Shown here: one piece after another, positions 1-64,000 of the stretch | Layout of the letters: each line of letters begins with the position of its first letter | Numbering within the stretch: position 1 is the first letter of the stretch | Source of the DNA: a virus | Taxonomy: Duplodnaviria > Caudoviricetes | Length of the DNA stretch: 64,000 bases | Virus record (IMG/VR): IMGVR_UViG_2839026242_000001 | Coordinates: 64,001-128,000 of that record | Strand: one strand, 5' to 3' | Notes under the pieces: generated by a model | The model's database searches: none | The model's input: the letters and a program-made list of their open reading frames with translations, nothing else | What the model was told of the DNA's origin: nothing | Made by a program: the position numbers and the translations under genes

Positions 1-378
1 TCCATACACATGCCCCCATTCAATCAAGAAGTCATTTACTTTTAGAGAGCCTTCATTTGTTATTACTTCATTAATTATGGCATTCAATTCGCTAATAGAA
101 CAATTAGCGGCATAAAGCGCATCCTCTTCATTTACTTCAAATGAATATGATATCACTAATTGCATTTCTCCATACCATTTGTCATCAATTTCGTCTTGCC
201 ACTCACATTTCCAATCATGTACCTTGACTACATGCTGAACCCCACTCAATGTATGTATCTTCAATTCAATAGTTAGCGGTTCAAAAGTCTTCAGCGTTTC
301 TACCCTCAAAACAATATTACCAAACACTTCAGATTTTACTTTTTGCTCTGCTTGAACTAAAATGAAATTAGGTGTCAT
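1..378 (-). CDS. Hypothetical protein, truncated by the window edge (MTPNFILVQAEQKVKSEVFG...)
   Basis: ATG at 378 after a GGAGG RBS; frame stays open to position 1; not in the ORF track. Confidence 0.7.
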   Translation of the reverse strand, partial: MTPNFILVQAEQKVKSEVFGNIVLRVETLKTFEPLTIELKIHTLSGVQHVVKVHDWKCEWQDEIDDKWYGEMQLVISYSFEVNEEDALYAANCSISELNAIINEVITNEGSLKVNDFLIEWGHVYG

Positions 379-464
379 TTATGATGCCTCCTATTTGAGC
401 GCTCTCTATCTTTGGTCGGACGGAAGCGCTCTTTTCTTATTATAAAGTATGAGCAACTTGTACA

Positions 465-508
465 AGAACACTTGTTCTTATTATGACTGATTCACAAATT
501 CTCGTCAA
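465..508 (-). promoter_or_regulatory. SigA promoter with an adjacent LexA (SOS) box
   Basis: TTGACG (508-503), 17 bp, CATAAT (485-480); AGAACACTTGTTCT at 465-478 fits the Firmicutes GAAC-N4-GTTC box. Confidence 0.65.
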
Positions 509-664
509 TATGTTATACCCGTTTTCAAATACATTTTATCAAGTGATTTCACTGAAATCACGAAGTATTGGTAAAATCGAAGGGGAATTCATTTCAACGA
601 ATTCCTATTGACAAACTAAAATATTTTAATAATTCAATTAATAAAAATAAAAACCCTTATGGAT

Positions 665-1498
665 TTAAGGGTTTTTAAGAGTAACTGTAAATTGCACATG
701 ATTATCTTTTGCTTGACCGATAATTGTCCCATTGTGTTTTTCAACCAATTTTTTCACAATGGCTAACCCATTTCCTCTTTTCTTGTCCTTATTGGTCGTA
801 TATCCTAATTCAAACCAACAGGAGATTGAAACATCTTCACTCTTTAAATAGCAATTCTCAAAAATTAACACATCTTCTTTGTCAATCGTATACCATCTAA
901 ATGTAATTTGCTTGTTTTCACTGTGTTCAGATGCTTTGATTGCATTGTCCAAAAGATTCCCAACAATAGCAACCAAATCCTTAGTATTGAAACTAGCAAG
1001 TTGCGATTTGCTGGTAATATCACAATTTACTGTCACACCTCTTTTATAAGCATCATAGAATTTTACACTTAATAAATATGACAATGCAGGATTGTGAATT
1101 TCTGTGATAAACGTGTGCTCATCTTTTAGGTCAAGTATATTGTTCAAATATTTTCTAGCATTAGAATACTGTTCGTTTTCTAACATTTCATCGATAAGTG
1201 TGTAATTTTTAGATACCTCACTTATCGTTTCTTCAAACATATTGTATACGAGTTCTTGCGAATGACTGTATTGCTTACTTGTCTCATGGGCAGTTTTCGC
1301 AATAACTATAAATAAATACCTGATAAATATTAAAATCAATAATGCAAATAGAATTGTCATAGAAATGTTTAATGTCCACACTTTTTCTATAACTTCAATA
1401 TTAATAACAGCTATTGTCATCAATATAAGTTCAATGATCCCAATAATATAGAGCAATAATACATAAAACTGTTCTAAAGTCTTTGGAATGATAAACAT
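665..1498 (-). CDS. AgrC/CitA-like GHKL histidine-kinase-like protein, 2 TM, phospho-His apparently absent
   Basis: N box GNLLDNAIKA, F box FELGYTT, G2 RGNGL; hydrophobic N-terminus. Confidence 0.85.
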   Translation of the reverse strand: MFIIPKTLEQFYVLLLYIIGIIELILMTIAVINIEVIEKVWTLNISMTILFALLILIFIRYLFIVIAKTAHETSKQYSHSQELVYNMFEETISEVSKNYTLIDEMLENEQYSNARKYLNNILDLKDEHTFITEIHNPALSYLLSVKFYDAYKRGVTVNCDITSKSQLASFNTKDLVAIVGNLLDNAIKASEHSENKQITFRWYTIDKEDVLIFENCYLKSEDVSISCWFELGYTTNKDKKRGNGLAIVKKLVEKHNGTIIGQAKDNHVQFTVTLKNP

Positions 1499-1608
1499 AT
1501 CCCTAAACTCCTATTTATCTTCTCCGTATCGAGATTTATGATATTCTGATAGCCAGCCGAAAAAATGACACAACCATCTTTTTATTCTATGCTTCATTTT
1601 TTCACCCT

Positions 1609-2388
1609 TTATAAATTATTCACAAACTTTAACAGACTTCCCAGCATACCTCGTCTATTTTTTAGATCAGCGCTATGCATTGTCACCATCTTTTTTACGT
1701 AATTTACTCTCTCTTCACTTATTGGCAACACATCATCATTCGACATAATCAATACATTGTCTTTGACTTCTTTGGCAAACCCCAGGTTTATTATGGATGA
1801 TCTACTAATGTAGATAAAATTGTGATCTTCTAATAGTTTCGCATAAACATTCAATCGCAATTCTGTTGTGTATGGCTCTACTCGTCCAACTGTACGAACA
1901 TTTACATTACCCTTGGTTGACTCTATATAAAGGATTTCCGATGGGAAGGTAACATATGATTCATTGCCACAAATGGGAATACAAGCCCCATTATTATCAA
2001 TAAAGCGTTTATATAAGTAATAATTTTTGAGTTTCTCCAGCGCACTTTTAAGTCTTTTAAAATCAATTGCTTTTGTAACAACATCTGTAATACCAATAGT
2101 GTAAGAATGTGCTGCGAGCAGTTTTTCACCAGTTACTACAATTGCAGGCAAATCATAGCCATATTCACGACACAAGTTATATGCAGTTATCCCGTCGATT
2201 GACTCACTTCCCAGATCGAGGTCAAGTATTAAAGCATTTATGTTGTCCTTCTCACTAAGCTGTAAAAACATTTCATCAGCATTTTTCGCAGTGTGCACAC
2301 TTTTTACAAAGGGCAAATGATAAACATATGTAGCGAGCAGCTTTCTGATTTCAAATTGATCTTCGACGATCAAGATATGTAGATCCAT
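1609..2388 (-). CDS. AgrA-like response regulator (REC + LytTR)
   Basis: IVED and ILDLDL receiver motifs; LytTR signature ILYIES...FIYISRSSIINL; ATG at 2388 follows an RBS. Confidence 0.88.
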   Translation of the reverse strand: MDLHILIVEDQFEIRKLLATYVYHLPFVKSVHTAKNADEMFLQLSEKDNINALILDLDLGSESIDGITAYNLCREYGYDLPAIVVTGEKLLAAHSYTIGITDVVTKAIDFKRLKSALEKLKNYYLYKRFIDNNGACIPICGNESYVTFPSEILYIESTKGNVNVRTVGRVEPYTTELRLNVYAKLLEDHNFIYISRSSIINLGFAKEVKDNVLIMSNDDVLPISEERVNYVKKMVTMHSADLKNRRGMLGSLLKFVNNL

Positions 2389-2541
2389 CTGTGACTTCCC
2401 TCCCAAAGATGTTATAAGTTTATTCTAGCAAATGTCCTCACAGAAATAACGAAAAATAAACACATGTAAAGATTTTTCTTGACATATTGTTCGATTTGTG
2501 ATTAGAAGTAGAAAATGAAAAAGGTGAAAGCTGGACTTTCA

Positions 2542-2892
2542 TCAACTTTCACCTTTTTTTAGAAACTCTTTTAAATTCTCAATATGCTTTTCTGCTACTA
2601 CTATAGATTTTCTTGAGTCTTTTATGATGATTTTATGCTCTTTCTCATCAAGTTCAGCAATTTTATGTAAATTTACTAACACCCCCCAATCTAATCTTTC
2701 AAATCCTTTTTCCTTTAATACTACTTGCCAGTAGTCTAGCGCATTTGGGCGTACATAAACACCATCGGCTGTATGAAACTCAACTTCATTTCTTTTTCTT
2801 GCTAGGTGAGTAATATCTGTAACACTTAACCAAATTATTCCCTGCTCTTCGTTTCCTTTGCGAACACATGGAATAATCATTGCTGTTCTCAC
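2542..2892 (-). CDS. Stand-alone LytTR DNA-binding domain protein
   Basis: GFERLDWGVLVNLHKI LytTR-like motif; no receiver domain. Confidence 0.75.
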   Translation of the reverse strand: MRTAMIIPCVRKGNEEQGIIWLSVTDITHLARKRNEVEFHTADGVYVRPNALDYWQVVLKEKGFERLDWGVLVNLHKIAELDEKEHKIIIKDSRKSIVVAEKHIENLKEFLKKGES

Positions 2893-2906
2893 CCATTTCT
2901 TAATAC

Positions 2907-3035
2907 CTAGTTATTCTTGTACAATTCTTGAGGAGCTTCTGGCTGGTGAATAAGAGCTGCTGAGTATGGAGATACGACTAGTACAGCAACAATAGCCAAA
3001 AACCTAGAGATTTGTTTAGCAAGGAATGCTTTCAT
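2907..3035 (-). CDS. agrD: AgrD-like cyclic autoinducing-peptide precursor, 42 aa (MKAFLAKQISRFLAIVAVLVVSPYSAALIHQPEAPQELYKNN)
   Basis: Translated by hand; ATGA overlap with the agrB stop; AGGAGG RBS; amphipathic leader plus S-x4-HQPExP tail typical of AgrD. Confidence 0.85.
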   Translation of the reverse strand: MKAFLAKQISRFLAIVAVLVVSPYSAALIHQPEAPQELYKNN

Positions 3036-3568
3036 TTACAATCACCTCCTTCCATTGTTTTATATATAACCAATGTAAGGCTTTGCACAAAAAAAGTAAC
3101 TGCAAGTATATCCGACTCAATAATTAAATTTAATAAAATTATAAAAATAGATATCAGTTTTAACAATGGGTCATGTTTTTTAGTAAAAAACTTGGATTGA
3201 TTCACTCCAATGGGAGCTAATAATGCTGTAATAAATATTGAAATCAATGTTATTACAAATACATTTTTATCACTAACTGGTACATAAGGGATAAGTACTG
3301 CACCTATAACACTGAATATCGTACATAGTTCAGCACTTTTAAAATGAAATCCTCCAGAAAAAAATCTCAAAGAGACAAATGATATTAAAACAATAATAGT
3401 TTCAAGTGCACTTCCTAGCAGTGATGCTAGGAGCAATGATAAGAAAATTGCACTTCCTGTTCCAATGAGCATTATCAAAGAAAATTTCATGACTTCTATA
3501 CTACTTGTTTCATTTGGATTTATACTCTTAATCTTCACGGCAATTTTATAGGCTAGTGCCTCTATCAT
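3032..3568 (-). CDS. agrB: Accessory gene regulator B (AIP-processing membrane peptidase)
   Basis: LRFFSGGFH...C motif (catalytic His/Cys), LAP motif, multiple TM segments. Confidence 0.9.
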   Translation of the reverse strand: MIEALAYKIAVKIKSINPNETSSIEVMKFSLIMLIGTGSAIFLSLLLASLLGSALETIIVLISFVSLRFFSGGFHFKSAELCTIFSVIGAVLIPYVPVSDKNVFVITLISIFITALLAPIGVNQSKFFTKKHDPLLKLISIFIILLNLIIESDILAVTFFVQSLTLVIYKTMEGGDCK

Positions 3569-4238
3569 TCATTTCCTCCTTTTTGTTAGAAAAGTGAACC
3601 AATGAACAAAGACAAAATGTTAAAAATACAAGTAAAACCAAAATATATTCTCTATTTGCTAATGTACTAAGAAATACCATTAAACTCAAAAGTAAATATG
3701 ATGTAATTACTGTTATCAAAAGCGCAAAATTAATTGGATCATTTAAGCTTACCTTACGATGAGCATCAGGTATAAATTGCCATCCCATGTTTGTTCTTTT
3801 TATTATGACAGCTATACCTAGTGTTACAATTACCGTTATCAATTGCAATATATAACCAATCAGTGTAACGCCTTCGACAATCTCTTTGGTAAGTTGCTCT
3901 AACTCAAACGCCCCAATGTAATTCATTATTGCAAAACAAATAATTTGTATAGTTGAATATGCGCAATAGGATAATATCACTGCAATAGAAGAGTAAAAAA
4001 GTTGAATCCTCGAAAAATAAATAAATAATAATATCATAAGAGCTATTTGTAATGATACAGAAAAATTAACAAAATGAGTATTATATCTTAATACATATGA
4101 AAATACACTTTCGAGTACTGCTATTGCTAAAACAGGGACAACATAGTCCTTCATAGGCAATCTAAAGATAGCCAAGAGTAGCAAAACTATTGCAGCATAT
4201 TCTAAAGAAGAAAAGAATACAAAAAGAACGAGATCCAT
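3546..4238 (-). CDS. Polytopic membrane protein (~7 TM), candidate separate AIP sensor
   Basis: Almost entirely hydrophobic; first gene of the agr cluster; overlaps the agrB start. Confidence 0.6.
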   Translation of the reverse strand: MDLVLFVFFSSLEYAAIVLLLLAIFRLPMKDYVVPVLAIAVLESVFSYVLRYNTHFVNFSVSLQIALMILLFIYFSRIQLFYSSIAVILSYCAYSTIQIICFAIMNYIGAFELEQLTKEIVEGVTLIGYILQLITVIVTLGIAVIIKRTNMGWQFIPDAHRKVSLNDPINFALLITVITSYLLLSLMVFLSTLANREYILVLLVFLTFCLCSLVHFSNKKEEMNDRGTSL

Positions 4239-4336
4239 ATTTCATCTCCCTCACAGTAAAATATATTTGTATTTTACCACCCAGTAACTAAATGACAACA
4301 AGTTTTTTGGAACTTCAAATTAAAAGCAGTCCGTCA

Positions 4337-5365
4337 TTACGACAGACTGCCTTCTCCATAAAATTGTTTAATCATATCCATGTTAATATAACTCTTCATG
4401 GCAGACCAGTTATATTCTTCAACCCCATGATTATCGAACTTGCTTACTCCAAATTGTTCACATATTTCAAAGTATTGTTCTTTATCTCCAAAGTGTCCAT
4501 CCCGATCAAGGATTTGTTTTGCCATGTAGATCATGCCACTGCGCTGAATATTTTTCACCGTGAAGTTTTCAATATTAAAGAGTTCGCTAATTGTAGACAA
4601 TCTACCATAAACAACATGGGTATTAACTTGATCTATATGAACTACCTTAGTTTTTGCTGGCTTAATCACATACCCTGTTTCGATTAATTCGCTTGTCTCT
4701 TTTGTGTTTCTAGAGTTGGGGGCAATATGACCATTTCGCTTAAAGTACTCGGTTTGATTTATAGCATCTTTTATTAAGGTAATACATTCTTTAGGAGTTG
4801 TTATTCGTCTAGTTTGATTGTCTTTGTCATCAGTTAATATTAATTCATTGGTTTCAAAATTAACATCGCTTGGGCGAAGGTTTCTTAACTCAGAAACTTC
4901 CCGACCATTTGCCCCATAAAATAAGAGAGAGATAATCACAGCATCTTGAGCATTTTTACATTTTTCAATGATCTCGTCTATCTCTTTCTTAGAGAAAAAC
5001 ATTTTAATATTCTTGTCTATAAACTTTTCTGCCCAGTCATCGAGTTGATATTTCATGGGATTTATTGTGTTTGACCTATATCCTTCTTCAATTGCCCAGT
5101 CTAAATACGACGAAATAATACTAATATTTGACTTACTCGCCGCCAAAGTTTTTGGTTTAAGATGAAACAAAACATTCTCGATTTCTTTAATATTGAAATC
5201 GTACATGTCTCGTCCTAAACTTTCTTCAACAACACTGCTCCTAATAAAAATTCTTTCATACGGCCCTTTGCTATCATCAGAAATCACTTCCATGAATCTT
5301 TGTTTTACTCCTTCATTGTACATGTCGCCTTCATAAATTTGGTTAGGGGCTTTTTTATTAGACAC
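4337..5365 (-). CDS. YopR/MrpR-like repressor with a degenerate tyrosine-recombinase fold
   Basis: Integrase-like LLFYGANGREVSELRNL and TVKNIQRSGMIY without HxxR; directly follows the YopQ-like gene, as in SPbeta. Confidence 0.75.
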   Translation of the reverse strand: MSNKKAPNQIYEGDMYNEGVKQRFMEVISDDSKGPYERIFIRSSVVEESLGRDMYDFNIKEIENVLFHLKPKTLAASKSNISIISSYLDWAIEEGYRSNTINPMKYQLDDWAEKFIDKNIKMFFSKKEIDEIIEKCKNAQDAVIISLLFYGANGREVSELRNLRPSDVNFETNELILTDDKDNQTRRITTPKECITLIKDAINQTEYFKRNGHIAPNSRNTKETSELIETGYVIKPAKTKVVHIDQVNTHVVYGRLSTISELFNIENFTVKNIQRSGMIYMAKQILDRDGHFGDKEQYFEICEQFGVSKFDNHGVEEYNWSAMKSYINMDMIKQFYGEGSLS

Positions 5366-5368
5366 TTT

Positions 5369-6679
5369 TTAAACTCCCTCCAACGGAATTTGATTAAAAT
5401 ACTCACGAACAAACTTCTTGAATCTCTTGTTAGACAATGGAGCATTCATCTTTTTAACTTCGTCAAAGAACGGGTTGCTTTCGGTTAAGTCAATTTGTGA
5501 TATAACTTCTACAACACTTCTTGCTGGAATATTATTTTCGTACATATGTCTTGCTAAAGTAATATATCCAATAAACATGAAGTGTTTAGACATTATTGTT
5601 TCACCGCTTTTATCTCTTGCAAACTCCTCTGGGAAGGAACCAATCAGATAATCAAAAAACACTGTTAGATAATCTGCTAAATCCATAGCTTCGATTTTGG
5701 AATTGATCTTAAATTGTTCTTCGATCTCATCAGTCAATAGTTTATAACTCACTAAATGTCCAACATTGTGATTTACCAAATGAGTTGGAGAAACTCTATT
5801 CTTGAGTTCAGATTCTTTTTGAAGCTCTTTTGCAACAATGTCGCTGTATCTGTCAGCCTTAAGTTTTTGAATATAGGTGTTAGGCATCTTATTAACCGTA
5901 TTAATTTGTGCCACATATGCTTGAGCTTCTTTAATTGTAAAATTTTTTATAGCAACCTGTACTTTTAAATCTGCGTCAGGATTAAAATTATTTATTACTT
6001 GAGAAAAAGCGTTGAGACGATGGAATCCATCCAATATGTCGATTTCACCAGACACAATTGTCAATCTTCCGTGTTTAGGGTCATACATGATTTCATCATT
6101 TCCATCAGATAAAACGTTGAGTATTAACGTATCGGCTTTAAATGTATTATTTAATATATGCTGTGTAATCTCCTTTACTGATTGCGGATTAATGTTGGCT
6201 ATTGGAACAATTTTACCTTCTCTATTTTTTCTTTCTTTTGGATTACGTTGTGTTTCATGGTTATACTCGATGAGAAGTGAATTATCCCATTCAACAAGAG
6301 TCTTTATCGGCAAAACAGTAATAAATTCTTTATCATTTAAAGACAATACGTTATCAATTACAAGAGGTAGTTTAATTTTGTCATCATGATATTCCTCATA
6401 CCTTGAAGCAATTTGAATTTCTCTTTCGTTGAAATATAATTCGGGATTAAATATATTCTCTGATGTAAGGACATAAATTGCATTTGTAAATAAAAAGAGC
6501 ATTGTGTCATCAATCTCTTGAATAGGGATATTCTGACTAATAATCCTTTGAACATCTCCTGCAAGTATTTTATGTTTAGCTAATTCATTTTTCAGGTCTT
6601 CTGTAAATTTAAGATCAGATTTAATGGTTTCGAATTTTTGTACAAGGATTTCCTCTAGTTGAGAACGATTAACCTTCAT
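5369..6679 (-). CDS. YopQ-like DndB/DGQHR (ParB-like) protein of the lysogeny module
   Basis: ILDGFHRL motif; synteny with the yopR-like gene. Confidence 0.75.
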   Translation of the reverse strand: MKVNRSQLEEILVQKFETIKSDLKFTEDLKNELAKHKILAGDVQRIISQNIPIQEIDDTMLFLFTNAIYVLTSENIFNPELYFNEREIQIASRYEEYHDDKIKLPLVIDNVLSLNDKEFITVLPIKTLVEWDNSLLIEYNHETQRNPKERKNREGKIVPIANINPQSVKEITQHILNNTFKADTLILNVLSDGNDEIMYDPKHGRLTIVSGEIDILDGFHRLNAFSQVINNFNPDADLKVQVAIKNFTIKEAQAYVAQINTVNKMPNTYIQKLKADRYSDIVAKELQKESELKNRVSPTHLVNHNVGHLVSYKLLTDEIEEQFKINSKIEAMDLADYLTVFFDYLIGSFPEEFARDKSGETIMSKHFMFIGYITLARHMYENNIPARSVVEVISQIDLTESNPFFDEVKKMNAPLSNKRFKKFVREYFNQIPLEGV

Positions 6680-6814
6680 AAAGTCACCTTCCTCTTTATT
6701 TAGTTAGTAAAATTGTAGACATTTCCAACTTTTATTATACATTAAATCAGCAAAAATAACAATGATATTATATTTTTTTTGTATACACAAATGTCCCCTG
6801 TTTTAAGGGGACAT

Positions 6815-7429
6815 TTAATTCTTGTCCAATCCCATAATAAAAGTTATAGTTCTAAATGAGTTATTTGAAGTCGCTAACTGCAATGCAATCTTTCTTAATG
6901 CATTAGCGTCTTTCATGTCGTTCAGTTTGGATATGAACTTACCCCTAATATCCTTTTGGCATTCATCACAATACCAGTGATGTTCATATTCAGGCGTGTA
7001 TTGATTATAGCAACCAGCATTATAACAAACACGATCTTTTACTTTGACAGGTTTGCCATATGTTCTAAATCCAGCCTCATTCATTGCCTCAGACCATGTT
7101 AACCCTCTCTTTGATAATGAATCACTATCAGGTTTCATTTTTAACTTATCATACTCGGTGCTGGTCGGAATGTATCCTAATTCTTTAATTGAGTCTTTAA
7201 GTTGCTGAATCAATTCTTCAGCGGTTAGCATTGATGGATGCGGCATAATATTTGCTTCACGCAATATATTAGTCCACCCAAAGTGTTCTTTAATATAAGA
7301 GTAGGATGGTTTTAAACCTGAAGATTTATAGATTTCAGGAGTTACTTTTCCTTTATTTTCAGTAGATAAAGCCCTTAAATTTCTTAATATTAATTTCTTT
7401 GCTTCAGCCTTTGTATATACTTTCGACAT
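6815..7429 (-). CDS. Protein with homing-endonuclease-associated repeats and a Cys cluster
   Basis: Two repeats (P..Y....KPS......FGW...L.EA pattern) followed by C-x4-C...C-x2-C. Confidence 0.6.
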   Translation of the reverse strand: MSKVYTKAEAKKLILRNLRALSTENKGKVTPEIYKSSGLKPSYSYIKEHFGWTNILREANIMPHPSMLTAEELIQQLKDSIKELGYIPTSTEYDKLKMKPDSDSLSKRGLTWSEAMNEAGFRTYGKPVKVKDRVCYNAGCYNQYTPEYEHHWYCDECQKDIRGKFISKLNDMKDANALRKIALQLATSNNSFRTITFIMGLDKN

Positions 7430-7518
7430 ACTCGATCACCTCAAGTTAATTATAATGAAGCTATTTAACAAAAACAACAAAACAAAAACCATGCTTAATT
7501 GCATGGTTTAAAAATTAT

Positions 7519-7782
7519 TTAATTTATTATATTTAGATAATACATTTTTTCATCAGTAAAATCGTCATATTGATAATCTAGTTGCTTGATATATCCAATC
7601 AAACTATTCCACTCTTTTGTTGTTACTTTACCGTACTGCTCAATCTCACTTACCGTTTCATAAAAAATATCCAAGCAATCTTTATTTAGAATGACAGAAG
7701 GATCAATCTTCTGGAAATCTGCTGTAATTACATTACCTTTAATTGATTTAATAAAATTCATTATATACCCCCTAATTTTCAC
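7519..7782 (-). CDS. Hypothetical protein
   Basis: ORF track; followed by an inverted-repeat terminator near 7485-7509. Confidence 0.55.
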   Translation of the reverse strand: MKIRGYIMNFIKSIKGNVITADFQKIDPSVILNKDCLDIFYETVSEIEQYGKVTTKEWNSLIGYIKQLDYQYDDFTDEKMYYLNIIN

Positions 7783-7863
7783 GTCCCGTTCTCTTGATAT
7801 AAATTATACTCCATAATTATTTTAGTTACAATATCACATGTTATTCTTTATTATAGTTTATTT

Positions 7864-8355
7864 TTATGCTACTTTAGCCTGATGCCATGTGATATTACAT
7901 TCAACACAGTCTAAGGTAATATATTCATCGCTGGTTGTATGAAATGTTATAACGTCACCCTGATAACTTATTAAATCTTCATATGGCTTGTACAATTCAA
8001 CATTAACAATCAACGCTAACTCCCCCAATACTGTATATGAGCCGTTGTTTTCATATGAATTAGTCCAGTCTAAAGAGAAATCATCCACCTTTATTTTACG
8101 CATTGGAAGATTATACTGAATCAAAACGTCATTGATATACATGTCATTCAGCATATACTGTGCCGCCATGAGAGAGCTTGTCTGATCCTCAGTATCAATG
8201 TTATGAGCTACAACTGTTACTTTTATCGTCCCGTTTGCAGTGGTTTTTGCATTGACATCAAACTTTCTACCCGTCCTTTTCTCGTGCATCTTTTTAGTTG
8301 CTAATTCAATCATTTGTATAGACTTGGCGAGTTGTTTATTTAAGTTGTTACTCAT
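7864..8355 (-). CDS. Hypothetical protein at the aimX-equivalent position
   Basis: First gene after the peptide-gene terminator; has an extended -10 (TGGTAATAT, 8400-8392). Confidence 0.6.
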   Translation of the reverse strand: MSNNLNKQLAKSIQMIELATKKMHEKRTGRKFDVNAKTTANGTIKVTVVAHNIDTEDQTSSLMAAQYMLNDMYINDVLIQYNLPMRKIKVDDFSLDWTNSYENNGSYTVLGELALIVNVELYKPYEDLISYQGDVITFHTTSDEYITLDCVECNITWHQAKVA

Positions 8356-8403
8356 ATTAAAACACCCCTTGTCATTTATCTTTACATCTTTATATTACCA
8401 TGT

Positions 8404-8441
8404 GTTTACATAGAAATTACCATTCATTTTTTCATGTAAAC
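8404..8441. promoter_or_regulatory. Candidate AimR-type operator GTTTACAT-N22-ATGTAAAC
   Basis: Perfect 8-bp inverted arms spanning 38 bp over the -35 region of the next promoter; AimR operators are 6-25-6 palindromes. Confidence 0.55.
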
Positions 8442-8464
8442 TCCTCGACAATAATCGACATATG

Positions 8465-8506
8465 AAAATAAAAAAAGAAGAGCAGAGAATTTCTCCACTC
8501 TTCTTT
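8465..8506 (-). terminator. Intrinsic terminator after the aimP-like gene
   Basis: AAAGAAGAG/CTCTTCTTT stem followed by a U-run on the minus strand. Confidence 0.8.
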
Positions 8507-8512
8507 CGGTTA

Positions 8513-8626
8513 TTAGCCTCTTTCACCATCATCTGCAAGTTGTACAGATGGGGATACTGCGGTGTATGTAGCTACACCTAGCGTCAATACTGCGATAGCG
8601 AATGCAATAACTGCGACCTTCTTCAT
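8513..8626 (-). CDS. AimP/Phr-like secreted propeptide, 37 aa (MKKVAVIAFAIAVLTLGVATYTAVSPSVQLADDGERG)
   Basis: Translated by hand; AGGAGGTG RBS; MKK plus hydrophobic signal peptide; lies directly after the receptor gene. Confidence 0.85.
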   Translation of the reverse strand: MKKVAVIAFAIAVLTLGVATYTAVSPSVQLADDGERG

Positions 8627-8706
8627 TTATTTCACCTCCTTTCAAGAAGGTCGCACTAACAATCTTTAACTAGTATTAAATCCTTTCATGACACCATACC
8701 CCTTTC

Positions 8707-10044
8707 TCATAGACTGTCCTGAATAATTTTATTAAATTTATTTAATTGCTCGATTGTAGCTTTGTTTGAGTTATTAGTAAAGATCAACCAGCATTTTTTA
8801 ATCCGAGTTTCATTATTAAACAAATTAGCCATTTCAAGTGCTTTCAATATATATTCAATTCCTATGTGATCTTGTCCTTTTTCAAGATGATACACTCCGA
8901 GATATTGATATGCTTTTAATTTATGTTTTAATCCAACCGCTGAATTATCATTTTCCAATTGTTCCAAAACAGTACCGTTTTCTTCTAAAAACTTAGTTAT
9001 CTGGTTGTGTTCGTTATGTTTAATCGCTGCTTCAAGTAACACAGGGAATATTACATTCATTTTTTTAGAGTTTGTTGATGTCTTGAGATATTGTTCTAAG
9101 TGATTCCATTTCCCACTAAGAAGTTCAACTAAATGCATATTGCCTATGGCATACTTAGCGTAATTGGAATCTATAGAAGCATACTGATTAATTATCTTCT
9201 TTGATAGTTCAAATTCTCCCATTCCTTTATATGCAAACCCCTTATACAATAGAGCTTCACAGTGGTAATAATTTAATTTAGAATAGTCTAATTTGTCTTG
9301 TCTTAAATTATTCATACGCCCGTTGACAATTTGTACAAGTTTATCTGCATATTTCAATGTTCCATGATAGTCCTCAATCAAGTTTAGAAAAACAATTACT
9401 TCAAGATATGCATCAAGTATATATCTTTCTGGCATTAATTCAAGATAGTCTATCAGTTGAGATAATGCTTTTTTACAGTCTTTGATTCCTTCATTATGAG
9501 TGAGCATAATACTTCTTCTAATCATAAATGTTCTATAGTAACTCAATGAAAGGCGCTCATCTAACCTGTTATCGATTTTCGAAGTAATGAGCGAGTACAG
9601 TGGCAATATCTGCTTCAGATCGTTATTTTTATATTTATCTTCTGCAATCTCAAATATGATTCCAATATAGTTTTTGTTTGTCTCTAAGATCTTCCCTGTT
9701 ATTTCATTTATCAATGATTCATTATTTTCAATACTCAAAGATTCACGTAATAACTTTTCGCACTTAATCAAACTCATTTTTCCTTGCTTATTGATACATT
9801 CACTTAAAGATTCCTTCTGAAGTTCTCCTTTATTAAGTCCTAAAACTTCTTCTAGTTTAGAGAGTTGCTCAATTGAAAAATTTCGACTACCTCTCATTAT
9901 TTGGCTCATCGCTGTCTTATGTATCCCAGATGCCAATGCTAATTCGTTTTGCTTCATTCCTCTTGCACGTAAATAATATTGTATTTTATCTCTTAATGAA
10001 GCCTTTTCTAAATCAAAGTCATGTGGGATCATAAGACGTAGCAT
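8707..10044 (-). CDS. AimR-like RRNPP receptor (XRE HTH + TPR-like helical domain)
   Basis: N-terminal HTH (KQNELALASGIHKTAMSQIMRG), helical repeats, adjacent propeptide gene; ATG at 10044 follows GGAGG. Confidence 0.8.
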   Translation of the reverse strand: MLRLMIPHDFDLEKASLRDKIQYYLRARGMKQNELALASGIHKTAMSQIMRGSRNFSIEQLSKLEEVLGLNKGELQKESLSECINKQGKMSLIKCEKLLRESLSIENNESLINEITGKILETNKNYIGIIFEIAEDKYKNNDLKQILPLYSLITSKIDNRLDERLSLSYYRTFMIRRSIMLTHNEGIKDCKKALSQLIDYLELMPERYILDAYLEVIVFLNLIEDYHGTLKYADKLVQIVNGRMNNLRQDKLDYSKLNYYHCEALLYKGFAYKGMGEFELSKKIINQYASIDSNYAKYAIGNMHLVELLSGKWNHLEQYLKTSTNSKKMNVIFPVLLEAAIKHNEHNQITKFLEENGTVLEQLENDNSAVGLKHKLKAYQYLGVYHLEKGQDHIGIEYILKALEMANLFNNETRIKKCWLIFTNNSNKATIEQLNKFNKIIQDSL

Positions 10045-10330
10045 TTTTATTCCTCCCCTCAAATTTCCTTTTCTTGCTACATCTTTATAATAACACGGTT
10101 AACTAGATAATACAACATATTTTTAGTTATTATTTTCGTTCAAATTTCGTTTTATTCCAATTTCATATCTTTAAAAGTCTCATCAAATATTTCAATACAT
10201 TGAGAACATGCCCATTTGCTCATTATGTAACTATACATCACCTCCAAATTATCTTTCTCGCAATCCTCGCAACGTCCATTTTTCCATCCATCAGTCATGA
10301 AGTTATCCTCCTTGTGAAATTTTCAATTTA

Positions 10331-11181
10331 TTAATAGCATAGTCTACCAACTTCACATTCTCTAGTATCATATACTCCCTTAATGGAGCGTATTTCATAA
10401 AGTTCTTTATCGGTTGTCAATATGACAAAACTCATTTTAATTTTTGGATAGTATACCTCACCAATCTCGTTAAGCCTCTCTGGTTCATGCGTGTAAACAT
10501 AGTATTGTTTCATTCATCATTCTCCTCATTTCGCATGAAATGTTCATTTCATTAGATTCTTTCATCACACAACTCGATTTTTCCATTGTCATTAATCACA
10601 TAGTCCCACTCTGTCCCACACTCCAGACATTGTATCCATTCAGGGACAGCATACGTAACATCCGCAACAAATCGTTTCCTTTTGCTCAATTTGCCGCTTT
10701 TCAAAACCTTTTGTTCATATTCAAATTGAGGCTGCCAACGTCTAACCATTTCCTCTTTTCCACAATTAGGACATTTCAATTACATGTACCTCCTTTCAAT
10801 AAAACTAAACTTTCATCTAGACTTCAATCTGAATTTTATTCCCCTAAAGATATACTGGCCGTCATCATCCAATTCTTGAATAAAAAATTCAATTTTTTCA
10901 ACGTCCTCTTTGCTGTATTTTGGCTTTTGGTTAAAATGGTATCCTACAGTATCCGTATTTTTTGTCTGATTATATACTTCTGTGGTTTTAACTCCAGATG
11001 GCTTTAACTTAAGGAATTCAGCAATTTGTTTAATAAGTCTACCATTTGGATTATCATTCGTATGATTTAATACTCCGAGCTTAAGTGCGATTTCTTCACA
11101 AAAAAGTCCCTCTCCTTCTTCGTTAAATCCAAATTCAGTTAACAAGTCTTCGCCGTACCTCTTTACCCGTTTACTCTTCAT
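10331..11181 (-). CDS. Three small hypothetical genes (10331-10513, 10552-10779 Zn-ribbon, 10813-11181)
   Basis: ORF track, RBSs present; each bounded by the palindrome. Confidence 0.65.
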
Positions 11182-11216
11182 ATCATACTCTCCTTAAAAC
11201 CAGTCTTTCATTTGGT

Positions 11217-11972
11217 TTACTCTGTTGCCACGTCCTTTAATTTCTTATCAATAATATCTGGTTCTACATCGAGTTTTTCTAATAACCATGCTATATCATC
11301 TCTATCGCCAATGTGTCCTTCTCCCCATCCTCCACCAGCGCTAATTTCGATTGCATATACTGCGATTGGTTCAAGTTTATACCCATACCATTCAGACATC
11401 TTTTCAGCTACATCAGCAGGATAAATATATTCATCTTCTTCCCTTTGATTATGAATTCTAATAAGGGTGTTAGCCAGATCCTTCTTAAAATCTTCTTGAT
11501 TTTTCCTATGATGTCTTAATCTAATTGTGATTATTTCACTCCCAGTTCTTTCAATTAGTTCAAAACATTCATTTTTCTTTCTTTTCCAAGCTTCTTTTGC
11601 TGCTAATACTGCCTGTTCATCTCTATTGTACCTTCTGCCTAATCCAACTCTAATTAACTCTCTTGCAAATCGCTCATCTGAATCTCGCCAAGGTTGCCCT
11701 GTTGTATGCAAATACCAATGACATAATTCGTGCAAGAGAATTCTTTTAATATGTCTCAAAGTATATCTTTCATTATTCTCATTATTGAGTACAACAGTCT
11801 TTATATCACTACAATAATATCCCGCATAATTATCCCAGTCGAGTTTGCATTCAATGGTTAATGGAGATTGTCTAGTTACTAAAAGAATCGTTGGTATTTC
11901 ATTGATGCTCCAATGTTTTTTAGTCAATTGTTTTGCTTGTTTTTCAAGCCACTCTATAGTTACTTCTGGCAC
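11217..11972 (-). CDS. SprT-like zinc metalloprotease domain protein
   Basis: ILLHELCHWYLH (HExxH) motif; GTG start after AGGAGG. Confidence 0.75.
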   Translation of the reverse strand: MPEVTIEWLEKQAKQLTKKHWSINEIPTILLVTRQSPLTIECKLDWDNYAGYYCSDIKTVVLNNENNERYTLRHIKRILLHELCHWYLHTTGQPWRDSDERFARELIRVGLGRRYNRDEQAVLAAKEAWKRKKNECFELIERTGSEIITIRLRHHRKNQEDFKKDLANTLIRIHNQREEDEYIYPADVAEKMSEWYGYKLEPIAVYAIEISAGGGWGEGHIGDRDDIAWLLEKLDVEPDIIDKKLKDVATE

Positions 11973-12434
11973 TACCCAAATCCTCCTTCCTGATAAAACC
12001 AATTTACTTAAGGATTAAACAATCTAAATGAATCATCAAAAAGCCTTACCTTTAATGTTGCCGAAACCCCTTTATTCTCCCATTTTGCATCAATGATAGT
12101 TCTAATCGGATATACTTCCTGTTCTGATTCAGCAATAAATTTTATCCCCACCTTAATGTTTGGGAGCAAATAGATATAAGCCTCACCGTACTTCGTATAT
12201 CTAACAAAATCCGCAACACCATAATCAACTTGTACTTTAGAATAATACTCCCGCTGCCATTCCCTTAATTCAATAATCCACTCTTCTTGTGTTTGTATAG
12301 AACCATTTTTCTTCTCAGAATCTTGAACCTCTCATGGCTAAAGCCACGAGATTCTTGGGTAGTCCGCTCTACTGAGCAGAATTAGTACATGATGTACCAC
12401 CAAGCTATCCCCGCAGTTCCTGCGGTTACTGCGA

Positions 12435-13538
12435 TTATGCAGATAGTAGTCTTTTGCCTTCGGCAAGAATATTCAAACTTGCGTTTACATCCCTATCCCA
12501 TTCACTATAGCAAGAAGGACACTTCCATTGTCGCAAGTTAAGATCTTTAACCTCTTTGTTTTGGTATCCACAACACGAACAGAGTTGAGAGGAAGCGAAC
12601 GTTTTGCCTACGACAACGACAGTACGTCCATGCCACTTTGCCTTGTATTCAAGCATCGTTCTGAATTGATACCAGGACACTTCGCTAATTGCTTTGGCAA
12701 GTTTGTGGTTCTTCATCATGTTAGACACTTGCAAATCTTCAATCGCAATGATGTCGTGGTTTTTGACAATATGCGTTGAAATTTTTTGCAAGTAGTCTGT
12801 TCGGGCATTTGCAATGCGTTCATGGATTCTGGCAACCTTAACTCGTTGTTTATTCCAGTTTGAAGAACCTTTCACACGTCTGGAAAGGATACGTTGTTCA
12901 CGAATGAGTTTTTGTTCCATATTCCGTAGGAATTTCGGATTCTCGAACACTTCACCGTTAGATAGAATAGCGAAATCCTTTAACCCAACGTCAATACCGA
13001 CTTCTTTGTTTGTTTTTGGCAATGGTTGCACGTCTGTTTCTACTAACAACGAAACAAAGTATTTGCCAGAGGGATTGCGTCTAATCGTAGCATTTAAAAT
13101 ACGACCTTCTACTTCTTTTGATTTCGCAAAACGAACAAGTCCAAGTTTAGGGAGTTTAATCTTATCTCCTTCTATCGCAATATTTCCGTTTGTGTGTTTC
13201 GTTGTGTACGACTGAACTTTATTCCTTTTTGACTTGAAACGTGGTGCATCATTCTGCTTCTTGAAGAATCGTGAATATGCGTCTGCGAGGTTCTTTATTG
13301 ATGATTGAATAGCGATGCTATCTACTTCTTTTAGCCAAGGTAATTCTTTTTTCAGATTCGGCAGTTCGGAAGAACATACTCCGTATGATAATCCTTTACC
13401 TGTTTCTTTGTATGTTTCGTTCCACTTCGCCAAGAAGTGGTTGAACACAAATCGACTGCAACCAATCGTTTTAACAATTAATACTTCCTGCTCTTTGGTT
13501 GGATAGATACGGAATTTGTATGCTTTATTTGCTAACAT
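12435..13538 (-). CDS. tnpB: TnpB RNA-guided endonuclease
   Basis: RuvC motifs GIDVG, IEDL and DRDVNA; Zn finger CSCC...CPSC. Confidence 0.95.
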
Positions 13539-13544
13539 TGCTTT

Positions 13545-13955
13545 TCACCTCACTTTCTGATTTTGGATGTATTGTCGTATTTGCGCTTCCGTGTGTTCAC
13601 TTACGGTTGCCACAAAGTAAGAAGGATTCCAAAGATTCCCTCCCCATAGCTTCTTTTTTAGCTGGGGGAACTCTTTAAATAGCAACCTTGCCGAAACACC
13701 CTTTAACGCTTTGATGATATTTGGAATTGAATGTTGCGGATTACAATCAATTAGGAGATGAACATGGTCACAATCACTTTCAATTTCTGAAATCGTGAAA
13801 CCATTATCTGTAGCAATTTGATTGAGTATTTCCTTTAGCTTTTTATCTATATCACCAAGCAACACTTTATGGCGATATTTCACACACCATACAATATGGT
13901 ATTGGATAGAGTACACATATTCTCTACCATGTTTAACTTCTGCCATGTTATCCAC
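13545..13955 (-). CDS. tnpA: Y1 HUH transposase TnpA
   Basis: YHIVWCVKYR, DHVHLL and YIQNQ motifs. Confidence 0.95.
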   Translation of the reverse strand: MDNMAEVKHGREYVYSIQYHIVWCVKYRHKVLLGDIDKKLKEILNQIATDNGFTISEIESDCDHVHLLIDCNPQHSIPNIIKALKGVSARLLFKEFPQLKKKLWGGNLWNPSYFVATVSEHTEAQIRQYIQNQKVR

Positions 13956-14252
13956 ATCAATTATAGGATAACATATGTAAAATGTTTTTCAATTTATTAC
14001 CTCTAAATATTAGCGTTTTTGCCAATCACCAAATTAACATATGTCGGACAATTGACGTGTCAAAAGACACACCTTGTCCGAAGCCGATTCATCTCATGAC
14101 TGAAGTCACGAGTGTTCTCGGCTAATTCATAAATGGCTTTTAGCAGAGTTTTTTCGGTTGTATCATGTCCTACAATCACAGTAAAACCAGCAGCTTCAAG
14201 ATTGGCTACAATTGCATCGACATTAAACATAAGCATTACCTCTTTTCTGTAT

Positions 14253-14828
14253 TTAACTTAACTTCCAATCAAAGTAATCTCCGGCTCTGAAAAAGTTATT
14301 GTGCGTGTCTGCATTAGGGAGTCCATCTGGATGGGCTGGAGAAACAGGCATTGCCATTCCACATGAATGACACTTTATTTCTGTTGAATTTTCATAAATA
14401 TAATGATTTGCTCTATAATTACATATTACACAATGATACCTGCATCTATAACGTTTTCGCCCATCTGGATCTACCTTAATGCCTGTCCTAATCCATTCGG
14501 GTTGATCATCTGTTGTCTGATATACTTCCTTTAACTCCTCTGTATTTTGCAATCCTTCGATTAGACTTTGTTTGATTTCTTCACTCTTATGTACAATATC
14601 TTCTTTAGTTACATTTTCGATTGGATTTAGTTTCTCAAAGAAACTGCTACATGCTTTGCCTACCTGTTCAAATGTCTTAACCATCTCAAAAATATCTTTA
14701 TCTATGCTGAATAAGTTAAATACATTTTGTATGATGACAAGTTTGGATAAGTTATCTGCCTCCTTAAGTTCAAGTTCCACCTCTTTGCCTTTATCATCTT
14801 TGATATTGATTTTTACTGTTAAAGACAT
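14253..14828 (-). CDS. Hypothetical protein with a C-terminal Zn ribbon
   Basis: CVIC...CHSC. Confidence 0.6.
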   Translation of the reverse strand: MSLTVKINIKDDKGKEVELELKEADNLSKLVIIQNVFNLFSIDKDIFEMVKTFEQVGKACSSFFEKLNPIENVTKEDIVHKSEEIKQSLIEGLQNTEELKEVYQTTDDQPEWIRTGIKVDPDGRKRYRCRYHCVICNYRANHYIYENSTEIKCHSCGMAMPVSPAHPDGLPNADTHNNFFRAGDYFDWKLS

Positions 14829-14889
14829 GCTATCACCTCAATGATGATTATAAGGCAAAGGGCAGCCAAAACCAAATACAACTTACATT

Positions 14890-15129
14890 TTATCCTAACT
14901 GTAAAATCTTGAACTTAACATCTGTACCCTCTAATAATTCACCAACATTGTAATTATGTCGATAATATCCCTTTTCATCTTTGGGATAATTCCAAAAACG
15001 TGAAAAATTACTTTTATCTATTGTATGAAATAATCTACTATTACTGTCCCATGTTAGCATTACTTCATAGCGTTCCCCAACATTCCAAAATCCATATGCA
15101 TCTTCAAGGCATTCTATTATAGCCTTCAT
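14890..15129 (-). CDS. Small hypothetical protein, paralog of 16633-16872
   Basis: Both share LTWDSNSRL and RFWNYPKD-KGYYRH. Confidence 0.75.
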   Translation of the reverse strand: MKAIIECLEDAYGFWNVGERYEVMLTWDSNSRLFHTIDKSNFSRFWNYPKDEKGYYRHNYNVGELLEGTDVKFKILQLG

Positions 15130-15404
15130 TAAATTCCCTCCTTTCTAATCAAACCCTCATTTGATTAAAATTGATATTCTTCCCATTCTTCCATATCTAC
15201 TTGTTCATCACATTTTCCACAATAAATAACATCTTCATAAAATCCATCTATGTTTTCAGGTTCAATGTCATAAACTATACCATGTCTTGATCCTTCTTTT
15301 AAGTCAATTCTTTGTTTTGCTGCAACCGACACCGTAACATAGAAAAATCTAGACTCTCCACATTTTTTGCAAGTGTATTTCATACTATCTCCAACTTTCC
15401 TGAT

Positions 15405-15659
15405 TCATCCACTTACCACGTTCTTATAAGCCTTTTCGTAGCCCTTAACATCGCCTCTTTTGCTCCATTCATCATAGCAAGCATCAACTTGCCAATGATA
15501 ATCAGATCTTGGATTGTTAGCGGCATAAGCAGATAGCCAGATTTTATCTTCTGTTTCCTTAAGAAGAGATTCGTAATCCATGTTACTTAACTTTTCAAGG
15601 TATTCACTTTTTGGTCTACCGTAATTATCTTTACCTTCATAATTTCTGAGCATCAACAA
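15405..15659 (-). CDS. Small hypothetical protein, paralog of 21191-21439
   Basis: Both share KIWLSA-AANNPRSDYHWQ-DACYDEW. Confidence 0.75.
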   Translation of the reverse strand: MLMLRNYEGKDNYGRPKSEYLEKLSNMDYESLLKETEDKIWLSAYAANNPRSDYHWQVDACYDEWSKRGDVKGYEKAYKNVVSG

Positions 15660-16632
15660 ATCCTCCTTTTCCTATCAAATCCACTTTTATTGCAAACCAT
15701 CTAATGACGATGATTGGTCACAAAAATAGGCAGTTTCAATTAATGTAAATCTAATATAAACATCTGAGCCTCTTGTCCCTTGGTAAGCTCCATTAAAATC
15801 GGCATCAACAAATATTTTTCCTGTAATAGAACCTCCAATAACCTGATTCTCAAAATTCATATAATAATCTTCAGAAATAATCTCTAACTCATCTCCAAAA
15901 ACTAATTGCAATATAAATTTTAATTCTTTTAAATTACGCTTCCCTTTATAATAAACTAACTCCCCTTCATCATTTTCTTTCCATTTCTCTCTATTCCTGA
16001 AATACTGGCTTAAATTACGCTTTCTTTGTTCAAATTCTTTTGTATTCAATGAACTATAACCCCCTTTTCGTTATTTCTCTAATGCTCCCATTTTATTATA
16101 TCATCATTATTCCCTATTTTCTTTCTGAAACGCTCATTTTATCAAACTTTTCCTAACAAACTCATTTTATTCACTTAAAATACATTCATGCCATCTAGTT
16201 TCAGAATACATACCTACATTAATACATGCTTTATCAATTTCTTTAAAATTATTTTGAAACCAATTAAGAAAGGATTTAACCTCTTTTGGATTAGCCACCT
16301 TTTTTGCCGATTCTATAGCTAAGAGTTTCATTTTATAATAAGAATTTCGATGCTTAAGCTTCTTGGGATCAGTTATAATTCTTTGCTCACTATCCCTGTA
16401 TTCAAATGCAAATATAGTGTTTGCAACCCATCCATGTCTCCCTTGATCAGAATAGTGAAAAAGGTTGCTTTCAAAATGGGTATTAAAATAAGATGCAATC
16501 ATATTAGATATGGTGTGGCACTTATTATTCATATTGGGATCGAAAATTTTAATAATATTAATTAAGCCAATTTCTACTTGTCGTAAAAATTCTAAATCCT
16601 TCATATTTTCACTTCCTCATTAAATTAACATT

Positions 16633-16872
16633 TCATCCTAATTGTATAATCTTAAATAATACCCCTGCTCCCTCAATTAATTCTCCAGTCTTATAATCAT
16701 GTCGATAATAACCCTTTTTATCTTTTGGATAATTCCAAAAGCGCTCAAATTTGTCCCTATCTGTTGTATGTAATAATCTACTATTGCTGTCCCATGTTAA
16801 AATTACTTCGTACTGTTCTCCAACTTTCCAGAGTTCATATTTAGTTTCAAGACATTCAATTACCGCATTCAT
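16633..16872 (-). CDS. Small hypothetical protein, paralog of 14890-15129
   Basis: Direct comparison of the two translations. Confidence 0.75.
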   Translation of the reverse strand: MNAVIECLETKYELWKVGEQYEVILTWDSNSRLLHTTDRDKFERFWNYPKDKKGYYRHDYKTGELIEGAGVLFKIIQLG

Positions 16873-18908
16873 TCATAACCATCCTTCCTATAAAATCCCC
16901 ATTTTATCGAATTATCTCTATATACTTTTCAAATGTATCATGGTCTAATTCAAAATAAGGAAACTCTAAATCAAAATTATAAAGTTTAATTGAATAAAAA
17001 TTCTTGCCTCCACCAAGAGGGAAGACTATTGCCTCTCCTTCGTATCCAACTTCTGCTCTCAATACTGAATCCTTGCTGGTCAAATTTTTAAGCGAGAATG
17101 ACTTAATAACTCTTACTTTAACTGTTTGCTTTTCCATGATAAATCACTCCTATATTCTTATGAAATACCATTTTAAAAGGATATATATTGTAATTCATCA
17201 TCAGTAAATCCAGCATATTCTCCATCAATAAATTCAAGTAGATTTAGCTTAATTCCATCAAGTGTTACTTGACCGTATTTTTTACCCACTTGGTTAAAAT
17301 AATTTGAGTCTCGGTTAATAACTTTGAATTTCATATAACATTCTCCTTTAGCTATGTTTTTTTCGATGAAATGCCAATTTGATTAAATTTCCTTCAATAG
17401 ATTCTCTATATATTGAATTCGTTCATCAACTAGAACTGCAACATAGCCATTCATTGTTTTATACTCTTTTAAACTTTCTAACTCCTTTCTTAAATCCTCT
17501 TCAAATAGTTTAACAATTTGATTCATGCCCACATCCCCTCCATTTTCAATCAAAACGATATTTCATTTACATTCTTCTGGTGATTTACCAACGCATTCCT
17601 CTTTAAAAGGAACACGAATTTGTTCACCAATCTTAATATTATCCAAGTAGTCTTTTTCATAAACTCCATTTCTCAATACAAGGATTGGTTGTCTTTCTGT
17701 CATTTTTAGTTCTCCAACTATTTCCCACTTTATTTCTTTGTCCCTCATAAATTAACCTCCTATTTTCCATAAGCCGATATTTGATTATTATACTGGATCA
17801 TTTTCTTTATCTCGAAGAGTGTGAATTTGCTCATTCAGATCACTTTATATTTGTTTTAAATCAAAAATCACATCATTGCTTTTATTGTGAGTCAATTTCT
17901 TTAATGAGCAAACTTGCTTCGCTTAAATAATCTGCTGCCGCTCTTCTTGCCTCAACAGCCTCTGTAATATCTCGTTTCTTTTGACTTTGGTTTAACATTG
18001 GATTCACCTCGCTAAAAAATAATCAACTCGCGTTTATTAATGATCATTTATTCATCGTTAACTGCCCAAAATGTCCACAATTCAAGCATAGACATGATGC
18101 AACCACTTCATAAAACTTTTCAACTTCGTATTCACCTGTCCAACGTGAATGAATAATGCGGTTAATATTCTGAGAATCGCATTTTTCACATTTCATTACA
18201 ACACTATGATTAGACATAAATTGAACCCCATCTTCCTAATCAAATTACCTTTTCATTTGTTTTTCTTCTATCTCTTTGATTGCTTCTTCTTCGCGTTTAA
18301 TCATTTGTTTTGCAAGTTTAAGCATGCGTTTGCGGTTTTCAATACTTGTTGAATCATTACCCCATCCGATAATATTTAGTGAATTTTGATAAGCAATGAA
18401 CATTCGTGGATCGTCAGCATGATGCGCTTTCGCAACCAATACATTATTGCAATGATTACCAATACCAAATGAATTAATGTTGTTTTGTTCAACACGCCCC
18501 AGATATCTTCTATATCCATTCATTCCCTCGTCAATTGCTTCAATAAATTCTTTAGGGTACTTTTCAATTTGATCCCATCCATCGTTCAGAATAGTAATTG
18601 TAGTCATATATCCCATATTCAAACTCTCCATTTTAATCAAATCTTGTTTTCATTTATTGTTTTTAAAGCGCTGTAATTCTTCTTGTTCCTGACGAATCAA
18701 TTCCTTACTTACCTTGCCTATTTCGCTATCAGAGATGTCGCGTTCATTCATGAATGCCTCGTGTTGCAATCTCCAGTATTTTTCTCGAATTTTTCTTATC
18801 TCTGAATTTTGAATACGACTTATTTCATCTTGGTTCAATACTTCTTTAAATTGCTTTTCTTCGCTCAAATAATTCATTTTCAAAAAACCTCCTTATGAAA
18901 TCACCGTT

Positions 18909-19157
18909 TTATGCTGTTGCAGTTTTTACTTCAATAGCACAATTCTTACATATCAGCTTGCCTTTAAAATAAATTGTGTCATCTGCATTACCGCAAAACA
19001 AACAAGATGGCTGATATTTCTTCAGAATGATCTGCTCCCCATCCACATAAATCTCTAGAGCGTCTTTGATGTTGATATCAAAGGTGTCCCTTAGTTCTTT
19101 TGGTAGAACAATACGTCCCAATTCATCCACTTTTCTAACTATACCAGTTGCTTTCAT
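18909..19157 (-). CDS. abrB: AbrB-family transition-state regulator
   Basis: MKATGIVRKVDELGRIVLPKELR plus C-terminal CxxC...CxxC, very close to Bacillales AbrB. Confidence 0.92.
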   Translation of the reverse strand: MKATGIVRKVDELGRIVLPKELRDTFDINIKDALEIYVDGEQIILKKYQPSCLFCGNADDTIYFKGKLICKNCAIEVKTATA

Positions 19158-19892
19158 TGCATCATCCCCTTTTCAAATTAACTATTGTAATAAGACCCCT
19201 TTATCTCAGACGAGATAGTTTGCAAACGCTCAATGAAAACATCCAATTGGGAAACCGTTGAAAATCTCAGAATCGTTGTTCCGATATGAACAAGTACACA
19301 TTCATCAACAACGTCTCCATCTTTGTCGTATTGATTCACGCTGAAAGTTGCATCACTATATACACTCATAAAGTTCCTCCCTATTTACTTAATACACAGT
19401 TTGTTAAGACCGCCATAACCCGAGTTCTTTCAACGTGTTGCGGGCAAGTTCCCAATCACTCAATCCGATCTCTCTTCCGTCACTAGCGTACCACCGTAAA
19501 GCATGGACAAGTTTCTCGTATCCGGCGTCAGCTGCGGCAACCACCCTGACATTCTCTGCTTTCAACCGTTCGATCTCCGCTTTCAATCGCTTGACTACAT
19601 CCCGATAAAGTTTGCAGTCGTCTTCCAAGTCTTTTTCGATCCGCATATAGAATTCAATCACTCTTGCCCGGGCTTCGTTCAGCTCGTTTGCTGCCTTCTC
19701 AGCGCACAGTAACCGCATCAACGCCCTGTGTACTGAGCCATGCGGATTGTGATACTGCAAAAGAGTCTCGATATCCTTACGTTCCTCTTCTTTGAGCGGT
19801 CGATCCCATCCAAATGCCTTTCCTTCAGTGTAGATGCTCATACTTTCCCCTCCCGATTATCAAACTGAGCATTTTGTAAAATTACTTATCAC

Positions 19893-20228
19893 TCAGTGAA
19901 GAAGCACAGTATCACTGGTAGACGTATCTGCATATTGAATGATTACTCCATACTTTCTTAGATCCGATTCGATCCTTGATAGTTCATTGGTGTCACGAGA
20001 AAACCGAGAAGGCTCAACCGCGATCACTCTTTCTAGTGCATTGTGCCTTGCGACTTCAAACATGGCAGCAATTCCATCTCTATCATTTTCTAATCCTGAT
20101 ACCCCATTGTCAGTGAAGAAAATGACTTTCCTACCTTTTTCAATTAGCATTAGACATTTCTCTTTTTGGAGTTTAATTGCTTCTTCGTCTTTTGTTGCAG
20201 TTCTTGAGTATACTCCGATCATTTTCAT
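19893..20228 (-). CDS. Serine-recombinase catalytic domain only, nucleophile apparently Ser->Ala
   Basis: YSRTAT instead of YARVST; D-GVSG and SRFSR motifs; no DNA-binding domain. Confidence 0.7.
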   Translation of the reverse strand: MKMIGVYSRTATKDEEAIKLQKEKCLMLIEKGRKVIFFTDNGVSGLENDRDGIAAMFEVARHNALERVIAVEPSRFSRDTNELSRIESDLRKYGVIIQYADTSTSDTVLLH

Positions 20229-21190
20229 AATCCCATCTCCCCCTTCAAATCTTCATTTTATGGCAAAATTATGCGTCCAAATCATTAACATTATTCCTAC
20301 AAATGCCGCAACAGCACAAAACCCAATAACTGAAAAATAAAATATACTTAACTTAGCTATCTCCTCTTCCGTCATTGACTTGACATCAAAAGATCCTTTG
20401 ATAAGCACCTGTAGAGGATAAGCAATTAATAAAGTAAGAAACACTGCTCCAAATACCGCACCCACTGACAACAAGATTTTCAACCCGATTTGGTTCGCAA
20501 TTTCACTGTAAGTATTAATAATTGTAAAAACAGCAACTGCTGAAACGCCAAATATTGAGCATAGTGCAGCAACGATATTTAATACTCTTTCAAAAAAAGC
20601 AAACTTTGCTTTCATACTCTCACCTTTTGTTTAAAAACCATCTTTCATTCGGTTTCTTGTTGTCCATATGACCATCTATCATCAATAAATTGTTTCAGTC
20701 GTTTCAACTCTTGTGCTCTGTTATTTGCATTTTCAAATCCATGTTGATTCCCTTGCTTCTTAAAATCTTCGGCAAAATGCTCCAACTGAGCAATACGTAC
20801 AACAATCTCTTCAATAATATCTTCAATTTTCAACATATAAACCGCTCCTTTCTGATGAAAATCTTCTTTTATCGAATTACTATTTGAAATTCACCTGTAT
20901 CTTGATTTTTCTCTAAAGTATATTTCTGTTGATCACTGTAAAACACCAGTTGTCTCATATTGCTGTTTTGTCGATCTATTTCGTATGGCTTTTGCCAAGT
21001 GTGCTGTAAATATGACTCCGACTTAGCGAGAAAATCTGCTTCTTCATGTCGTTTTTCAAGTGGGAAAATAACCAACCCAAGTAGTAAAGCAATCGAAACA
21101 GGAAAATATATTGGGAACCAACTGATTAGCTGATTTTTAATCTGCATTAGTTCCTACCTCAAATCTTGATAAATTTCTCCTTTTATCGTG

Positions 21191-21439
21191 TTATTGATTG
21201 GCTGCACGTTTCCACGCTTTTTCATAACCACCCACATCATTACGTTTAACCCATTCATCATAACAAGCATCACATTGCCAATGATAATCTGATCTGGGGT
21301 TGTTTGCTGCGAATGCTGATAACCAAATTTTTTGTTCAGTTTCCTCTAGTAATTCTTCTCTGCTCATACCTGCTATTTTACTCAAATATTCGCTCTTCGG
21401 TTTTCCATAGTTATCATTACCTTCATACTTTCTCAACAC
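21191..21439 (-). CDS. Small hypothetical protein, paralog of 15405-15659
   Basis: Direct comparison of the two translations. Confidence 0.75.
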   Translation of the reverse strand: MLRKYEGNDNYGKPKSEYLSKIAGMSREELLEETEQKIWLSAFAANNPRSDYHWQCDACYDEWVKRNDVGGYEKAWKRAANQ

Positions 21440-22075
21440 TTTAAATCACTCCCAATCAAATATTGAATTTATAGAATTTGATTTATAGATCCATCAATGT
21501 TCGTTTTCCTTCATCCGTCAATCGTATTGCTCCATGTAAGAACCTGTTATAGTGATATTCTTCAATTAACTTAAGTTTAACCAAGGATTCAACTGTTCTT
21601 GTGTTATAAGCATCTTTGGGATGATGTTTCTCGCCATCATGATATGGTTTTGAAAGTTGAAACAACAACAATTGCTGCGCATTAGTCAATTTATACAAAC
21701 TGAATGTCTCCTTCTCAATCGAATATTAATTTTTAAATAGAATCAGCAATTAACGATCTTACCGATTTGAACAGCGTAAAAAACATTTTCGCCCTCTTTT
21801 TGCTTCAAAAACAATGGACATTCAGGAACCCTTACCACATCATTCTCGTGCAAAACAATATCAGATTTAATCTTGAATTCGTGCATATCAGTATAAATTA
21901 TATATTCCATTTTCTCCACTTCCTTTTTAAATTAGCTATCGTGCTAAGCACTCCTTAGCGCAGGTTTCGCAAAGACGGAGTACATCTTCCTCAGTTACCC
22001 CTCCTATTGGCATTACCGACACGGTTTCAATCTGCTTTTCGCAATAGTCGCACATACTCTTTCCTCTCTATGCAA

Positions 22076-22732
22076 TCAATCAAAATCCTCATATTCATCT
22101 TCAAGCCACCACTCCCACCAAGATTCTTCCTCCTCTTCATCTTCTTCCCACCAGCACTTTCGCACAGGCACTGGCTTTCTAGAGTCCATAATTTTCTTGC
22201 ACCTATCTCTAAAGTCATTCTCATCCAGAGACGTTTTGATAAACTCAACCAATAACTCCTGCTTTTTGTAAAAGTGTAAAGCAAGATTTAGGATGTAATC
22301 GGAAGGTTCATCCCAGCCATGTGAAATAAAAAGTTTAATGATCTCTTGTTTTCTCTCCTCCATAATTTCGAAGTATCTCTGGCGATTTCTTTCGTCCCTA
22401 AGTCGTTTTCTTTCCTCGTGCAGTTCTTTGATCTTTTTTCGCCAAGCTTTATACGCTTTCTTTTTTTCAGCATCCATAGACTGCCAAACTTTTGGACTGA
22501 CTGGATCTAACACCTTTTTAAGATAAAACGTCCTCCCGTCAGTGGTGGACAGAAAAGGCCCTCGCTTTGAATAACTAAGAGTGCAGTGTTCGCCGCGTTC
22601 ATCAAAAAACTCATAAGTACCTTCACTTTTTGGTCTTGCATCAAAGTTATCTGGTACGACATAAAACACACCACTTTCAGCAATTTGATAGTTTTCACAC
22701 ATTTTCAAAACTATAACTTGCAGCATATGCAC
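22076..22732 (-). CDS. Hypothetical protein with an acidic/Trp-rich tail
   Basis: ORF track, 218 aa. Confidence 0.6.
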   Translation of the reverse strand: MHMLQVIVLKMCENYQIAESGVFYVVPDNFDARPKSEGTYEFFDERGEHCTLSYSKRGPFLSTTDGRTFYLKKVLDPVSPKVWQSMDAEKKKAYKAWRKKIKELHEERKRLRDERNRQRYFEIMEERKQEIIKLFISHGWDEPSDYILNLALHFYKKQELLVEFIKTSLDENDFRDRCKKIMDSRKPVPVRKCWWEEDEEEEESWWEWWLEDEYEDFD

Positions 22733-23091
22733 ACACCCTTAAACCATATTTCACTCAAAACACAAATAAAAATTGTCTAACACGTTCCATATTAGTCTTC
22801 CTTTCTAACAATCAAAGTGATTGACTGTCAGTAATCCATCCTTGTAAAGCTTCTCCAATAACCTAACTTTACTCTCCATACTTACACATTCGAGCGACAA
22901 AGGAGCATTTACAAGTACATTTGTTTTTGTGTTCATCAATCGTTCCACTTCATTTTTCTCGTACAGATATGTTCCGCAAAATTGCTCCATCCACTCGGGC
23001 ATTGCCCACTTCATTAAGATCTCTTGGCCGTTAATATCCTTGTAACCTGTTGGCTTCATAAAATTTCTTCCTTTCTTCAACTTTTTGTAAC

Positions 23092-23316
23092 TCATTTATT
23101 TCGATGTTTCTCAATCATTCTTTGAATCTCAATCAATAATTTCGGATCATCAGGCAACTCAATTTTGTTTACTTTTCTCACTACAATTTCATCTCCGTTA
23201 ACCTCAACAGATACAGTATCTCCCTGTTCAATTCCTATTTCCCTTAGTTGCTCTGTCATGGACACCCCTAAGCTGTTTCCAATCTTGATGACTTTACGTT
23301 CCAATGTATGTATCAC
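23092..23316 (-). CDS. AbrB/MazE/SpoVT-fold DNA-binding protein
   Basis: RKVIKIGNSLGVS...GIEQGDTV; own promoter upstream. Confidence 0.75.
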   Translation of the reverse strand: MIHTLERKVIKIGNSLGVSMTEQLREIGIEQGDTVSVEVNGDEIVVRKVNKIELPDDPKLLIEIQRMIEKHRNK

Positions 23317-24585
23317 CTCTCTCTTTCTTTATGATTCCATTATAACCGTTATGACGTTATAACGCAAGTGTTTTACTTGTAGTTTTTTATTTTATTACAT
23401 TAACTACAAATGGGATGCTAACACAACATCCCATTTAATAACTTGCCCTATTTTTTAGGCTTCCTCTTGTTTATTCATGATAGCCACCATCCGATACAAT
23501 AAGTCTTTAATCGTGATCCCAACCTCGTTTTTGTGCCTCCGCTTTAATTTCCTCTAAATCTTGTTCGGTTGGTACATCCATATTTTCACTTTCGTCCTCC
23601 TCGTAATACAATCCGATTTTGTGAGGAGATTCTTGTATTCCAAATTGAAAAGCTTTCGTATATACTAATTCAACTGCATGAAACAGTGTAGATTCCAAAT
23701 ATGTTGTGGAAATAACTCCATCCGTATTTCCCCGAAACTTTCCCATAGCCTTATTCTCTTCATTGTCTTGTGTTTCCAACCAAAACAGCTTTGCTGCCCA
23801 TTTTCCATCAAGTTTCTTTACCTTAATTGTATGCATGTATGTCATAGCAAAGTCTTCCCCCTAACAAAATTTGACTTTCATTCAAATATTTGAAACGAAT
23901 CGTCTTGCCATTTCGTAAAGCAGTGCGTCTTCAGTCACACGCAAATTGTTCTCTCCAAACTTTTCTTCAAATTTCACTTGTATCTCCCTGACAATCCCTT
24001 TTGGCAGAACACCGCTGTTATACTTCCATTCGGTGATTTCTTCAAATGCTTGTTTTAATTGTTCATCAGTAAGCGACTATACTAATTCTTTCAGAAACAT
24101 ATAATATCCCTCCAGTTAAAGTCACATTTTTAAAGTGACTTTTTAAAAATTATTAATCCAAAAATGATTTCCCGGCATATAGTAGCAAAGTTGTTTTGTT
24201 ATCCCTTTATCTTTTAAGAAGCTCTCCAACATTTGTATAAATTTTTCGTTAACATGAACCCAAATTTTATTATCTACAAATGGATCATGAAAAACATTCT
24301 TTACCTGAATTTCATTTTCTTTTACCAGAACTAAGCGAATAATACTTCCTTTCTCAATTAATAGTTGATTAAATTCATCTACCATTTGTTTTGTCATAAG
24401 TTGCTCCATAATTATCATCTCCCTATGAAATCAAAGTTTTAACTAACCTAATTATACTTAGTGTCCATAGCTTATGTACTGTTTAATAAGTATTTCTCTC
24501 TCAATGCCGAAAATCCCTTCACGCTCTAGTTTTTTAATAAATTTTTTAATTTTCATTATTACTATCCGCCCTCTCAGAAATTCAA

Positions 24586-24990
24586 TTAGACTTCGATCAA
24601 TTCTTCTTTATTTTTATTTTTAACGGCAAAAAATTCACTTGGTGATACCAAACCAAAACTAATTTTCAATGCCTCATTTACTTTTTGCATAGTTTTCTCA
24701 TCCAATCTGCTAACTTTATCAGTCAATCTTAGCTTGTCAATGGTTCGTATCTGTTCCGATAAAACAACAGAGTCTCGCTCAAGTCCGAATGTTTTTGCAT
24801 CCAATTCCACATGCGTAGGCAATTTTGCTTTTGAAATCTGTGAGGTAATTGCTGCGACGATGACCGTTGGACTAAATCGATTTCCAATGTCGTTCTGAAT
24901 GACTAAAACAGGTCGCACGCCTCCTTGCTCAGAGCCAATGACAGGTGATAGATCAGCCAAATAAATTTCTCCCCTACATACTCTTCTCAA
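24586..24990 (-). CDS. mazF: MazF/NdoA (PemK-family) endoribonuclease with no adjacent antitoxin
   Basis: [30 protein letters not shown]...EQIRTIDK, near-identical to Bacillus NdoA motifs. Confidence 0.92.
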
Positions 24991-25225
24991 TAATCTTCAC
25001 TCCCTATGGTTTCGTTAATGCCACTAATATATATCGCTTTGCAATTTACTTTTATATCTTATATCTATATATTACCACGCAGACGAGATTATTACAACTA
25101 AAAATAATAAATTCAACAAAACAAAATCACGTCTAATAATTGTGCAATTCGAACATTTCTTCATTTAAATTAAAAAAGAAAAAGACTTTACATCTTTGCA
25201 AAGTCTTCAACAAGTTATTAATTGT

Positions 25226-25897
25226 TCAAAAAAACCTGCTCATATCTAGTTTCCCTGGTTCGTAATAAATATCAAATGCTCGGTTTAACAAAAAAACATC
25301 ATTCAAGCTTTCTTTGCCAAACATTATTTGGGCAATTTGTTCTTTGGTAGGCTCGTTAATCATTTTTAACTCGAAATAACGCTTTATGTGACCATGCATT
25401 TGTTTCACATCTCTTGCCCAAGGATATAGCACTTTCATACCAGCAGATAAAGCTCGAATTTCCGAAAGAGTGTATGTCTCATCCACTATTCTTTGAACAG
25501 CAGATTTCCCAGAAGCCATATCTTTGGCTCCCACACCAAATCTAATTACACACGTAGTTCCTACATGCAGCTTATTACCGTTTATTTTATTCTGAATGAT
25601 AAGGTTATATCGAAGATTTTCTTGTCCGCATAGCTGACAAGTTGAATAAAATTCAACAGGAGGCTTCTCAGAAAAATACGACATATTATCTAATGTATTT
25701 TGATCGATCCAGTCTACATATTCCCATTCACTTTTTGCTTCGTCGAAATTTTGACTTACACTTAGTCTCAAAAGATTATCAACTACTATTTTACGTGGTT
25801 TTGTGCTAATCTCCCCGTCCTTGTACTTCGCTAACATAGCCAAAATATTAGGCTTTTTTGATCGTCTACCTTTGACTTTTCTTTTCGTGTATCGCAA
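25226..25897 (-). CDS. Hypothetical protein with CxxC...C motifs
   Basis: ORF track, 223 aa. Confidence 0.55.
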   Translation of the reverse strand: MRYTKRKVKGRRSKKPNILAMLAKYKDGEISTKPRKIVVDNLLRLSVSQNFDEAKSEWEYVDWIDQNTLDNMSYFSEKPPVEFYSTCQLCGQENLRYNLIIQNKINGNKLHVGTTCVIRFGVGAKDMASGKSAVQRIVDETYTLSEIRALSAGMKVLYPWARDVKQMHGHIKRYFELKMINEPTKEQIAQIMFGKESLNDVFLLNRAFDIYYEPGKLDMSRFF

Positions 25898-27060
25898 GTC
25901 AATTCACACCTTTGCATAATAGATAAGGTGTTTTCTACGATGACTGTTATAGTTATTGCGCACCATTAACTCTATTATACCATAAGACGCAAGCATATGT
26001 TCGATAAATCTGTCTTCTTGCAAAGGAAATGTTGATTTTTTGAATATGGCTAATTGATTTGCAATATCTAAAAAACGGGACGACTTGCAGCAATTAATCC
26101 AAATGTTAAATGATGAGAATATCCATCACTTGCAACTATTAAAAAAATACTTTATATCAAATAACGATTTGAACGAATTTTATTTACTTGCGCATGTACG
26201 ACACAAAGCATGTTCGCCAATAGGTACACCATCTGCGAAAACTGTATATGCACATTCTTCTGGGTGATCTACTTCTATTAACTTATCGCAATCCTCACAT
26301 ATAACTGTAATCATATTACACCCTCCCTAAATTTGAATAAATTCAGACTTTGCTTGGTTTATGAGCAAATATACTTTAGCGTTTCTTTATAGCATTGTAG
26401 ACAAAGCTCTTCATCTACTCCGATAATATTCAATATTCTTATTAAATTTTTATTGCTATACATACCACAACTGGTACACATTCGTAATTCTTCTCTGTAT
26501 TCCTTGTTATTTATTTTCATTTCCGCCTCCCATGAAACTATGCTTTTGTGCCGTTTTCTTCTATCCACTCAGGAAAGTTTTCACGCATGAACCCATTATA
26601 ACGTTCTTTGACTGGTTCAAATTTTTCTTCTAGATAAGCAAATGACAATACACAATGTTTTGCGTAGAAGTCCATAGCCTCTTCGATATTTTTTATATCT
26701 CGTTTTAGCAATTCTGGTGTCGTTGGCGAAGCGTTACGCTCATGCATATCCATACATAAAATAACAAATTTAATTCTTTCCGAAATGCCTGTATATAAGC
26801 AGCTTGCAACACCAGCAGGAACAATTTCCATATGTTATCCTATCCCTATGGATTTATTTTATTAATCCAACATCGTCTGGCTTAATTTCTCCATTAAGAA
26901 GCTTTGTAAGTCGTTCTCTGGTTTCATCGATGAGAGCTTTTAAGCCTTCAACAGTATTGTATCCATCATAACCGATCAAAATATCTCTTGTGTCTTCAAG
27001 AAACAGACGCTCGTGCTTTTCCATTAATCGATACCCTCCTTTTCAGTTTGAAATATCATA

Positions 27061-27136
27061 TGGCGTCCCAGACAGGATTCGAACCTGTGCATGATCGCTT
27101 AGAAGACAATTGCCTTATCCGCTTGGCTACTGGGAC
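27061..27136 (-). tRNA. tRNA-Arg(TCT)
   Basis: GTCCCAG acceptor stem, anticodon loop CTTCTAA, GGTTCGAATCC T arm, encoded CCA. Confidence 0.9.
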
Positions 27137-27137
27137 A

Positions 27138-27213
27138 TGGTGGATCTGACAGGGTATGATCCTGCAACCTCGCTGTTATGAGCAGCTTGCTCTGCCAATT
27201 GAGCTACAGATCC
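27138..27213 (-). tRNA. tRNA with CAT anticodon (likely Ile2, otherwise Met), atypical T loop
   Basis: GGATCTG/CAGATCC acceptor stem, loop CTCATAA, T loop ATCATAC, encoded CCA. Confidence 0.8.
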
Positions 27214-27600
27214 AAGATAGGAGCCAGTATGTACTGGTTGTTACTCTTCTTCTTGACGCAATCCAGCCTCTTCAATGCTACATTGCCATTTTTCATTGTA
27301 GAAATAATTCAACCGTTTACACCTGCAATACCAAACATGGGCAAATCGGTTTCAGGATCATTGTAGCGATCATCTCTTATAATTTGCATTGTTTTAGACG
27401 ATTCAATGATTATACGATCCTTTTTGCTGAGATTCATTGTCCTCATCTCCTATAAATATGTATTTAACTTTGCCATTCTTGATAATATTGCTCTATGCTG
27501 TCAGAAAACTGATACTTATACTCCCTTAATTCGCGCCATGTTAGTTCATTGTTTACCCATTTTTCGAGAAGTGCAATAAACCTACGAATTTCTACTTTGT

Positions 27601-28113
27601 TCATTGACAGATCACCTCCCTTTGCTTATCTAGAATAATACTGATTAATTGCTCTAAATCTGTCTCGAAAATATCTGTATTTGAAAAGTGATTACATGTA
27701 GGGAATACCGTTATTTTGTTACCTTTTACCCTGAAACTAAAGATTGTTACTCCATTCAGTTGCACGTGGTTATAATTTTTAATTACTTTATTTTTGACTA
27801 CCTTTGCGCTAGTGTCGTATTCAATTTGTTCAATTACATCATCAGTTGTCATTTCAATTTCATTTTCAATCGTAAAGGATTTACCTTCAAAATAATCTTC
27901 AATTGGCATTTCAATTTCAAACTTCTCACCTGCAATGAATCCAACCAATGTAACTTTGTCTTCCGTAACAATTTCTTCGCAATTTTCTGCATAAATGAAG
28001 TTTGTTGTTGCCCAATCGCTGAACATTTGAAAATCATCTTCTTTTACAATCTGGCTTGTTACTGGATGCATGATCATTCTCCCAATGTATTCGATAGTCG
28101 CAGCATTTTGCAT
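27601..28113 (-). CDS. Hypothetical acidic protein
   Basis: ORF track; RBS and own promoter. Confidence 0.6.
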   Translation of the reverse strand: MQNAATIEYIGRMIMHPVTSQIVKEDDFQMFSDWATTNFIYAENCEEIVTEDKVTLVGFIAGEKFEIEMPIEDYFEGKSFTIENEIEMTTDDVIEQIEYDTSAKVVKNKVIKNYNHVQLNGVTIFSFRVKGNKITVFPTCNHFSNTDIFETDLEQLISIILDKQREVICQ

Positions 28114-28274
28114 ATGTATTACCTCTCCTTCATTTATTTTATATTCTTATTGTACTATTCTACGACCTTTTAAGCAATATGTTTTTTATTAATTTTATAT
28201 TATAAAAGCCACCTTTTTCGGTGACTTTTGAATCAAACCAGACTTTGATTACCTTCTTTAGTTGTTACGTAAAA

Positions 28275-28850
28275 TCACGGGCTTTCTACCGATTTCAGAA
28301 TAATACTTCGGCCATTGCAAGTTGGGCATAACCAGATTGGAATTCCCTTTTCTAATTTATAACTGTTTCCTTTGCAATCTGGACACGTATCCCTAACTGC
28401 AACCTTAAAATCGTGTTTTCTACCTTTGCGATCTCTAAAAGATAGCTTTTTACCTTTCAAAGCCTCCCTGATCTTCTCCTCTGTCACATGTGTATATCCA
28501 AGTAGTTTATCACGTTCCCACAAATCAGTTCGCCCCTCGATATATCTAAACGCTTCACACGTTATTATAGAGCAACCATTCACCTTGTCGTATTTCAAAT
28601 TGCAATCCTCTGATCGACTACATACATAATCGCAAAGTTTACCCATAACCTCCCATTCACGACCACCAGAAAGCTTTTCCCTGTCTACTTTAAAAACCCC
28701 GCGACAGGATTTCGGCACTTTTTTGAAGGGGAACGCTTTCAAATTCCCCATGTTCGGTTTTGCAGTACATTCGTACCATGTGCCGTAACAAGTTCCATAT
28801 TCTCCATACTCTGATTCTTCATGATAATTTGCGCAATTTTCACATCCCAT
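28275..28850 (-). CDS. Cys-rich hypothetical protein (several Zn ribbons)
   Basis: Multiple CxxC motifs. Confidence 0.6.
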   Translation of the reverse strand: MGCENCANYHEESEYGEYGTCYGTWYECTAKPNMGNLKAFPFKKVPKSCRGVFKVDREKLSGGREWEVMGKLCDYVCSRSEDCNLKYDKVNGCSIITCEAFRYIEGRTDLWERDKLLGYTHVTEEKIREALKGKKLSFRDRKGRKHDFKVAVRDTCPDCKGNSYKLEKGIPIWLCPTCNGRSIILKSVESP

Positions 28851-29807
28851 AATTTTAACACCTCACTTTACCCAACTATTGTCTCAAATCCCCTTTATGT
28901 AGGTATCAAACTCAGGCTTTGTCATGCCTGTTATCTGCTTATATGCATCATCAAGCGTAACGGTATCCGATTCAAAACTGACTTGTTTATAATCAACCAT
29001 ATTCTTTACCTCACATTAATAACATTTAATAAACATCCACATTAACCACTTCAACCTCGTCAAGTTGTTTCAAACCTTCTATGTAGTTACGCGCCTGTTC
29101 TCTGGTATTGAAATCTGTTTTTGTTAGCATACAATCATCTTCCCATTTATTCTCTTCGCTGTCCCAATATTGAACAATAACTCTGGGCTGTGTGTTATCT
29201 GCAAAATAGTTAATTCTGATTTTCGTTTTCTCCATTTGGATTCCTCCAATCATATAACGCCCTGCTGTCTTAGTTTAATTAAATTTTACTTTTATTTAAT
29301 TAGTTCTTCACCATCTTCTGTTACCTTATACAGTCTTACGTTGAAAACTTCACTATCATTTTTCCACTGATTGTATTTAGATTCTGCCTTGCTGTAATCG
29401 AATATTGGATCAGTAGCCAATGGTGCAATATCCATATCTGCTACAACTATGTAATACATTTAACAACCCTCCATTTTCAATACAATTCCACTTTTATTGT
29501 ATTTTCGATATGACAAATTCAGTTATTTTGTTTAAGTCTCTTGAATTAAAATTCTCCATCTCAATTATTTCACCGTTCACCTTTTTATAAATACATGTAG
29601 TGCGTTTGCCAACTGTAGCAAACCAGTCTAAATTTCTGAAACGCGCCCTACCTCCGATAACTGCAATTCTCCCCTGTTCTTTTGCAGTTTCTACTCCATG
29701 TAAAGCTAACTTTGTTTGACCGTCTTCAACAAAACCATTTTCTAAGAGGAATTGGATTACTTTATCCATTTCATTTCCCCCTGATAAAATTTCAATTTAT
29801 TTGGTTT

Positions 29808-30227
29808 CTAAAAATAAGTTTCAACTTTTGAAGATATGATTGTTTTCAGTCTTCTTACATTCTTGCTGTTGTGACCCATTACAAGGTCATAGAACGCATT
29901 CGCAAATAACTCTTCTTGATCTGTTTCGTTATATTCTGTGACCAATCCAACATTGCTATTATCGAATAATACGTGATGCAAGAAATGACCAAACTCATGC
30001 AAGAAAATTTCTTCTATTTCTTCTTCTGAAAGTGAACTATCTAAGTAAATAGTTCTGTTATTTGGTAAGTAGCCACCCAATACCCAATCATCATCTTGCT
30101 TGAGAAGATTTGCTGGAATAAACTCAACTTTAGGCAAGAATGGGAGTTGATTAATGTTCAAAATGTCGGTATTAATGATTTCAAGATTATCTGCAATCAA
30201 CTTCTTTTTATTCTTCATGATAGCCAC
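29808..30227 (-). CDS. Small HExxH metallopeptidase (ImmA/IrrE/zincin-like)
   Basis: FLHEFGHFLH...EELFANAF. Confidence 0.7.
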   Translation of the reverse strand: MAIMKNKKKLIADNLEIINTDILNINQLPFLPKVEFIPANLLKQDDDWVLGGYLPNNRTIYLDSSLSEEEIEEIFLHEFGHFLHHVLFDNSNVGLVTEYNETDQEELFANAFYDLVMGHNSKNVRRLKTIISSKVETYF

Positions 30228-31982
30228 TCCTCAGCCTAATTTTATCATTTGAGTTATTCCAATCAAATCCACTTTTATTGAGATTTATTGATTGGATGGC
30301 TCTTCTGTATCAACAATGTTATACGTCTTTATAATTTTATGATTCTCAAAAGGCATTGTTATTTTAACTTCCCATCCATTCTTAGCATTTTTCTCAGCAT
30401 ATTTCATTGCACCCTTAAGCGTGTTATAATGTCCAAAAAATTGATGAGAGAAAGCAGTGTTTGCATTGCGAATTGTTACATGTACCATGTATTTTTTCAC
30501 AATACCACCCCTTATCTATAAGATAGATTCCCATGAAATCTCAATTTGAATTGGTTTTGTTCTTTGGAGCACCATTTCTACAATTTACACAAACATAGCC
30601 ATAAAATGCTTTTTTCCATCCATTCGGTAGAGTCACTTCATCCTTAACTGAATGACAAACTGAGCATTTATATTCCATATCTATCTCTTCCTTATTAATG
30701 TATTTTTACTTTACCACCAGCAATATGTAAGACAAATAATGCTTTATTACTTCTGTTCATTTCAATTCCTTCGATCTGCACTGTGTCCATGAGAAATTTT
30801 CCATCTTCCCCTGCTTTTGCCATACCTCTTTTGGATACTCCGAGCCAATCAACAGTAAACTCAATCATGATTTCCCCTCCTTTTTTCTTTAAAAGGATCA
30901 ATTTATTAGGATACTTGAATTAATTCATAGTTTCTATGCAGCCAATCAATCACATCATCTTCAGTTACATACTTGTTTTCAGTTCTATTGTTACCGATTT
31001 TCCATTGAATCGTTAGGTATAAACAGTCATTTTTGTTCTCTACCATAATTTCATTTACTCCAGCATCCAGTTTGAAAACCTCATATTTGTTTAATAATTC
31101 TTTTGCCATTTCTCTTGTCACTTTCATTTTCATTGCTTCCTCAATTTTGAATAAAAATATAGATTAATTCAGCTTTTTCTGCTATTAATTAGCGATGCTC
31201 CTTAGCTGTTATGACTATTTGATATATTTATTATACACCAAAGCTCTTAGATACTCAACCGAATCTTTTTATATTTTTATTTTATTTTCAAATAAAACAC
31301 GCAGCAATAATAGCTATAAAAAGCAAAACTGGCATAATGACTTCACCGAGAACATAATCTACTTTATCTTGACTCATTTTTAGCCCCTCTTATTTAGTGC
31401 TGTTTCTGTTCTTACACCTTCTGTTCTCTCTATACCTATCAATCCATCAACCGTGTTATCAGGATCAAAATAAGCAATCACTATATCACCAACTGCTATC
31501 TCTTTATTGGTTATGTCTGAGAAAATGTTTTCTTCAACAAAGTATATGTTGCTGCTGTCAGATACACCACTTCCCCAATATTGTCCATTTTCGACTTTGG
31601 TGATTTTGTAGATAAATACTGCGTAATTACCACATGCAGATGCAAAAGATGATGTACAAAATACAATTCCCACCACTAGTAGCATCGTTGTCAAGTATTT
31701 GAAAATAGTACTCATTTATACACGCCACCTTTTATTTAATTTAATTTATTTAATCCTCAATCATTTCCCCTGTTTTCGGGTTGTATAGATTGATCCAGCC
31801 CTTCTCCTTGTGTTCGTATATCTCTAGTCCGTCTCCTGTCTTGCCGTTATATGTCCACTGGTCTTTCCCTAGAATACCTCTCCTGTGTGCTATTCCAGTC
31901 ATTTGAAACCCTCCCTGTTATTTTGGGTTATCCTGCCCTATCCTGATAAATCAAGACAAGGCTGGATGATTATTTTTACTTG

Positions 31983-33092
31983 CTATTTAAAAATATTAGT
32001 ATTTTCCATAGTATTTATTCTTAGTTCTCGTAATAAAACATCTTCAATAGTGTCATATTCCCAATAAGGTATTCGAATTAACTTCACATTGTTCTCTTTA
32101 CAATAATTGTTTTTAATTTTATCCCTTTTTTGTGTTTCTTTTAGTAATTTTTTAGCCTCCTCTTTTGTTATTCCACCAAAAGTAGTTGGTTTATAGTGTT
32201 GTACCCCATCATATTCAATAAAAATCAGTTCATTATTATAATAAATTACAAAATCAAATATTAGCGGTAATGTATCTCTGCAATCTTCAATCCTAATTTG
32301 TGGTATGTAAAAAATATTATGCTTTTTCAAAACTTCTACTACTTTCTTTTCACCTTTTGAACTTTTACACACTGGACAGCCTTGACCTAGCATAGTTCTA
32401 TGGGCAATTGAAGTGTGCCATTCATAATCACATTCTTTACACTTCCACCATACATACTTCCCGCTTTTAGATGTATACTCAAAAGGACTTTCTTTATTTT
32501 TTACATAGTTCCACTCAGTCAATAGTTCAGGATGTAATATTGCAAAGCAATTATTCTCATATACTCGTTGCCCTGCACAATAAGGACAACCATTGTTGTT
32601 TGATGTTCTGTCGTTAATTCTAGCATTCCACTCATGACCACAAGAGCCAATCCACGATGCGACTATTGATCCACTTGCATATACTTCATCTGGTGATTTA
32701 CTGTTTTTGACTGGATGCCACTCTTTTGCTATCTCTGGGAATTTTTCTAACAAACTTTTCCCCTTTGGAACTTTTTTACTTTTACTCTCAACAATTTTTA
32801 TAGACTTACATTCATCACAACAATCTTTTCCAGTTTCCCCTCTTTTTCTAATGACATTTTGGTATGTTTGGGGATTTTTTAATATCTTATTGCAATAATC
32901 ACATATTTTATGTACTAAAATATGACTATTCTTTGGCAAATGATCCACATTTACATATATTTTTGCTCCCCTTCTATATCTACTTTCTCCCTGTTTATCG
33001 ATATATTTAGGTATTATGTAATTTAACTTTTCATAATATGCTATATTATTTGGTGTTATAGTAACCTCAACTATTTTTTCTAATATTGCCAT
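31983..33092 (-). CDS. Zn-ribbon-repeat protein with a C-terminal PD-(D/E)xK/Vsr-like nuclease (homing-endonuclease-like)
   Basis: Repeated EW...KN...W.C..GHEW...GCP.C; FDF...IEYDG.QH...LIRIPY. Confidence 0.75.
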   Translation of the reverse strand: MAILEKIVEVTITPNNIAYYEKLNYIIPKYIDKQGESRYRRGAKIYVNVDHLPKNSHILVHKICDYCNKILKNPQTYQNVIRKRGETGKDCCDECKSIKIVESKSKKVPKGKSLLEKFPEIAKEWHPVKNSKSPDEVYASGSIVASWIGSCGHEWNARINDRTSNNNGCPYCAGQRVYENNCFAILHPELLTEWNYVKNKESPFEYTSKSGKYVWWKCKECDYEWHTSIAHRTMLGQGCPVCKSSKGEKKVVEVLKKHNIFYIPQIRIEDCRDTLPLIFDFVIYYNNELIFIEYDGVQHYKPTTFGGITKEEAKKLLKETQKRDKIKNNYCKENNVKLIRIPYWEYDTIEDVLLRELRINTMENTNIFK

Positions 33093-33113
33093 ACTTTCTC
33101 CCCTCCCTCATAC

Positions 33114-35567
33114 TTATATCAATATTTTATCTTGCTCTTCCTCCTTACAGATCATAAATGCAACCATTTTCTTAGCATCGTCTAGGCGGTCTGAAGTCTT
33201 CATGCTGTGAACCTCTTGACCATTTTTGAAGATACGGAAACAGCCGAATGATTTCGCAATCATGTATTCGCCATGAATGTATGCTCTGACTATTTCAGTA
33301 TATCGTCCTACATTGATTTCCCGTTTCTCGGTCTGGAATGTGAGGCTGTTCTCGGTCTTGTTCAATTCCTGTTCAATGAATTGCTTCACTTGTTGTTCTT
33401 TGTCTCGTTTAATTTGCCATCTAAAATTACGCATTTTCTTCTTGAACTCTTCGGATAGTTTGACAGCCTCCCCTAGATACTTGTCATATCTATCCTGCAT
33501 TTTGTTATAGCGGCTGACGTTCAATCCCCCTCTACCCGTAACCGCCCATGATGGATTTGATGCACGATGATTTAATATTTTTAGATACTGTTCATAATAA
33601 CGCTTTTTAAAAGATTGTAGATATTTTTTGATGTAGTAAGTCATTCTAGGATCATCCGTTAACGCTAGTACTTCCAATGCTTCGTTCTGGAATTGCTGGA
33701 AGGTTACTGCACAATCCTTTTTATAATCAACTTCAAATAGCGAGGAAGAATGAACCATTCTTTGCAATTCATCGGAAACAGTGTATTTCTCTAGGTCATT
33801 AATATTTATCTCAGGATAAGAATAAGTTTGTTGTTCTTGTGCTGAATCTGTTATAGTGTCGCTGTTATTGAGCATTTGACCGGATAATGACTGTGCAAAG
33901 GCAAGCGCTTTTTCTGATTGTTTAGTGAACCAAATTTTTTTAAACTTTGACCAGCGGAAACCGTTTGTTTTTAGTTGTTCGATGACTTCTTGCGATGGTT
34001 TTTCAGTGAAAGCAATCTCGATACCCTGCAATTGTTGATTGAGTGTAACTGTTATAGCGTTATCTGGTACTTGTTCCGTTTGCTGTTCTTGGTTCTCTTC
34101 ATGTTCCATTGCCTCATGCTGTTCTGGTTGCTGTTCTGCTTCCAAAGGTGTAATTATATTCAAAATATCTACCTTTCTCCAGAGCATGTGTTTTAATTCA
34201 CTGCCCGTAACTTCAATTTCATAAATACCAGCAGAACCGCCATCAGCAGGGAAGCAAGATACAACTTGATATAATTTATTATCATCAATCAATGATTCGT
34301 AGTTATCAGGCAGCGTTTGAGCGTATTTCATAGCCTGTTCTTGCAATTGCAAATGGTACTGTTTCAATAGTTCTTGTTCTTGCTTGGTAGCCTTATCATA
34401 AACAAATCTTTTCTCTAGTTCAGTGGCCTGTTCATTAGTTAACACAATAAGCCCGTTGTCATCTATAGTGCCTGTTATTTCGGCTTGCTGTTCTTGTTCT
34501 ACTTGTACTTGCGTAGGATGTTCTGTTCTCACTTCTTCAATTTTGACAGGTTCTTCACTAAGCACGTACCTAGTGAGGAAATCTCTGCCATGTTCATTTT
34601 GTTCATCTGTTCCCTGTTCGATCATGTAGCTGATGTGTCTCATTACATGCCTTTCTAAGTCATAGCCACTAGTATGTTTGTATTGCAGGTCAATTCTACC
34701 TGTATAGGTGCTTCCATCTGTAAAGGTTATTACAAATTGCGTTTTGTCATATGAACCATCAGAAGGCGCTGACCATGCCATTTCCTGAATGACTTTGTTG
34801 GCTTCTACAATTGTGGAGACTGCGACCGTCTTACAATCCCATTTATAACCCTCTAAACGTGTCACCTGCACAGATTGGATGTGATGCTTTTTCACTGGCT
34901 CTTCTTGCGTTTCTACTTGGTTGTCTGTTTGTTCTTCTTGTTCTGTAGCCTGTTCGACTGTTGACTGTTCTGTTTCTTGTTGTTGATTCATTTTTTTTCG
35001 TGTCTGCTGTACTTGTTCAACAATGACGATATATCCTTCCGCAAGCAATCTTTCTACAGTCTTAGTGGAAAAACTGATGATATTAAATGCTCCAGAGTTA
35101 CCGCTCAATATCTGTCCTTTTTTGCCGATACGCTTCCAAACATATTTATTAGCGTTTTGACCTTCACAAGCGGAAATAGTGTAAATAACTCCTATTGGGA
35201 TTGCGTAAATACTGTTAAATGTCTGAATAGGTTTTACTACTTGGATATAATCACCTTTTTGCAGTTCTTTCCGGTCTGTCTCCTGATATGTATAGACTGT
35301 TTCGTTATCTTTACTTTCTTTAAGTGTCTTGTTAACTTCAGAGATAGCGGAAGTCAATTCCTCCTTGGAAATGATTGTGCCGTATTTATCCATATGGGAG
35401 AATTTAAAGATGTTCAGGCCGTTTTTTGCTCGTGTGCCATCTTTCTTAAGTTTATAGACGAATGCGGTATCATTTTCAATCCAAATGCGGTCAATTTCAA
35501 ACACCCCATTTTCCTTTTTAACTGGACATCCTTTCATTTTTACAATTGTGTCTGTTTGATATTTCAT
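33114..35567 (-). CDS. Large multidomain (polyvalent-type) early protein
   Basis: Several globular segments joined by Q/E-rich linkers; ATG at 35567 follows AAGGAGG. Confidence 0.65.
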   Translation of the reverse strand: MKYQTDTIVKMKGCPVKKENGVFEIDRIWIENDTAFVYKLKKDGTRAKNGLNIFKFSHMDKYGTIISKEELTSAISEVNKTLKESKDNETVYTYQETDRKELQKGDYIQVVKPIQTFNSIYAIPIGVIYTISACEGQNANKYVWKRIGKKGQILSGNSGAFNIISFSTKTVERLLAEGYIVIVEQVQQTRKKMNQQQETEQSTVEQATEQEEQTDNQVETQEEPVKKHHIQSVQVTRLEGYKWDCKTVAVSTIVEANKVIQEMAWSAPSDGSYDKTQFVITFTDGSTYTGRIDLQYKHTSGYDLERHVMRHISYMIEQGTDEQNEHGRDFLTRYVLSEEPVKIEEVRTEHPTQVQVEQEQQAEITGTIDDNGLIVLTNEQATELEKRFVYDKATKQEQELLKQYHLQLQEQAMKYAQTLPDNYESLIDDNKLYQVVSCFPADGGSAGIYEIEVTGSELKHMLWRKVDILNIITPLEAEQQPEQHEAMEHEENQEQQTEQVPDNAITVTLNQQLQGIEIAFTEKPSQEVIEQLKTNGFRWSKFKKIWFTKQSEKALAFAQSLSGQMLNNSDTITDSAQEQQTYSYPEININDLEKYTVSDELQRMVHSSSLFEVDYKKDCAVTFQQFQNEALEVLALTDDPRMTYYIKKYLQSFKKRYYEQYLKILNHRASNPSWAVTGRGGLNVSRYNKMQDRYDKYLGEAVKLSEEFKKKMRNFRWQIKRDKEQQVKQFIEQELNKTENSLTFQTEKREINVGRYTEIVRAYIHGEYMIAKSFGCFRIFKNGQEVHSMKTSDRLDDAKKMVAFMICKEEEQDKILI

Positions 35568-36068
35568 ATGCGACAACCTCCTTTTATACTTACCACCTGA
35601 GAAGGTATTCACCTTCTCAACGCTCAGAGCTTAAGGCGCTGTTTATACTGGCTCTGTCCAGTTGCTTTGTTCTTTACTTTTTCAGGAAACTTGAATAGTT
35701 TTTCTTATGCTTTTTCTCTCGGCGCAACTTAACGTTTATAGCTCTTTTGGCTTTCTTAAGTGTTGGAATGAATTTTCCGTTTGTGTCTTCCACTATGTAG
35801 CCACCTGGGTAATACCAGATGAAATATCCTTTGTAGAACCAGCTATCGAGACATTTCATATTGTATTTCTCCTAATATTTTTATTTATTTTTGGGTGATT
35901 AAAAAATCTTCTCTGACCGATCTACTCCTTTGCGCTATACATTCTTTAACTATCTTTATTATATCAATTATCAAATCTCTGGTCAATATTTTTAATTTTT
36001 ATTTTATACTCATCTAAGAGTTTACAAAGAAGCACATAAACTCTTAGATGAGTTATACACTATTTAAA

Positions 36069-37079
36069 CTACAATTGTCCAATATATTCAGCATACAAAT
36101 TTGATAAAGCAGCCAGTCTCTTTTTGACATTATCCAATTTAACATTGCCTGCACCACAATATTTCCGGTAAGCATCTCCTTTTTTACTTGTCTGAGCATA
36201 ATACTTCAAAAAGTCAATTGTCTTTTGGTCAAAATTATGCTCAACAATAAACCCTGCAAATGATACTAGGTTGATCTTTGTGATAAACTTGTTATACTCG
36301 TTAAAACCGTCTACAAGCATATCAAACGCTTGCTTGGTCTTATTCATCACGCTGTCATCCAAATCTTTATTTTCTTTGAAAAAATCTTCAACATCTCTTG
36401 AAGCAAATGATTTAAAGTCCAATCCACTAGCCAACATTATTGTTTGCAAAACTGCCATTTCTTTATCTGATTTTTTAACTCCTCCAGTTGTAAAATGCGA
36501 AACTTCTGTGAATAACTTATGAGTAGAAACAATTTCACTAACAAATTTTTGTACTTGCTTGCTTGCAGATACAAGGCAAAGATGCTGTCTAGCCATGCTA
36601 ACACCATTGTTCAATCTGTAGAAAATCTTTTCAATGATCTCCTCTTCATCTTCCCCTTCTTGAATTTCAATCGCTTTGATAGTGACAGTATAGCCATTAA
36701 TCTCTTCTTGTACTTCTTCGGGCAGCTCCGAAAATTTCAACCCAGAAATATCATATTCTTCACCAGTAGATTCCAAAACAATTGGAGGCAGGGTATCTAA
36801 CGCCCACAAATCCTGCTTGTATTCATGGATACGAGTCAAACGTTGCTTCCCATCAATGATTGCGTATTTATTTACTTTCTTGCCGTCAACTTCTTCTGAG
36901 AGTTGCACAGCATAAACATCTGGGATAAACATGGTAAGCAATGAGTCAATAAGGAGTGTACTATTAGCAATAGTCCATTGATCTGCTGGGCGTTGCAGCG
37001 GATGGTCAAATGTGATTGTCCCTTTGTTAATCATGGTGCAGATTTGCTTAACATTCCAGCTTACGGATTTTCTCAGCAT
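36069..37079 (-). CDS. DUF262 (ParB-like/GmrSD N-terminal) protein
   Basis: QR...W...LIDS, IIDGKQRL and IFYRLNNG motifs. Confidence 0.8.
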   Translation of the reverse strand: MLRKSVSWNVKQICTMINKGTITFDHPLQRPADQWTIANSTLLIDSLLTMFIPDVYAVQLSEEVDGKKVNKYAIIDGKQRLTRIHEYKQDLWALDTLPPIVLESTGEEYDISGLKFSELPEEVQEEINGYTVTIKAIEIQEGEDEEEIIEKIFYRLNNGVSMARQHLCLVSASKQVQKFVSEIVSTHKLFTEVSHFTTGGVKKSDKEMAVLQTIMLASGLDFKSFASRDVEDFFKENKDLDDSVMNKTKQAFDMLVDGFNEYNKFITKINLVSFAGFIVEHNFDQKTIDFLKYYAQTSKKGDAYRKYCGAGNVKLDNVKKRLAALSNLYAEYIGQL

Positions 37080-40000
37080 ATTACTCGTCTCCTTTTGGGT
37101 TTATATTCTTTCGTAAGTCCCTATACTCTTCAATTTGTTCTCTTTTCCATATAGCCCCACTTGCTAGGTATTGTATTGGCTCGGGAAAAATATATCGGGG
37201 TAGAGATTTTCGCTTACCTTCTAGAAGCTCTTTTCGATATTTTTCCGCGCGTGTTTTGTAAATGTTTACCTGCTGCTTTGACCATCCGAGTAGTTCCGCA
37301 GCTTCCTCTACCCCAACAAGTGGGGGAACTAGTTTCCCAAAATTACAAATGTTTCTGTACTATTTGGGATGTCTGATTCGTCTTCTACATCAATGTAGAA
37401 AAAGTGAGTATGTTTTGTTGGATCTTCCCCTAAGCGCATAGCCCACATCCATTCGAGCTTGATATGTACAAGCATTTTGTCTGAAATCAGATTACGATCT
37501 GGTGGAATAATAGTTACTGTCATTGGATAACTAAAAGGTTTACTATAATAAGCTGAAGCATCAAGAATTTCTTTAAAGTTTCTTTTAATAGCATCAATCA
37601 AATCCAAGCCAGTGAATTTCAAATACTTCCCTGCATCCCCTGCTACATGCCCTTGATGATTTTGATTGCGCATTTTGAACGTTTTCATAACCTATCACCC
37701 TTCGTTTTGTTTTGTTTTACTGTCTATAACAAATATACCATGAGTGTTATATGTTGTCAAACACTAAAATGAAAAAATAATAGATTTTTGATGATTAATA
37801 GTAGCAATCTCGCCCCCTTAGTTAATATCAGATCAATCGAGTAGGAGGGAGCGGCTAACTTCCGTTTGAGTTTTCCCCTAGAGTTGTGTCTATGTTAGGC
37901 GCATGGGAAACAAATAAGCCAGCATAAATGCTGGCTTATTCCCCTTGATGACTGCATGCTCGAATGAACACATTCTTTTAGCGGAAAATAAAAAGACCAG
38001 ACTAATGATTAGACTGGTCTACAAATAATCCGACTCATTCAATTTTACTCCAACTCCTCTAATCCATTTCTTCGCTGCGCTTATCGTCTCAAGTTGTGGC
38101 AATGTGTATTTTAACTTCTCTATTGCCTTTACACTCCAGTTTTCAGGCTCTGCTATCCAATCCCTTTCCCCAGCGTTCCATATGATAAAACCTTTGTATT
38201 TATACTCGCCTTCCCACTTGCTTTTGTGTATCATTTTATTTCTGTCTCCATCGTTTTCTTAATTCCATTATAAGGGATTTTCCCTAAGTTGTAAATATAG
38301 TTTACACATTTTTTTGATTAATAAAAGACTGAATGAAAAAAGACCAGTCATTAGCTGATCTTATCTAAATACACAATCAAGACTTGTATCGTTTCCATGA
38401 CCTAGCTTTATTGCATCTTTCAACAGGTTATATACCGTTAATTCAGCAGTGATATCATCTGAAGTCGCCTCAAATGCAGCGTGATTAAAAGATCTTCTAT
38501 TATCTCCTACATATTTTTGTTCCATATAAAACTTCGCTTGCTGAATTGTTCTTTTCCCATTTAACACAGATGCAATAATTTCATTTACTCCGTTTTCCCA
38601 GTATTTCTTTTTCATTTGAAATGCCTCCTATGTATTTCCTTGTTGATTATATTATAACTGACATCATGACATATTACAACACCTATTTTATATATTTTTG
38701 TTTTTAAAAATCAAAAGAAAAAGCCAGCTTTTAACTGGTAAATATTACTCTTGATTATATTTTAGATATTCCAATTCTTCCTCGTATTCTCTTGCTTCCT
38801 GATCTGGTTCGCATCCTTCGGCTTCGATCACTACAGTTTCTTTATCTTTTTCGTGTTTCAATTGGCTAATTTTCAAGCCCAGTTCGTACTCTCCAGTTAA
38901 AAATGCCTTATGTATTATAATATCTAATAGCTGTTCAAGAGTTAAGCCTTGGGCGACTTCCTTCATTTGTGATTCACTTAAAGTAAGTTTCAATTCCATT
39001 TTTACCGCCTCCAAATATGTATTTCCTTCTTGATTACAATTATAAGGGGTTCGCAAAATGATGTCAATGTTTTTATTTTATATTTTTATTTAAAAAACTA
39101 AAACCAGCCTAGTTTGCTGGTTTTAGTTGATTGAGTTTTTCTACAAGATCATCAATAGCTTTTTTCGCATCCTCTTCTGTGTCAAATGTCCTTCTAAGAC
39201 CTTGCAGTTCGTCCCTTTCTAAGTAAGTTCGAATCAATTTGCGTTCTTCTTTATTCTCAGGATAATCACCAAAAACATCAATCCAATAAACCTCTTCAGA
39301 CAGTCCTTTTGTTATATCAAACAGAGTTTTATTATACTTTTTCAATGTATATTCCTCCTATGTATTATCTTTTAAAGATATTATACCAACTGCCTACAAT
39401 GAAGTCAATATATTTTTATTATTTTTATTTTGTATTTTTCCGATGAAGACCGCTTTTATCTGCTCTTTAGATAACGCCTAATTCTTTATACATGCCCCTA
39501 TAAACGTCCCAGCCTTTTTGGATTGATCCAATTTGACCAACTTTTAATACATGTCCTTTTGTCTTGCTTCTGTAAAGTCTAACGGTTACGGTATCATTGG
39601 TTTTAGCGTATACCGTTCCTTTATTTAAGACAGTGCCGAAAATGCTGTCTGTTTGGTACATTACTTTATCGCCAACTTGTAAAGGTTCAATTTGCGATTT
39701 ATCAAGTATATTTTTAATTAAATCGACATCTAAACTATATTTATTAGCGTATTCAATGGCTTTTTCGTATGGGATATTAGGCAAGCACCAATTTTCCCAA
39801 TGTCCACGAAATTCGACGAATTTATTTAGATTTATATCATATACTGGAACATTGTTTTGCTTCATGTCTGTATTGATTTCCTGTCTAATTTGCTTGTATT
39901 CCTCATCAGTTTTATTATATACGTTGATCCGCGCAATTTTATTGTACATATGTATTACCTCCATTTATTCTTAATCGAATTAAAAATTCTTTTATTGGGG

Positions 40001-43000
40001 AAAAGAAAAGCCACAATTTTATGAGTGGCTCATTCAAACATATGTGCATATTCTTTATTTGTCCATTCCTTGGCCTCTTTTGCAGTGTCAAATTGAGCAA
40101 CTACTTTTCTCTCATATCTTTGGTCAAAAGGTTTATTATCGTCTTTTGTTGATTTTATTACAAGGTAAGCGTCAATTGTTTTTGAGGGTTCAATCCACAT
40201 TGTAATATTTTCATTTACTGTTTCCCGATAGAAGGCATACTTTTTAACTTTGCTTACATTCCCTTTAAATTGTGAGCTACTTTGCATTTTATTCCATCCA
40301 TATTTATCTGCCATTTTAACCGCCTCCTAAGTATTTCCCTATGATTCTATTATAAAGGATAAATGCTATATATGTCAAGCTTTTTATTATTTTTATTTTT
40401 ATTACATCCAATAAAAACCGATTTGATGAGAAAAAGGGAAGAGACTGCATAAAGCAGTCTCTTACAATTCGTCAAGTTGTCTGTAAAGCTCTTCAAGCCC
40501 TTTTTCCATGTTTGCCCTAATAACTTGATCTTGTGTTTCCCAGATGGCAGATTTCAAGTCTTTAATTTGTTTTATGATTTGAGATTTTTTGTTAATCATT
40601 TTGATTTCCTCCATTTCAATTATATGTTTTATGATTAAGCTTTGTATTTCTTCAGGAATGTTTTACATTTCTTGAGTGTTGCTTTTCCTTCATCTTCATC
40701 ATCATTGTAGCTGCTGCCGCCTGATTGGATCATGTCTATTATGTATTTTGCCTCTTCGATTGCTTCAGATAGTGTAAAGTTTTCGTTGCCCACTTCAATG
40801 AATCGACTTTCGATTTCATATGGTACATGCTTTTTCCATGTGTCAGTGTTTGTTTTTGCCATTTATCATTTCCCCCTTTAATTTATCTTTAATTATATTA
40901 AACCATGCCATTTTATAGTTGTCAACTATTTTTATTATTTTTATTTTTAATACATCCAATAAAAACCGATTTCATGTCAAAAAGAAAAAGAGCAGTTTTT
41001 TCGCTGCTCTTTCCAGTTCCTTATTTACTTTCCACAATATAAACCCTATTCCCTTTATCCTCCGTCTTTTCAATCGTAGAAAGCTGGATACCGTTACTGT
41101 AGGCGATAAGAACATCTGCATTCTGGTCACATTTCGAGAGTTGCTCAATCAATTCTGCAACTGTCATTTTAAATTCCTCCCTATGTTTTCATATCTTGTT
41201 TATTCGCTACTTATTACTTATTTCCTCTTGTTTACATTATATACGATGTCTTTTCGTGTACGTAAGTTATTTATTATTTTTATTTTGTATTTTTCCGACG
41301 CTTTTATCTGGTTAGAATTAATACCTTTATGTCTGTAAATTAATTCTCTGTTGGGTGTCATTATTGTGTATCCCAATTTAACCATTTGTTTTTTATTACA
41401 TTGCTCAATAAAACTTTGTACATCCTCTATATCATGCTCACGTATTGAAACGGCACCGTTTGCTAAATCTACCGTAAGAATTACTTTCATCATTATCACT
41501 CCATTTATTTTAGTTTTATAAATCGAAATCAACCGCTTTTATCTGGTTTCCTTAAATCTATAACTTGTGTATTCTCCAAACTGTTTTATTCTTACACATT
41601 CATTTACTGTACCATTTGCTCTAAAAATATCGCCAACATTCCATTTTGTGCTACTAGGCATTACAACCTTTTTACCTTTAATAAAAACAGTCATTGCAGC
41701 ATTCATTTTACATACCTCCATTTATTTTATAAAAAACCGCCTTTAATTGTTTAGTGTATTAGTTGATAATTCCAACTTCAAAGCAAGATCAATAATTTTA
41801 TTTTTGATTTCAGTATGGAAGTAATACTTTTGAAACAATCTTTCCATATCTGATTTATTGTCGCTATAATTTGGATCACGTTTTACTACTTCATGCGCCC
41901 AATTGATTAATTTTTGTTCGGCCTCAATCATATTAGATAATGCTGAAGTATAGCCAAGACTATTTTCAATTTCTCGTAATTTCTCCCCATATTCTTTGCG
42001 ACTGGCACAAGTTTCTTTTAACTTTCTTTCTGCTACAATTCGTTTTACTTCATTGTCGATAGCGTCAAATTGTATTTTTGCTTGGATATAGTTGAATTGT
42101 TCTTGACTGTACTTCATATGTATTCCTCCTCATTATTTTAGATTAATGTCCAATCAACCTTTGATTTCCATTCAATTTCCAATGCTTTAGCAATCATATT
42201 AGCAAATGATTCTGCTTGCTGTTTATTGATGGCTGTAAGTGTTGTATAGATTCCTTTTGGATGTTCCTTGTTATCTTTAAAGTGTACTTGAAATTCTTTA
42301 AACATTTTATTCCTCCTTTCTTTGAATAAAATAGTCATTTGATGGGAAGAGTGATTACCCTTCCCAATCTATTTCTGTCGCATCTTCTAAAGAGCTTATA
42401 AGTCCATTTAAGCATAGACATTCATGATGGATTGAATCTTATAAGCTGCCTCCTTTGCTTCTTCAAGCGTTTTAAAACGTTTTGGGGCTCCATATTCAGA
42501 CAATGTAATTTCCCGTACTTCTTTAGCGTCTTCATTGTCCAACATTGCGATGAATACAGGGTCAACCAGAAGTTCATTATTTTTTAAAACTTTTACACTT
42601 CCGAAATGATGGATTGTAATGTTAGCGTTGATTTTCTTTTCGCCAACTTTCCGGAAATCACCATCGTCATCTGTGCAGTATGTAACCTGCTCAATGATTG
42701 CTTTGCAGCACTTACACACTTTAAATTGCTCCACAATGTCATAAGAAGATCCGAAATCTACATGGTCAAATGTAGTTGTATGTTTGTGAGGACACGAGCT
42801 GAACGTACTATGAACGTTTAGAATATCACCCACAAACCATTTATTCAGACTGATAAACATGGCAGGAAGTTCATACCAACCCAAAACTTGATAATCATCG
42901 CCAGAAAACAATTGAATGTCTGTAGTAGAGAAAGTTTCAACTTCCTCTGAAACATGACAGAAATGAGCAATCATTTGATCTCCTTCGACAGAAAGAGCAA

Positions 43001-43201
43001 ATGGAGCAGTTTCTCCAGAAATTTCAATGTAACCACGGGCAATGACATTATCAAGCTTCATCGCATTTTACCTCCCATACATGTGTTTGCTAACTTCTTA
43101 TTTATATTTTAATATAATACTTGTTATTTTTCAATAGTTTTATTTTATTTTTTTATAACTGCCTCATTCAAATAAACGACTGTTAATCGCAGTGATTCAT
43201 G

Positions 43202-43345
43202 TCACCCATCCCTTTTTTTATCTATTACTTGCTTTGCTTCCTCCATTGTACTGTAAAATTCTCCGTTTGTATCCTCTACTACATACCCTTTTGGATACAG
43301 CCAAATAAAGTAATCTTTATAAATCCAGCTATTCAAGCACTTCAT
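43202..43345 (-). CDS. 47-aa protein (MKCLNSWIYKDYFIWLYPKGYVVEDTNG...), paralog of 35674-35859
   Basis: Translated by hand; AGGAG RBS; not in the ORF track. Confidence 0.7.
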   Translation of the reverse strand: MKCLNSWIYKDYFIWLYPKGYVVEDTNGEFYSTMEEAKQVIDKKRDG

Positions 43346-43687
43346 GGTAAAACTCTCCTTTTGTTGTACTTGATTTTATAATAAAGTTGAATAATTATCT
43401 TTCTCGTCCAGTTTCTTTGTCAAAGTATTCCCATGCCATTGCCCATCGTTCGACAGGAATATTCTTCAATGCATCTCGATCATGATAACCGTCATCAGTC
43501 AAGTGATCGATAACATGTTCGCCATCCTCAAGAAGTTTTTCAGATGGCGTTCCAACCCAATCGGCAAATCTTGCAACGAGCAGTTGACCAAGTTCTTTAG
43601 CGGAAATTTCAAAAGTTACATTGAACTCTTTCCAGGTTTTCATTATCGTTCTCCTATTCTTTTAAAGAATTTGGCAGTGATTATGTA

Positions 43688-44527
43688 TTAATCTACATTC
43701 AATTTTACAATCAGATTGCCTTTAATACAATTGATTGCATCACGCATAAACTGGTTATCAAAACTGCCATATTTAGACTGTCTTACACTAATAAGATCAT
43801 CACGCTTATTGAGGTTATACGTTAGGTTCTCAACGTCAATATCGATCCATCCATCATAGATTAACAACTTATCTTTGGGTAAAATGATGTTAACATACTG
43901 ATTACGCTTGCGTTTATGTTTGTGAACAATGTGCAATGACTCGCTATATTGAGCGTATGGCTTGACTGTGGCGCTATTAATAACTGTATTGATAACTACG
44001 GGAAATCCGAATTCCGAGAATTTTACAATGGTGACTTTCCTACCCTCAGTAAGTTGCTCTAGTGCTTCTCTAAACTCACCATTGGTATAGTATTTATATT
44101 GCATGAGCAAACTTCCCAAATTGAGCATATTTTCCTTTTCAGCAGCGTCAATCAATTCATCAGTGGCTATAATTCTACATTCTTTCATTTTTTTAAAGAA
44201 AAACTCTTTTGCTTGTGCTTTTTGTTCACTTGTCATCATTCCATATGTAATGCCGTTACCTACTTCAATACAAATCCCTGCAAGCATATCAGACAATTCA
44301 TCCACTTGTTGATTCATGTCCATTCCTTCAAGGGATGGTATCGCACTTTCACCCTCTTTTTGTGCTTGTTCATCAATAAATGCATTAGCTTCACCGATCA
44401 ATGCAAATACCTTTTGTGGCTCACTTGCTTCCCCAAAAAACTCAAGTCCACCATCAATTTCAATGTAAACTTTGGTTACTGTTTGTTGGGTGATTTTATT
44501 GTATTGTTCTTCTTTGACGATTCTCAT
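43688..44527 (-). CDS. Hypothetical early protein
   Basis: ORF track, 279 aa, RBS present. Confidence 0.6.
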   Translation of the reverse strand: MRIVKEEQYNKITQQTVTKVYIEIDGGLEFFGEASEPQKVFALIGEANAFIDEQAQKEGESAIPSLEGMDMNQQVDELSDMLAGICIEVGNGITYGMMTSEQKAQAKEFFFKKMKECRIIATDELIDAAEKENMLNLGSLLMQYKYYTNGEFREALEQLTEGRKVTIVKFSEFGFPVVINTVINSATVKPYAQYSESLHIVHKHKRKRNQYVNIILPKDKLLIYDGWIDIDVENLTYNLNKRDDLISVRQSKYGSFDNQFMRDAINCIKGNLIVKLNVD

Positions 44528-45666
44528 TTGTAGCTCATCTCCTTTTAAGAATTGTTTATTTTATATCATCTTACAATCACTGCACCATAAACAATCAAAT
44601 TTCTAAGTGCCATCATCCGCTGAATTTTAGACTTTGCAATAGCTAATTGTATTTGGGACATTTTCATTTCCTCCGTTCGTTCCTTTGTTACTTATATTAT
44701 ATCTGATGATAAGTAGATTATCAACTACTTTTTTGTAATTTCTTTTATTTTTATATTTAAAAAACCAGTCATGGCTGACTGGTTAAGTGAATCCATTGCT
44801 TTATTTATTTAAGCACTCATCCTCAAAGCAAGACTGATGATTTTATCCCTGTACGACTCTAATACCCAACGTGTACGCAGATTCTTTTCTTCTTCTTGAC
44901 TCATCAACCCAGTGTTTACTGCCTGATCTATTGCCCAGTTTACAAGAGCGATTTCTGCCTCTATGTATTCATCTTCTAGCTGTTCAACCAAATCCCAATT
45001 TTCTGCTGCAAAAGCTTGGTTGTATGCAGCTTTCATTTTAAGGTAAGCTGTTTGGATGTGATTCATTGTAGTTCCTCCGACCTCTTTTAGTTATATTTTT
45101 GTTTATACCAAATTTACGAATATTACATTTACGTTACAAGAAGAAAGGAATTTAACCTTTTCAAGTAATTTGTTTATCTCATCTGGATACCCATTGTTTG
45201 CTAACTCACAGGCTACTTTATGATGATTATTATCGATGAAATAATACAATGCATTGTCCATCCCTATATATAGATTGTCAGAGTAATTATTTAATTTTCC
45301 ATTGTACTTTACATTCAATTCTGCTTTTTTGCTAAAGTGCAGACTTCTCACTGACCGAATATCGTTTATAACTGCTTTCGTTTTGTTGTTTGTTCCTTTG
45401 ACGGTTATACTATTTGGATTAAGCTTAAAATAGGATTCATTTAGATTGAGGTTGGATATTTCATGGATTTTCATTTCGGATCCTCCTGCTTATTATCTTA
45501 TGATTTCATTATAACGCATTCACTCTCAAATGTATATATTTTAAATTAAATTTTTGTAAATAAAAAAGCCCTCAAGATGGGCTTTTAGATCGTTCTTTAG
45601 TTTTGATATTTAAATCCACGTATCTGTGTCAGCTTACTAAATACTATGGAGTCCCATCTTAAACAC

Positions 45667-45834
45667 CTATTTTGTCCTAGACTTTAACAGGTATTTGAAA
45701 ACGAATAAAATAGCTGTGATTGCAAAGATCGTATCAGTAATCCAGATCCATGATGGTGCTACATTAGACGTTACCCGTACAATGAGGTAAATCAGTGTGA
45801 GAAAAAGGAATGATGCATCTGTAAAGATTCGCAT
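45667..45834 (-). CDS. 55-aa two-TM protein, YoyJ-like
   Basis: MRIFTDASFLFLTLIYLIVRV...LFVFKYLLKSRTK; GAGGTG RBS. Confidence 0.65.
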   Translation of the reverse strand: MRIFTDASFLFLTLIYLIVRVTSNVAPSWIWITDTIFAITAILFVFKYLLKSRTK

Positions 45835-45892
45835 AGTGTCACCTCTTTACTAAATGTGATTAGTATGTTAGCCTATATGGTATACTTAAAAA

Positions 45893-45980
45893 GTAGGGAA
45901 GGATTTTCCTCCTTCCCTATGTAATTGGTGGACTCTTTAGCGTTCGTCTTGTGAGGACTTCGGCGCTATTGAGTCTTTTT
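45893..45980 (+). ncRNA. Candidate antisense antitoxin RNA (SR6-like)
   Basis: Extended -10 TGGTATACT (45878-45886), 5' hairpin, terminator ending GAGTCTTTTT; overlaps the 3' end of the toxin-like ORF. Confidence 0.6.
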
Positions 45981-46107
45981 GTTTGTCTTTCTGTTCCTCC
46001 TTTCGTTTCTTTCTCTCATAGAGCAGTTTTTCAATTTCTAGCACCGTCTTGTAGGCTATAAGGATTACGGAGACTGTGCTAATGATGTAGAAAGTTGATG
46101 GCTCCAT
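45937..46107 (-). CDS. 56-aa YonT-like type I toxin candidate
   Basis: MEPSTFYIISTVSVILIAYKTVLEIEKLLYERKKRKEE...: one TM plus a charged tail; strong promoter and RBS. Confidence 0.65.
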   Translation of the reverse strand: MEPSTFYIISTVSVILIAYKTVLEIEKLLYERKKRKEEQKDKQKDSIAPKSSQDER

Positions 46108-46252
46108 AGTGTCACCTCCTTTCTATTTATATTATAATATAAATCTTTGTTGTGTTCAATATTTTTATTTTATTTTTTAGTGCTATTTAATTTGATTGTG
46201 ACTAGTGTGAATATGTGAAAAAGATGGGTGTTGCTAGAGAAGTTTTTATTTT

Positions 46253-46294
46253 TGTGGATATTGTGGATAAAGTTGTTGATAACTTTGTGGATAA
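46253..46294. promoter_or_regulatory. Cluster of four co-oriented DnaA boxes
   Basis: TGTGGATAT 46253, TGTGGATAA 46262, TGTTGATAA 46274, TGTGGATAA 46286 (reverse complement of TTATCCACA). Confidence 0.75.
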
Positions 46295-46893
46295 GTTAAG
46301 GTAAGTGTTCAGACGCTGCTTGTATGTTACCCATACGATGGGAATTGAATATAGCCAAATTTCAATTGCAGAAGCCCTTTTAAACCCTAATGAATTGCCC
46401 TGTGTCAATCATAACAGGATGAGTTCATCATGCATCCAAAAGGCAAAAAGTTATCATCAAACAGTAAAACCGTTGATAACTAACATTATCTTCAGCTTTT
46501 GGAATGCTTTATTATCAGGTATGGGGGGATATTTTACATCTAAAACAGGAACACTTGTTCGGATAATTGGCCTAGCACTTCCACTTCCACACTCAACTTA
46601 TAAATCGTTTTCCTTATCGTATCGCTCATCGTATAAACCCTTATCCCATCTACATTTTCCCCACTTCATCACATCCTACATTTCCACCCCAAATGACCTC
46701 AATTTCATCTTCTCACCCTATTAAATCCCTTGTCACTTCTACTTTCTTACGATATTCACTCACCCACTCACCACACAGGGGGGTATATTTTACACCTAAA
46801 ATCATCCAAAACCATTAATACACCTACACTTTCCCGATATAACCAAATTCCCTCACGATCACCTCATATCGTCAAATAAAAAAGAGACAGTTT

Positions 46894-48774
46894 TTATACT
46901 GTCCCTGATCTCAATATTACATTGGGAAACCCATTAACCTCAATTCCCAGTTTATTTTTTAATTCTTTATTTAACCTAACCCTTTCTAGTCCATATTCAT
47001 TTAACGCTTCTTGTAAACATCTTTTCAGAACTCTCGTATTCATTTCCTTACTGCCATCTGCCATTTCAATAACATCTTTCTCAAATGCATACCCATCTCG
47101 TTCAATCATATTCAGAATTAACTTTTTAACCTTCATTGCTATCGTATTACTTGATTCTGAAATAGTTACATTCCGCTTCATGGGGTATACTCTATTGGCA
47201 ACATCTTCTCCCATTGCACGTATAATCATTTCCCTACTAAAACCTTTTTTAGACATGTTGTTTGCCTTAAACTCATTCGCCATATTGTTAGCATTGGTTA
47301 AAACATTATCATCGTATGATGGTATGTAATAAAAGTTTGGGATATTGATTCTCTTATTCCCAGCTTGTTTTTGTAAAGCTGTGTACCTCAAAAACAGCTC
47401 TCTTGGAACTTCTGACACATGTAGTTTTTCAATCACTCCTAATAAAGCAAACAGATTAATCCTCTTATTTAATTCCTTTAAGTCATGTGTAATCTTTTTA
47501 TCCTTTTCTTCAATTTCCTTGATATCAACAATGAAATCAACAAACATTTCAATAATTTCATTTAATGGTTTAAACCATATAGCCTTTTTATTTCTTTGAA
47601 TAGTTTCCGAACCAATACACATGATTGCAATTTGATTAAGAATAACTAACAGTGGAATATGCTTTTTAATAAACTTGTATAGTTCTGGATGTTCATCTTC
47701 CATAAATCCACTTAGTAAATAATATATGTTTTGCTCATATATTCGCTTTTGTTTTACATACCATTCAGATTCAACAACTTCTGCATTATAAACCTGACAC
47801 AGATAATCTATAGCATCCACATTATTCAGTCCGAACAACCTTTCAGTAATCCTAAAAATATTACCACTAAATCCGCAGTGAGAGCTATGGCATTTATAGA
47901 AATAAAACCCTTTCTGATTTTTAACAATGCTCGCAGACGGATTTTTGTCATTGTGAAATATGCAACAGAAAGCAGCTCCTTTATTTTCAATTCCTAAGTA
48001 ATGAAATAAATCTCTAGAAAGCAAATAACCCATCAAATCCAATTTATTTTCAAATGTCGCTTTTTCTTGCTTTTTCTCTGATATTACCTCATGGTGGGAT
48101 TTTAGTACCCAAGTTATATTAGATAAATAATCTTTAGGGTAACCTAATATACTTTGGGTACTTTTTCTCCTATCATTGTTATTTTTACCTTTTATATCAG
48201 GTATTTTACTCTTTAATATATCATATGTATTAACTCTATTATTAAAATTTATTTCTATAATTTCAATACCACCATAGAATAATCTAGCACGTTCATAGCA
48301 TTGAGGATCTGAATTATGGTATTTATGTTTAAACCAAGCAAGAATATGATCAATTTCAGTTGGTGATGTTATTTCCCTATCCAAACATAACACAACTCTG
48401 AACTTAGGATGTTCATCCTTATAGTTAAAGGATTTATAAATAAAAGTAGCCATACTCTGAAATTCTTTAATTGCATCATCTAGTGTCATTGTTATATGTT
48501 TATGAACCTTGCCATCTTTATCTTTATATTCATTATCAAAATCAATGCAAACTAATTGTTGTGAAGTCCAGCAATCTTTTGTTCTACGCAACTCACCATC
48601 TTTATTTAATGTTTGTATATAAGCTGGAGTAAATGTTTTCCCTTTTGCAATTTCTTCTGCAAGCTGTTCAATGCTAATGTCAACAGGATTTTGCATTAAC
48701 CTCTCAGTGATGTATCTAACTTCACTTTTTGATGGTTTGTTTTTGTATTCAACAGGATCTAACATTAATTTCAC
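46894..48774 (-). CDS. Primase/replication-initiator-like protein (AEP-like N-terminus + CHC2 Zn finger)
   Basis: CIDFDN...KFRVV; CCIFHNDKNPSA...YKCHSSHC. Confidence 0.65.
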   Translation of the reverse strand: MKLMLDPVEYKNKPSKSEVRYITERLMQNPVDISIEQLAEEIAKGKTFTPAYIQTLNKDGELRRTKDCWTSQQLVCIDFDNEYKDKDGKVHKHITMTLDDAIKEFQSMATFIYKSFNYKDEHPKFRVVLCLDREITSPTEIDHILAWFKHKYHNSDPQCYERARLFYGGIEIIEINFNNRVNTYDILKSKIPDIKGKNNNDRRKSTQSILGYPKDYLSNITWVLKSHHEVISEKKQEKATFENKLDLMGYLLSRDLFHYLGIENKGAAFCCIFHNDKNPSASIVKNQKGFYFYKCHSSHCGFSGNIFRITERLFGLNNVDAIDYLCQVYNAEVVESEWYVKQKRIYEQNIYYLLSGFMEDEHPELYKFIKKHIPLLVILNQIAIMCIGSETIQRNKKAIWFKPLNEIIEMFVDFIVDIKEIEEKDKKITHDLKELNKRINLFALLGVIEKLHVSEVPRELFLRYTALQKQAGNKRINIPNFYYIPSYDDNVLTNANNMANEFKANNMSKKGFSREMIIRAMGEDVANRVYPMKRNVTISESSNTIAMKVKKLILNMIERDGYAFEKDVIEMADGSKEMNTRVLKRCLQEALNEYGLERVRLNKELKNKLGIEVNGFPNVILRSGTV

Positions 48775-48842
48775 TCAATCATCTCCTTGAAAAATGGATT
48801 TACCTGCACACATTTCTATGTATGCAGGTTTAATGTTTTTAT

Positions 48843-51026
48843 TTATAATGCTTCCAAGAATCCTTTTAAAAACGTATTTCTTTTATTGGCATCATTTGTC
48901 CTAATTGCATGTGTCAATGCTCGATTTTCAGCAATCATAATGCAATACTTAATTCCGCGAGTTAGTGCAGTATACACCCATTGACGGTTTAAAAGCATAT
49001 AAGATGAGTAATCCAGCACGATAATTACATTTTTCCAGCCACTACCCTGTCCTCTGTGACATGTAATAGCATAAGCCAAGTCAACTTTATCTAGATCAGA
49101 TTGCTCATATTCTACAATATCTTTGACATTATCAAATTTTATTTTCATGTATTTGTTCTTATCACGTACTTCAATATCGACAATTGTCCCAATCTGACCA
49201 TTAAATACGTTTATCTCGTAGTTATTGCCATTATGTATGATTTTGTCATTGACCCTGAATATGGTATCTCCACGATTCATCTCAATTGAATTGCTATTAT
49301 TAGGATTAAAAATTTCCTGCATGTGTTTATTAATATTCTTTGCAGATAATTCACCTCTTGTTTTCATTGCTGTGATGACCTGTAGATCCATAATGTCGCC
49401 TTTATAGTTTTTGCATATCTCTAAGAGGTTTTCTAAGATGAAATCAGAACTATTCATAGGTATCAGATGAAAATCGTTTAACTCACCATAGACCTGTTTG
49501 GTGTAATTATTGGCACTGTTAATCTGCTCGCCTTCTCGAATTTTATTTGCACATGATAGGATGCCCGATTTCATTGCTTGACGTTGTACTTGCGTTAATT
49601 CGCAGACAGTAATTTTCCCACTGCTTATGATGTCTTTAAAGATATTTCCGGCTCCAATCGGGCTGAGTTGCCCAGTATCACCAACAATAATAAACTTCTT
49701 GCCTTTCTCGATTGCTGATACAAGGCTATAAAACAAATATGAACCGACCATCCCAGCTTCATCTAAGATTACAATGTCATAAGGAAGTTTATTTGACGAG
49801 TTATATACAAATTTTCCTCGCTGGTCATATCCTAACATGCGGTGAATCGTCTTTGAAGATAATCCGCTTTCTGTGATTCGCATAGCCGCCTTTCCAGAAA
49901 GAGCGCAAGTTTCATATGAATACTGATCTAATACGGAGAGAATTCCTTTTAGCACTGTAGTTTTTCCTGTACCCGCCTTACCACTAATCACGACCACATT
50001 CTCATTAACAACTGTATGTATGACATTTTTCTGCTCGTTTGTAAATGTAAAACCTTGTTCTTGTTCAATCTTTTGAATTTTTTCTTCTAAATTTTCTACT
50101 CTACATTTACTTTCTGTCTGGCTTAGTTGGGTTAGTATCTCAGCAATTCGTTTCTCATAGTAGTAATTCTTATATAAAGCTACAATATCTTGTGTTATAT
50201 AGAATTTATCTTGCTTTTTATCTTGCAAGGTTGCTAAGAATAACTCAATATGATGTCGGTCTATCTTAAGATATTCATTACTTTTATTTATTAACTGTTC
50301 AATTTCTAAGTAAGAATGACCCATATTTTCTTCTTGTTGAAGGGTATATTCGATTCCAGCTTCAATACGGTATTCACTTTCTTTTTCAATACCTTTTGCC
50401 AAAGCATATTGATCTACTTTTTTAAATCCAATTCCACTGACATCACATAAGGAATAAATATTTTCTTCTACCTTTTGCATGAGAATCCTTACATCGCCAT
50501 AAAACTCGATTAGTCTGTGCAACATTTTAAAGGTAACGCCAAGCGGAGATAATTTAACAAGCGCTTCTTGAATGTCCAAATGGTTAAGCAGGAAGTATTT
50601 TATTTTTTGGTATGTTTTCTCACCAATCCCTGGTATGTCCGAATAGTCAATTTCATCATTTTCAAACATTTTTAATAGGTCATGGTTTGGATATTTTGCA
50701 ATAATGGCATTAGCATGATCTTCACGTAGCATGGTTTTGATATAGGCATGCTGCTCTTGAATTGTCTGTGGTCTGTCTTGTTTTATTTCTTTTACCTCGT
50801 ATGTTACACCATACTTTTCACTATGCTTTTTTACCAATTTGGATTTGTATGTTGTGTTTAACTGTAATTTGGGCATCTGACCATTAATGGTTATGTTGTT
50901 GTACTTATTGAACTCTACCTTTTCCCATTCATCAGTTTCACATGCATAAACTCCAAATGTACCGTTATAATACACCTCCCTCACTGGCACTAATTCGATT
51001 TCTACGACTTCGACTTCATTACTCAA
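48843..51026 (-). CDS. recD2: RecD2-like SF1B helicase
   Basis: GKAGTGKT, DEAGM, VGD-GQL and YAITCHRGQG motifs; HhH GIG motifs. Confidence 0.9.
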   Translation of the reverse strand: MSNEVEVVEIELVPVREVYYNGTFGVYACETDEWEKVEFNKYNNITINGQMPKLQLNTTYKSKLVKKHSEKYGVTYEVKEIKQDRPQTIQEQHAYIKTMLREDHANAIIAKYPNHDLLKMFENDEIDYSDIPGIGEKTYQKIKYFLLNHLDIQEALVKLSPLGVTFKMLHRLIEFYGDVRILMQKVEENIYSLCDVSGIGFKKVDQYALAKGIEKESEYRIEAGIEYTLQQEENMGHSYLEIEQLINKSNEYLKIDRHHIELFLATLQDKKQDKFYITQDIVALYKNYYYEKRIAEILTQLSQTESKCRVENLEEKIQKIEQEQGFTFTNEQKNVIHTVVNENVVVISGKAGTGKTTVLKGILSVLDQYSYETCALSGKAAMRITESGLSSKTIHRMLGYDQRGKFVYNSSNKLPYDIVILDEAGMVGSYLFYSLVSAIEKGKKFIIVGDTGQLSPIGAGNIFKDIISSGKITVCELTQVQRQAMKSGILSCANKIREGEQINSANNYTKQVYGELNDFHLIPMNSSDFILENLLEICKNYKGDIMDLQVITAMKTRGELSAKNINKHMQEIFNPNNSNSIEMNRGDTIFRVNDKIIHNGNNYEINVFNGQIGTIVDIEVRDKNKYMKIKFDNVKDIVEYEQSDLDKVDLAYAITCHRGQGSGWKNVIIVLDYSSYMLLNRQWVYTALTRGIKYCIMIAENRALTHAIRTNDANKRNTFLKGFLEAL

Positions 51027-51108
51027 ATAATCATCCTCCCTTTTATTGGTATTACATACCTATAATACAATATATTTTTATTTATTACAACAAGAAAACA
51101 AGAGAATT

Positions 51109-52113
51109 TTATTTCTCTTGTTTCAGCAGAGAAAGCAATTCATTTTGTGCTGCTCGACTGCTACGCTTAATCAGTTCAATTAGCTCTTCCCTAGATAATA
51201 CCTCAATTGGGCTAAGATCATTTTTCTTTCTCACCATGAAAGCGGGTGTGTTTTCATAGTCAACGTTTTTGCTGAGGTAATGTTTATACATCACATCAAG
51301 TGAATGATTACCTTGCCAAGCTGCCAGCTTCACATCTTTTGTTGTCTCTACCGTCCAATCAATAAGTACTTTTTTCAGACTATGTGGAGTAATATTTCGG
51401 TGTTCTGGAATTCCCATTTTCGCACATAGTTCCTTAATTGTGTCATATACGGTTGTATAAGACATTGTGAATACCCTTTCATCATTATCACGCTTTAACA
51501 TCAAGAGCATTTGATATAACTCATCAGGAATACCTTTTACATTTTCCTTACCTTTATCCTTCAATCTGATTTCCCATTGTCCATTTTTTATAAATTTAAT
51601 TTGTTTCCATTTAAGTGAAAGTAATGCAGATACACGTATCGAGGTACTGTATGCAAGATCAATAAAGATGGATTTCTCTTCACCATTCGGCAATTCTTTC
51701 ACAAGTTGAATCATTGTTTCTACTTCATGAACTGACAATACACCACTTGAATCGGTGTCGTCAGTGTCCAAATCATCTACTTCAAATGCATGTGCATTGA
51801 CATTGTAATTATTTTTAGCCAGATATTTGTATAGCTTTCTGAGCGAAGAAATTTTACGGTTTACAGATGATTTTTTACCCAGTTTATTACGAAGATGATT
51901 TCTATATCGTAGCACATCTTTATATTCAAACCAGAGATCCGTTAAGTGCAGTTGATTCAGGTGCTTATTCCTCATGTACTGAAAAAAATATTCGATGTCA
52001 GTTCTATATGCCCTTCTCGTATTATCTGTTTTCAATTCCTCACTAAAAAATGTCTGAATGTCGTTATAAACATTATTCACATGTAACTCAGCAACATTTG
52101 CAATCATTTTCAT
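51109..52113 (-). CDS. Tyrosine recombinase, YopP-like
   Basis: SAM-like N-domain (NTRRAYRTDI); R (SIRVS), K, HSLKK, H and Y (MYKHY) positions. Confidence 0.8.
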   Translation of the reverse strand: MKMIANVAELHVNNVYNDIQTFFSEELKTDNTRRAYRTDIEYFFQYMRNKHLNQLHLTDLWFEYKDVLRYRNHLRNKLGKKSSVNRKISSLRKLYKYLAKNNYNVNAHAFEVDDLDTDDTDSSGVLSVHEVETMIQLVKELPNGEEKSIFIDLAYSTSIRVSALLSLKWKQIKFIKNGQWEIRLKDKGKENVKGIPDELYQMLLMLKRDNDERVFTMSYTTVYDTIKELCAKMGIPEHRNITPHSLKKVLIDWTVETTKDVKLAAWQGNHSLDVMYKHYLSKNVDYENTPAFMVRKKNDLSPIEVLSREELIELIKRSSRAAQNELLSLLKQEK

Positions 52114-52341
52114 TACCTCCTTAAATTTCTGTTGATAATCAAATTATATTCAATTGGTAAGGGATGTCAATATTGCAACCAAAAATATATAGGGTTATTT
52201 TAAAGTTTTTTCTTAATGAGATATATTCACCCTCCCCCACCCTCTAAAAACGCTCAGACAGCCTCCTAGACGGTCTGAGAGGCATCTGTGAAGGGCGTAT
52301 AATGTAGGAATAAGATTAAGTAATTAAAAATAAATTGTGTA

Positions 52342-52370
52342 TTGACTTATAATAAGTAAAAATATACAAT
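52342..52370 (+). promoter_or_regulatory. SigA promoter of the yonO operon, divergent from the recombinase promoter at 52170/52148
   Basis: TTGACT-17-TACAAT. Confidence 0.7.
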
Positions 52371-52395
52371 AAAAACAGGACAAGGAGGTGAATAA

Positions 52396-52545
52396 ATGAT
52401 CGAAGTTAAACAAAATAACATTGACAGAATCTTATCAAGATTATACGGAAGATCCTCTTTTCGACTATACTTTGATAATGAGGTGGATGCCGAATATGAA
52501 GACTTTTATGATTATGTTGAATACATATCCGATAAACGTTTTTAA
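52396..52545 (+). CDS. 49-aa hypothetical protein (MIEVKQNNIDRILSRLYG...)
   Basis: AAGGAGGTG RBS; translated by hand. Confidence 0.6.
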   Translation: MIEVKQNNIDRILSRLYGRSSFRLYFDNEVDAEYEDFYDYVEYISDKRF

Positions 52546-52932
52546 AACACAAAAAAAACAAAATCACATAAATTTAAAATATCAAGGAGGTGTTGTCTGC
52601 TATGTTTTGTTGTGGTTTTGGTAGCAGTATTCTATATGAAAAAGAAAGTAAAAATTATCAATTCAAGTGATATGTCAATGTTTAGTAACATTAATGAGTA
52701 TCTTCTACATACATATGGTGAAAAGAAATTGGAAGAATCAAAACGGAATAGTGATCCTACTTTCCTTGATATAATTGGTTATACGTTGGATGGGCGCAGA
52801 CTTGAAACTGTTGAAGGTGCTTATTATGAATTAGATGAGATTGAGGATTTGATGTACTATTCTCCATTTGAGGAAGAATCTGAAGAAGAGAACGATGAAC
52901 ATGATGAGGAACTGGAGGGGTAGTTTATTAGT

Positions 52933-55506
52933 TTGGATAGACAAGTTCAGATTTATAGTGTAGATACAAGTTTTTTCTATAACGAAAAGGAAATGAAAAT
53001 ACATAACAGATTGAATCAAGTCTACCGCTACAGAAATAAACTAAAAGTTTATAGAGATAAATTCAAACAAGAACATATTGTCAACAGAGTCAATAAAAAC
53101 CTTACAGACGCAAATAAAAGAATTAAGAAATTAAAAGATGATTTATATAAAGAATTTAAGTTAAATAACTCAATTAGAACATTAAACGAACAGGCATTAA
53201 CACCAAGACGTATTATTTCAGTGTTTGACTCTGTACTAACAAGAACATTGGGCATTCAAGAAAATACACTGTCTGAAGACCTAATAGTTGTCCAGACATA
53301 TTTCTTTAATATTCTCGAAGACATTATTCTTAAGGGATTTCTATACAAAGGTGAAAAGTATGTCGTGTTCACAGCCAGCGCGGGTCAGATTCGTACAAAG
53401 AAAACAGTATTTATCAAAGAAAGTGTGTTGAAACAACACCAAGATTCACTGACATGTGGATTGTCTATAGAAAGCATCAATACTCAGGGTGGGGTAAATA
53501 TCAATAAATATCTCGCTTACCTAGCTCTCTGTAACTCCGCTACAGACGAATGGAAGGATTTTGACATTAATAGGGTTATTGTTGTGGACGATATGGAGAC
53601 TGCTGTACGTAGTGTGGTTGATTTTATTGATGATAAGACGTATGAAATAACAAGAAAAGAAATGGACATCATGATCAATCATACAGATGGTTGTGGGATG
53701 ATACTCCCCAGTGTGTCCAAGAAGTCGGCAATGATTCGCTTGCCTTGGATTAAAGGTCTTTTAGTACCTTTCCCATTTGACAAATTTATTAGAGAGGCAA
53801 ATAGAAAAGGAATCAAGTGTGGAATAGTAAAAGATATTTACGGCAAAGAATATGACATTCTTAAGGATGGAATTGAAATCATCCTTACAAAAAGTCAATT
53901 TAAGATGTGGAAGTACTATAGAGATTGGCAACATTACAAAGATAATTTTGTGAAATATAATTGCCAAGCTGCAAAATGCAATGAAGAAGAAGATATCATT
54001 GAGAACGCAAAGTTGAATTATCAAATGCTACAAACACTTACAGATATGACAGATGAAGAATTAGAATCATTATGTCTAACGACACAAAAGCATATCAGGG
54101 ATATTGGAAAAGACCGAAAGACAATGCTCAAGGTATTGGGAGTAACAGATTCTAACCAAAACAAAAACTATATTCAACAGGCACTTGAATTGTATCCTGA
54201 GTTATTGGCAGATACGTATAGTAAAGAGATATTGAAATCAGTTAAAAAGAGTATGGTTAAAGAAGCAAGGGCGGGCAAAATTGATATTAACGGCAAATAC
54301 ACCTTCATTTGTCCTGACCTGTATGCATTTTGTGAATTCTTATTTCTTGGCGACACGGAACCAAAAGGATTGCTCAATGATGGAGAGGTTTACTGCAACT
54401 TATATAAAGATAAGCCTAAGTTAGATTGTTTACGCAGCCCTCACCTCTATCGTGAACACGCTGTTCGCAAAAATGTAGTTGATAAAGAAAAAGGTAGATG
54501 GTTTATAACAAAGGGACTTTATACAAGTTGTCATGATCCAATCAGTAAAATCCTCATGTTCGATAATGATGGTGATAAGGCGCTTGTGTGTGCCGATCAT
54601 GCATTGATTTCTGTTGCTGAGAGAAATATGCAAGGTATCGTGCCATTGCAGTATAATATGGCAAAAGCTGCCCCAGAGATTATAACCAATGAAAGTATCT
54701 ATAAGGGAATGATAACTGCTTATACTGGTTCAAATATAGGCATGATTAGTAACAATATCACTAAGATATGGAACAGTAACAATATCAATTTAGACGTGAT
54801 TAAATGGCTTTGTCTCGAAAATAATTTCGTCATCGATTATGCTAAGACTTTATACAAGCCAACAAGACCTCCAGAAATAGGTAAGTTAATACATACTTAC
54901 ACGAAATCAAAAGTGCCTCATTTCTTTATCTATGCTAAAGACAAAAACGAGAGTAATGTAGAGAAAATTAATTACAGCGTTGTCAATAGATTAGAAAAGA
55001 TGATAAAGAATCCTGTATTGAATTTCAGATATTCTAATGTGGGGAAATTTGATTATAGAATGCTGCTCAGTGATACAAATGAAAAGATTAATTTGGAAAC
55101 TGCTATTATCCAAAAGTATGAAGAACTTGACCGTAAATCACATCTTATGATAAACAGAGAAGATCAAAAAAATAACAATATTCTTTTTGTATATAATCAG
55201 ATTAAAAAAGATTTATTAAACATTAATAATGATGCGAAGCATGTTACTGATGTTTTAATTGAGTACTTATACAATCATAAGAGGTCCAGTTATAAGACGA
55301 CATTGTGGGAATGCTTTGGAGATGTGATTGTAGAAAATATTAAGCGGAATTTGACTACTAAGTTTGATGATGGATACATTCAGTGTGATGGTTGCGGAGA
55401 ACGAGTAGAAAAAATCGGCAAAAATCATAAGATGTGTCGTGATTGTTGGAAAGATCATCGTAGAAATTACAAAACAGAAAAACAAAGACAATATAGGCAA
55501 AAATAA
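52933..55506 (+). CDS. yonO: YonO-like single-subunit DNA-dependent RNA polymerase
   Basis: TDGCG, RSPH and MFDNDGDKA (DxDGD) motifs; lies upstream of HU and the late genes, as in SPbeta. Confidence 0.9.
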   Translation: MDRQVQIYSVDTSFFYNEKEMKIHNRLNQVYRYRNKLKVYRDKFKQEHIVNRVNKNLTDANKRIKKLKDDLYKEFKLNNSIRTLNEQALTPRRIISVFDSVLTRTLGIQENTLSEDLIVVQTYFFNILEDIILKGFLYKGEKYVVFTASAGQIRTKKTVFIKESVLKQHQDSLTCGLSIESINTQGGVNINKYLAYLALCNSATDEWKDFDINRVIVVDDMETAVRSVVDFIDDKTYEITRKEMDIMINHTDGCGMILPSVSKKSAMIRLPWIKGLLVPFPFDKFIREANRKGIKCGIVKDIYGKEYDILKDGIEIILTKSQFKMWKYYRDWQHYKDNFVKYNCQAAKCNEEEDIIENAKLNYQMLQTLTDMTDEELESLCLTTQKHIRDIGKDRKTMLKVLGVTDSNQNKNYIQQALELYPELLADTYSKEILKSVKKSMVKEARAGKIDINGKYTFICPDLYAFCEFLFLGDTEPKGLLNDGEVYCNLYKDKPKLDCLRSPHLYREHAVRKNVVDKEKGRWFITKGLYTSCHDPISKILMFDNDGDKALVCADHALISVAERNMQGIVPLQYNMAKAAPEIITNESIYKGMITAYTGSNIGMISNNITKIWNSNNINLDVIKWLCLENNFVIDYAKTLYKPTRPPEIGKLIHTYTKSKVPHFFIYAKDKNESNVEKINYSVVNRLEKMIKNPVLNFRYSNVGKFDYRMLLSDTNEKINLETAIIQKYEELDRKSHLMINREDQKNNNILFVYNQIKKDLLNINNDAKHVTDVLIEYLYNHKRSSYKTTLWECFGDVIVENIKRNLTTKFDDGYIQCDGCGERVEKIGKNHKMCRDCWKDHRRNYKTEKQRQYRQK

Positions 55507-55747
55507 TTTTGTGGACACTTTTAAAAAACTTTGTAAACCCTTGATACATAAGGATTTTTTAACCTTTTGATAATATAAATTAAAAAATACATATACAAAA
55601 AACATTGATAAATTAAGGTTTCTTTAGTTATACCGTTAAAAACGGACGGTCTCTAAGGGAAACATAATAATTTGAATGTCCAAAGTGAAGCAATTATTAT
55701 GTCCCTACAAATAAAAAATATAATTTTAATTTGGGAGGAATTTTGTA

Positions 55748-56020
55748 ATGAATAAAACAGAATTGGTAAGTGTAGTGGCTCAAAAAGCGGAAATGACTAA
55801 AAAGGATTCCGCCGTTATCGTTGATGCAGTATTAGATGCTATCGCAGAAGGCTTGAAGGAACATGGCAAGGTTTCTCTACTTGGATTCGGAAACTTTGTG
55901 GTGCGTGAACGCGCTGCTCGTAAAGGTCGTAACCCACAAACAGGCGAAGAAATTGATATTGTGGCTACTAAGGTTCCTGCATGGAAGCCAAGTAAAACTC
56001 TCAAGGATTCATTAAAATAA
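55748..56020 (+). CDS. HU-family DNA-binding protein (YonN-like)
   Basis: GFGNF...[10 protein letters not shown]. Confidence 0.95.
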
Positions 56021-56163
56021 TACATATACATTATTCATCCATTTCGTCATGGATACTTTCACAGAGGTGCATTGGTACGCTCTGGTTATTATCATATTAG
56101 CCGAAGGATACACGGGGATTGGTGATTGTTCGCCTATCCCCTATTTTAATATAAAAATCTACC

Positions 56164-57405
56164 TTGAAAGGTATGAGTCCAATGCGTAAATTTTTATTTG
56201 ATACAAACGCATTACTCAGAAAGCCACATTTTTTAGATATGGCTGATGAGATATTCATCCCCTATGTTGTTCTCGAAGAATTGGATAAAATCAAGATTCG
56301 TAATGACGATTTGGGATTTCGAGCTAGATACGCAGTAAGACTATTGAAATCTAAGAATAATGTGGCGTTTGACAAAGATGCAATATCCTCAATACACAAT
56401 ATTAATGATAATGTGATTATTGAATCAGCAAAACGAAATCAATGCATTCTTGTTACAGGAGATTATCTTGTACAACTAAAAGCAGAAAGTTATGGGATTG
56501 AAGCTTTTGACCTAGATGAGTCTGATAATATTGACCATGACTATTCTGGAATTCATGAACTTTTCATTGATCCTAACCAGCAAGATTCATATGAATTACT
56601 TGCACAGTTATATCAAGGATTACCAATTAACAACTTTAATTTAGTTAAAAATCAGTATCTTGTGATTTGGGACAAAACAAAACCTACTTATGATGAAAAT
56701 AACATTCATACAGGATATGAAGTAATTGATAAATTAAAATATAATGGCGAACGATTCGTAAAGTTGTCATACAAGCCAATTTATAATGCTTTTACTGGTA
56801 AGGTTAAGCCTTTAAATGTAAAGCAAGAATTGATGTTTGATATGTTACAGGATAAATCAGTTACTTGTAAGGCTACTTTCGGTTCGTTCGGTGTTGGAAA
56901 AGACTTTGTTATGATTTCTCATGCGATTGATCTTATTCAAAAAGGTAAGAAACTCGTATGGGTTAGAAATAACGTAGAAGTTAAGGATTCTAATCCAATT
57001 GGGTTCTTACCTTCTGACATGAATTCTAAACTTCTCCCCTATGCCATGCCCTTAGCGGATCACCTCGGTGGCGTTGAAGCATTAGAAGCTTATTTAGCAA
57101 GTGGAAAAATTGAAATCCAACATCTTGGATTCATGCGTGGTAGGGATATCAAAGATTCTATTATCTATGTAACAGAGTGCGAAAATAACACGAAGGAACA
57201 TATACAGTTGCTGCTTGGTCGCGTTTCAGATGGAAGTCAATTGTGGATGAATGGAGATATTCGTCAAATTGACCACGAGAAGTTTACTTACAACAATGGT
57301 GTTAATGCACTGAAACGTCTTAAAGGAAATAAATTGTATTCACAAGTTACTTTGGATAAAGTTGAACGTTCAGAAACAGCTAAATTAGCTGATTTACTTG
57401 ATTAA
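56164..57405 (+). CDS. PIN-PhoH protein
   Basis: FDTNA and VLEELD PIN motifs; GSFGVGKD, IGFLP and RGR PhoH motifs. Confidence 0.85.
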   Translation: MKGMSPMRKFLFDTNALLRKPHFLDMADEIFIPYVVLEELDKIKIRNDDLGFRARYAVRLLKSKNNVAFDKDAISSIHNINDNVIIESAKRNQCILVTGDYLVQLKAESYGIEAFDLDESDNIDHDYSGIHELFIDPNQQDSYELLAQLYQGLPINNFNLVKNQYLVIWDKTKPTYDENNIHTGYEVIDKLKYNGERFVKLSYKPIYNAFTGKVKPLNVKQELMFDMLQDKSVTCKATFGSFGVGKDFVMISHAIDLIQKGKKLVWVRNNVEVKDSNPIGFLPSDMNSKLLPYAMPLADHLGGVEALEAYLASGKIEIQHLGFMRGRDIKDSIIYVTECENNTKEHIQLLLGRVSDGSQLWMNGDIRQIDHEKFTYNNGVNALKRLKGNKLYSQVTLDKVERSETAKLADLLD

Positions 57406-57450
57406 TACATATAAAAAGAGTATTTCATTCAATTATGGGAGGCAATTAGA

Positions 57451-57651
57451 ATGGCAAATTTCAACTCAAATTTTAGTGTGACAGGGCTATTGAATTTGGA
57501 TATGATGCAAATTACAGAAGAGACAAAAAAGGACATCCAAATCTTTGACCTGCGAAAAATTCTTGGTAAGTACGATGGATACAAAGTAAAATTATCAGTT
57601 TCTATCGAAGCAGATGATTCCGAGTTCTTGGCAGACGATAATAAGGGGTGA
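57451..57651 (+). CDS. Small YonK-like protein
   Basis: Size, position and ITEETK...DL pattern. Confidence 0.5.
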   Translation: MANFNSNFSVTGLLNLDMMQITEETKKDIQIFDLRKILGKYDGYKVKLSVSIEADDSEFLADDNKG

Positions 57652-57655
57652 TTGA

Positions 57656-58837
57656 ATGAGTATTATCTCCCCTCACCTACGGCAGCAAAACGAAAGTCTT
57701 GAGCAGTATAAAGAACGGCTTGTAATGAATAAAGAATCTTACGGCTTGTACTGGTCAGACATTGCACAGTTATGGCTAGATCATACTGGTGAACGAAAAA
57801 GTGATGACTACTTTCGGAAGTTTAGAAAGCGACTTGTTAAAGATGAAAAGCAACAACATAAACAAGTCAGTTTAAAATTTGATGATGTTGAAGATAAAAT
57901 TATTCAATTCCAAAAAGAAAAATACAAAATTCAAGATCAAAAACGTGAATACCGAAATTTGATTCGAAACGATGCTCGTTTCGAACACCTTAAAGAAGAA
58001 ATAATCAAGGCTGTCCATGAAGTCGCTAAATTGAAGCCAATTAATTGGAACCAGCCTGTTAAAGCAACGGGCGACAAAGAGGCCGTTGTTCTCTTCTCTG
58101 ACTGGCACTATGGGATTGTATCTGATAATTATTTCAACAAATTTAACCCTGATATATTTCATGAACGGATAAAAACTCTTGCACATAAGACTATTGAATA
58201 TGGAAAATTACATGACGTAAAAACGCTTCATGTTTTTAATTTGGGCGACATTGTGAGCGGCAACTTGCATGTATCAGTTCGAGTTCAAAACTCTGAGGAT
58301 ATTATTTCTCAAGTTAAAGTAGTATCAGAGACAATTAGCGAAGTGCTTGCAAAATTGTCCACTGAATTTGAAGAAGTCAAATTCTATAGTGTGCGTGGAA
58401 ACCATGACAGGGTTACAGCAAATAAGCATGATGCTATTTCTAAAGAAAGTTTCGCTGACATTGTTCCGTGGTATGTCAAAGCGAGAACCTGTCATATTCC
58501 TAACTTACAAGTTATAGACAATACCTTTGATGACGAAATGATTGTGGCTGATGTTGCTGGTCATACTGTCATCGGTGTTCATGGTCATAAAGATCGTGTA
58601 TCTGAAGTGGCACAGAACTTGACAGTAATGCTCAAAATGTTTCCTGTGGCAATTTGTATGGGACATTACCACCATAACTGGGAAAAAGAATTTAACGGCA
58701 TTGATGTTATTGTTAACCCATCTCTATCTGGAACTGATGAATATGCAAGAGACATTCGCAAAGTAAGTAAACCAGCCCAAAAGATACTTATCTTCGATGA
58801 GACTGGTCAAATTTGTACATATAAAATTTTATTATAA
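57656..58837 (+). CDS. Calcineurin-like metallophosphoesterase (YonJ-like)
   Basis: SDWH, LGD, GNHD, HGH and GHYH motifs. Confidence 0.85.
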   Translation: MSIISPHLRQQNESLEQYKERLVMNKESYGLYWSDIAQLWLDHTGERKSDDYFRKFRKRLVKDEKQQHKQVSLKFDDVEDKIIQFQKEKYKIQDQKREYRNLIRNDARFEHLKEEIIKAVHEVAKLKPINWNQPVKATGDKEAVVLFSDWHYGIVSDNYFNKFNPDIFHERIKTLAHKTIEYGKLHDVKTLHVFNLGDIVSGNLHVSVRVQNSEDIISQVKVVSETISEVLAKLSTEFEEVKFYSVRGNHDRVTANKHDAISKESFADIVPWYVKARTCHIPNLQVIDNTFDDEMIVADVAGHTVIGVHGHKDRVSEVAQNLTVMLKMFPVAICMGHYHHNWEKEFNGIDVIVNPSLSGTDEYARDIRKVSKPAQKILIFDETGQICTYKILL

Positions 58838-58850
58838 GGGACGTGACCTT

Positions 58851-59171
58851 ATGAGCTTTAAAGGATTTAATTTCAATAATAATCGTTTCAATCAAGAACA
58901 TCATTATGATGTTGAAGATCAAAATATTGAAATCAATCTTCGAGATGCTGAGGATATTGTAGAAGAGTATCTTAATCTAATTAAAGGTGCTCAGTCAGAA
59001 AATGAATTACGTGTTTATTTGTTAGATTTCTATGATGATGCATCAGTCAATGAAATTAAACACTACATTCATGAAGATATCACCCGTAAAATGGGAGATC
59101 TTTATGAAATTGAAATTGGTCGACTTGCTGGTGATGAAGGCTGCGATTGTGGTTGTTGTGACATTGAATAA
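58851..59171 (+). CDS. Acidic hypothetical protein
   Basis: ORF track; internal ATG (MSFKGF) follows an RBS. Confidence 0.55.
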   Translation: MSFKGFNFNNNRFNQEHHYDVEDQNIEINLRDAEDIVEEYLNLIKGAQSENELRVYLLDFYDDASVNEIKHYIHEDITRKMGDLYEIEIGRLAGDEGCDCGCCDIE

Positions 59172-59343
59172 TCTAATCAAATATTAATTTTATTCACCCC
59201 TTTTGTAGAGCCTTTTTAACAGCGTCCAATTATCATCTGGACGTTGATTAAAGCGGCTCTTTTGTCGCTTTGAATAGGGATAGGAGCAATCCGAAAGGAG
59301 TAGCCCTCCCCTACTTCTTCCCTATTCCTTTTTTATTGGAGGT

Positions 59344-60270
59344 ATGAAAATGAGTAAAATAAAATCAAACGCGAAACCAGATAAGATCACATGTTTGAAG
59401 TGCGAGAAAGCAAAGTCTAAAAGTAATTTTTATATGAATACTAATCCTCTATTCTCTAAATCCTTTGAGCAGTTACCTATATGTAAGAGTTGCTTTCAAA
59501 ATTATATAAACGAAGGAATAGATGAACAAGATTATTTTTTCAGAGTAGTGCTGGTTCTTGCTTTACTTAACAGGCCAATGATTACTCAAGAATGGAATCA
59601 GATCAACCGAGTATGGGAGAAATATATCCCTCCTATATCTTCACTCCCTCAACATAAAGGACTTCAGTTTAAAGATAGTGATTTTTTAACCTATGACAAG
59701 AATGTACAAGAGGATAGTCTCCAAGATAACATGCTTAATATGAATTTTGACGACTCTTTGGATATTAGAGAAATGGTAAAGTATTGGGGTAAAGGTTACA
59801 GTGCAGAAGAGTATTCTTATCTTGAAGAAGAAAAGTGTAAATTGATGTCAAGTTTCGAATGTCCAGACTATGGAATGGAAATGATTATGCGTGACATTTG
59901 TTTCATTAATCTTGATATCGAAAAAGCACGAAGCAATCCAAAATCCAGTACTACTTCAGAAATCAGTAAGTTAATTGAAACAAGAAGTAAATTGATGAAC
60001 GATGCTAAAATGAAACCGATTCAAGCAACTGGTGCGGAAGCAAATGACCAAATTACTTTCGGTACTTTGATAAAAAAATGGGAAAATGATAAACCAGTTC
60101 CTCCTGTTCTGGATGATGAAATGAAAAGATATATAGATACATTTATGGTTGGTCATCTTGCGAAAATGGAAGGTTTAAATAATGAGTTAACTGAGAAATA
60201 CGATAAAGCCCTAGCCCCATATACAATTGATTTTAGAGAAATAAATAAAGATGTTGATGAGGAAGATTAA
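59344..60270 (+). CDS. Late protein with an N-terminal Zn ribbon, possible small terminase
   Basis: CLKC...CKSC; directly upstream of the large terminase. Confidence 0.5.
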   Translation: MKMSKIKSNAKPDKITCLKCEKAKSKSNFYMNTNPLFSKSFEQLPICKSCFQNYINEGIDEQDYFFRVVLVLALLNRPMITQEWNQINRVWEKYIPPISSLPQHKGLQFKDSDFLTYDKNVQEDSLQDNMLNMNFDDSLDIREMVKYWGKGYSAEEYSYLEEEKCKLMSSFECPDYGMEMIMRDICFINLDIEKARSNPKSSTTSEISKLIETRSKLMNDAKMKPIQATGAEANDQITFGTLIKKWENDKPVPPVLDDEMKRYIDTFMVGHLAKMEGLNNELTEKYDKALAPYTIDFREINKDVDEED

Positions 60271-60272
60271 GA

Positions 60273-62117
60273 ATGGCTGGGTATAAGAACTTCCAAGTCA
60301 ATAGAAATAAAAACAAAAATGCAGTTGGTGTTTTCGATAAAGGGCGCAATTTAAACAAGAGCGCCGACAATTTAACAAAGTCTCAAAAGTTAATGAATGG
60401 TGTTGCAGCATGGGCTTCATTCTATCGTTCTCGTCCAGACATTTTCGCTGAAGAATATCTTGGCTTGACTTTAAAACCATTTCAAAAAATTTTACTTTAT
60501 TGCATGATTATATACAACTACACGGCATTCTTTGCGAGTCGTGGACTTGGTAAAACATATTTAACGGCTTTGTATTGTGTAGTTAGATGTATTCTCTTCC
60601 CTGGTACAAAAATCATTATTGCTGCTGGTCAAAAGTCACAGGGTATGAAGGTTGTAACTGAAAAGATTCCAGAGTTAATCAACCAGTCTAAAACTGGAAT
60701 GTTACGAAGGGAAATTAAAGGTTCTATTAGGACAAACATGAACACAGATGATCCTCATGTTGAGTTCGTAAATGGCTCATGGATTAAAGTTGTTGCAGCA
60801 ACTCAAGGTGCTCGTTCAGCTCGCGCTAATCTGCTTGTTCTTGATGAGTTCCGTATGATTGACCCTTTGATTTACAAAAACGTACTGAGACGTTTTCTTG
60901 CTGCTTCAAGACAGCCGGGATTCTTAGAAAAACCAGAATATAAAAACAAACAAGAGTACCTAGAGAGAAACCAAGAAATCTTCTTAACATCTTGCTATTA
61001 CAAATTTAATTGGTCTTATGAAAGATTTAAGGTTTTTATTAAAGCAATGTTAGATGGTAAAAAGTACTTTGTTTGTGGACTTCCATATCAGATTGCAATT
61101 AAAGAAAATCTCGTAAACCGCGAACAGTTGCTTGATGAGATTTCTGAGGACGATTTAGATGAAATTGGTTGGACAATGGAGATGGAGTCGTTATTCTTCG
61201 GTGAAAGTGATAAGGCATATTTCAAGACCGAAGAAATAAAAGAAATTAAAACAGTTCAATTCCCTATTTACAAGAAAGAAGTTCAAGCATTAATTAAAAA
61301 TAATAAAAATTTTATAAATAAGAAAAAAGAAGGCGAAATTAGAATCTTAAGTTGTGATATTGCATTGCTTGGTGGGGATGCAAATGACTCATCTGTTTAT
61401 ACATTAATTTCAGCAAAGAAAAATAGGACAGGCACAAGATACAAAAGAGAAGTATTAAACATTGAAGCGCATCAGGGGTTGCATCCTGAGACACAATCAC
61501 TCATCATCAGGAGACTTTTTGATGATTTTGAATGCGATTATATTGTTTTAGATCGACAAGGAAATGGTATTAGTGTTTATGGATATTTGTGCAGAAGACA
61601 ATATGATGATGAGAGAAAGAAAGAGTATCCTGCTTTATATTCAATGAACGAGAAAGATGAACCTAAACTTGCTGCTTTCCATATAGAAGATGACTATGAA
61701 GAAAAAATTTATACGGTCTCCCCTTCAGAAGAATTTAATCACAATATTGCACTTGACTTAAAAGATAAGATTGTAAATAAAAGAATATCATTCTTGATCT
61801 CAAAAAATGATATTCGAGAATTTTTTGTAAATGAGACGTGGTTTAATAAACTATCAACAGAAGAGCAGATTGAACTGTTAAATCCTTATCTTCAAACAAT
61901 TTTGCTTGAAAATGAAATGGTCTTATTAGAACGAGTAGAACATCATAAATATGTAAAATTAAAAGAACAATCAGGGAAAAGAAAAGACCGTTATTCTTCG
62001 TTGGCTTATGGTAACTACTTCATTAGCTTATTGGAAAATGAACTTCAACACAAGAAAGAAGAAATAGACATATTTAGCATGCCCACTCTTGTTTCTACAT
62101 TGGATATTAAATTGTGA
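60273..62117 (+). CDS. Terminase large subunit (YonF-like)
   Basis: ASRGLGKT Walker A, LVLDE Walker B, RNase H-like SCDIA and KDRYSS. Confidence 0.9.
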   Translation: MAGYKNFQVNRNKNKNAVGVFDKGRNLNKSADNLTKSQKLMNGVAAWASFYRSRPDIFAEEYLGLTLKPFQKILLYCMIIYNYTAFFASRGLGKTYLTALYCVVRCILFPGTKIIIAAGQKSQGMKVVTEKIPELINQSKTGMLRREIKGSIRTNMNTDDPHVEFVNGSWIKVVAATQGARSARANLLVLDEFRMIDPLIYKNVLRRFLAASRQPGFLEKPEYKNKQEYLERNQEIFLTSCYYKFNWSYERFKVFIKAMLDGKKYFVCGLPYQIAIKENLVNREQLLDEISEDDLDEIGWTMEMESLFFGESDKAYFKTEEIKEIKTVQFPIYKKEVQALIKNNKNFINKKKEGEIRILSCDIALLGGDANDSSVYTLISAKKNRTGTRYKREVLNIEAHQGLHPETQSLIIRRLFDDFECDYIVLDRQGNGISVYGYLCRRQYDDERKKEYPALYSMNEKDEPKLAAFHIEDDYEEKIYTVSPSEEFNHNIALDLKDKIVNKRISFLISKNDIREFFVNETWFNKLSTEEQIELLNPYLQTILLENEMVLLERVEHHKYVKLKEQSGKRKDRYSSLAYGNYFISLLENELQHKKEEIDIFSMPTLVSTLDIKL

Positions 62118-62136
62118 AAAGAAATGAGGTGATGAC

Positions 62137-63717
62137 TTGTCCACTAAAGAATTCGTAGAACAATTAGATGAAGATACTTATCTCGTCACATCTGAAGCCA
62201 TAGAACGACAAATGCTTGTTGAAGCCGTTCGTGACTATCAAAATAAATCTGGTATTAAGTCAACTTATTTTAACGAAAATGGTCTGATTAACTTTAAAAT
62301 TGATGATATTGATAAACTTGCGCTAAATGCACAAACAAATTTACAAAATATAATAAAAATCAATAACATAGTGCGGTTTTTCGTAAACAAAAATGATATT
62401 CTAGGTAAAGTATATGAAGCCATCGAGACAAATGTTAACTCTGAATGGACGTTGAGTTACCCCAATTATAACGAATCAGAAAAAGAAACATTTGATGAAG
62501 TTGATCGGTTAATTAGAGACTTTAACCAAAAAATAAATTTAAATCGCCTAATTACTGAATCAATACCGATGACTTACCTAGAAGGTAATTATCCTATGTA
62601 TCTTAGAAATGATGGAAATGGCAATTATCAGGTAGACTACTACCCTCTTGGGGTATGTGAAGTAGCTGATTATACGGAAAATGGTGAGCCATATCTTCTA
62701 ATCAATATCAGTGAGTTAAAAAGCAGACTTCAAAAGATATACAAAAAAGACAAGAAAAATAAAGCATTGTTCTACTCAAACATGGATGAAGAAATTAAGA
62801 GTACATACCCTGAAGAAGTGTTTAAAGCATATAAGAACAATGAACAATATGCGAAACTCAATATTGATTTTACTGGTATTCCGAGAGTAAACAATTTAAA
62901 GAGAAAATATGGTCTCTCCCCTATCTTCAAGGCATTAAAGTCTGTTATTAGGCTTGAAAACATCGAATTGTCAGATGACAAGAATACTTTGGTTCGCGGT
63001 AAAAAAATTATATTTCAAAAGCTAAGTAAGGAACTAATAACGAGCGACAAGCCAATTGCTAACATTACTTGGCATGCAGCTCAAGCAAAGGCTCACATGG
63101 ATCTAATGGCTGCTTTAAACAGCCAAGGAACTAGTGTTTTTACTGGTACACCTTGGACTGAAAGTATTGAATACATTGAACCAAAATTAGAACTCACTAA
63201 TGTTCAAACAAAAAATCAATATCGTCAAGAAATTATGACTGCTGTAGGTATCTCATTCCTTAATGCTGGCGACAAAGCATATGGCAGTGCCAAGATTAGC
63301 ATTGAGGAATTGATGAAAACTATCAACAAAATCGGAGAACAGCTCGAACACATTTTGCATAAATGGTACAAGTTTCTCCTTTTAGAAAATGGTTATGATG
63401 TAAAGTACTGCCCCAAGATCAAAGTCATCAATTCCGAAAAATTGAACATGGAATTGTCTATGGATTATGCAAAACTATTGCATAGTCAGTTGAACGCTTC
63501 TCTTCACACTGTTTATTCTGTTTTAGGACTTGATGTAAAAACGGAAGCTAAACTTCGTCAAGAAGAAAAGGAAAATGGCTATGAAGAAATCTTCTCCCCT
63601 CGCCTTACTTCTTACACAACAAGCAAGGATGTAGATGGTCAAGGTCGTCCAGCGAGTAATGAAGATTTGGACAAGCAAGGTTATGACCAAGATTACAATC
63701 AAAATGTAGGTAGGTAA
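62137..63717 (+). CDS. Portal protein (YonE-like)
   Basis: Position after the terminase, ~526 aa, YGLSPI motif. Confidence 0.75.
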   Translation: MSTKEFVEQLDEDTYLVTSEAIERQMLVEAVRDYQNKSGIKSTYFNENGLINFKIDDIDKLALNAQTNLQNIIKINNIVRFFVNKNDILGKVYEAIETNVNSEWTLSYPNYNESEKETFDEVDRLIRDFNQKINLNRLITESIPMTYLEGNYPMYLRNDGNGNYQVDYYPLGVCEVADYTENGEPYLLINISELKSRLQKIYKKDKKNKALFYSNMDEEIKSTYPEEVFKAYKNNEQYAKLNIDFTGIPRVNNLKRKYGLSPIFKALKSVIRLENIELSDDKNTLVRGKKIIFQKLSKELITSDKPIANITWHAAQAKAHMDLMAALNSQGTSVFTGTPWTESIEYIEPKLELTNVQTKNQYRQEIMTAVGISFLNAGDKAYGSAKISIEELMKTINKIGEQLEHILHKWYKFLLLENGYDVKYCPKIKVINSEKLNMELSMDYAKLLHSQLNASLHTVYSVLGLDVKTEAKLRQEEKENGYEEIFSPRLTSYTTSKDVDGQGRPASNEDLDKQGYDQDYNQNVGR

Positions 63718-64000
63718 ATTTTTATGGATTATAAAATTAAATGCCCTTGTTGTAATGAAAATTTAGTTGTATCGCTACAAGATACAACCATTTTTATTTC
63801 TTCTGCTGGTGATAATTCATCAGATATTGAAGTTAGTGAAATACTTTCTGGTATGAATATTGAATTTGGTTGATCCTTCTAGACATAGAAAGGTGGTGAG
63901 AAGAAATAATGGGTGATACTGTTAAACTTTATAGCAATCAAGTTGTGCTTCTGAGTGAAGACAATGATGATAATGATAGCATAGATGCAAAATTTATTAT

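Follow-up and report, generated by a model that had tools for sequence, protein, structure and literature searches.

We found that a phage of ~168 kb carries a two-part agr-like cassette. The first four genes are a "kinase-less agr" unit, and the last two are an add-on. In the first unit and its relatives, the conserved partners of AgrB and AgrD are, as judged by homology, a membrane protein without a kinase domain (MP, a homolog of the AgrC sensor domain) and a DNA-binding protein with just a LytTR domain (LytTR-only). We think that the whole is probably a two-unit peptide-signaling locus of the agr family, in which the first unit would be a kinase-less circuit with MP as its sensor.

The window (the entire 64,000-nucleotide stretch of DNA that was analyzed) is C5:64001-128000, and the phage, which has low GC, is spread over contigs C5 (136,134 bp) and C51. 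The minus strand of positions 665-4238 holds six co-oriented genes, in the order MP, AgrB, AgrD, LytTR-only, REC-LytTR, and GHKL (Table 1). The initial annotation had proposed these six genes, and ORF and domain searches recovered all of them, all on the minus strand. This gene arrangement exceeds chance. The cassette starts directly downstream of a repressor gene that had been labeled yopR-like. The label is right, because the product of 5365..4337 matches MrpR_N_CB (E 2.9e-28) and MrpR_C_cat (E 9.3e-18). (It is 38% identical to homologs from Geobacillus virus E3 and Psychrobacillus phage Perkons.) The cassette is carried by the phage, well within it, rather than in chromosomal DNA beyond its boundary, as the initial annotation had allowed for: phage genes lie on both flanks, and C5 has 31-37% GC throughout, versus 52% for the genome.

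Table 1. Features of the cassette and its surroundings (positions in the window).
Feature	Coordinates	Strand	Evidence
Arbitrium-like pair	8513..10062	-	451-aa HTH-TPR receptor 10062..8707; 37-aa ORF 8626..8513
MrpR/YopR-type integrase-like master repressor	4337..5365	-	PF22822, PF22823; phrog_5830, E 8e-86
Hairpin over mrpR stop codon (10-bp arms, 5-nt loop), then T-rich run	4326..4350	-	by eye
Promoter-like site TTGTCA-16-TAAAAT, TG ahead of -10	4271..4298	-	consensus match, 10/12
MP, 230 aa, seven-helix membrane protein, no kinase domain	3546..4238	-	phrog_15604, E 5e-18, full length
AgrB, 178-aa membrane peptidase/cyclase	3032..3568	-	PF04647, E 1e-20; phrog_10353, E 5e-35
AgrD, 42-aa precursor	2907..3035	-	TIGR04223, 20.9 bits vs cut-off 19
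LytTR-only DNA-binding protein, 116 aa from GTG	2542..2892	-	PF04397, E 5e-12
Hairpin over LytTR-only stop codon (16-nt arms, 9-nt loop), then T-run	2518..2558	-	inverted repeat I1
REC-LytTR response regulator	1609..2406	-	PF00072, E 4e-13; PF04397, E 1.3e-12
28-aa ORF between REC-LytTR and GHKL genes	1511..1597	-	own AGGGTGA ribosome-binding site
GHKL protein, 277 aa	665..1498	-	PF14501, E 1.6e-12; PF02518
Intrinsic-terminator-like hairpin overlapping GHKL stop codon	648..677	-	scan: 12-pair stem then T-run; inverted repeat I5

AgrB keeps its catalytic His/Cys pair, H75 and C82, and R68, G73, H75, C82, and P119 are invariant in all 12 of the AgrB proteins that were aligned. (The AgrB of Brevibacillus phage Davies is 41% identical.) The model that AgrD matches, TIGR04223, is named 'cyclic lactone autoinducer peptide'. 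The AgrD gene has a ribosome-binding site (GGAGGTGA), and its start overlaps the stop codon of AgrB by 4 nt (ATGA). AgrD has no Cys, and its C-terminal end is ...SPYSAALIHQPEAPQELYKNN. It can be divided into a leader (residues 1-21), a predicted ring (S25-A-A-L-I29), and a tail (H30-N42), and Ser25 is 7 residues ahead of the tail's first Pro. We compared the phage AgrD with 31 related peptides, including those of L009 and L058. Because the Ser25 column holds Ser in 10 of these 32 peptides, counting that of the window, and Cys in a single one, the best reading is that the ring is SAALI and is closed as a lactone, as the initial annotation had predicted. In 3 of the 32, Ser is one residue closer to the Pro, in the same 'TAS' context, and 18 have Lys one residue later instead of Ser or Cys in this column.

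The MP-AgrB-AgrD-LytTR unit is apparently flanked by a promoter and a terminator of its own. The hairpin over the mrpR stop codon is probably a terminator between mrpR and the cassette; a terminator scan of the region did not report it. The promoter-like site precedes the MP start by 33 nt; it is a consensus match only, of a kind that occurs 28 times in the region versus 26 expected by chance. The hairpin over the LytTR-only stop codon probably marks the end of the unit. (The scan, which covered loops of up to 8 nt, missed it.) We found no AgrA-type direct repeats in the cassette's four intergenic regions.

MP has no match in Pfam and no protease motif. Its family has 203 representatives in a library of 1.84 billion proteins, and the family profile matches the N-terminal ~200 residues of AgrC-type kinases that adjoin AgrB (open frames of 445-483 residues; the 6 that were checked against Pfam are 436-460 aa). 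MP also aligns with the N-terminus of the host's AgrC (hhalign, 83.7% probability, E 8e-6), although this compares membrane proteins, whose composition inflates such scores. The AF2 model of MP has 7 long helices (pLDDT 94), and we found no solved structure that resembles it. On these profile comparisons, MP is a homolog of the AgrC sensor domain. The LytTR-only protein more likely starts from the ATG at 2880, which would make it 112 aa long and match its relatives, and F64 and D68 are invariant in an alignment with 30 cassette homologs.

The four-gene unit is present in 98 of the 151 genomes of one Bacilli family (f2) and in the Brevibacillus phages Davies and Emery. The order MP-AgrB-AgrD-LytTR is kept in 29 of 32 related loci. 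To see how the parts vary, consider the 15 pairs of loci with 85% or higher identity between their LytTR proteins. In 5 pairs, the ring is the same or has one residue changed, and MP is 83-95% and AgrB 89-94% identical; in the other 10, the ring has two or more changes, and MP is 47-72% and AgrB 45-82% identical. By percent identity, a change of ring in these relatives goes along with divergence of both MP and AgrB, while the LytTR protein is conserved. A caveat is that these are related chromosomal loci, mutually non-independent, and not this phage. In the staphylococcal specificity groups, the sensor, AgrB, and the peptide likewise vary together, and the DNA-binding protein is conserved.

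In the add-on pair, REC-LytTR likely starts at the ATG at 2388, which has GGGAGGG ahead of it, and its receiver is intact (acidic pair, phospho-Asp, Thr, and Lys, in an alignment with the host's response regulators). The 28-aa ORF that follows has no match in NCBIfam. Two membrane helices at the N-terminus of the GHKL protein are followed by a DHp-like helix and an ATP-binding domain that is intact. The protein lacks the first ~160 residues of the AgrC sensor: its residues 11-267 align to positions 138-408 of NCBIfam's staphylococcal AgrC model. Ser93 is at the position of the phospho-acceptor His, which is His in all 14 of the aligned AgrC-type kinases. (The GHKL protein was also compared with a 436-aa Cohnella kinase, using BLASTP.) From these alignments, we classify it as an N-terminally short AgrC-type kinase. 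The initial annotation had suggested that the phage carries its own readout. This idea needs revision: there is no normal AgrC/AgrA pair, as the GHKL protein is short and has Ser93 in place of His.

Unit 2 may be cargo that is decaying, given that GHKL could be inactive. It is conceivable, though doubtful, that only the four-gene unit works and that REC-LytTR and GHKL are the decaying remnants of a captured canonical agrCA pair. The missing sensor helices and phospho-acceptor His of GHKL would fit, as would its near lack of close relatives, the terminator-like hairpin between unit 1 and the pair, and the absence of the pair from every other cassette that we examined. But neither reading frame is broken, and a good ribosome-binding site precedes each. 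The receiver has kept its key residues and GHKL its N and G boxes, and a clean terminator closes the GHKL gene. Also, H71 and H79 are on the same helix as residue 93, with H79 exactly two heptads before it.

Is MP really a sensor? We consider it unlikely that MP instead assists AgrB in maturing or exporting the peptide or in removing its leader, with sensing by GHKL and REC-LytTR here and by host kinases elsewhere. In 29 of the 32 loci, the MP gene immediately precedes that of AgrB and the two overlap (by 23 nt in this phage), and at least one 408-aa protein, among 150 listed of the 203 family representatives, joins MP to an AgrB domain. However, this lone fusion could have arisen artificially, from a frameshift where two genes overlap, and MP occurs without AgrB in 3 of the 32 loci, once (L070) with LytTR-only alone. 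Co-divergence with AgrB and the ring would be expected of a processing partner too, so that pattern fits a receptor or an AgrB partner. The homology of MP to AgrC sensor domains, and its lack of a protease motif or a Pfam family, point toward sensing. Finally, we inspected the flanks of five cassettes over ~16 kb. Judging ORFs by their size and strand rather than by Pfam, we found none in the cassette's own gene run with the length expected of a kinase or a regulator. If MP were a processing partner, these cassettes would therefore have no dedicated sensor.

It seems rather improbable that the cassette acts mainly on the host. In this reading, GHKL would form mixed dimers with the host's AgrC or otherwise divert it, REC-LytTR would then read or block the host's agr signal, and the phage peptide would cross-inhibit neighbors. 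The host does have its own AgrC-AgrB-AgrD locus, whose peptide differs from the phage's, and its AgrC is the best match to GHKL in the genome (31% identity over residues 44-276, E 1e-27). This is closer than the best non-self match among 5.8 billion proteins (27%). GHKL also keeps its ATP-binding boxes while lacking the phospho-acceptor His. On the other hand, 31% identity is low for the formation of specific dimers, and the chromosome in the assembly is the putative host of the phage. Furthermore, the host would not need the phage's regulator, because it encodes three further LytTR proteins with the size of a regulator. Lastly, we think it very improbable that the whole region is inert cargo or another organism's DNA with no role for phage or host: the contig's GC is 18 points under the genome's and the phage-chromosome junction is absent from the assembly, but all six genes are intact with conserved catalytic residues, and 9 of 36 further genomes from the genus encode MrpR homologs (46-57% identity), one of which sits in a closed chromosome, within an island of 33% GC.

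We compared the cassette to known systems. It shares with agrBDCA of S. aureus the His/Cys pair of AgrB, a REC-LytTR regulator, and AgrC-type sensor and ATP-binding domains, and its AgrD shares the amphipathic leader, the position of the five-residue ring, and the Pro-rich acidic tail. Unlike in S. aureus, MP (the putative sensor) and GHKL are encoded separately, in different units, GHKL carries Ser instead of the phospho-acceptor His, a LytTR-only protein is added, the genes are ordered differently, Ser takes the place of Cys, and no P2/P3-type repeats were found. Ser also replaces the ring-closing Cys in the AIP of Staphylococcus intermedius/pseudintermedius and in GBAP, which Enterococcus faecalis makes from FsrD. 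These Ser-lactone peptides are chromosomal and are sensed by full AgrC or FsrC kinases. The closest known working model for MP and LytTR-only may come from the LytTR regulatory systems, of which HdrRM and BrsRM of Streptococcus mutans are examples and in which a receiver-less LytTR protein is controlled by a membrane protein without phosphotransfer. The membrane inhibitors of HdrRM/BrsRM are small and, to our knowledge, are unrelated to AgrC and not linked to AgrB or AgrD.

The Brevibacillus phages Davies (gp44-48), Emery (gp53-57), and Abouo have similar cassettes, with one or two MPs, an overlapping AgrB, a peptide of ~39 aa, and a LytTR-like protein of ~120 aa. As here, the phages are temperate and the cassettes lie in their lysogeny regions. 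(The Abouo cassette is known here from an AgrB match over the membrane-protein gene and from the available part of Hargreaves 2014.) But those phages are just 45-58 kb, their cassettes lack a receiver domain or a GHKL gene, and two of the three have two copies of MP. Their peptides have Lys near the ring position, not Ser or Cys, and the tail ...P..PKELRK. Their LytTR gene is annotated as 'peptidase' (including Davies gp48, which is 23% identical to LytTR-only) or 'hypothetical', and we found no mention of it in the available part of Hargreaves 2014. The Clostridioides difficile phage phiCDHM1 is also temperate and has agr signal-production genes with a sensor. In the portion of the source available, its agr3 locus comprises agrC, agrB, and agrD, with no regulator (PMC3901668); AgrC is a full-length kinase (453 aa), and there is no LytTR gene. 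In contrast, the phage described here combines a putative sensor that lacks a kinase with two LytTR proteins and a short kinase without the His.

In the mechanism that we favor, with MP as the sensor, AgrB (H75/C82) would cut off the 13-residue tail of AgrD and join the carboxyl group of Ile29 to the hydroxyl group of Ser25. By the rules of the family, the product would be a 16-membered lactone, SAALI, with a short N-terminal tail. MP would sense the released peptide and pass the signal to LytTR-only without phosphotransfer, most simply by holding LytTR-only at the membrane or releasing it. Unit 2 might either feed the same signal non-canonically into a phosphorelay or provide a link to the host's AgrC.

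An arbitrium-like pair lies ~4.3 kb upstream of the cassette. Its 37-aa ORF has a signal-peptide-like start and ends in ...DDGERG. The receptor matches HTH_3 and no AimR sequence family, and a Foldseek search with its AF2 model (pLDDT 86) found TPR proteins, including PlcR, AimR, and phi3T Rap. Another genome (G601) has a 27%-identical homolog of the receptor, followed by a 50-aa ORF that ends in ...SSGDRG. The initial annotation had overlooked this HTH-TPR receptor and propeptide. In arbitrium (AimR-AimP of the SPbeta-group phages), a peptide system likewise lies beside MrpR/YopR repressor genes in a large temperate Bacillus-type phage, and an HTH-TPR receptor and a short secreted-type propeptide are in that region here. 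Arbitrium's linear hexapeptide is imported and has a cytoplasmic receptor, whereas the agr cassette is predicted to use a cyclic peptide and a membrane sensor.

Given the arbitrium-like pair, the agr cassette is less likely to be the main lysis/lysogeny switch. Also, the cassette is absent from all three related MrpR loci that we found in the host's family, so it is not core to the switch of this type of phage. Because the locus is in the lysogeny-control region, after the master repressor and near the arbitrium-like pair, its likeliest use would be to sense density or kin among lysogens or infected cells, and we conjecture that this would control phage genes.

The cassette at 665-4238 has six genes, which are all on the minus strand and are transcribed in the order MP (a seven-helix membrane protein), AgrB, AgrD, LytTR-only, REC-LytTR, GHKL. 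Open reading frames and matches to Pfam and NCBIfam confirmed every item in the initial annotation of these genes, including their coordinates and strand. As had also been claimed, AgrD lacks cysteine (it ends in ...SPYSAALIHQPEAPQELYKNN), and a YopR-like repressor lies upstream: the gene directly upstream of the cassette (5365..4337) matches both domains of the integrase-like master repressor MrpR (PF22822 and PF22823), and 5' of this gene is one that resembles DndB and YopQ (PF14072). The same pair of genes is present in Geobacillus virus E3 and Psychrobacillus phage Perkons, which have the closest homologs of MrpR in the phage collection (38% identity). A blastn search with 400-5400 gave no match in 50,697 phage records.

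Genes and putative signals of the cassette, and the HTH-TPR gene pair upstream of it
Feature	Position	Strand	Description
MP (membrane protein)	4238..3546	minus	230 aa; no family in Pfam or NCBIfam
AgrB	3568..3032	minus	178 aa; PF04647, E 1e-20
AgrD	3035..2907	minus	42 aa; TIGR04223, 20.9 bits vs cut-off of 19
LytTR-only	2892..2542	minus	116 aa; PF04397, E 5e-12, residues 18-111 of 116
REC-LytTR regulator	2406..1609	minus	265 aa; PF00072 and PF04397
GHKL protein	1498..665	minus	277 aa; PF14501 and PF02518
Hairpin and T-run	across mrpR stop codon	minus	read from sequence
Promoter-like site with extended -10	33 nt 5' of MP start	minus	consensus match alone
Hairpin (16-nt arms) and T-run	over LytTR-only stop codon	minus	inverted repeat
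28-aa ORF	1511-1597	minus	good ribosome-binding site; between regulator stop and GHKL ribosome-binding site
Terminator-like hairpin, clean	overlaps GHKL stop codon	minus	terminator scan
451-aa HTH-TPR protein and 37-aa ORF	8513-10062	minus	~4.3 kb upstream of cassette

The first four genes are tightly packed. The genes for MP and AgrB overlap by 23 nt, the start of agrD lies inside the stop codon of agrB, and the gene for LytTR-only, which has no receiver domain, is directly 3' of agrD. (Such proteins fall in a size class of ~110-135 aa. LytTR-only matches a profile of 31 cassette LytTR proteins with E = 1e-36, but the window's own protein is among the 31.) Because they are bounded by hairpins and a promoter-like site, these four genes look like one transcription unit. 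The genes for REC-LytTR and GHKL come after LytTR-only on the same strand, within 136 nt and behind the hairpin. Together with the 28-aa ORF, they look like a second transcription unit. We considered whether the 28-aa ORF could be a second AgrD and rejected this: it has one cysteine, no family match, and no proline tail. In the four intergenic regions, we found no direct repeats of the AgrA type (9-10 nt, at most 1 mismatch, 15-25 nt from start to start), although these LytTR proteins may bind another motif. Downstream of the cassette (380-664), a promoter-like site (508..480, minus strand) is followed by several short inverted repeats (such as 543-561), which may serve as operators of the next operon.

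We then examined the setting of the cassette. The window comes from a 4.64-Mb assembly of 91 contigs and lies within a contig of 136,134 bp (C5:64001-128000), whose GC content is 31-37% in all 5-kb windows, versus 52% genome-wide. To the left of the cassette are genes for primase, a DnaB-type helicase, and a methyltransferase, and to the right are genes for helicases, a PhoH-like protein, and a terminase-like protein. A 541-aa large serine recombinase is encoded at the start of the contig (L109:106-1731) and virion proteins at its other end. A second low-GC contig, C51 (31.6 kb, 34.6% GC; L107 and L108), has genes for tape-measure, tail, and anti-repressor proteins, a tyrosine integrase, and an endolysin, and is probably the remainder of this phage. 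Together, the two contigs would form a phage of ~168 kb. Given the phage genes on both sides, the low GC content, and the position deep within this phage, the cassette is phage-borne, as the initial annotation supposed, and not DNA from outside the phage. (The assembly contains no junction between phage and chromosome.) Despite the gap in GC content, the phage seems to belong to the lineage of the assembly's host. Homologs of MrpR are found in 13 of 61 genomes from the host's family (the assembly itself included), with up to 57% identity, and in 9 of the 36 other genomes from its genus. One of these homologs is in an island of 33% GC in a closed chromosome, with flanks of 48-50% GC.

The cassette does not seem to be part of the core of this type of phage. 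No cassette genes are beside mrpR in the three related loci that we fetched (BLASTP, E 1e-5), and E3 and Perkons have different genes at this site, so we view the cassette as an insert in a variable spot. Two other features of the phage are worth recording. There is a second MrpR/YopP-like gene at ~17 kb on C5 (L109:16895-17797). Also, an IS200/IS605-type pair lies inside the phage at 12435-13955 (minus strand), with a 136-aa TnpA-like protein (phrog_2577) and a 367-aa TnpB-like protein (phrog_506); E3 likewise has IS605-like ORFB genes close to mrpR.

What is MP? It matches phrog_15604 over its full length (E = 5e-18) and the profile of its own family with E = 1.4e-68. When 1.84 billion representatives were scanned in full with HMMER, 203 relatives were found at E ≤ 1e-3. 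Among the 150 relatives listed, 149 have 149-247 aa; in the remaining one, of 408 aa, MP and an AgrB domain are joined in a single protein. A word-index search found one non-self relative. Two comparisons lead us to describe MP as an AgrC-type sensor domain without the kinase. First, when the profile of MP (62 sequences) was compared to the 447-aa AgrC of the host with hhalign, it aligned to residues 1-172 of AgrC (probability 83.7%, E = 8e-6). Second, we searched with the profile in 401 genomes of the phylum (including the assembly itself) and checked 27 neighboring proteins against Pfam. Besides stand-alone MPs, the targets included the N-terminal ~200 residues of kinases that adjoin AgrB, in frames of 445-483 residues with SPOB_a and HATPase_c_5 domains. 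Among ten full-length kinase frames, the five with the longest matches covered positions 1-194 up to 1-212, or 3-212, of the profile's 221; the other five covered 4-188 to 4-213, or just 7-147. A third class of targets consisted of naturally split AgrCs, in which a membrane ORF (155-180 aa) comes directly before a kinase (280-305 aa).

These split AgrCs were found in other genomes of the phylum (L013, L014, L017, L018, L022, L028, L031, and L035). The membrane ORF corresponds to helices one to five of MP, and the kinase half has SPOB_a and HATPase_c_5 domains; in L013, AgrB comes after the split AgrC. We considered whether MP and GHKL could similarly be one AgrC that was split in two, and rejected this because MP alone covers nearly the whole sensor. 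Also, GHKL has two helices of its own, and the first half of the natural splits is shorter (~155-180 aa). A protease of the CAAX/MroQ type was rejected as well, since MP has no match in Pfam and its near-invariant residues (S47, Q98, G152, and P157) make no protease motif.

The AlphaFold model of MP has seven long helices (pLDDT 94, pTM 0.91). Foldseek gave no match to this model in the PDB at E of 1e-3 or better, and a wide search with VIA-align found helical hairpins alone (residues 160-230, Z ≤ 8.6), which is within the noise for helical models. A profile search of PDB sequences had no hits below E = 0.5. Neither tblastn against the 50,697 phage records (E of 1e-3) nor a search of viral contigs identified relatives of MP.

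Related cassettes are present in Brevibacillus phages. Using AgrB as the query, tblastn found phages Davies, Emery, and Abouo alone (5 records, 33-41% identity). The records for Davies and Emery show the layout of the window's four-gene unit: one membrane protein or two, then AgrB, which overlaps, and after it a ~39-aa peptide and a ~121-aa protein. The ~121-aa proteins are annotated as "peptidase" or "hypothetical". Davies gp48 aligns with LytTR-only (E = 1e-8), and the membrane proteins gp44 and gp45 align with MP (E = 2e-9 and 3e-10, pairwise BLASTP). For Abouo, the evidence is an AgrB match that overlies a membrane-protein gene. Unlike these kinase-less cassettes, the window's cassette has genes for REC-LytTR and GHKL after the hairpin.

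Agr genes in phages have been reported for phiCDHM1 and three Brevibacillus phages (Hargreaves et al. 2014, PMC3901668). The sections of that paper that we consulted already noticed the Brevibacillus cassettes and described the membrane proteins as possible AgrC homologs without the ATPase domain; these sections do not mention the LytTR gene. The consulted parts of other papers on Brevibacillus or Paenibacillus phages list the annotation of AgrB and nothing more. Within the literature on phage agr and Brevibacillus phages, mostly abstracts, we did not find a description of the four-gene unit. (A 2025 review, PMC11945551, refers in the part consulted to agrB/agrC homologs in SPbeta-like phages, but the references it cites there are not on phages, so we gave this no weight.)

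The four-gene unit is a widespread and apparently undescribed family. In one family of Bacilli (f2), MP is found in 98 of 151 sampled genomes and in 17 of 19 genera, with up to 5 copies per genome. Using profiles built from Pfam-verified members, we found the order MP, AgrB, small ORF, LytTR-only in 29 of 32 loci. In one of the exceptions, MP is followed directly by LytTR-only, without AgrB; in the other two, MP is alone. Across five loci of ~16 kb each, no ORF in the same gene run has the size of a kinase or regulator (as judged by size and strand). Locus L042 (G300:C1:584488-601099) is the second MP-AgrB-LytTR locus in its genome and is followed on the same strand by ORFs of ~220-230 aa, which might be additional copies of MP.

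If we compare these loci to each other, MP changes together with the peptide. We considered 406 pairs of loci and used the C-terminal 215, 165, and 105 residues of MP, AgrB, and LytTR, which avoids over-long starts. LytTR is at least 85% identical in 15 pairs (the loci are related, and these pairs are not independent). In the 5 pairs whose ring is the same or has one residue changed, MP is 83-95% identical and AgrB is 89-94% identical. In the 10 pairs with two or more changes in the ring, these values are 47-72% and 45-82%. In the clearest pair, LytTR is 94% identical, MP is 47% identical, and AgrB is 45% identical. The same pattern characterizes agr specificity groups: by these alignments, MP, like AgrB, appears to be matched to the peptide. 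The co-variation fits with MP being the receptor, but if MP were a processing partner, the identical pattern would be predicted.

To examine the ring, we aligned 32 cassette peptides (the window's, 29 chromosomal, and two from phages) on the first proline of the tail. In 10 of these peptides, including the window's, there is a serine seven residues before the proline, and another peptide has cysteine in this column. According to the rule that agr peptides usually follow, the ring closes at the Cys/Ser column. Because Ser25 lies in it, the window's ring would be S25-A-A-L-I29, with the tail running from H30 to N42. The initial annotation had proposed the ring SAALI, which is well supported by the 9 other Ser peptides and the Cys peptide that share the column (n = 32). 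We predict that the peptide closes as a lactone. In AgrB, H75 and C82, which we take to be the catalytic residues (from work on S. aureus AgrB), are invariant in all 12 aligned AgrBs.

The other peptides differ at this position. In 3 of the 32, the serine is one residue nearer to the proline, in a shared "TAS" context. The remaining 18, including those of Davies and Emery, have neither cysteine nor serine there and have a conserved lysine one residue after the Ser column, or six before the proline (L009, L010, L044, L046, L048, L049, L051, L052, L054, L056-L061, L066, L001:5525-5644, and L002:5527-5643). TIGR04223 accepts the window's AgrD and one other Ser-type peptide, and it did not recognize any Lys-type peptide that we ran against it. 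By our own count, a ring of four residues that closes through the side chain of the lysine would likewise contain 16 ring atoms. These sequences hint that the Lys-type peptides could be lactam-type agr peptides; in literature listings, we found nothing on lactam or Lys-type AgrDs past a remark from 2014. The host also has a chromosomal agr locus, between hprK and uvrA (L007:5254-7370, contig C41), which encodes an AgrC of 447 aa, an AgrB of 202 aa, and an AgrD of 50 aa. The host's AgrD lacks a cysteine or serine at the expected ring position (...VMKGGFLYEPIPPHM...), has a lysine nearby, and is not matched by TIGR04223.

We then considered the second unit. The initial annotation proposed that the phage carries its own readout. 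The receiver pocket of REC-LytTR is intact (its acidic pair, Asp, Thr, and Lys all line up with those of host regulators). The readout would be unusual and not canonical: there is no single-protein AgrC in the cassette, as MP and GHKL are encoded by separate genes that are ~2 kb apart, and GHKL lacks the usual phospho-acceptor. In AgrC-type kinases, the part that aligns with GHKL comprises the final two membrane helices, the DHp helix, and the domain that binds ATP. (It matches positions 138-408 of NCBIfam's staphylococcal AgrC model, with 26.5 bits versus a cut-off of 500.) The phospho-acceptor histidine (in the RHDF motif) is present in 14 of 14 AgrC-type kinases and is replaced in GHKL by Ser93 (ISEV); in the same alignment, GHKL retains the N and G boxes. 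The same His-to-Ser pairing is seen in the BLASTP alignment to GHKL's best database relative, a 436-aa kinase from Cohnella (27% identity). Since H79 is 14 residues (two heptads) upstream of Ser93, with H71 further upstream, GHKL may have a non-canonical phospho-acceptor.

The two units also differ in their affinities. Within the assembly, GHKL is most similar to the host's AgrC (31% identity, E = 1e-27), and a word-index search found two non-self relatives. The phage's AgrB is closer to other cassette AgrBs (31-41% identity) than to the host's AgrB (24%). So, we view the locus as a mosaic of a mobile four-gene unit and a diverged, shortened pair of the agrC/agrA type.

Further upstream is a gene pair that looks like an arbitrium receptor and its propeptide. 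The 451-aa protein has an HTH_3 domain, and its AlphaFold-type model (pLDDT 86) has a TPR superhelix. Foldseek matched this model to PlcR (E = 5e-4), AimR (E = 1.1e-3), and the Rap protein of phi3T (E = 2.6e-3), among generic TPR proteins; there is no sequence-family match between this protein and AimR. The 37-aa ORF begins with a hydrophobic stretch resembling a signal peptide and ends in ...DDGERG. In a genome from the host's family (G601), a 27%-identical homolog of the receptor (L100:7606-8973) adjoins mrpR and has a 50-aa ORF after it, in which SSGDRG occurs twice, once at the extreme end. A word-index search found two non-self relatives of the HTH-TPR protein. When we used the receptor P0159 (49% identical) as a route to a related phage, we found nothing in metagenome and viral contigs. 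If the pair is indeed of this kind, then a peptide system would lie on each side of the phage's repressor genes.

How might the cassette work? By the rule for its family, AgrB would convert AgrD to a Ser-lactone. Homology and co-variation give moderate support to MP as the sensor of this peptide. LytTR-only would be under the control of MP without phosphotransfer, since the cassettes of Davies and Emery have no kinase or receiver domain, the same holds for five chromosomal loci (by ORF size and strand), and MP and LytTR are paired on their own in one locus. The regulator and GHKL might form a non-canonical phosphorelay that responds to the same signal, might link to the host's AgrC, or might be decaying cargo; we do not choose among these. 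That the cassette's purpose is tied to control of the phage is a conjecture, and the adjacent repressor is the sole hint of this. A joint scheme seems improbable to us: two independent peptide languages around the repressor, with the kinase-less MP reading a Ser-lactone and the second unit wired into the host's AgrC. Under this long shot, an arbitrium-like linear peptide would be read in the cytoplasm and the Ser-lactone at the membrane, where MP would control the bare LytTR protein. If it were true, then the density of phage, the density of lysogens, and the quorum state of the host would all feed into the decision between lysis and lysogeny, or into the decision to induce.

Most of what is known of communication by phages concerns arbitrium, or receptors that listen in on the signals of hosts. 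Here, an agr cassette is found in a ~168-kb phage of the MrpR type, beside the repressor and near an arbitrium-like pair, so two peptide systems may meet at one switch. The locus is a variant (the four-gene unit with a regulator and a GHKL protein that lacks the histidine) of a widespread, uncharacterized cassette. A further contribution is the comparative evidence that changes in the kinase-less MP go along with changes in the peptide, which would be expected of a receptor or another specificity partner; this makes agr signaling without phosphorylation a concrete and testable model. The hybrid form, in which a kinase-less circuit lies beside a receiver-LytTR regulator and an AgrC-type protein without its histidine, is a third contribution and could reveal how the two types of wiring connect. 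If the model is true, then the four-gene unit, which is often multicopy in the 98 of 151 f2 genomes, would be a large and unstudied class of peptide signaling.

Follow-up and report, generated by a model that had tools for sequence, protein, structure and literature searches.

Abundance and position of the motif

What is the short palindrome that separates small genes of this phage, and why do related phages differ at it? The window, by which we mean the whole 64,000-nucleotide stretch analysed, had been given a sequence-only reading in which an 18-bp palindrome, ATNAAA-N6-TTTNAT, divides an integron-like array of gene cassettes at 10314-30906. The palindrome proved real: 18 exact copies occur in the window, against a shuffle mean of 1.40 (sd 1.19, largest 5), and 14 of them fall within 10314-30906, where 13 had first been counted. 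All five copies originally quoted as examples were recovered at their coordinates. Spacing is strict, with exact counts in the window of 2, 7, 18, 2 and 2 at spacers of 4, 5, 6, 7 and 8 bases. When every 6-nt half-site palindrome was scanned without bias at spacers of 0-12, with 10 Markov simulations as null, ATNAAA at spacer 6 ranked first (35 copies vs 11 for the runner-up pattern; simulation maximum 10). The phage contig (136,134 bp, 34% GC) holds 35 copies and the whole 4.64-Mb assembly 48, those 35 included, a contrast that makes an unfair null because the remaining assembly has 52% GC. With each of 202 co-directional gene junctions shuffled singly and dinucleotides kept, exact copies numbered 27 vs 0.49 in shuffles, and allowing up to one mismatch gave 70 copies in 69 junctions vs 9.1.

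The consensus is AT[A/G/C]AAA-N6-TTT[T/C/G]AT, its N position avoiding T alike in both arms, and the flanks outside the arms show weak symmetric conservation. As had been proposed, the core varies freely: it carries almost no information content, and its sequence is distinct in every copy of one genome.

Copies sit within operons rather than at promoters, between the stop codon of one small gene and the ribosome-binding site of the following gene. Across the 53 co-directional junctions of the array, taken from a simple gene caller, the motif was exact at 14 (spacer 5 or 6), carried one mismatch at another 14 and two at nine, and was missing from 16; the roughly 35 junction copies first claimed are therefore reached when up to two mismatches are allowed, but not at zero or one (28 of 53 junctions). 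The claim that the stop codon often forms part of the arm held for 13 of the 35 contig copies, where it occupies motif positions 2-4 and TAA or TGA thus forms part of the left arm, but in nine the stop codon lies 2-4 nt upstream of the motif and in two within the core. The next start codon follows 15-45 nt downstream in 24 of the 35. The bases 3' of the right arm look like an extended Shine-Dalgarno leader. The genes are co-oriented and, as suggested, mostly promoterless, with no enrichment in the array of promoter-like (71 vs 78 expected) or terminator-like sites (4 vs 7.8 expected). The array and copies are as follows, the copies being given without strand:

10314-30906, minus strand: array of small co-oriented genes with the motif at junctions (28 junctions with a copy at zero or one mismatch)
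10535-10552: exact copy at a gene junction
10799-10816: exact copy; stop codon of the upstream gene in the left arm
15674-15690: spacer-5 copy; same 17-mer as 30262-30278
16619-16636: exact copy; stop codon within the arm
17366-17383: exact copy at a junction
18239-18256: exact copy; stop codon of the upstream gene in the core
18895-18912: exact copy; stop codon within the arm
20385-20402: exact copy within an ORF as called (20253-20615)
28232-28249: exact copy, then a hairpin and promoter-like region
29278-29295: exact copy; stop codon within the arm
30262-30278: spacer-5 copy; same 17-mer as 15674-15690
42326-42343: exact copy outside the array, before a ribosome-binding site
49131-49148: exact copy inside a helicase ORF; probably not functional
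57411-57428: exact copy in the + strand arm, before a ribosome-binding site
59176-59193: exact copy in the + strand arm

Homology breakpoints at motif copies in close relatives

Contigs of four metagenome runs (four studies) were aligned to 10914-30906, and breakpoints were counted from 30 of 56 contig pieces, with 8 pieces shorter than 60 nt left out. At 26 piece ends the contig continued unlike the window; 17 of these lay in junctions, and nine of the 17 were no more than 2 nt from a motif copy, such positions making up 17% of junction sequence (p = 0.0008). None of the nine motif-associated breakpoints fell in the 6-bp core, where the sequence-only reading would have predicted them. Two motif-linked changes occur in a single contig (X5 record 13), an insertion inside one copy and the replacement of a four-gene block with one end in another, and a recent single-gene gain made use of a degenerate copy and of a junction poor in the motif. 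The features concerned are:

11193-11211: one-mismatch copy; homology of metagenome contig X5 record 11 stops within the arm (11208)
14876-14893: one-mismatch copy; X5 record 13 homology stops exactly at the edge (14876), then 390 other letters
15148-15165: exact copy; X5 record 13 has a 509-letter insertion inside the arm, between 15162 and 15164
16890-16907: exact copy; break in the arm (16893), X5 record 13 having the four-gene block 15405-16892 swapped for 198 letters
17549-17566: exact copy; X5 record 14 retains copy and core, then has a different ribosome-binding site (break 17552)
18636-18653: exact copy; homology of X1 record 1 and X4 record 8 (two studies) stops 9 nt past the copy (18627)
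19393-19877, minus strand: single gene and leader, a gene-sized acquisition; 99% identity to same-genus genome G003, 87% to a 49% GC viral contig (L008)
19859-19877: degenerate copy (spacer 7, one mismatch) before the recently acquired gene, common to the donors; X4 record 10 departs from the window 2 nt beyond
20244-20261: one-mismatch copy; X4 record 10 homology stops in the arm (20258)
20855-20872: exact copy; X7 record 20 homology stops in the arm (20869)

One part of the original proposal is supported both on the window and in the SPbeta family: close relatives have acquired, lost or substituted gene-sized units bounded by motif copies, and the breakpoints lie at the motif.

Conservation and mosaicism in the SPbeta family

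The phage contig encodes homologues of YonO (55% identity), YonN, YopP, YopQ and YopR, and SPbeta and nine relatives carry the motif as ATAAAA-N6-TTTTAT. SPbeta has 14 copies at spacer 6 vs 1-6 at other spacers, and the nine more SPbeta-like records have 15-24 copies vs 2-5 for a backwards control pattern; distant relatives, fetched via one array protein, show a weak motif excess only. At copies with homology on both sides, the arms change at roughly half the frequency of the flanks (2.2% vs 4.1-7.7%), and the core, at 3.8%, is about as variable as the flanks.

From eight whole SPbeta-like genomes (141 motif sites, 2412 unique block ends), 89 block ends begin precisely at the outer edge of a motif, compared with 3.6 +/- 2.0 at random non-coding sites (largest 13, 500 draws), counts that overstate independent events because related genomes within a family have events in common. 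Edge-coincident ends amount to 0.63 per motif site vs 0.078 at 551 junctions that lack the motif and were anchored on the stop codon, a result that holds across BLAST settings, and 84 of about 200 nearby block ends lie on three adjacent positions. Only seven of about 200 motif-proximal ends fall inside positions 3-18, the core again being avoided, and two lie at the arm/core boundaries (positions 6-7 or 12-13). An edge-coincident end was found in only 24 of 54 distinct motif sequences, most family mosaic ends do not lie near a motif (about 200 of 2412 do), and motif-less junctions carry breakpoints too (447 ends near the 551 sites). Laboratory-evolved phi3Ts x SPbeta hybrids made six of seven parental switches in shared stretches of 1.4-18 kb, within which position is not resolvable, and the sole resolvable switch (39 nt) lies within a gene, far from any motif.

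Of 31 motif 18-mers found in at least two genomes, 21 have more than one flank type right at the motif, and for 11 of these both sides vary; an identical 18-mer stands between entirely different gene pairs in three phages. Copy and centre are kept while neighbours swap and homology breaks at the edge, so that the motif would act as a crossover point for module swaps.

A probable exchange joint between gene modules

The explanation that we favour, and hold to be likely although with reserve, is a conserved, probably protein-bound intergenic linker where gene modules are exchanged. The 18-bp dyad would link stop codon to ribosome-binding site in long, promoter-poor operons of accessory genes, and a dimeric protein would read both mirror-image arms as double-stranded DNA. 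Each copy would stay put with its own 6-bp centre as relatives exchange the gene next to it, on one side or on both, with homology breaking at the outer edge and almost never in the core. Recombination between copies, which we infer, could proceed by short-homology recombination, aided by the shared arms and adjoining ribosome-binding site, or through a site-specific enzyme acting at the motif. Selection alone could also leave surviving breakpoints beside an essential junction element. Three encoded proteins are of interest:

51109-52107, minus strand: YopP-family Xer-like tyrosine recombinase, candidate binder or recombinase (28% identity to SPbeta YopP)
4337-5293, minus strand: MrpR/YopR-type repressor homologue (Pfam MrpR_N_CB and MrpR_C_cat)
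5369-6679, minus strand: YopQ-like protein with a DndB/ParB-like domain, candidate DNA binder

Integron attC sites span 57-141 bp; folded as single strands, they are recombined at one set point of the R box by IntI, which is encoded next to attI. Xer/dif-type core sites have two inverted arms flanking a 6-bp central region. In an integron-like system, a phage tyrosine recombinase such as the YopP homologue might bind the arms, exchange strands across the core and move single-gene cassettes as circles. The array shares with integrons its small co-oriented genes, most of them without a promoter, and the imperfect palindromes between them, which often contain the stop codon and at which gene-sized units are gained and lost, and it shares with Xer/dif sites the layout of inverted arms around a 6-bp spacer, Xer-like proteins being encoded by the same phages. 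The YopP family, common to SPbeta and this phage, keeps the catalytic residues R158, K185/K187, H242, K/R245, H268 and Y277 in 9/9 aligned homologues. The 509-letter insertion precisely within one copy also fits, as do copies of the same core joining different flanks across phages, which is expected of identical-core recombination. However, at 18 bp the motif is far shorter than attC and forms no stable hairpin; its arms are just 6 bp, about half the length of Xer/dif arms, with weak flanks; and its breakpoints lie at the outer edges rather than at arm/centre boundaries (0/9 on the window, in addition to the family result above). Centres vary among copies, and because cores differ within a genome, adjacent copies could not recombine by the ordinary tyrosine-recombinase route. 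The IntI/attI/Pc platform is absent, with no IntI-type integrase flanking the array, and box II of the 51109-52107 protein, as of SPbeta YopP and YomM, reads HxxK instead of HxxR. We regard such a recombinase-driven cassette system as unlikely, and the integron-like array is only partly borne out: exchange at the motif stands, but integron identity and core breakpoints do not, and the gain at 19393-19877 used a degenerate copy. A published account describes YopP function as not known (PMC8612738). Marking as it does the places of gene swaps between related phages, the motif looks like a built-in exchange joint, not an integron.

Equally improbable, in our estimate, is that the motif serves only as a regulatory operator, at which a dimeric protein, acting as repressor, silencer or roadblock, would hold accessory operons off or tune them; the candidates are the MrpR homologue, the YopQ homologue with its ParB/DndB-like domain, and an HTH protein. 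The breakpoints would then be a by-product of selection for junctions that stay intact. Repressor or roadblock operators, which the sequence-only reading had listed as alternatives, would be compatible with the dyad symmetry and its lack of covariation, and the arms are better conserved than the flanks. SPbeta offers a precedent in SPBRE, the dispersed operator to which MrpR binds. This repressor has a tyrosine-recombinase fold and has lost recombinase function, as described by Kohm et al. 2023 (PMC10516654). Like our motif, SPBRE is a dispersed dyad in SPbeta-like phages, and the window encodes a homologue of the protein that reads it; unlike our motif, it is located at promoters, numbers about ten bound sites and has another sequence, the ten reported promoters reading roughly AAATACAAAwAATATGTAT. 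All ten MrpR ChAP-seq peaks reported there are at SPBRE promoters, and none of SPbeta's 14 motif copies coincides with a reported peak. Identity of the two elements was accordingly rejected, their sequence and place differing and SPbeta carrying both. The SPBRE consensus ATACA-N5-9-TGTAT has no match on the phage contig, so the MrpR homologue there must use another site, which would favour an operator role for the motif. Against that role stand the location of copies between stop codon and ribosome-binding site within operons, and the concentration of family block ends on three adjacent positions, which selection alone does not easily explain.

Very unlikely is an RNA-level signal, in which a hairpin or protein site on the mRNA would govern how the next gene is translated, translational coupling, or how the polycistronic transcript is processed. 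The motif is always on mRNA, right before the ribosome-binding site and often overlapping the stop codon, and its spacer may be 5 or 6 bases, but the distance to the start codon ranges over 15-45 nt. Among the 35 copies, positions 3 and 16 pair in only five vs 10 expected under independence, no covariation occurs at flank positions, and folding arm to arm is seen in 10. Minimum free energy in the 26-nt motif context is -1.3 kcal/mol vs -0.9 for shuffles, and imposing the motif hairpin costs +4.1 kcal/mol on average; the absence of covariation and the unfavourable imposed fold rule out a stable RNA hairpin. Mirror half-sites would suit a DNA-binding dimer, not a binder of single-stranded RNA, and since the arms are mirror images without base-pair covariation, a dimeric protein that recognises double-stranded DNA is the most likely reader of the motif.

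A mere by-product of an AT-rich stop-codon context and an AT-rich leader, rather than a unit in its own right, could account for TAA or TGA in the left arm and for the leader-like sequence past the right arm, but it is contradicted by the spacing, the palindrome scan and the junction shuffles, by the arm persisting in the nine copies with the stop codon outside it, and by a backwards control 4-10 times rarer than the motif in ten phage genomes, leaving it a negligible probability.

Relation to other phage linkers

Promoter-early stem-loops (PeSLs) are mobile regulatory cassettes of T4-type phages, each comprising a sigma-70-type promoter and a terminator stem-loop, for which mini-circles were shown by experiment, according to Arbiol et al. 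2010 (PMC2839356). Like the motif, they are short conserved repeats that separate small, dispensable genes in a large phage; the indels and replacements that set close relatives apart have their ends at the copies, and both elements so act as joints in modular shuffling. They differ in that the motif has 18 bp with dyad symmetry and an unconstrained centre, carries no promoter or terminator signal and lies inside operons. PeSLs of T4-type phages are also the subject of Comeau et al. 2014 (PMC4122927). Botstein's modular theory of phage evolution reportedly invokes linkers, or lambdoid boundary sequences, between exchangeable modules, a hypothesis said to have sparse sequence support. Such linkers resemble the motif as short conserved sequences that join unrelated neighbours by recombination, but the motif has a defined palindromic consensus, which recurs 14-35 times per genome and which breakpoints match at base-pair precision.

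A palindrome at the gene junctions of an SPbeta-like phage

Contig C5 spans 136,134 bp at 33.8% G+C within a whole assembly of 4.64 Mb and 51.9% G+C, and its genes lie nearly all on the - strand from the start to 116 kb and on the + strand in the remainder. Homologues of the SPbeta proteins YonO (55% identity), YonN (65%), YopP (28%), YopQ (25%) and YopR/MrpR (26%) were found on it, along with DNA polymerase YorL and an SprA-like serine recombinase. Together with the Pfam MrpR and integrase domains in the window, these homologues make C5 an SPbeta-like phage, which bears out the assignment made in the sequence-only reading. Ahead of the window, a partial second MrpR/YopR match (residues 113-249, 31% identity) lies on the + strand at C5:16934-17332. 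The window corresponds to bases 64001-128000 of C5, and its features concerned are:

10314-30906, - strand: array of small co-oriented genes, earlier proposed to be integron-like cassettes
4337-5293: gene of the MrpR/YopR-type homologue, carrying both MrpR domains
51109-52107: gene of a YopP-family Xer-like protein, carrying a generic tyrosine-integrase domain (Phage_integrase)

The palindrome previously noticed at gene junctions, ATNAAA-N6-TTTNAT (two 6-nt arms around a 6-nt core), was confirmed, with 18 exact copies in the window versus 1.4 in dinucleotide shuffles and 14 of the 18 inside the array. C5 as a whole carries 35 exact copies, and when all palindromic 6-nt half-sites were scanned on the contig at spacers 0-12, this motif ranked first (runner-up 11, simulation maximum 10). 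Spacing is strict, with 2, 7, 18, 2 and 2 window copies at spacers 4, 5, 6, 7 and 8, respectively; the seven spacer-5 copies (17-bp sites) compare with 1.47 expected. Enrichment also held against an AT-rich intergenic null, in which 202 co-directional junctions were shuffled individually (27 exact copies versus 0.49; 70 versus 9.1 with at most one mismatch). Among the 53 array junctions, 28 hold a copy that is exact or has a single mismatch, nine a two-mismatch copy and 16 none.

An identical 17-base spacer-5 copy occurs at 15674-15690 and 30262-30278 in different gene contexts, with a near-copy at the 29460-29499 junction, so centres are not unique in every copy. Self-comparison of C5 returned only six short self-matches, including one paralogue pair bounded by copies, so that duplications within the contig are not decisive as evidence. 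A second palindromic pattern, TTNATT-N12-AATNAA, is present on C5 in 11 copies versus ~3 in simulations.

Junction anatomy and type of signal

Read along the coding strand, a junction consists of the stop codon (within or just before the left arm), the core, the right arm, a few bases, the Shine-Dalgarno sequence and the start codon, at a variable distance from motif to start codon. In 24 of the 35 copies, the upstream stop codon lies in the motif or at most 4 nt before it, inside operons. Base preferences agree between the two arms, down to 'not T' at the free position, and weak symmetry extends to the outermost bases of the core and to part of the flanks. No covariation was detected across the 35 copies, positions 3 and 16 being complementary in 5/35 versus 10 predicted by independence. 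A mirror-symmetric site free of any pairing constraint would be suited to recognition on double-stranded DNA by a dimeric protein, the putative binder.

An RNA hairpin between the arms was dropped as a reading, given this lack of covariation and the instability of the imposed structure (mean +4.1 kcal/mol), into which only 10 of the 35 contexts fold. A role in providing stops in all three frames was likewise dropped, stops in at least two frames lying near 16/35 copies versus 74/202 junctions, a weak difference. All genes called in the array are on the - strand, and a consensus scan, in itself weak evidence, gave no excess of promoter-like sites there (71 versus 78.1 +/- 9.5 in shuffles), in agreement with the earlier description of the genes as co-oriented and mostly promoterless. 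Terminator-like sites were not in excess in the array either, so the motif does not constitute a cassette of promoter and terminator. Nor is it a promoter for YonO, since this polymerase acts on a single late operon with a single start site according to the portion of PMC5467207 available.

Genes in 38600-40340 (e.g. 38615-38640, 39000-39030 and 40314-40340) have their own sigma-A-type promoters and a common leader, which ends in GGAAATAC(A/T)T right before the Shine-Dalgarno sequence and includes UACAU, the MazF/EndoA cleavage motif.

Conservation across SPbeta-like phages

In SPbeta, the motif takes the form ATAAAA-N6-TTTTAT, with 14 copies at spacer 6 versus 1-6 at other spacers, many of them between stop codon and Shine-Dalgarno sequence. 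Nine further SPbeta-like phage records carry 15-24 copies each, versus 2-5 for the pattern read backwards. The motif is thus a family trait, and one distinct from SPBRE, the dispersed MrpR operator of SPbeta. Several copies in SPbeta-like Bacillus phages are directly preceded or followed by another conserved element (~22 nt, TTAGAATAAAAATAAAATTA-like), as at the SPbeta-family loci L018:26530-26555 and L018:43693-43715, and form a compound linker with it.

Homology breakpoints in the window

Public sequencing runs with short near-identical parts of the window were identified, each of the 10 listed carrying at most 10% of the sampled words and none of those listed being an RNA run, and contigs from four runs of four studies were aligned to 10914-30906; window parts lacking contig cover are uninformative on breakpoints. 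The aligned pieces are gene-sized and 90-99.6% alike, and several contigs are mosaics of the window. A breakpoint was scored where a piece ended and the contig continued unlike the window, with eight pieces under 60 nt dropped.

Homology ends at or near motif copies in aligned metagenome contigs
15162 and 15164: insertion of 509 extra letters between these positions in X5 record 13 (1833 nt), inside an arm of copy 15148-15165
15405-16892: four-gene block replaced by 198 letters in X5 record 13, bounded on one side by an arm of copy 16890-16907 and on the other by a stop codon, immediately past which the replacement ends
14876-14893: copy beside whose edge 16 nt are replaced by 390 letters in X5 record 13
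11208, 17552, 20258 and 20869: homology ends in copy arms, other contigs
19859-19877: degenerate copy, with a homology end 2 nt past it in one contig

Among the pieces listed (30 of 56), 26 ends were counted, 17 of them in junctions. Nine of these 17 lie at most 2 nt from a copy, whereas 17% of junction bases are that close to one (p = 0.0008). All nine are confined to the copy edge or the outer portion of an arm, with none in the core. A joint in an X4 contig, 18257>18627, was left uncounted as one side comprises only 20 letters.

One gene departs from this pattern. The interval 19393-19877 comprises a higher-GC gene plus leader that shares 99% identity with a same-genus genome and 87% with a viral contig of 49% GC, a single gene recently passed between phages of very different kinds. 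Its entry, flanked upstream only by a degenerate copy and downstream by a junction poor in the motif, counts against the cassette claim.

Homology breakpoints across the SPbeta family

Eight whole genomes (SPbeta, phi3T, SPR, Goe12, Goe11, BUCT082, BUCT083 and SPbetaL1) were compared all against all, yielding 2412 unique homology-block ends and 141 motif copies. At the outer edges of copies (four positions, with the whole copy inside the block) 89 block ends were found, versus 3.6 +/- 2.0 at random non-coding sites, where the largest count in 500 draws was 13. Motif-less junctions anchored on the stop codon (n = 551) gave 43 ends, or 0.078 per site, versus 0.63 at motif copies. The edge result persisted without the low-complexity filter and with blastn. 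Only seven block ends lay inside motif positions 3-18 which, together with the empty cores among the window pieces listed (0/9), speaks against the crossover in the core that had been predicted. The eight genomes are kin and share events, with an edge-coincident end in only 24 of 54 distinct motif sequences; the effect size is therefore safer than any p-value.

Of 31 motif 18-mers shared by at least two genomes, 21 directly adjoin flanks of more than one type, and for 11 of these 21 this applies to both sides. The gene pair around one copy is altogether different in each of Goe11, Goe12 and BUCT082, which have only ~30 nt in common there. Where both flanks are homologous, changes in the arms are about half as frequent as in the flanks, and the core changes at about the flank rate.

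This comparison replaced an earlier junction-by-pair test on partial SPbeta-family genomes, whose modest association (32/105 versus 198/1100 cells) was pseudo-replicated and left too few events after de-duplication. In laboratory hybrids of phi3Ts and SPbeta, six of seven parental switches fell in long shared stretches and one in a 39-nt stretch lacking the motif; motif contacts numbered 6 versus 6.35 expected and are therefore uninformative.

Proposed exchange mechanism and candidate recombinase

As the motif is contained in both neighbouring blocks, it may be regarded as a linker belonging to each. Exchange between phages would join unrelated genes at the motif without disturbing the copy or its centre. 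Recombination between copies would explain these intact copies better than random breakage followed by selection, since breaks at random would seldom restore a perfect copy.

Recombination between copies could follow either of two routes. In the first, short-homology recombination, linker and neighbouring Shine-Dalgarno sequence would offer up to ~30 shared bases. The second would be a site-specific reaction, for which a tyrosine recombinase predicts breaks at the arm/centre boundaries (positions 6-7 and 12-13); these accounted for 0/9 ends in the window (among the pieces listed) and 2-3 of ~200 in the SPbeta family, although the test is blind where both partners share a centre.

A candidate enzyme for a site-specific route is the protein encoded at 51109-52107, in which R158, K185/K187, H242, H268 and Y277 are invariant in 9/9 homologues. 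At the position of the second arginine (box II), six of the nine have K and three R, and K is also present in SPbeta YopP and YomM. With catalytic positions assigned by eye against the box I/II patterns, YopP-family Xer-like proteins appear to keep the putative catalytic Arg, Lys, His, His and Tyr. No solved structure matched the YopP-like protein in a phmmer search. YopP is listed without an assigned role in the accessible part of PMC8612738.

A bolder reading, to which we give a rather low probability, is that the copies are 'addressed' sites, at which a dimeric arm-binding protein, with the YopP-family recombinase as candidate, would exchange DNA only between copies of the same centre. The gene at one address could then be traded between SPbeta-like phages, whether co-infecting or resident, leaving gene order unscrambled. 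If true, a virus would possess a site-specific system for the exchange of allelic cassettes that differs from integrons.

Comparison with described systems

The closest described system is that of the promoter-early stem-loops (PeSLs) of T4-type phages, with the same role and a different anatomy. PeSLs are presented as a repeated junction element mediating modular shuffling in the sections of PMC2839356 consulted. As with PeSLs, the motif is a junction element repeated between small non-essential genes, and indels and replacements between relatives end at its copies. Unlike a PeSL, which combines a strong early promoter with a terminator stem-loop, the motif has no -35/-10 pair and the array no excess of such signals. 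PeSLs are also reported to give mini-circles through exchange between neighbouring copies.

A Xer/dif-like core site has inverted binding arms around a central region of 6-8 bp; the spacer of 6 in the motif is strict, yet its arms are 6 bp with only weak symmetric flanks. The likeness to integrons, as first proposed, held in part: breakpoints in the window and the SPbeta family point to cassette-like exchange at the motif, and the array genes are co-oriented and mostly promoterless as in integrons, on a weak promoter scan, whereas the attC and IntI platform of an integron is missing. Integron cassettes are excised as circles and inserted by site-specific recombination. Integron attC sites are imperfect palindromes that span ~57-141 bp, carry R''/L'' and L'/R' boxes and adopt their fold in single-stranded form; the sites here measure 18 bp (17 at spacer 5), with the unstable imposed hairpin already described. 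No IntI-type integrase with attI and Pc was found adjoining the array, the only recombinase-like genes in the window being 51109-52107, with its generic match and 20 kb from the array, and 4337-5293.

Identity with SPBRE was rejected. As described in the available part of PMC10516654, MrpR is the master repressor of SPbeta, with a tyrosine-recombinase fold devoid of recombinase activity and SPBRE as its operator, and its ten ChAP-seq peaks all lie at SPBRE promoters; the ten SPbeta promoter regions named there have ~AAATACAAAwAATATGTAT in common. The motif differs from this sequence and in place, SPBRE being found at promoters and motif copies at stop-RBS junctions inside operons, and a search of C5 for the 15-bp SPBRE consensus (ATACA-N5-9-TGTAT) gave 0 matches.

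Significance of a probable linker

How gene order stays stable in large temperate phages despite constant exchange of accessory genes is an old open question. To our knowledge, the classical answer, short linkers separating modules, has found scant backing in sequence data apart from the PeSLs of T4-type phages. A second phage family, unrelated to the T4-type phages and including the laboratory model SPbeta, now shows a defined 18-bp palindrome in 14-35 copies per genome, and mosaic boundaries coincide with the edges of this palindrome with base-pair precision. The linker idea therefore becomes testable in Bacillus subtilis with SPbeta, phi3T and the Goe phages, and the conserved Xer-like YopP and ParB/DndB-like YopQ are suggested as candidates for a function. 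No description of the motif was found in the parts of the literature searched, which covered an SPbeta review and a preprint but not the original SPbeta genome paper (Lazarevic et al. 1999).

Relatives and host of the phage

Searches of 50,697 phage records (megablast, blastn) returned no close DNA relatives of C5, the matches being only a transposase and short gene pieces, and the phage is related to Bacillus phages only distantly at the DNA level. A search for close relatives through the family of a 123-aa array protein, across viral, genome and metagenome contigs, reached at best 71% identity. The motif was weakly enriched at these distant loci (summed 23 at spacer 6 versus 4-12 at other spacers), which are unsuitable for breakpoint mapping. 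Homologues of the array protein carry the source label Paenibacillus.

A scan of 37 same-genus genomes recovered single genes only: an IS element, a mazF-like gene, an abrB-like gene and one 99%-identical gene. With one of its array genes matching a same-genus genome at 99% identity, the low-GC phage seems to inhabit the high-GC genus of the assembly. The gap of ~18 points between C5 (33.8%) and the remainder of the assembly (51.9%) is unusual for a temperate phage and its host.

A further link to the host genus is a mazF-like piece with 85% identity to C27, a contig from the same assembly as C5. Another contig of that assembly, C51 (31.6 kb, 34.6% GC), carries the exact motif three times without resembling C5 at the DNA level, and may be a second phage or an element of the same kind. 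Within the array, an IS605-type OrfB/TnpB gene lies at 12435-13538, with copies at 79-92% identity in same-genus genomes and ~75% in Bacillus and Enterococcus phages.

Follow-up and report, generated by a model that had tools for sequence, protein, structure and literature searches.

A MazF homologue encoded by an SPbeta-like temperate phage, and UACAUA sites at the translation-initiation regions of its genes

MazF circuits of SPbeta-like phages

In phages phi3T and SPbeta, lysis-lysogeny control is reported to run through MazF, in a circuit that involves host MazEF, AimX, YosL, phi3T_93 and the sro operon (PMC10769878; Guler et al., bioRxiv 10.1101/2023.04.27.537455). The transcripts of both phages are described as rich in UACAU (bioRxiv 10.1101/2023.04.27.537455), the lysogeny operon of phi3T is published as free of MazF sites, and for SPbeta-like phages the operator recognised by the repressor is reported to span 24 bp. 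The strict site of B. subtilis MazF is given as U^ACAUA (bioRxiv 10.64898/2026.08.06.743204; PMC11780869). In that work host MazF decides between lysis and lysogeny; the reason for the many cut sites is left open, and so is the dependence of the phages on the host enzyme.

The 136-kb contig studied here is an SPbeta-like temperate phage, and the window, the 64,000-nt stretch that was analysed, is its control and early-gene arm. The contig resembles phi3T and SPbeta in its YopQ and YopR/MrpR homologues, in an excess of MazF sites in transcripts combined with a site-free lysogeny operon, and in a YosL-type protein with a putative MazE-like helix in which four named contact residues are kept. It is unlike both in that the nuclease gene lies on the phage itself, in a stronger excess of sites at translation-initiation regions (TIRs), and in base composition (host 52% G+C, phage 34%). 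Unlike phi3T, it has neither an AimR homologue (tblastn, E 1e-3) nor a phi3T_93 homologue (E < 1), and AimX lacks a gene of its own here: a single AimX-like match was obtained, inside the YosL-like gene. What we read as new is a phage-encoded toxin within a MazF circuit of the phi3T/SPbeta type. Both of the questions left open become directly accessible in a relative that encodes a MazF, as they do through the distant YosL-type inhibitor, the concentration of sites in TIRs and the site-free repressor operon. Because the toxin gene is carried by the phage, its phage and host copies can be deleted separately; the sites can be mutated silently.

Psychrobacillus phage Perkons (MT325768), a 136.8-kb temperate phage, likewise carries a solitary MazF (ORF37) among small early genes and a TIR excess of UACAUA; the main text of the Perkons paper makes no mention of MazF. 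The features discussed below are collected in Table 1.

Table 1. Features of the window, numbered from its first nucleotide.
Feature	Position	Strand	Remarks
UACAUA-free sense stretch, 5.9 kb	2670..8564	-	gap 2664-8565; spans the lysogeny (sro-like) operon with YopQ and MrpR
MrpR/YopR/SroF-type master repressor	4337..5365	-	PF22822 E 2.9e-28; PF22823 E 9.3e-18
YopQ-like (DndB-fold) protein	5369..6679	-	PF14072 E 2.6e-9; tblastn phi3T_96 E 6e-54
UACAUA	10224..10229	-	from the original prediction; at no called start codon
UACAU (UACAUG, not the strict hexamer)	10784..10788	-	SD-to-TTG-start gap, gene 10552-10779
AbrB/SpoVT-fold small protein	23092..23304	-	UACAUACAUUG runs into TTG start; PF04014 E 3.5e-6
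UACAUA, SD-to-start gap of the AbrB-like gene	23307..23312	-	second, UACAU-only copy at 23304-23308
Putative 32-aa ORF directly behind mazF	24458..24556	-	weak likeness to the ORF behind Perkons mazF
Phage mazF (ndoA-type)	24586..24990	-	134 aa, TTG start, stop-free translation
Putative SigA-type promoter of mazF	25069..25097	-	TTGTAA, 17-nt spacer with TG, TAATAT; read by eye
Hairpin and T-run after the upstream 223-aa gene	25172..25207	-	read by eye
UACAUA before a doubtful 45-aa ORF (27309-27446)	27457..27462	-	left out of the TIR count
UACAUA, last A is the A of AUG, gene 27601-28113	28113..28118	-	GAGGUAAUACAUAUG
Promoter-leader module 1	38616..38679	-	-35, -10, short leader; AAAUACAUA just 5' of GGAGG; UACAUA 38629-38634
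Promoter-leader module 2	39000..39067	-	12/12 match to TTGACA-17-TATAAT; UACAUA 39016-39021
Promoter-leader module 3	39346..39408	-	UACAUA 39359-39364; also a UACAU-only site, 39345-39349, running into a TTG start
UACAUA ending in AUG, gene 39467-39949	39949..39954	-	GGAGGUAAUACAUAUG
Promoter-leader module 4	40315..40378	-	homologous to modules 1-3; UACUUA replaces UACAUA
UACAUA ending in AUG, gene 41743-42117	42117..42122	-	GGAGGAAUACAUAUG

The phage MazF and its candidate partners

The original prediction of an intact NdoA/MazF without an adjacent mazE was confirmed. The protein matches the Pfam family PemK_toxin (PF02452; E 4e-38, 130.4 bits against a cut-off of 23.1), with residues 6-112 aligned to profile positions 2-109 of 109, and PHROG 1936 (MazF-like growth inhibitor, E 1.4e-31); its closest solved structures are the Bacillus MazFs 4HKE, 7BXY and 4MDX (E 1e-52 to 3e-53). 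It belongs to the fold family of the chromosomal mazEF (ndoAI-ndoA/ydcDE) of Bacillus, represented by structures 4MDX and 4ME7, and is 73-82% identical to 31 aligned chromosomal NdoA proteins with the residues for RNA binding and catalysis kept. MazF of the host (contig C27), which has a ribbon-helix-helix (RHH) mazE directly upstream of its gene, shares 87 of 116 residues (75%). For MazF-Bs, RNA binding and catalysis have been assigned to Gly18, Glu20, Arg25, Pro26 and Thr48 (PMC8634880); these residues align with G19, E21, R26, P27 and T49 of the phage protein, in invariant columns, and all are kept, as are 65 of 65 invariant columns in the 32-sequence alignment. At several near-invariant columns the phage protein deviates (e.g. 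K5C, Q53S, L78S, Q87L), which leaves room for a different specificity or partner. Among the best 120 of 7989 matches (E <= 1e-20) only the phage MazF itself stands above 83% identity, and its 18-aa C-terminal extension is unique within the searched database. From the 75-80% identity to enzymes of known specificity, we infer that the phage MazF would cut U^ACAUA like the Bacillus enzymes.

The layout of a type II mazEF operon, in which the antitoxin gene lies directly upstream and is co-transcribed, was not found at the phage gene. Unlike Bacillus mazF, the gene has neither an upstream RHH antitoxin gene nor translational coupling, and it has its own promoter-like site besides the C-terminal tail. 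Upstream lie about 235 nt of non-coding DNA with this site and a hairpin; given the hairpin and its T-run, mazF would be a separate transcription unit. No MazE-like ORF was seen by eye among the ORFs of at least 20 aa in 23900-25300, and no antitoxin family was matched by the proteins neighbouring mazF. The mazF leader contains no UACAU, and the sole UACAUA of the unit (24473-24478) is inside the putative 32-aa ORF. A family search with this ORF gave no match; it shares 6 of 8 residues with the ORF behind Perkons mazF, at E 0.15 in a tiny search. The two phage MazFs are only 63% identical, the C-terminal tail is absent in Perkons, and the Perkons mazF leader has two UACAUA whereas the leader described here has none.

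A partner may nevertheless be at hand, and to this extent the description of the toxin as an orphan may not hold: the candidates are a predicted MazE mimic on the same contig and host MazE. When host MazE was searched against the phage contigs by tblastn, one match was obtained at E <= 1e-3, 65 kb from mazF. The YosL-type protein P0130 is encoded at this distance on the same phage contig (23833-24162 in the numbering of contig C5). In an alignment of P0130 with phi3T AimX, phi3T YosL and host MazE, M73, G76, Y77, E79 and M80 are invariant. The contact residues of AimX are reported to be M14, Y18, E20 and M21 (PMC10769878), and M73, Y77, E79 and M80 are their counterparts. P0130 is thus a putative MazE mimic with a predicted MazF-binding helix. 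Unlike this contig, Perkons has no YosL- or AimX-like match (tblastn, E < 0.5), the best match to the YosL-like protein being 18 aa long at E 0.52. The best tblastn match to the MazE-sequestering phi3T_93 had E 1.6. A protein unrelated in sequence to phi3T_93 could fill that role.

UACAUA in translation-initiation regions and transcripts

TIRs were defined as positions -25 to +5 around the start codon, with genes from a simple in-house caller common to all genomes; ATGTA on the plus strand is UACAU in minus-strand RNA. All 12 ATGTA sites of the original prediction are present on the plus strand, and both strings quoted with them were correct. Their placement at SD or start codons held for 10 of the 12, which lie within 25 nt upstream of the called starts of 8 genes (10784, 23304, 23308, 28114, 38630, 39017, 39345, 39360, 39950 and 42118); 27458 precedes a doubtful ORF, and 10225 is at no called start. 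A further UACAU site beyond that list is at 30698.

Expected TIR counts were taken from position-wise column shuffles. In region 10000-42400, which holds 77 genes and was picked after inspection, so that its P values follow a post hoc choice, TACAT occurs in TIRs at 11 sites in 9 genes against 2.3 expected, and 0 of 2000 shuffles reach 11. Outside this region the contig has 7 against 6.7 (not significant), and as a whole 18 against 9.0 (P 0.004). The leading non-SD words of the TIRs in the region are ATACAT (10 against 0.78) and ATACATA (7 against 0.26). The enriched word is TACATA, the published strict site UACAUA, which supports the MazF motif of the original prediction; it is found 7 times against 0.8 expected in the region and 13 against 2.5 in the whole 136-kb contig. 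Three of the seven (38630, 39017, 39360) lie in homologous promoter-leader modules, and a recount as five independent sites against 0.8 gives a Poisson P of 0.0014.

The excess is on the sense strand only, with 137 TACATA on the minus strand and 75 on the plus strand, and with a Markov expectation of 95.8 for the transcribed strand. It is not confined to TIRs. Sense coding sequence of the contig holds 96 copies against 46.8 (sd 5.2) after synonymous-codon shuffling, about twofold, and over the whole contig the raw density of UACAUA in TIRs is not far from that in other intergenic RNA (1.71 against 1.36 per kb). When scaled by the general intergenic excess, the TIR excess remains (13 against 5.35, P 0.0036). 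Some UACAUA is present in 19 of the 77 early genes, some UACAU in 30 of 77, and the 6.5-kb run 16767-23307 (about 25 small genes) has no UACAUA. Since only 19 of 77 genes carry the site and three TIR copies come with duplicated modules, the suggestion that early mRNAs are built to be silenced at the ribosome-binding site holds in part: the TIR excess stands, and the enrichment is transcript-wide. In our reading the TIR sites do not form a device of their own; they are where a sensitisation spread over the whole transcript is densest.

The contig was compared with Perkons, phi3T and SPbeta, and with the unrelated AT-rich phages T4, SPO1, Lactococcus 949 and P-SSM2 as controls. Sense-CDS TACATA exceeds the synonymous-codon shuffle in phi3T (101 vs 42.6 (5.0)), SPbeta (104 vs 46.3 (5.7)) and Perkons (91 vs 54.8 (5.6)), while the controls have 4 vs 34.9 (5.6) in SPO1, 19 vs 31.1 in T4, 22 vs 31.0 in Lactococcus 949 and 35 vs 54.2 in P-SSM2. 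For the reverse complement TATGTA, counts in 6 of 8 genomes were close to expectation. The near-purge of UACAUA in SPO1 against the excess here suggests that the word is under opposite selection in temperate and virulent Bacillus phages. In TIRs, TACATA was found 13 times against 2.1 by column shuffle in Perkons, 7 against 1.8 in phi3T and 5 against 1.75 in SPbeta; pooled, the four SPbeta-like phages have 38 against 8.1 and the four controls 6 against 9.95. The four SPbeta-like phages are kin and so are not four independent observations. After scaling by the general intergenic excess, the Perkons TIR excess also remains (P 0.0087). The density of UACAUA in phi3T is lower in TIRs (1.20 per kb) than in other intergenic RNA (1.62 per kb), and pooling three SPbeta-like phages gives 15 sites in the last 10 nt before the start, which does not stand out from the 8 to 18 of the other upstream bins.

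The lysogeny operon is devoid of the site. The 4192 nt that run from the small ORF following the HTH gene to the stop codon of MrpR contain no UACAUA (P 0.015 at the contig rate), and a tblastn search with phi3T_97 finds the MrpR-type repressor at 4337..5365 (E 9e-29). The same gap method recovers the sro operon of phi3T, as the largest site-free gap of that genome is 70677-74801, or phi3T_92-97. In Perkons, 25660-29261 (ORF64-66) is free of UACAUA, and the integrase/DndB-like/integrase trio is site-free. A 451-aa protein (8707-10062) matches only the HTH_3 domain, at its N-terminus, and phi3T AimR did not match it by tblastn at E 1e-3. AimR families are divergent, so that lack of a match leaves room for an AimR.

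A lineage-wide word bias of SPbeta-like genomes, unlinked to MazF, might also account for the excess. Codon-pair or mutational bias, or the spread of shared TIR or promoter cassettes, would then be its cause, the TIR copies would be by-products, and the phage MazF would be an accessory, e.g. for phage exclusion or for prophage stabilisation with the distant YosL-like gene. The spread of the excess over coding sequence and all non-coding RNA, the many site-free early genes, the duplicated modules and the kinship of the four phages all agree with such a bias. We consider it unlikely, because the excess depends on the strand and persists through synonymous-codon shuffling where the reverse complement does not, because the one operon that the published model requires to escape MazF is site-free in 3 of 3 phages examined (phi3T, this contig and Perkons), and because SPO1, which is virulent and has a MazF-bearing host, is nine-fold depleted.

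Proposed circuit and competing readings

That the MazF/UACAUA logic of phi3T and SPbeta is in use here, with the nuclease encoded by the phage itself, is on the sequence evidence about an even call. In such a circuit the YosL-like protein, host MazE, or both would hold the phage MazF in check. Once free, phage and host MazF would degrade most lytic transcripts of the phage but not those of the repressor operon, which would favour lysogeny. A cut between SD and AUG (UACAUAUG at 28113, 39949 and 42117) would sever the ribosome-binding site from the start codon, and one in UACAUACAUUG at 23304-23312 would likewise part them. At the leader sites 38629, 39016 and 39359, behind apparently strong early promoters, cleavage would turn a protected 5' triphosphate into a 5'-OH a few bases before the SD; as these three sites lie 5' of the SD, the SD and start codon would be left intact.

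It is doubtful that the host toxin arm has been taken into the phage genome as a self-contained RNA-level switch, with the UACAU-AUG sites as a distinct device. The components of such a switch would be a MazF and a YosL-type inhibitor that the phage itself encodes, together with UACAUA written into the messages. If a cut were followed by the 5' trimming of 2 nt that is reported for EndoA products, the resulting messages would start at or next to AUG; these genes would then be off or on leaderless translation, and the site-free repressor operon would continue. In E. coli, MazF cuts upstream of AUG and produces leaderless mRNAs according to a contested model. The present sites are like that model in lying just 5' of the start codon, and unlike it in being six bases long rather than ACA and in belonging to phage rather than host messages.

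The sites could instead be targets of host MazF only, the phage protein being either a decoy that soaks up MazE and frees host MazF or a nuclease of altered specificity. Its departures from near-invariant chromosomal residues, its unique 18-aa tail and a MazE-sequestering role left vacant by the missing tblastn match to phi3T_93 would suit such a protein, and phi3T and SPbeta show the site pattern without a MazF of their own. We nevertheless hold it to be rather improbable, given the conservation of 65 of 65 invariant columns, including those aligned with the RNA-binding and catalysis residues. Moreover, the TIR excess is strongest in the phages that own a MazF (5.2-fold in this contig and 6.3-fold in Perkons vs 3.9-fold in phi3T and 2.9-fold in SPbeta), a comparison of two against two only.

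In the TIRs the base before the hexamer is A in 12 of 13 copies, compared with 50 of 97 in coding sequence (P 0.003), which hints at a longer word than MazF needs. With the fixed position of the word between -10 and SD in three promoters, this could point to AAUACAUA as a protein-binding site, either a DNA operator at early promoters or the RNA target of a translational repressor like T4 RegA. We hold this to be very improbable: the word has no palindromic symmetry, is almost twice as frequent on the transcribed strand, a bias that the operator reading fits poorly, and has 97 sense copies inside genes. The SPbeta-like repressor, moreover, is reported to read a 24-bp operator, and in neither Perkons nor phi3T is the base before the hexamer constant.

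The AbrB-fold protein, whose own start carries UACAU, also matches TIGR02609 (doc_partner) with E 6.9e-9, below the family cut-off. No MazF-like ORF was seen by eye near a homologue at the one, prophage-like, locus fetched. All seven homologues come from Brevibacillus or from unnamed sources.

The phage contig and its MazF gene

The window was taken from contig C5 of a 4.6-Mb genome (bases 64001-128000). Along the full 136,134 bp of C5 the G+C content is 34% throughout, with a range of 31-37%, far below the 46-55% of the large host contigs (all but one of them above 51%), and C5 is therefore regarded as phage DNA that was assembled separately. Its two ends do not share an overlap of 20-300 bases, and by our own caller 213 of its 245 genes lie on the minus strand. 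Judged by similarity to phi3T proteins, the phage is of the SPbeta kind, with a MrpR/YopR-type repressor and a YopQ-like protein; phi3T AimR gave no tblastn match to the 451-aa HTH protein at E 1e-3. Contig C51 (31.6 kb, 34.6% G+C) may belong to the same phage or be a second one. A transposase gene lies within the early-gene array, and an HNH/homing-endonuclease-like gene stands directly behind an 832-aa protein, whose sole clear relative in the phage collection comes from Geobacillus virus E3 (39% identical across 37% of its length).

Features of the phage contig (window positions unless marked C5; SD, Shine-Dalgarno)
Feature	Position	Support or remark
AgrB and LytTR protein genes	2542-3568	PF04647, E 1e-20; PF04397, E 5e-12
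UACAUA-free stretch	2670-8564	covers the genes directly after the HTH gene, up to and including YopQ and MrpR
MrpR/YopR-type repressor	4337-5365	PF22822, E 2.9e-28; tblastn with phi3T_97, E 9e-29
YopQ-like protein, DndB-fold	5369-6679	tblastn with phi3T_96, E 6e-54
451-aa protein	8707-10062	family search, HTH domain only
Transposase gene	12435-13538	PHROG 506, E 4.9e-142
Block with zero sense UACAUA	16767-23307	6.5 kb, about 25 small minus-strand genes
AbrB-fold protein	23092-23316	PF04014, E 3.5e-6
Phage mazF	24586-24990 (-)	134 aa; PemK/MazF match, E 4e-38
LexA-box-like word (rejected)	25150-25163	CGAACATTTCTTCA, 2 mismatches
832-aa protein and HNH-like gene	31983-35612	HNH-like gene: PHROG 559, E 9.5e-48
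Row of single-gene units	37686-40420	
Class 1 sites	28113, 39949, 42117	GGAGG(U)AAUACAUAUG
Class 1 site	at the AbrB-like gene	UACAUACAUUG
Class 1 site	39345	AUAUACAUUG
Class 2 sites	38629, 39016, 39359	just 5' of SD, in short leaders
P0130, YosL-type 109-aa protein	C5 23833-24162	MazE-like helix; tblastn and alignment
phi3T AimX and YosL match	C5 23860-23973	tblastn, the one place on C5
Gene just upstream of P0130	C5 24414-24614	GGAGGAAUACAUAAUG at start

The original prediction described an intact MazF with no adjacent mazE, and this was correct: no MazE-like ORF was found near the phage mazF, and the proteins neighbouring it matched no antitoxin family. The nearest solved structures are Bacillus MazFs (4HKE, 7BXY and 4MDX), and 87 of 116 residues are identical to those of the host MazF on contig C27, where a ribbon-helix-helix mazE lies directly upstream. 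Aligned with 31 chromosomal relatives, the phage protein agrees with them at every one of the 65 invariant columns, including the equivalents of Gly18, Glu20, Arg25, Pro26 and Thr48, which are the residues named for MazF-Bs in PMC8634880. It deviates at several near-invariant columns and has an 18-aa C-terminal tail; among the best 120 of 7989 relatives at E <= 1e-20, identity above 83% occurs only for the protein itself, and the tail is absent from all others. The fold predicted from the 32-sequence alignment had a mean pLDDT of 43.9, too low to use. Upstream of mazF are about 235 nt with no notable ORF, in which a hairpin with a T-run and a putative promoter-like site (TTGTAA-17-TAATAT) were recognized by eye. 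A LexA-box-like word upstream of the gene was rejected as a control element: it does not overlap the promoter-like site and is probably a chance match, because 13 such matches occur in the window against 10.3 expected. No near-identical DNA to positions 22700-26000 was matched in the phage collection.

Psychrobacillus phage Perkons (136.8 kb, temperate, with an integrase / DndB-like / integrase trio) resembles C5 in that it carries a solitary MazF, ORF37, with 63% identity to that of C5; the main text of the Perkons paper makes no mention of MazF. In the Perkons mazF region (MT325768, 15150-15830), the leader contains two copies of the strict MazF site UACAUA, at 15166 and 15217, whereas the C5 leader contains none. 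A third copy (15722) is located in a 56-aa ORF behind the Perkons gene, and one copy is located in a 32-aa ORF behind that of C5.

UACAUA in translation-initiation regions

All twelve ATGTA sites (UACAU in minus-strand RNA) listed in the original prediction are present. Their proposed position at or next to start codons held for ten, which lie at most 25 nt ahead of the start codons of 8 genes in our own calls, but not for site 27458, ahead of a doubtful ORF, or site 10225, at no called start. For translation-initiation regions (TIRs, -25 to +5 around the called start), expectation was obtained by shuffling each TIR column among genes. A test of TACAT enrichment by strand and position had been suggested. 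The 77 early-gene TIRs of positions 10000-42400 hold 11 UACAU against 2.3 expected, a count reached in 0 of 2000 shuffles, and C5 carries 137 UACAUA on the transcribed strand against 75 on the other. This region was chosen after inspection of the sites, and elsewhere on C5 the TIRs hold 7 UACAU against 6.7 expected. After SD words, the most over-represented TIR words were ATACAT (10 vs 0.78) and ATACATA (7 vs 0.26), an excess that matters because recent work defines the B. subtilis MazF site strictly as the hexamer U^ACAUA (bioRxiv 10.64898/2026.08.06.743204 and PMC11780869). UACAUA itself occurs 7 times in the TIRs of the region against 0.8 expected, and 5 times when a duplicated module is counted once (P 0.0014).

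Seven public phages were used as controls with identical caller and tests, and coding expectations were obtained by shuffling synonymous codons across each genome, which keeps proteins and codon usage.

UACAUA observed vs expected in eight phage genomes
Phage	TIRs	Sense coding sequence
C5	13 vs 2.5	96 vs 46.8 (sd 5.2)
Perkons	13 vs 2.1	91 vs 54.8
phi3T	7 vs 1.8	101 vs 42.6
SPbeta	5 vs 1.75	104 vs 46.3
SPO1	1 vs 1.8	4 vs 34.9 (sd 5.6)
T4	0 vs 3.0	19 vs 31.1
Lactococcus phage 949	1 vs 1.6	22 vs 31.0
P-SSM2	4 vs 3.5	35 vs 54.2

TACAT ahead of ATG occurs in common expression vectors. As a general rule, the idea that the word is just a good spacer was rejected: the SPbeta-like phages together hold 38 TIR hexamers against 8.1 expected, while T4, SPO1, Lactococcus 949 and P-SSM2 hold 6 against 9.95, and the excess therefore does not come from a general preference of ribosome-binding regions. 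When the TIR expectation was scaled by the general intergenic excess, the surplus persisted in C5 (13 against 5.35, P 0.0036) and Perkons (P 0.0087) but not in phi3T (P 0.18). The phages that own a MazF (C5 and Perkons) thus show the stronger TIR bias, which is only a lead because two phages are compared with two.

The sites fall into two classes. Class 1 sites occupy the spacer from the SD to the start codon, and four more of them are found elsewhere on C5. Overlap with a stop codon was rejected as the origin of CATAGGAGG, as more than 100 nt separate it from the upstream stops. Class 2 sites stand in the leaders of single-gene units whose strong TTGACA/TATAAT promoters have A-rich elements upstream of them; by alignment, their three leaders and a fourth with UACUUA are copies of one module. 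Because class 2 sites are 5' of the SD, a cut there would leave the ribosome-binding site in place. Such a cut could turn a 5' triphosphate end into a 5' hydroxyl, and 2-nt trimming of such ends is reported in PMC11780869; message stability might be affected. Promoters were taken from our own stricter scan, since a less strict one of 9000-24000 was uninformative (54 sites vs 59.1 expected). No relatives of three TIR-site genes were found in viral contigs, and among 60 genomes of the host's family a 160-aa gene was present only in the window's own genome. The row of single-gene units containing the class 2 leaders repeats one layout: a near-consensus SigA promoter with an A-rich element upstream of it, then a short leader and a small ORF of unknown family, and lastly a hairpin terminator. 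Four promoter-leader pieces in this row are mutual copies.

UACAUA across transcripts and the spared operon

The reverse complement of UACAUA was near expectation in six of the eight genomes. In the virulent B. subtilis phage SPO1 (NC_011421), the hexamer is nearly purged and its reverse complement is slightly high (68 vs 52.4); no paper on this depletion was found in the literature searched. Over the entire C5, UACAUA occurs at 1.71 per kb in TIRs, 1.36 in other intergenic RNA and 0.89 in coding sequence, and in region 10000-42400 at 2.93, 0.37 and 0.61, respectively.

It was originally proposed that early mRNAs are built for silencing by cleavage at the ribosome-binding site. The TIR excess agrees with this, but several observations speak against it: UACAUA occurs in the TIR or coding sequence of only 19 of the 77 early genes (UACAU in 30), class 2 sites are 5' of the SD, and the block at 16767-23307, the second largest UACAUA-free gap on C5, is empty where the phage averages one site per kb. 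In three SPbeta-like phages taken together, 15 sites fall in the final 10 nt ahead of the start, which is within the 8-18 of the other upstream bins; sites cluster at -6/-5 and at -17 to -30 simply because the stretch separating these positions is taken up by the SD. An A precedes the hexamer in 12 of 13 TIR copies against 50 of 97 in genes, a pattern with which a longer recognition word would be compatible.

The method was checked on the transcribed strand of phi3T, where the largest gap without UACAUA, 70677-74801, coincides exactly with phi3T_92-97. On C5, the stretch over the repressor genes is UACAUA-free; at the contig rate, the 4.2 kb that end at the MrpR stop would lack sites with P 0.015. 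In Perkons, 25660-29261 is UACAUA-free and spans ORF64-66. The AgrB and LytTR genes lie downstream of the C5 repressor genes, within or bordering the free stretch.

Proposed circuit and candidate inhibitors

It is already known that MazF controls phi3T and SPbeta, that their transcripts carry an excess of sites, that an operon is spared and that YosL and AimX act as inhibitors. Given the genes, site statistics and conserved helix observed here, the most likely mechanism, to which we give about an even chance, is this same circuit with the toxin relocated onto the phage. The specificity of the phage enzyme, its binding partner and every regulatory step are what we infer. Whether supplied by the phage, by the host or by both, free MazF would cleave lytic messages at UACAUA, with the cuts densest at their 5' ends; the repressor operon, having no site, would continue to be expressed, and lysogeny would be favoured. 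During lysis, MazF would be restrained by a YosL-type protein and perhaps by host MazE as well.

A word bias of the lineage with no link to MazF is an unlikely source of the excess shared by the SPbeta-like phages. Slightly less likely still is that the sites are real and that the host enzyme alone cuts them, with the phage MazF, which keeps the invariant columns yet deviates at near-invariant ones, serving as a decoy or an altered nuclease. That the UACAUA-containing word is a protein-binding word is improbable.

In the literature searched, which covers Guler et al. as the preprint bioRxiv 10.1101/2023.04.27.537455, neither a MazF gene in an SPbeta-like phage nor a bias of the strict hexamer to TIRs was found. 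The per-gene site tables of the final Guler et al. 2024 might already record the placement at TIRs, or the operon without UACAUA, in greater detail.

The AbrB-fold protein had been put forward as a partner of MazF. It resembles a family of antidotes whose partner is Doc rather than MazF, but scores below the family cut-off. Its seven homologues are from Brevibacillus where a source is named, and at the one homologue locus fetched, which is prophage-like, no MazF-like ORF was seen by eye. As the missing MazE it is thus unlikely. A candidate inhibitor lies outside the window, in P0130, whose ORF contains the AimX and YosL match. P0130 was aligned with phi3T AimX, phi3T YosL, host MazE and a Brevibacillus homologue, and M73, G76, Y77, E79, M80, I83, N84, E95, E97 and A98 are invariant. 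According to PMC10769878, YosL and AimX bind MazF via this helix, with AimX contacts at M14, Y18, E20 and M21; all four equivalents are kept in P0130. P0130 may therefore bind the phage MazF, which, with a predicted YosL-type protein on the same contig, is apparently not unguarded. The sole database homologue of P0130 is a Brevibacillus brevis protein with 62% identity.
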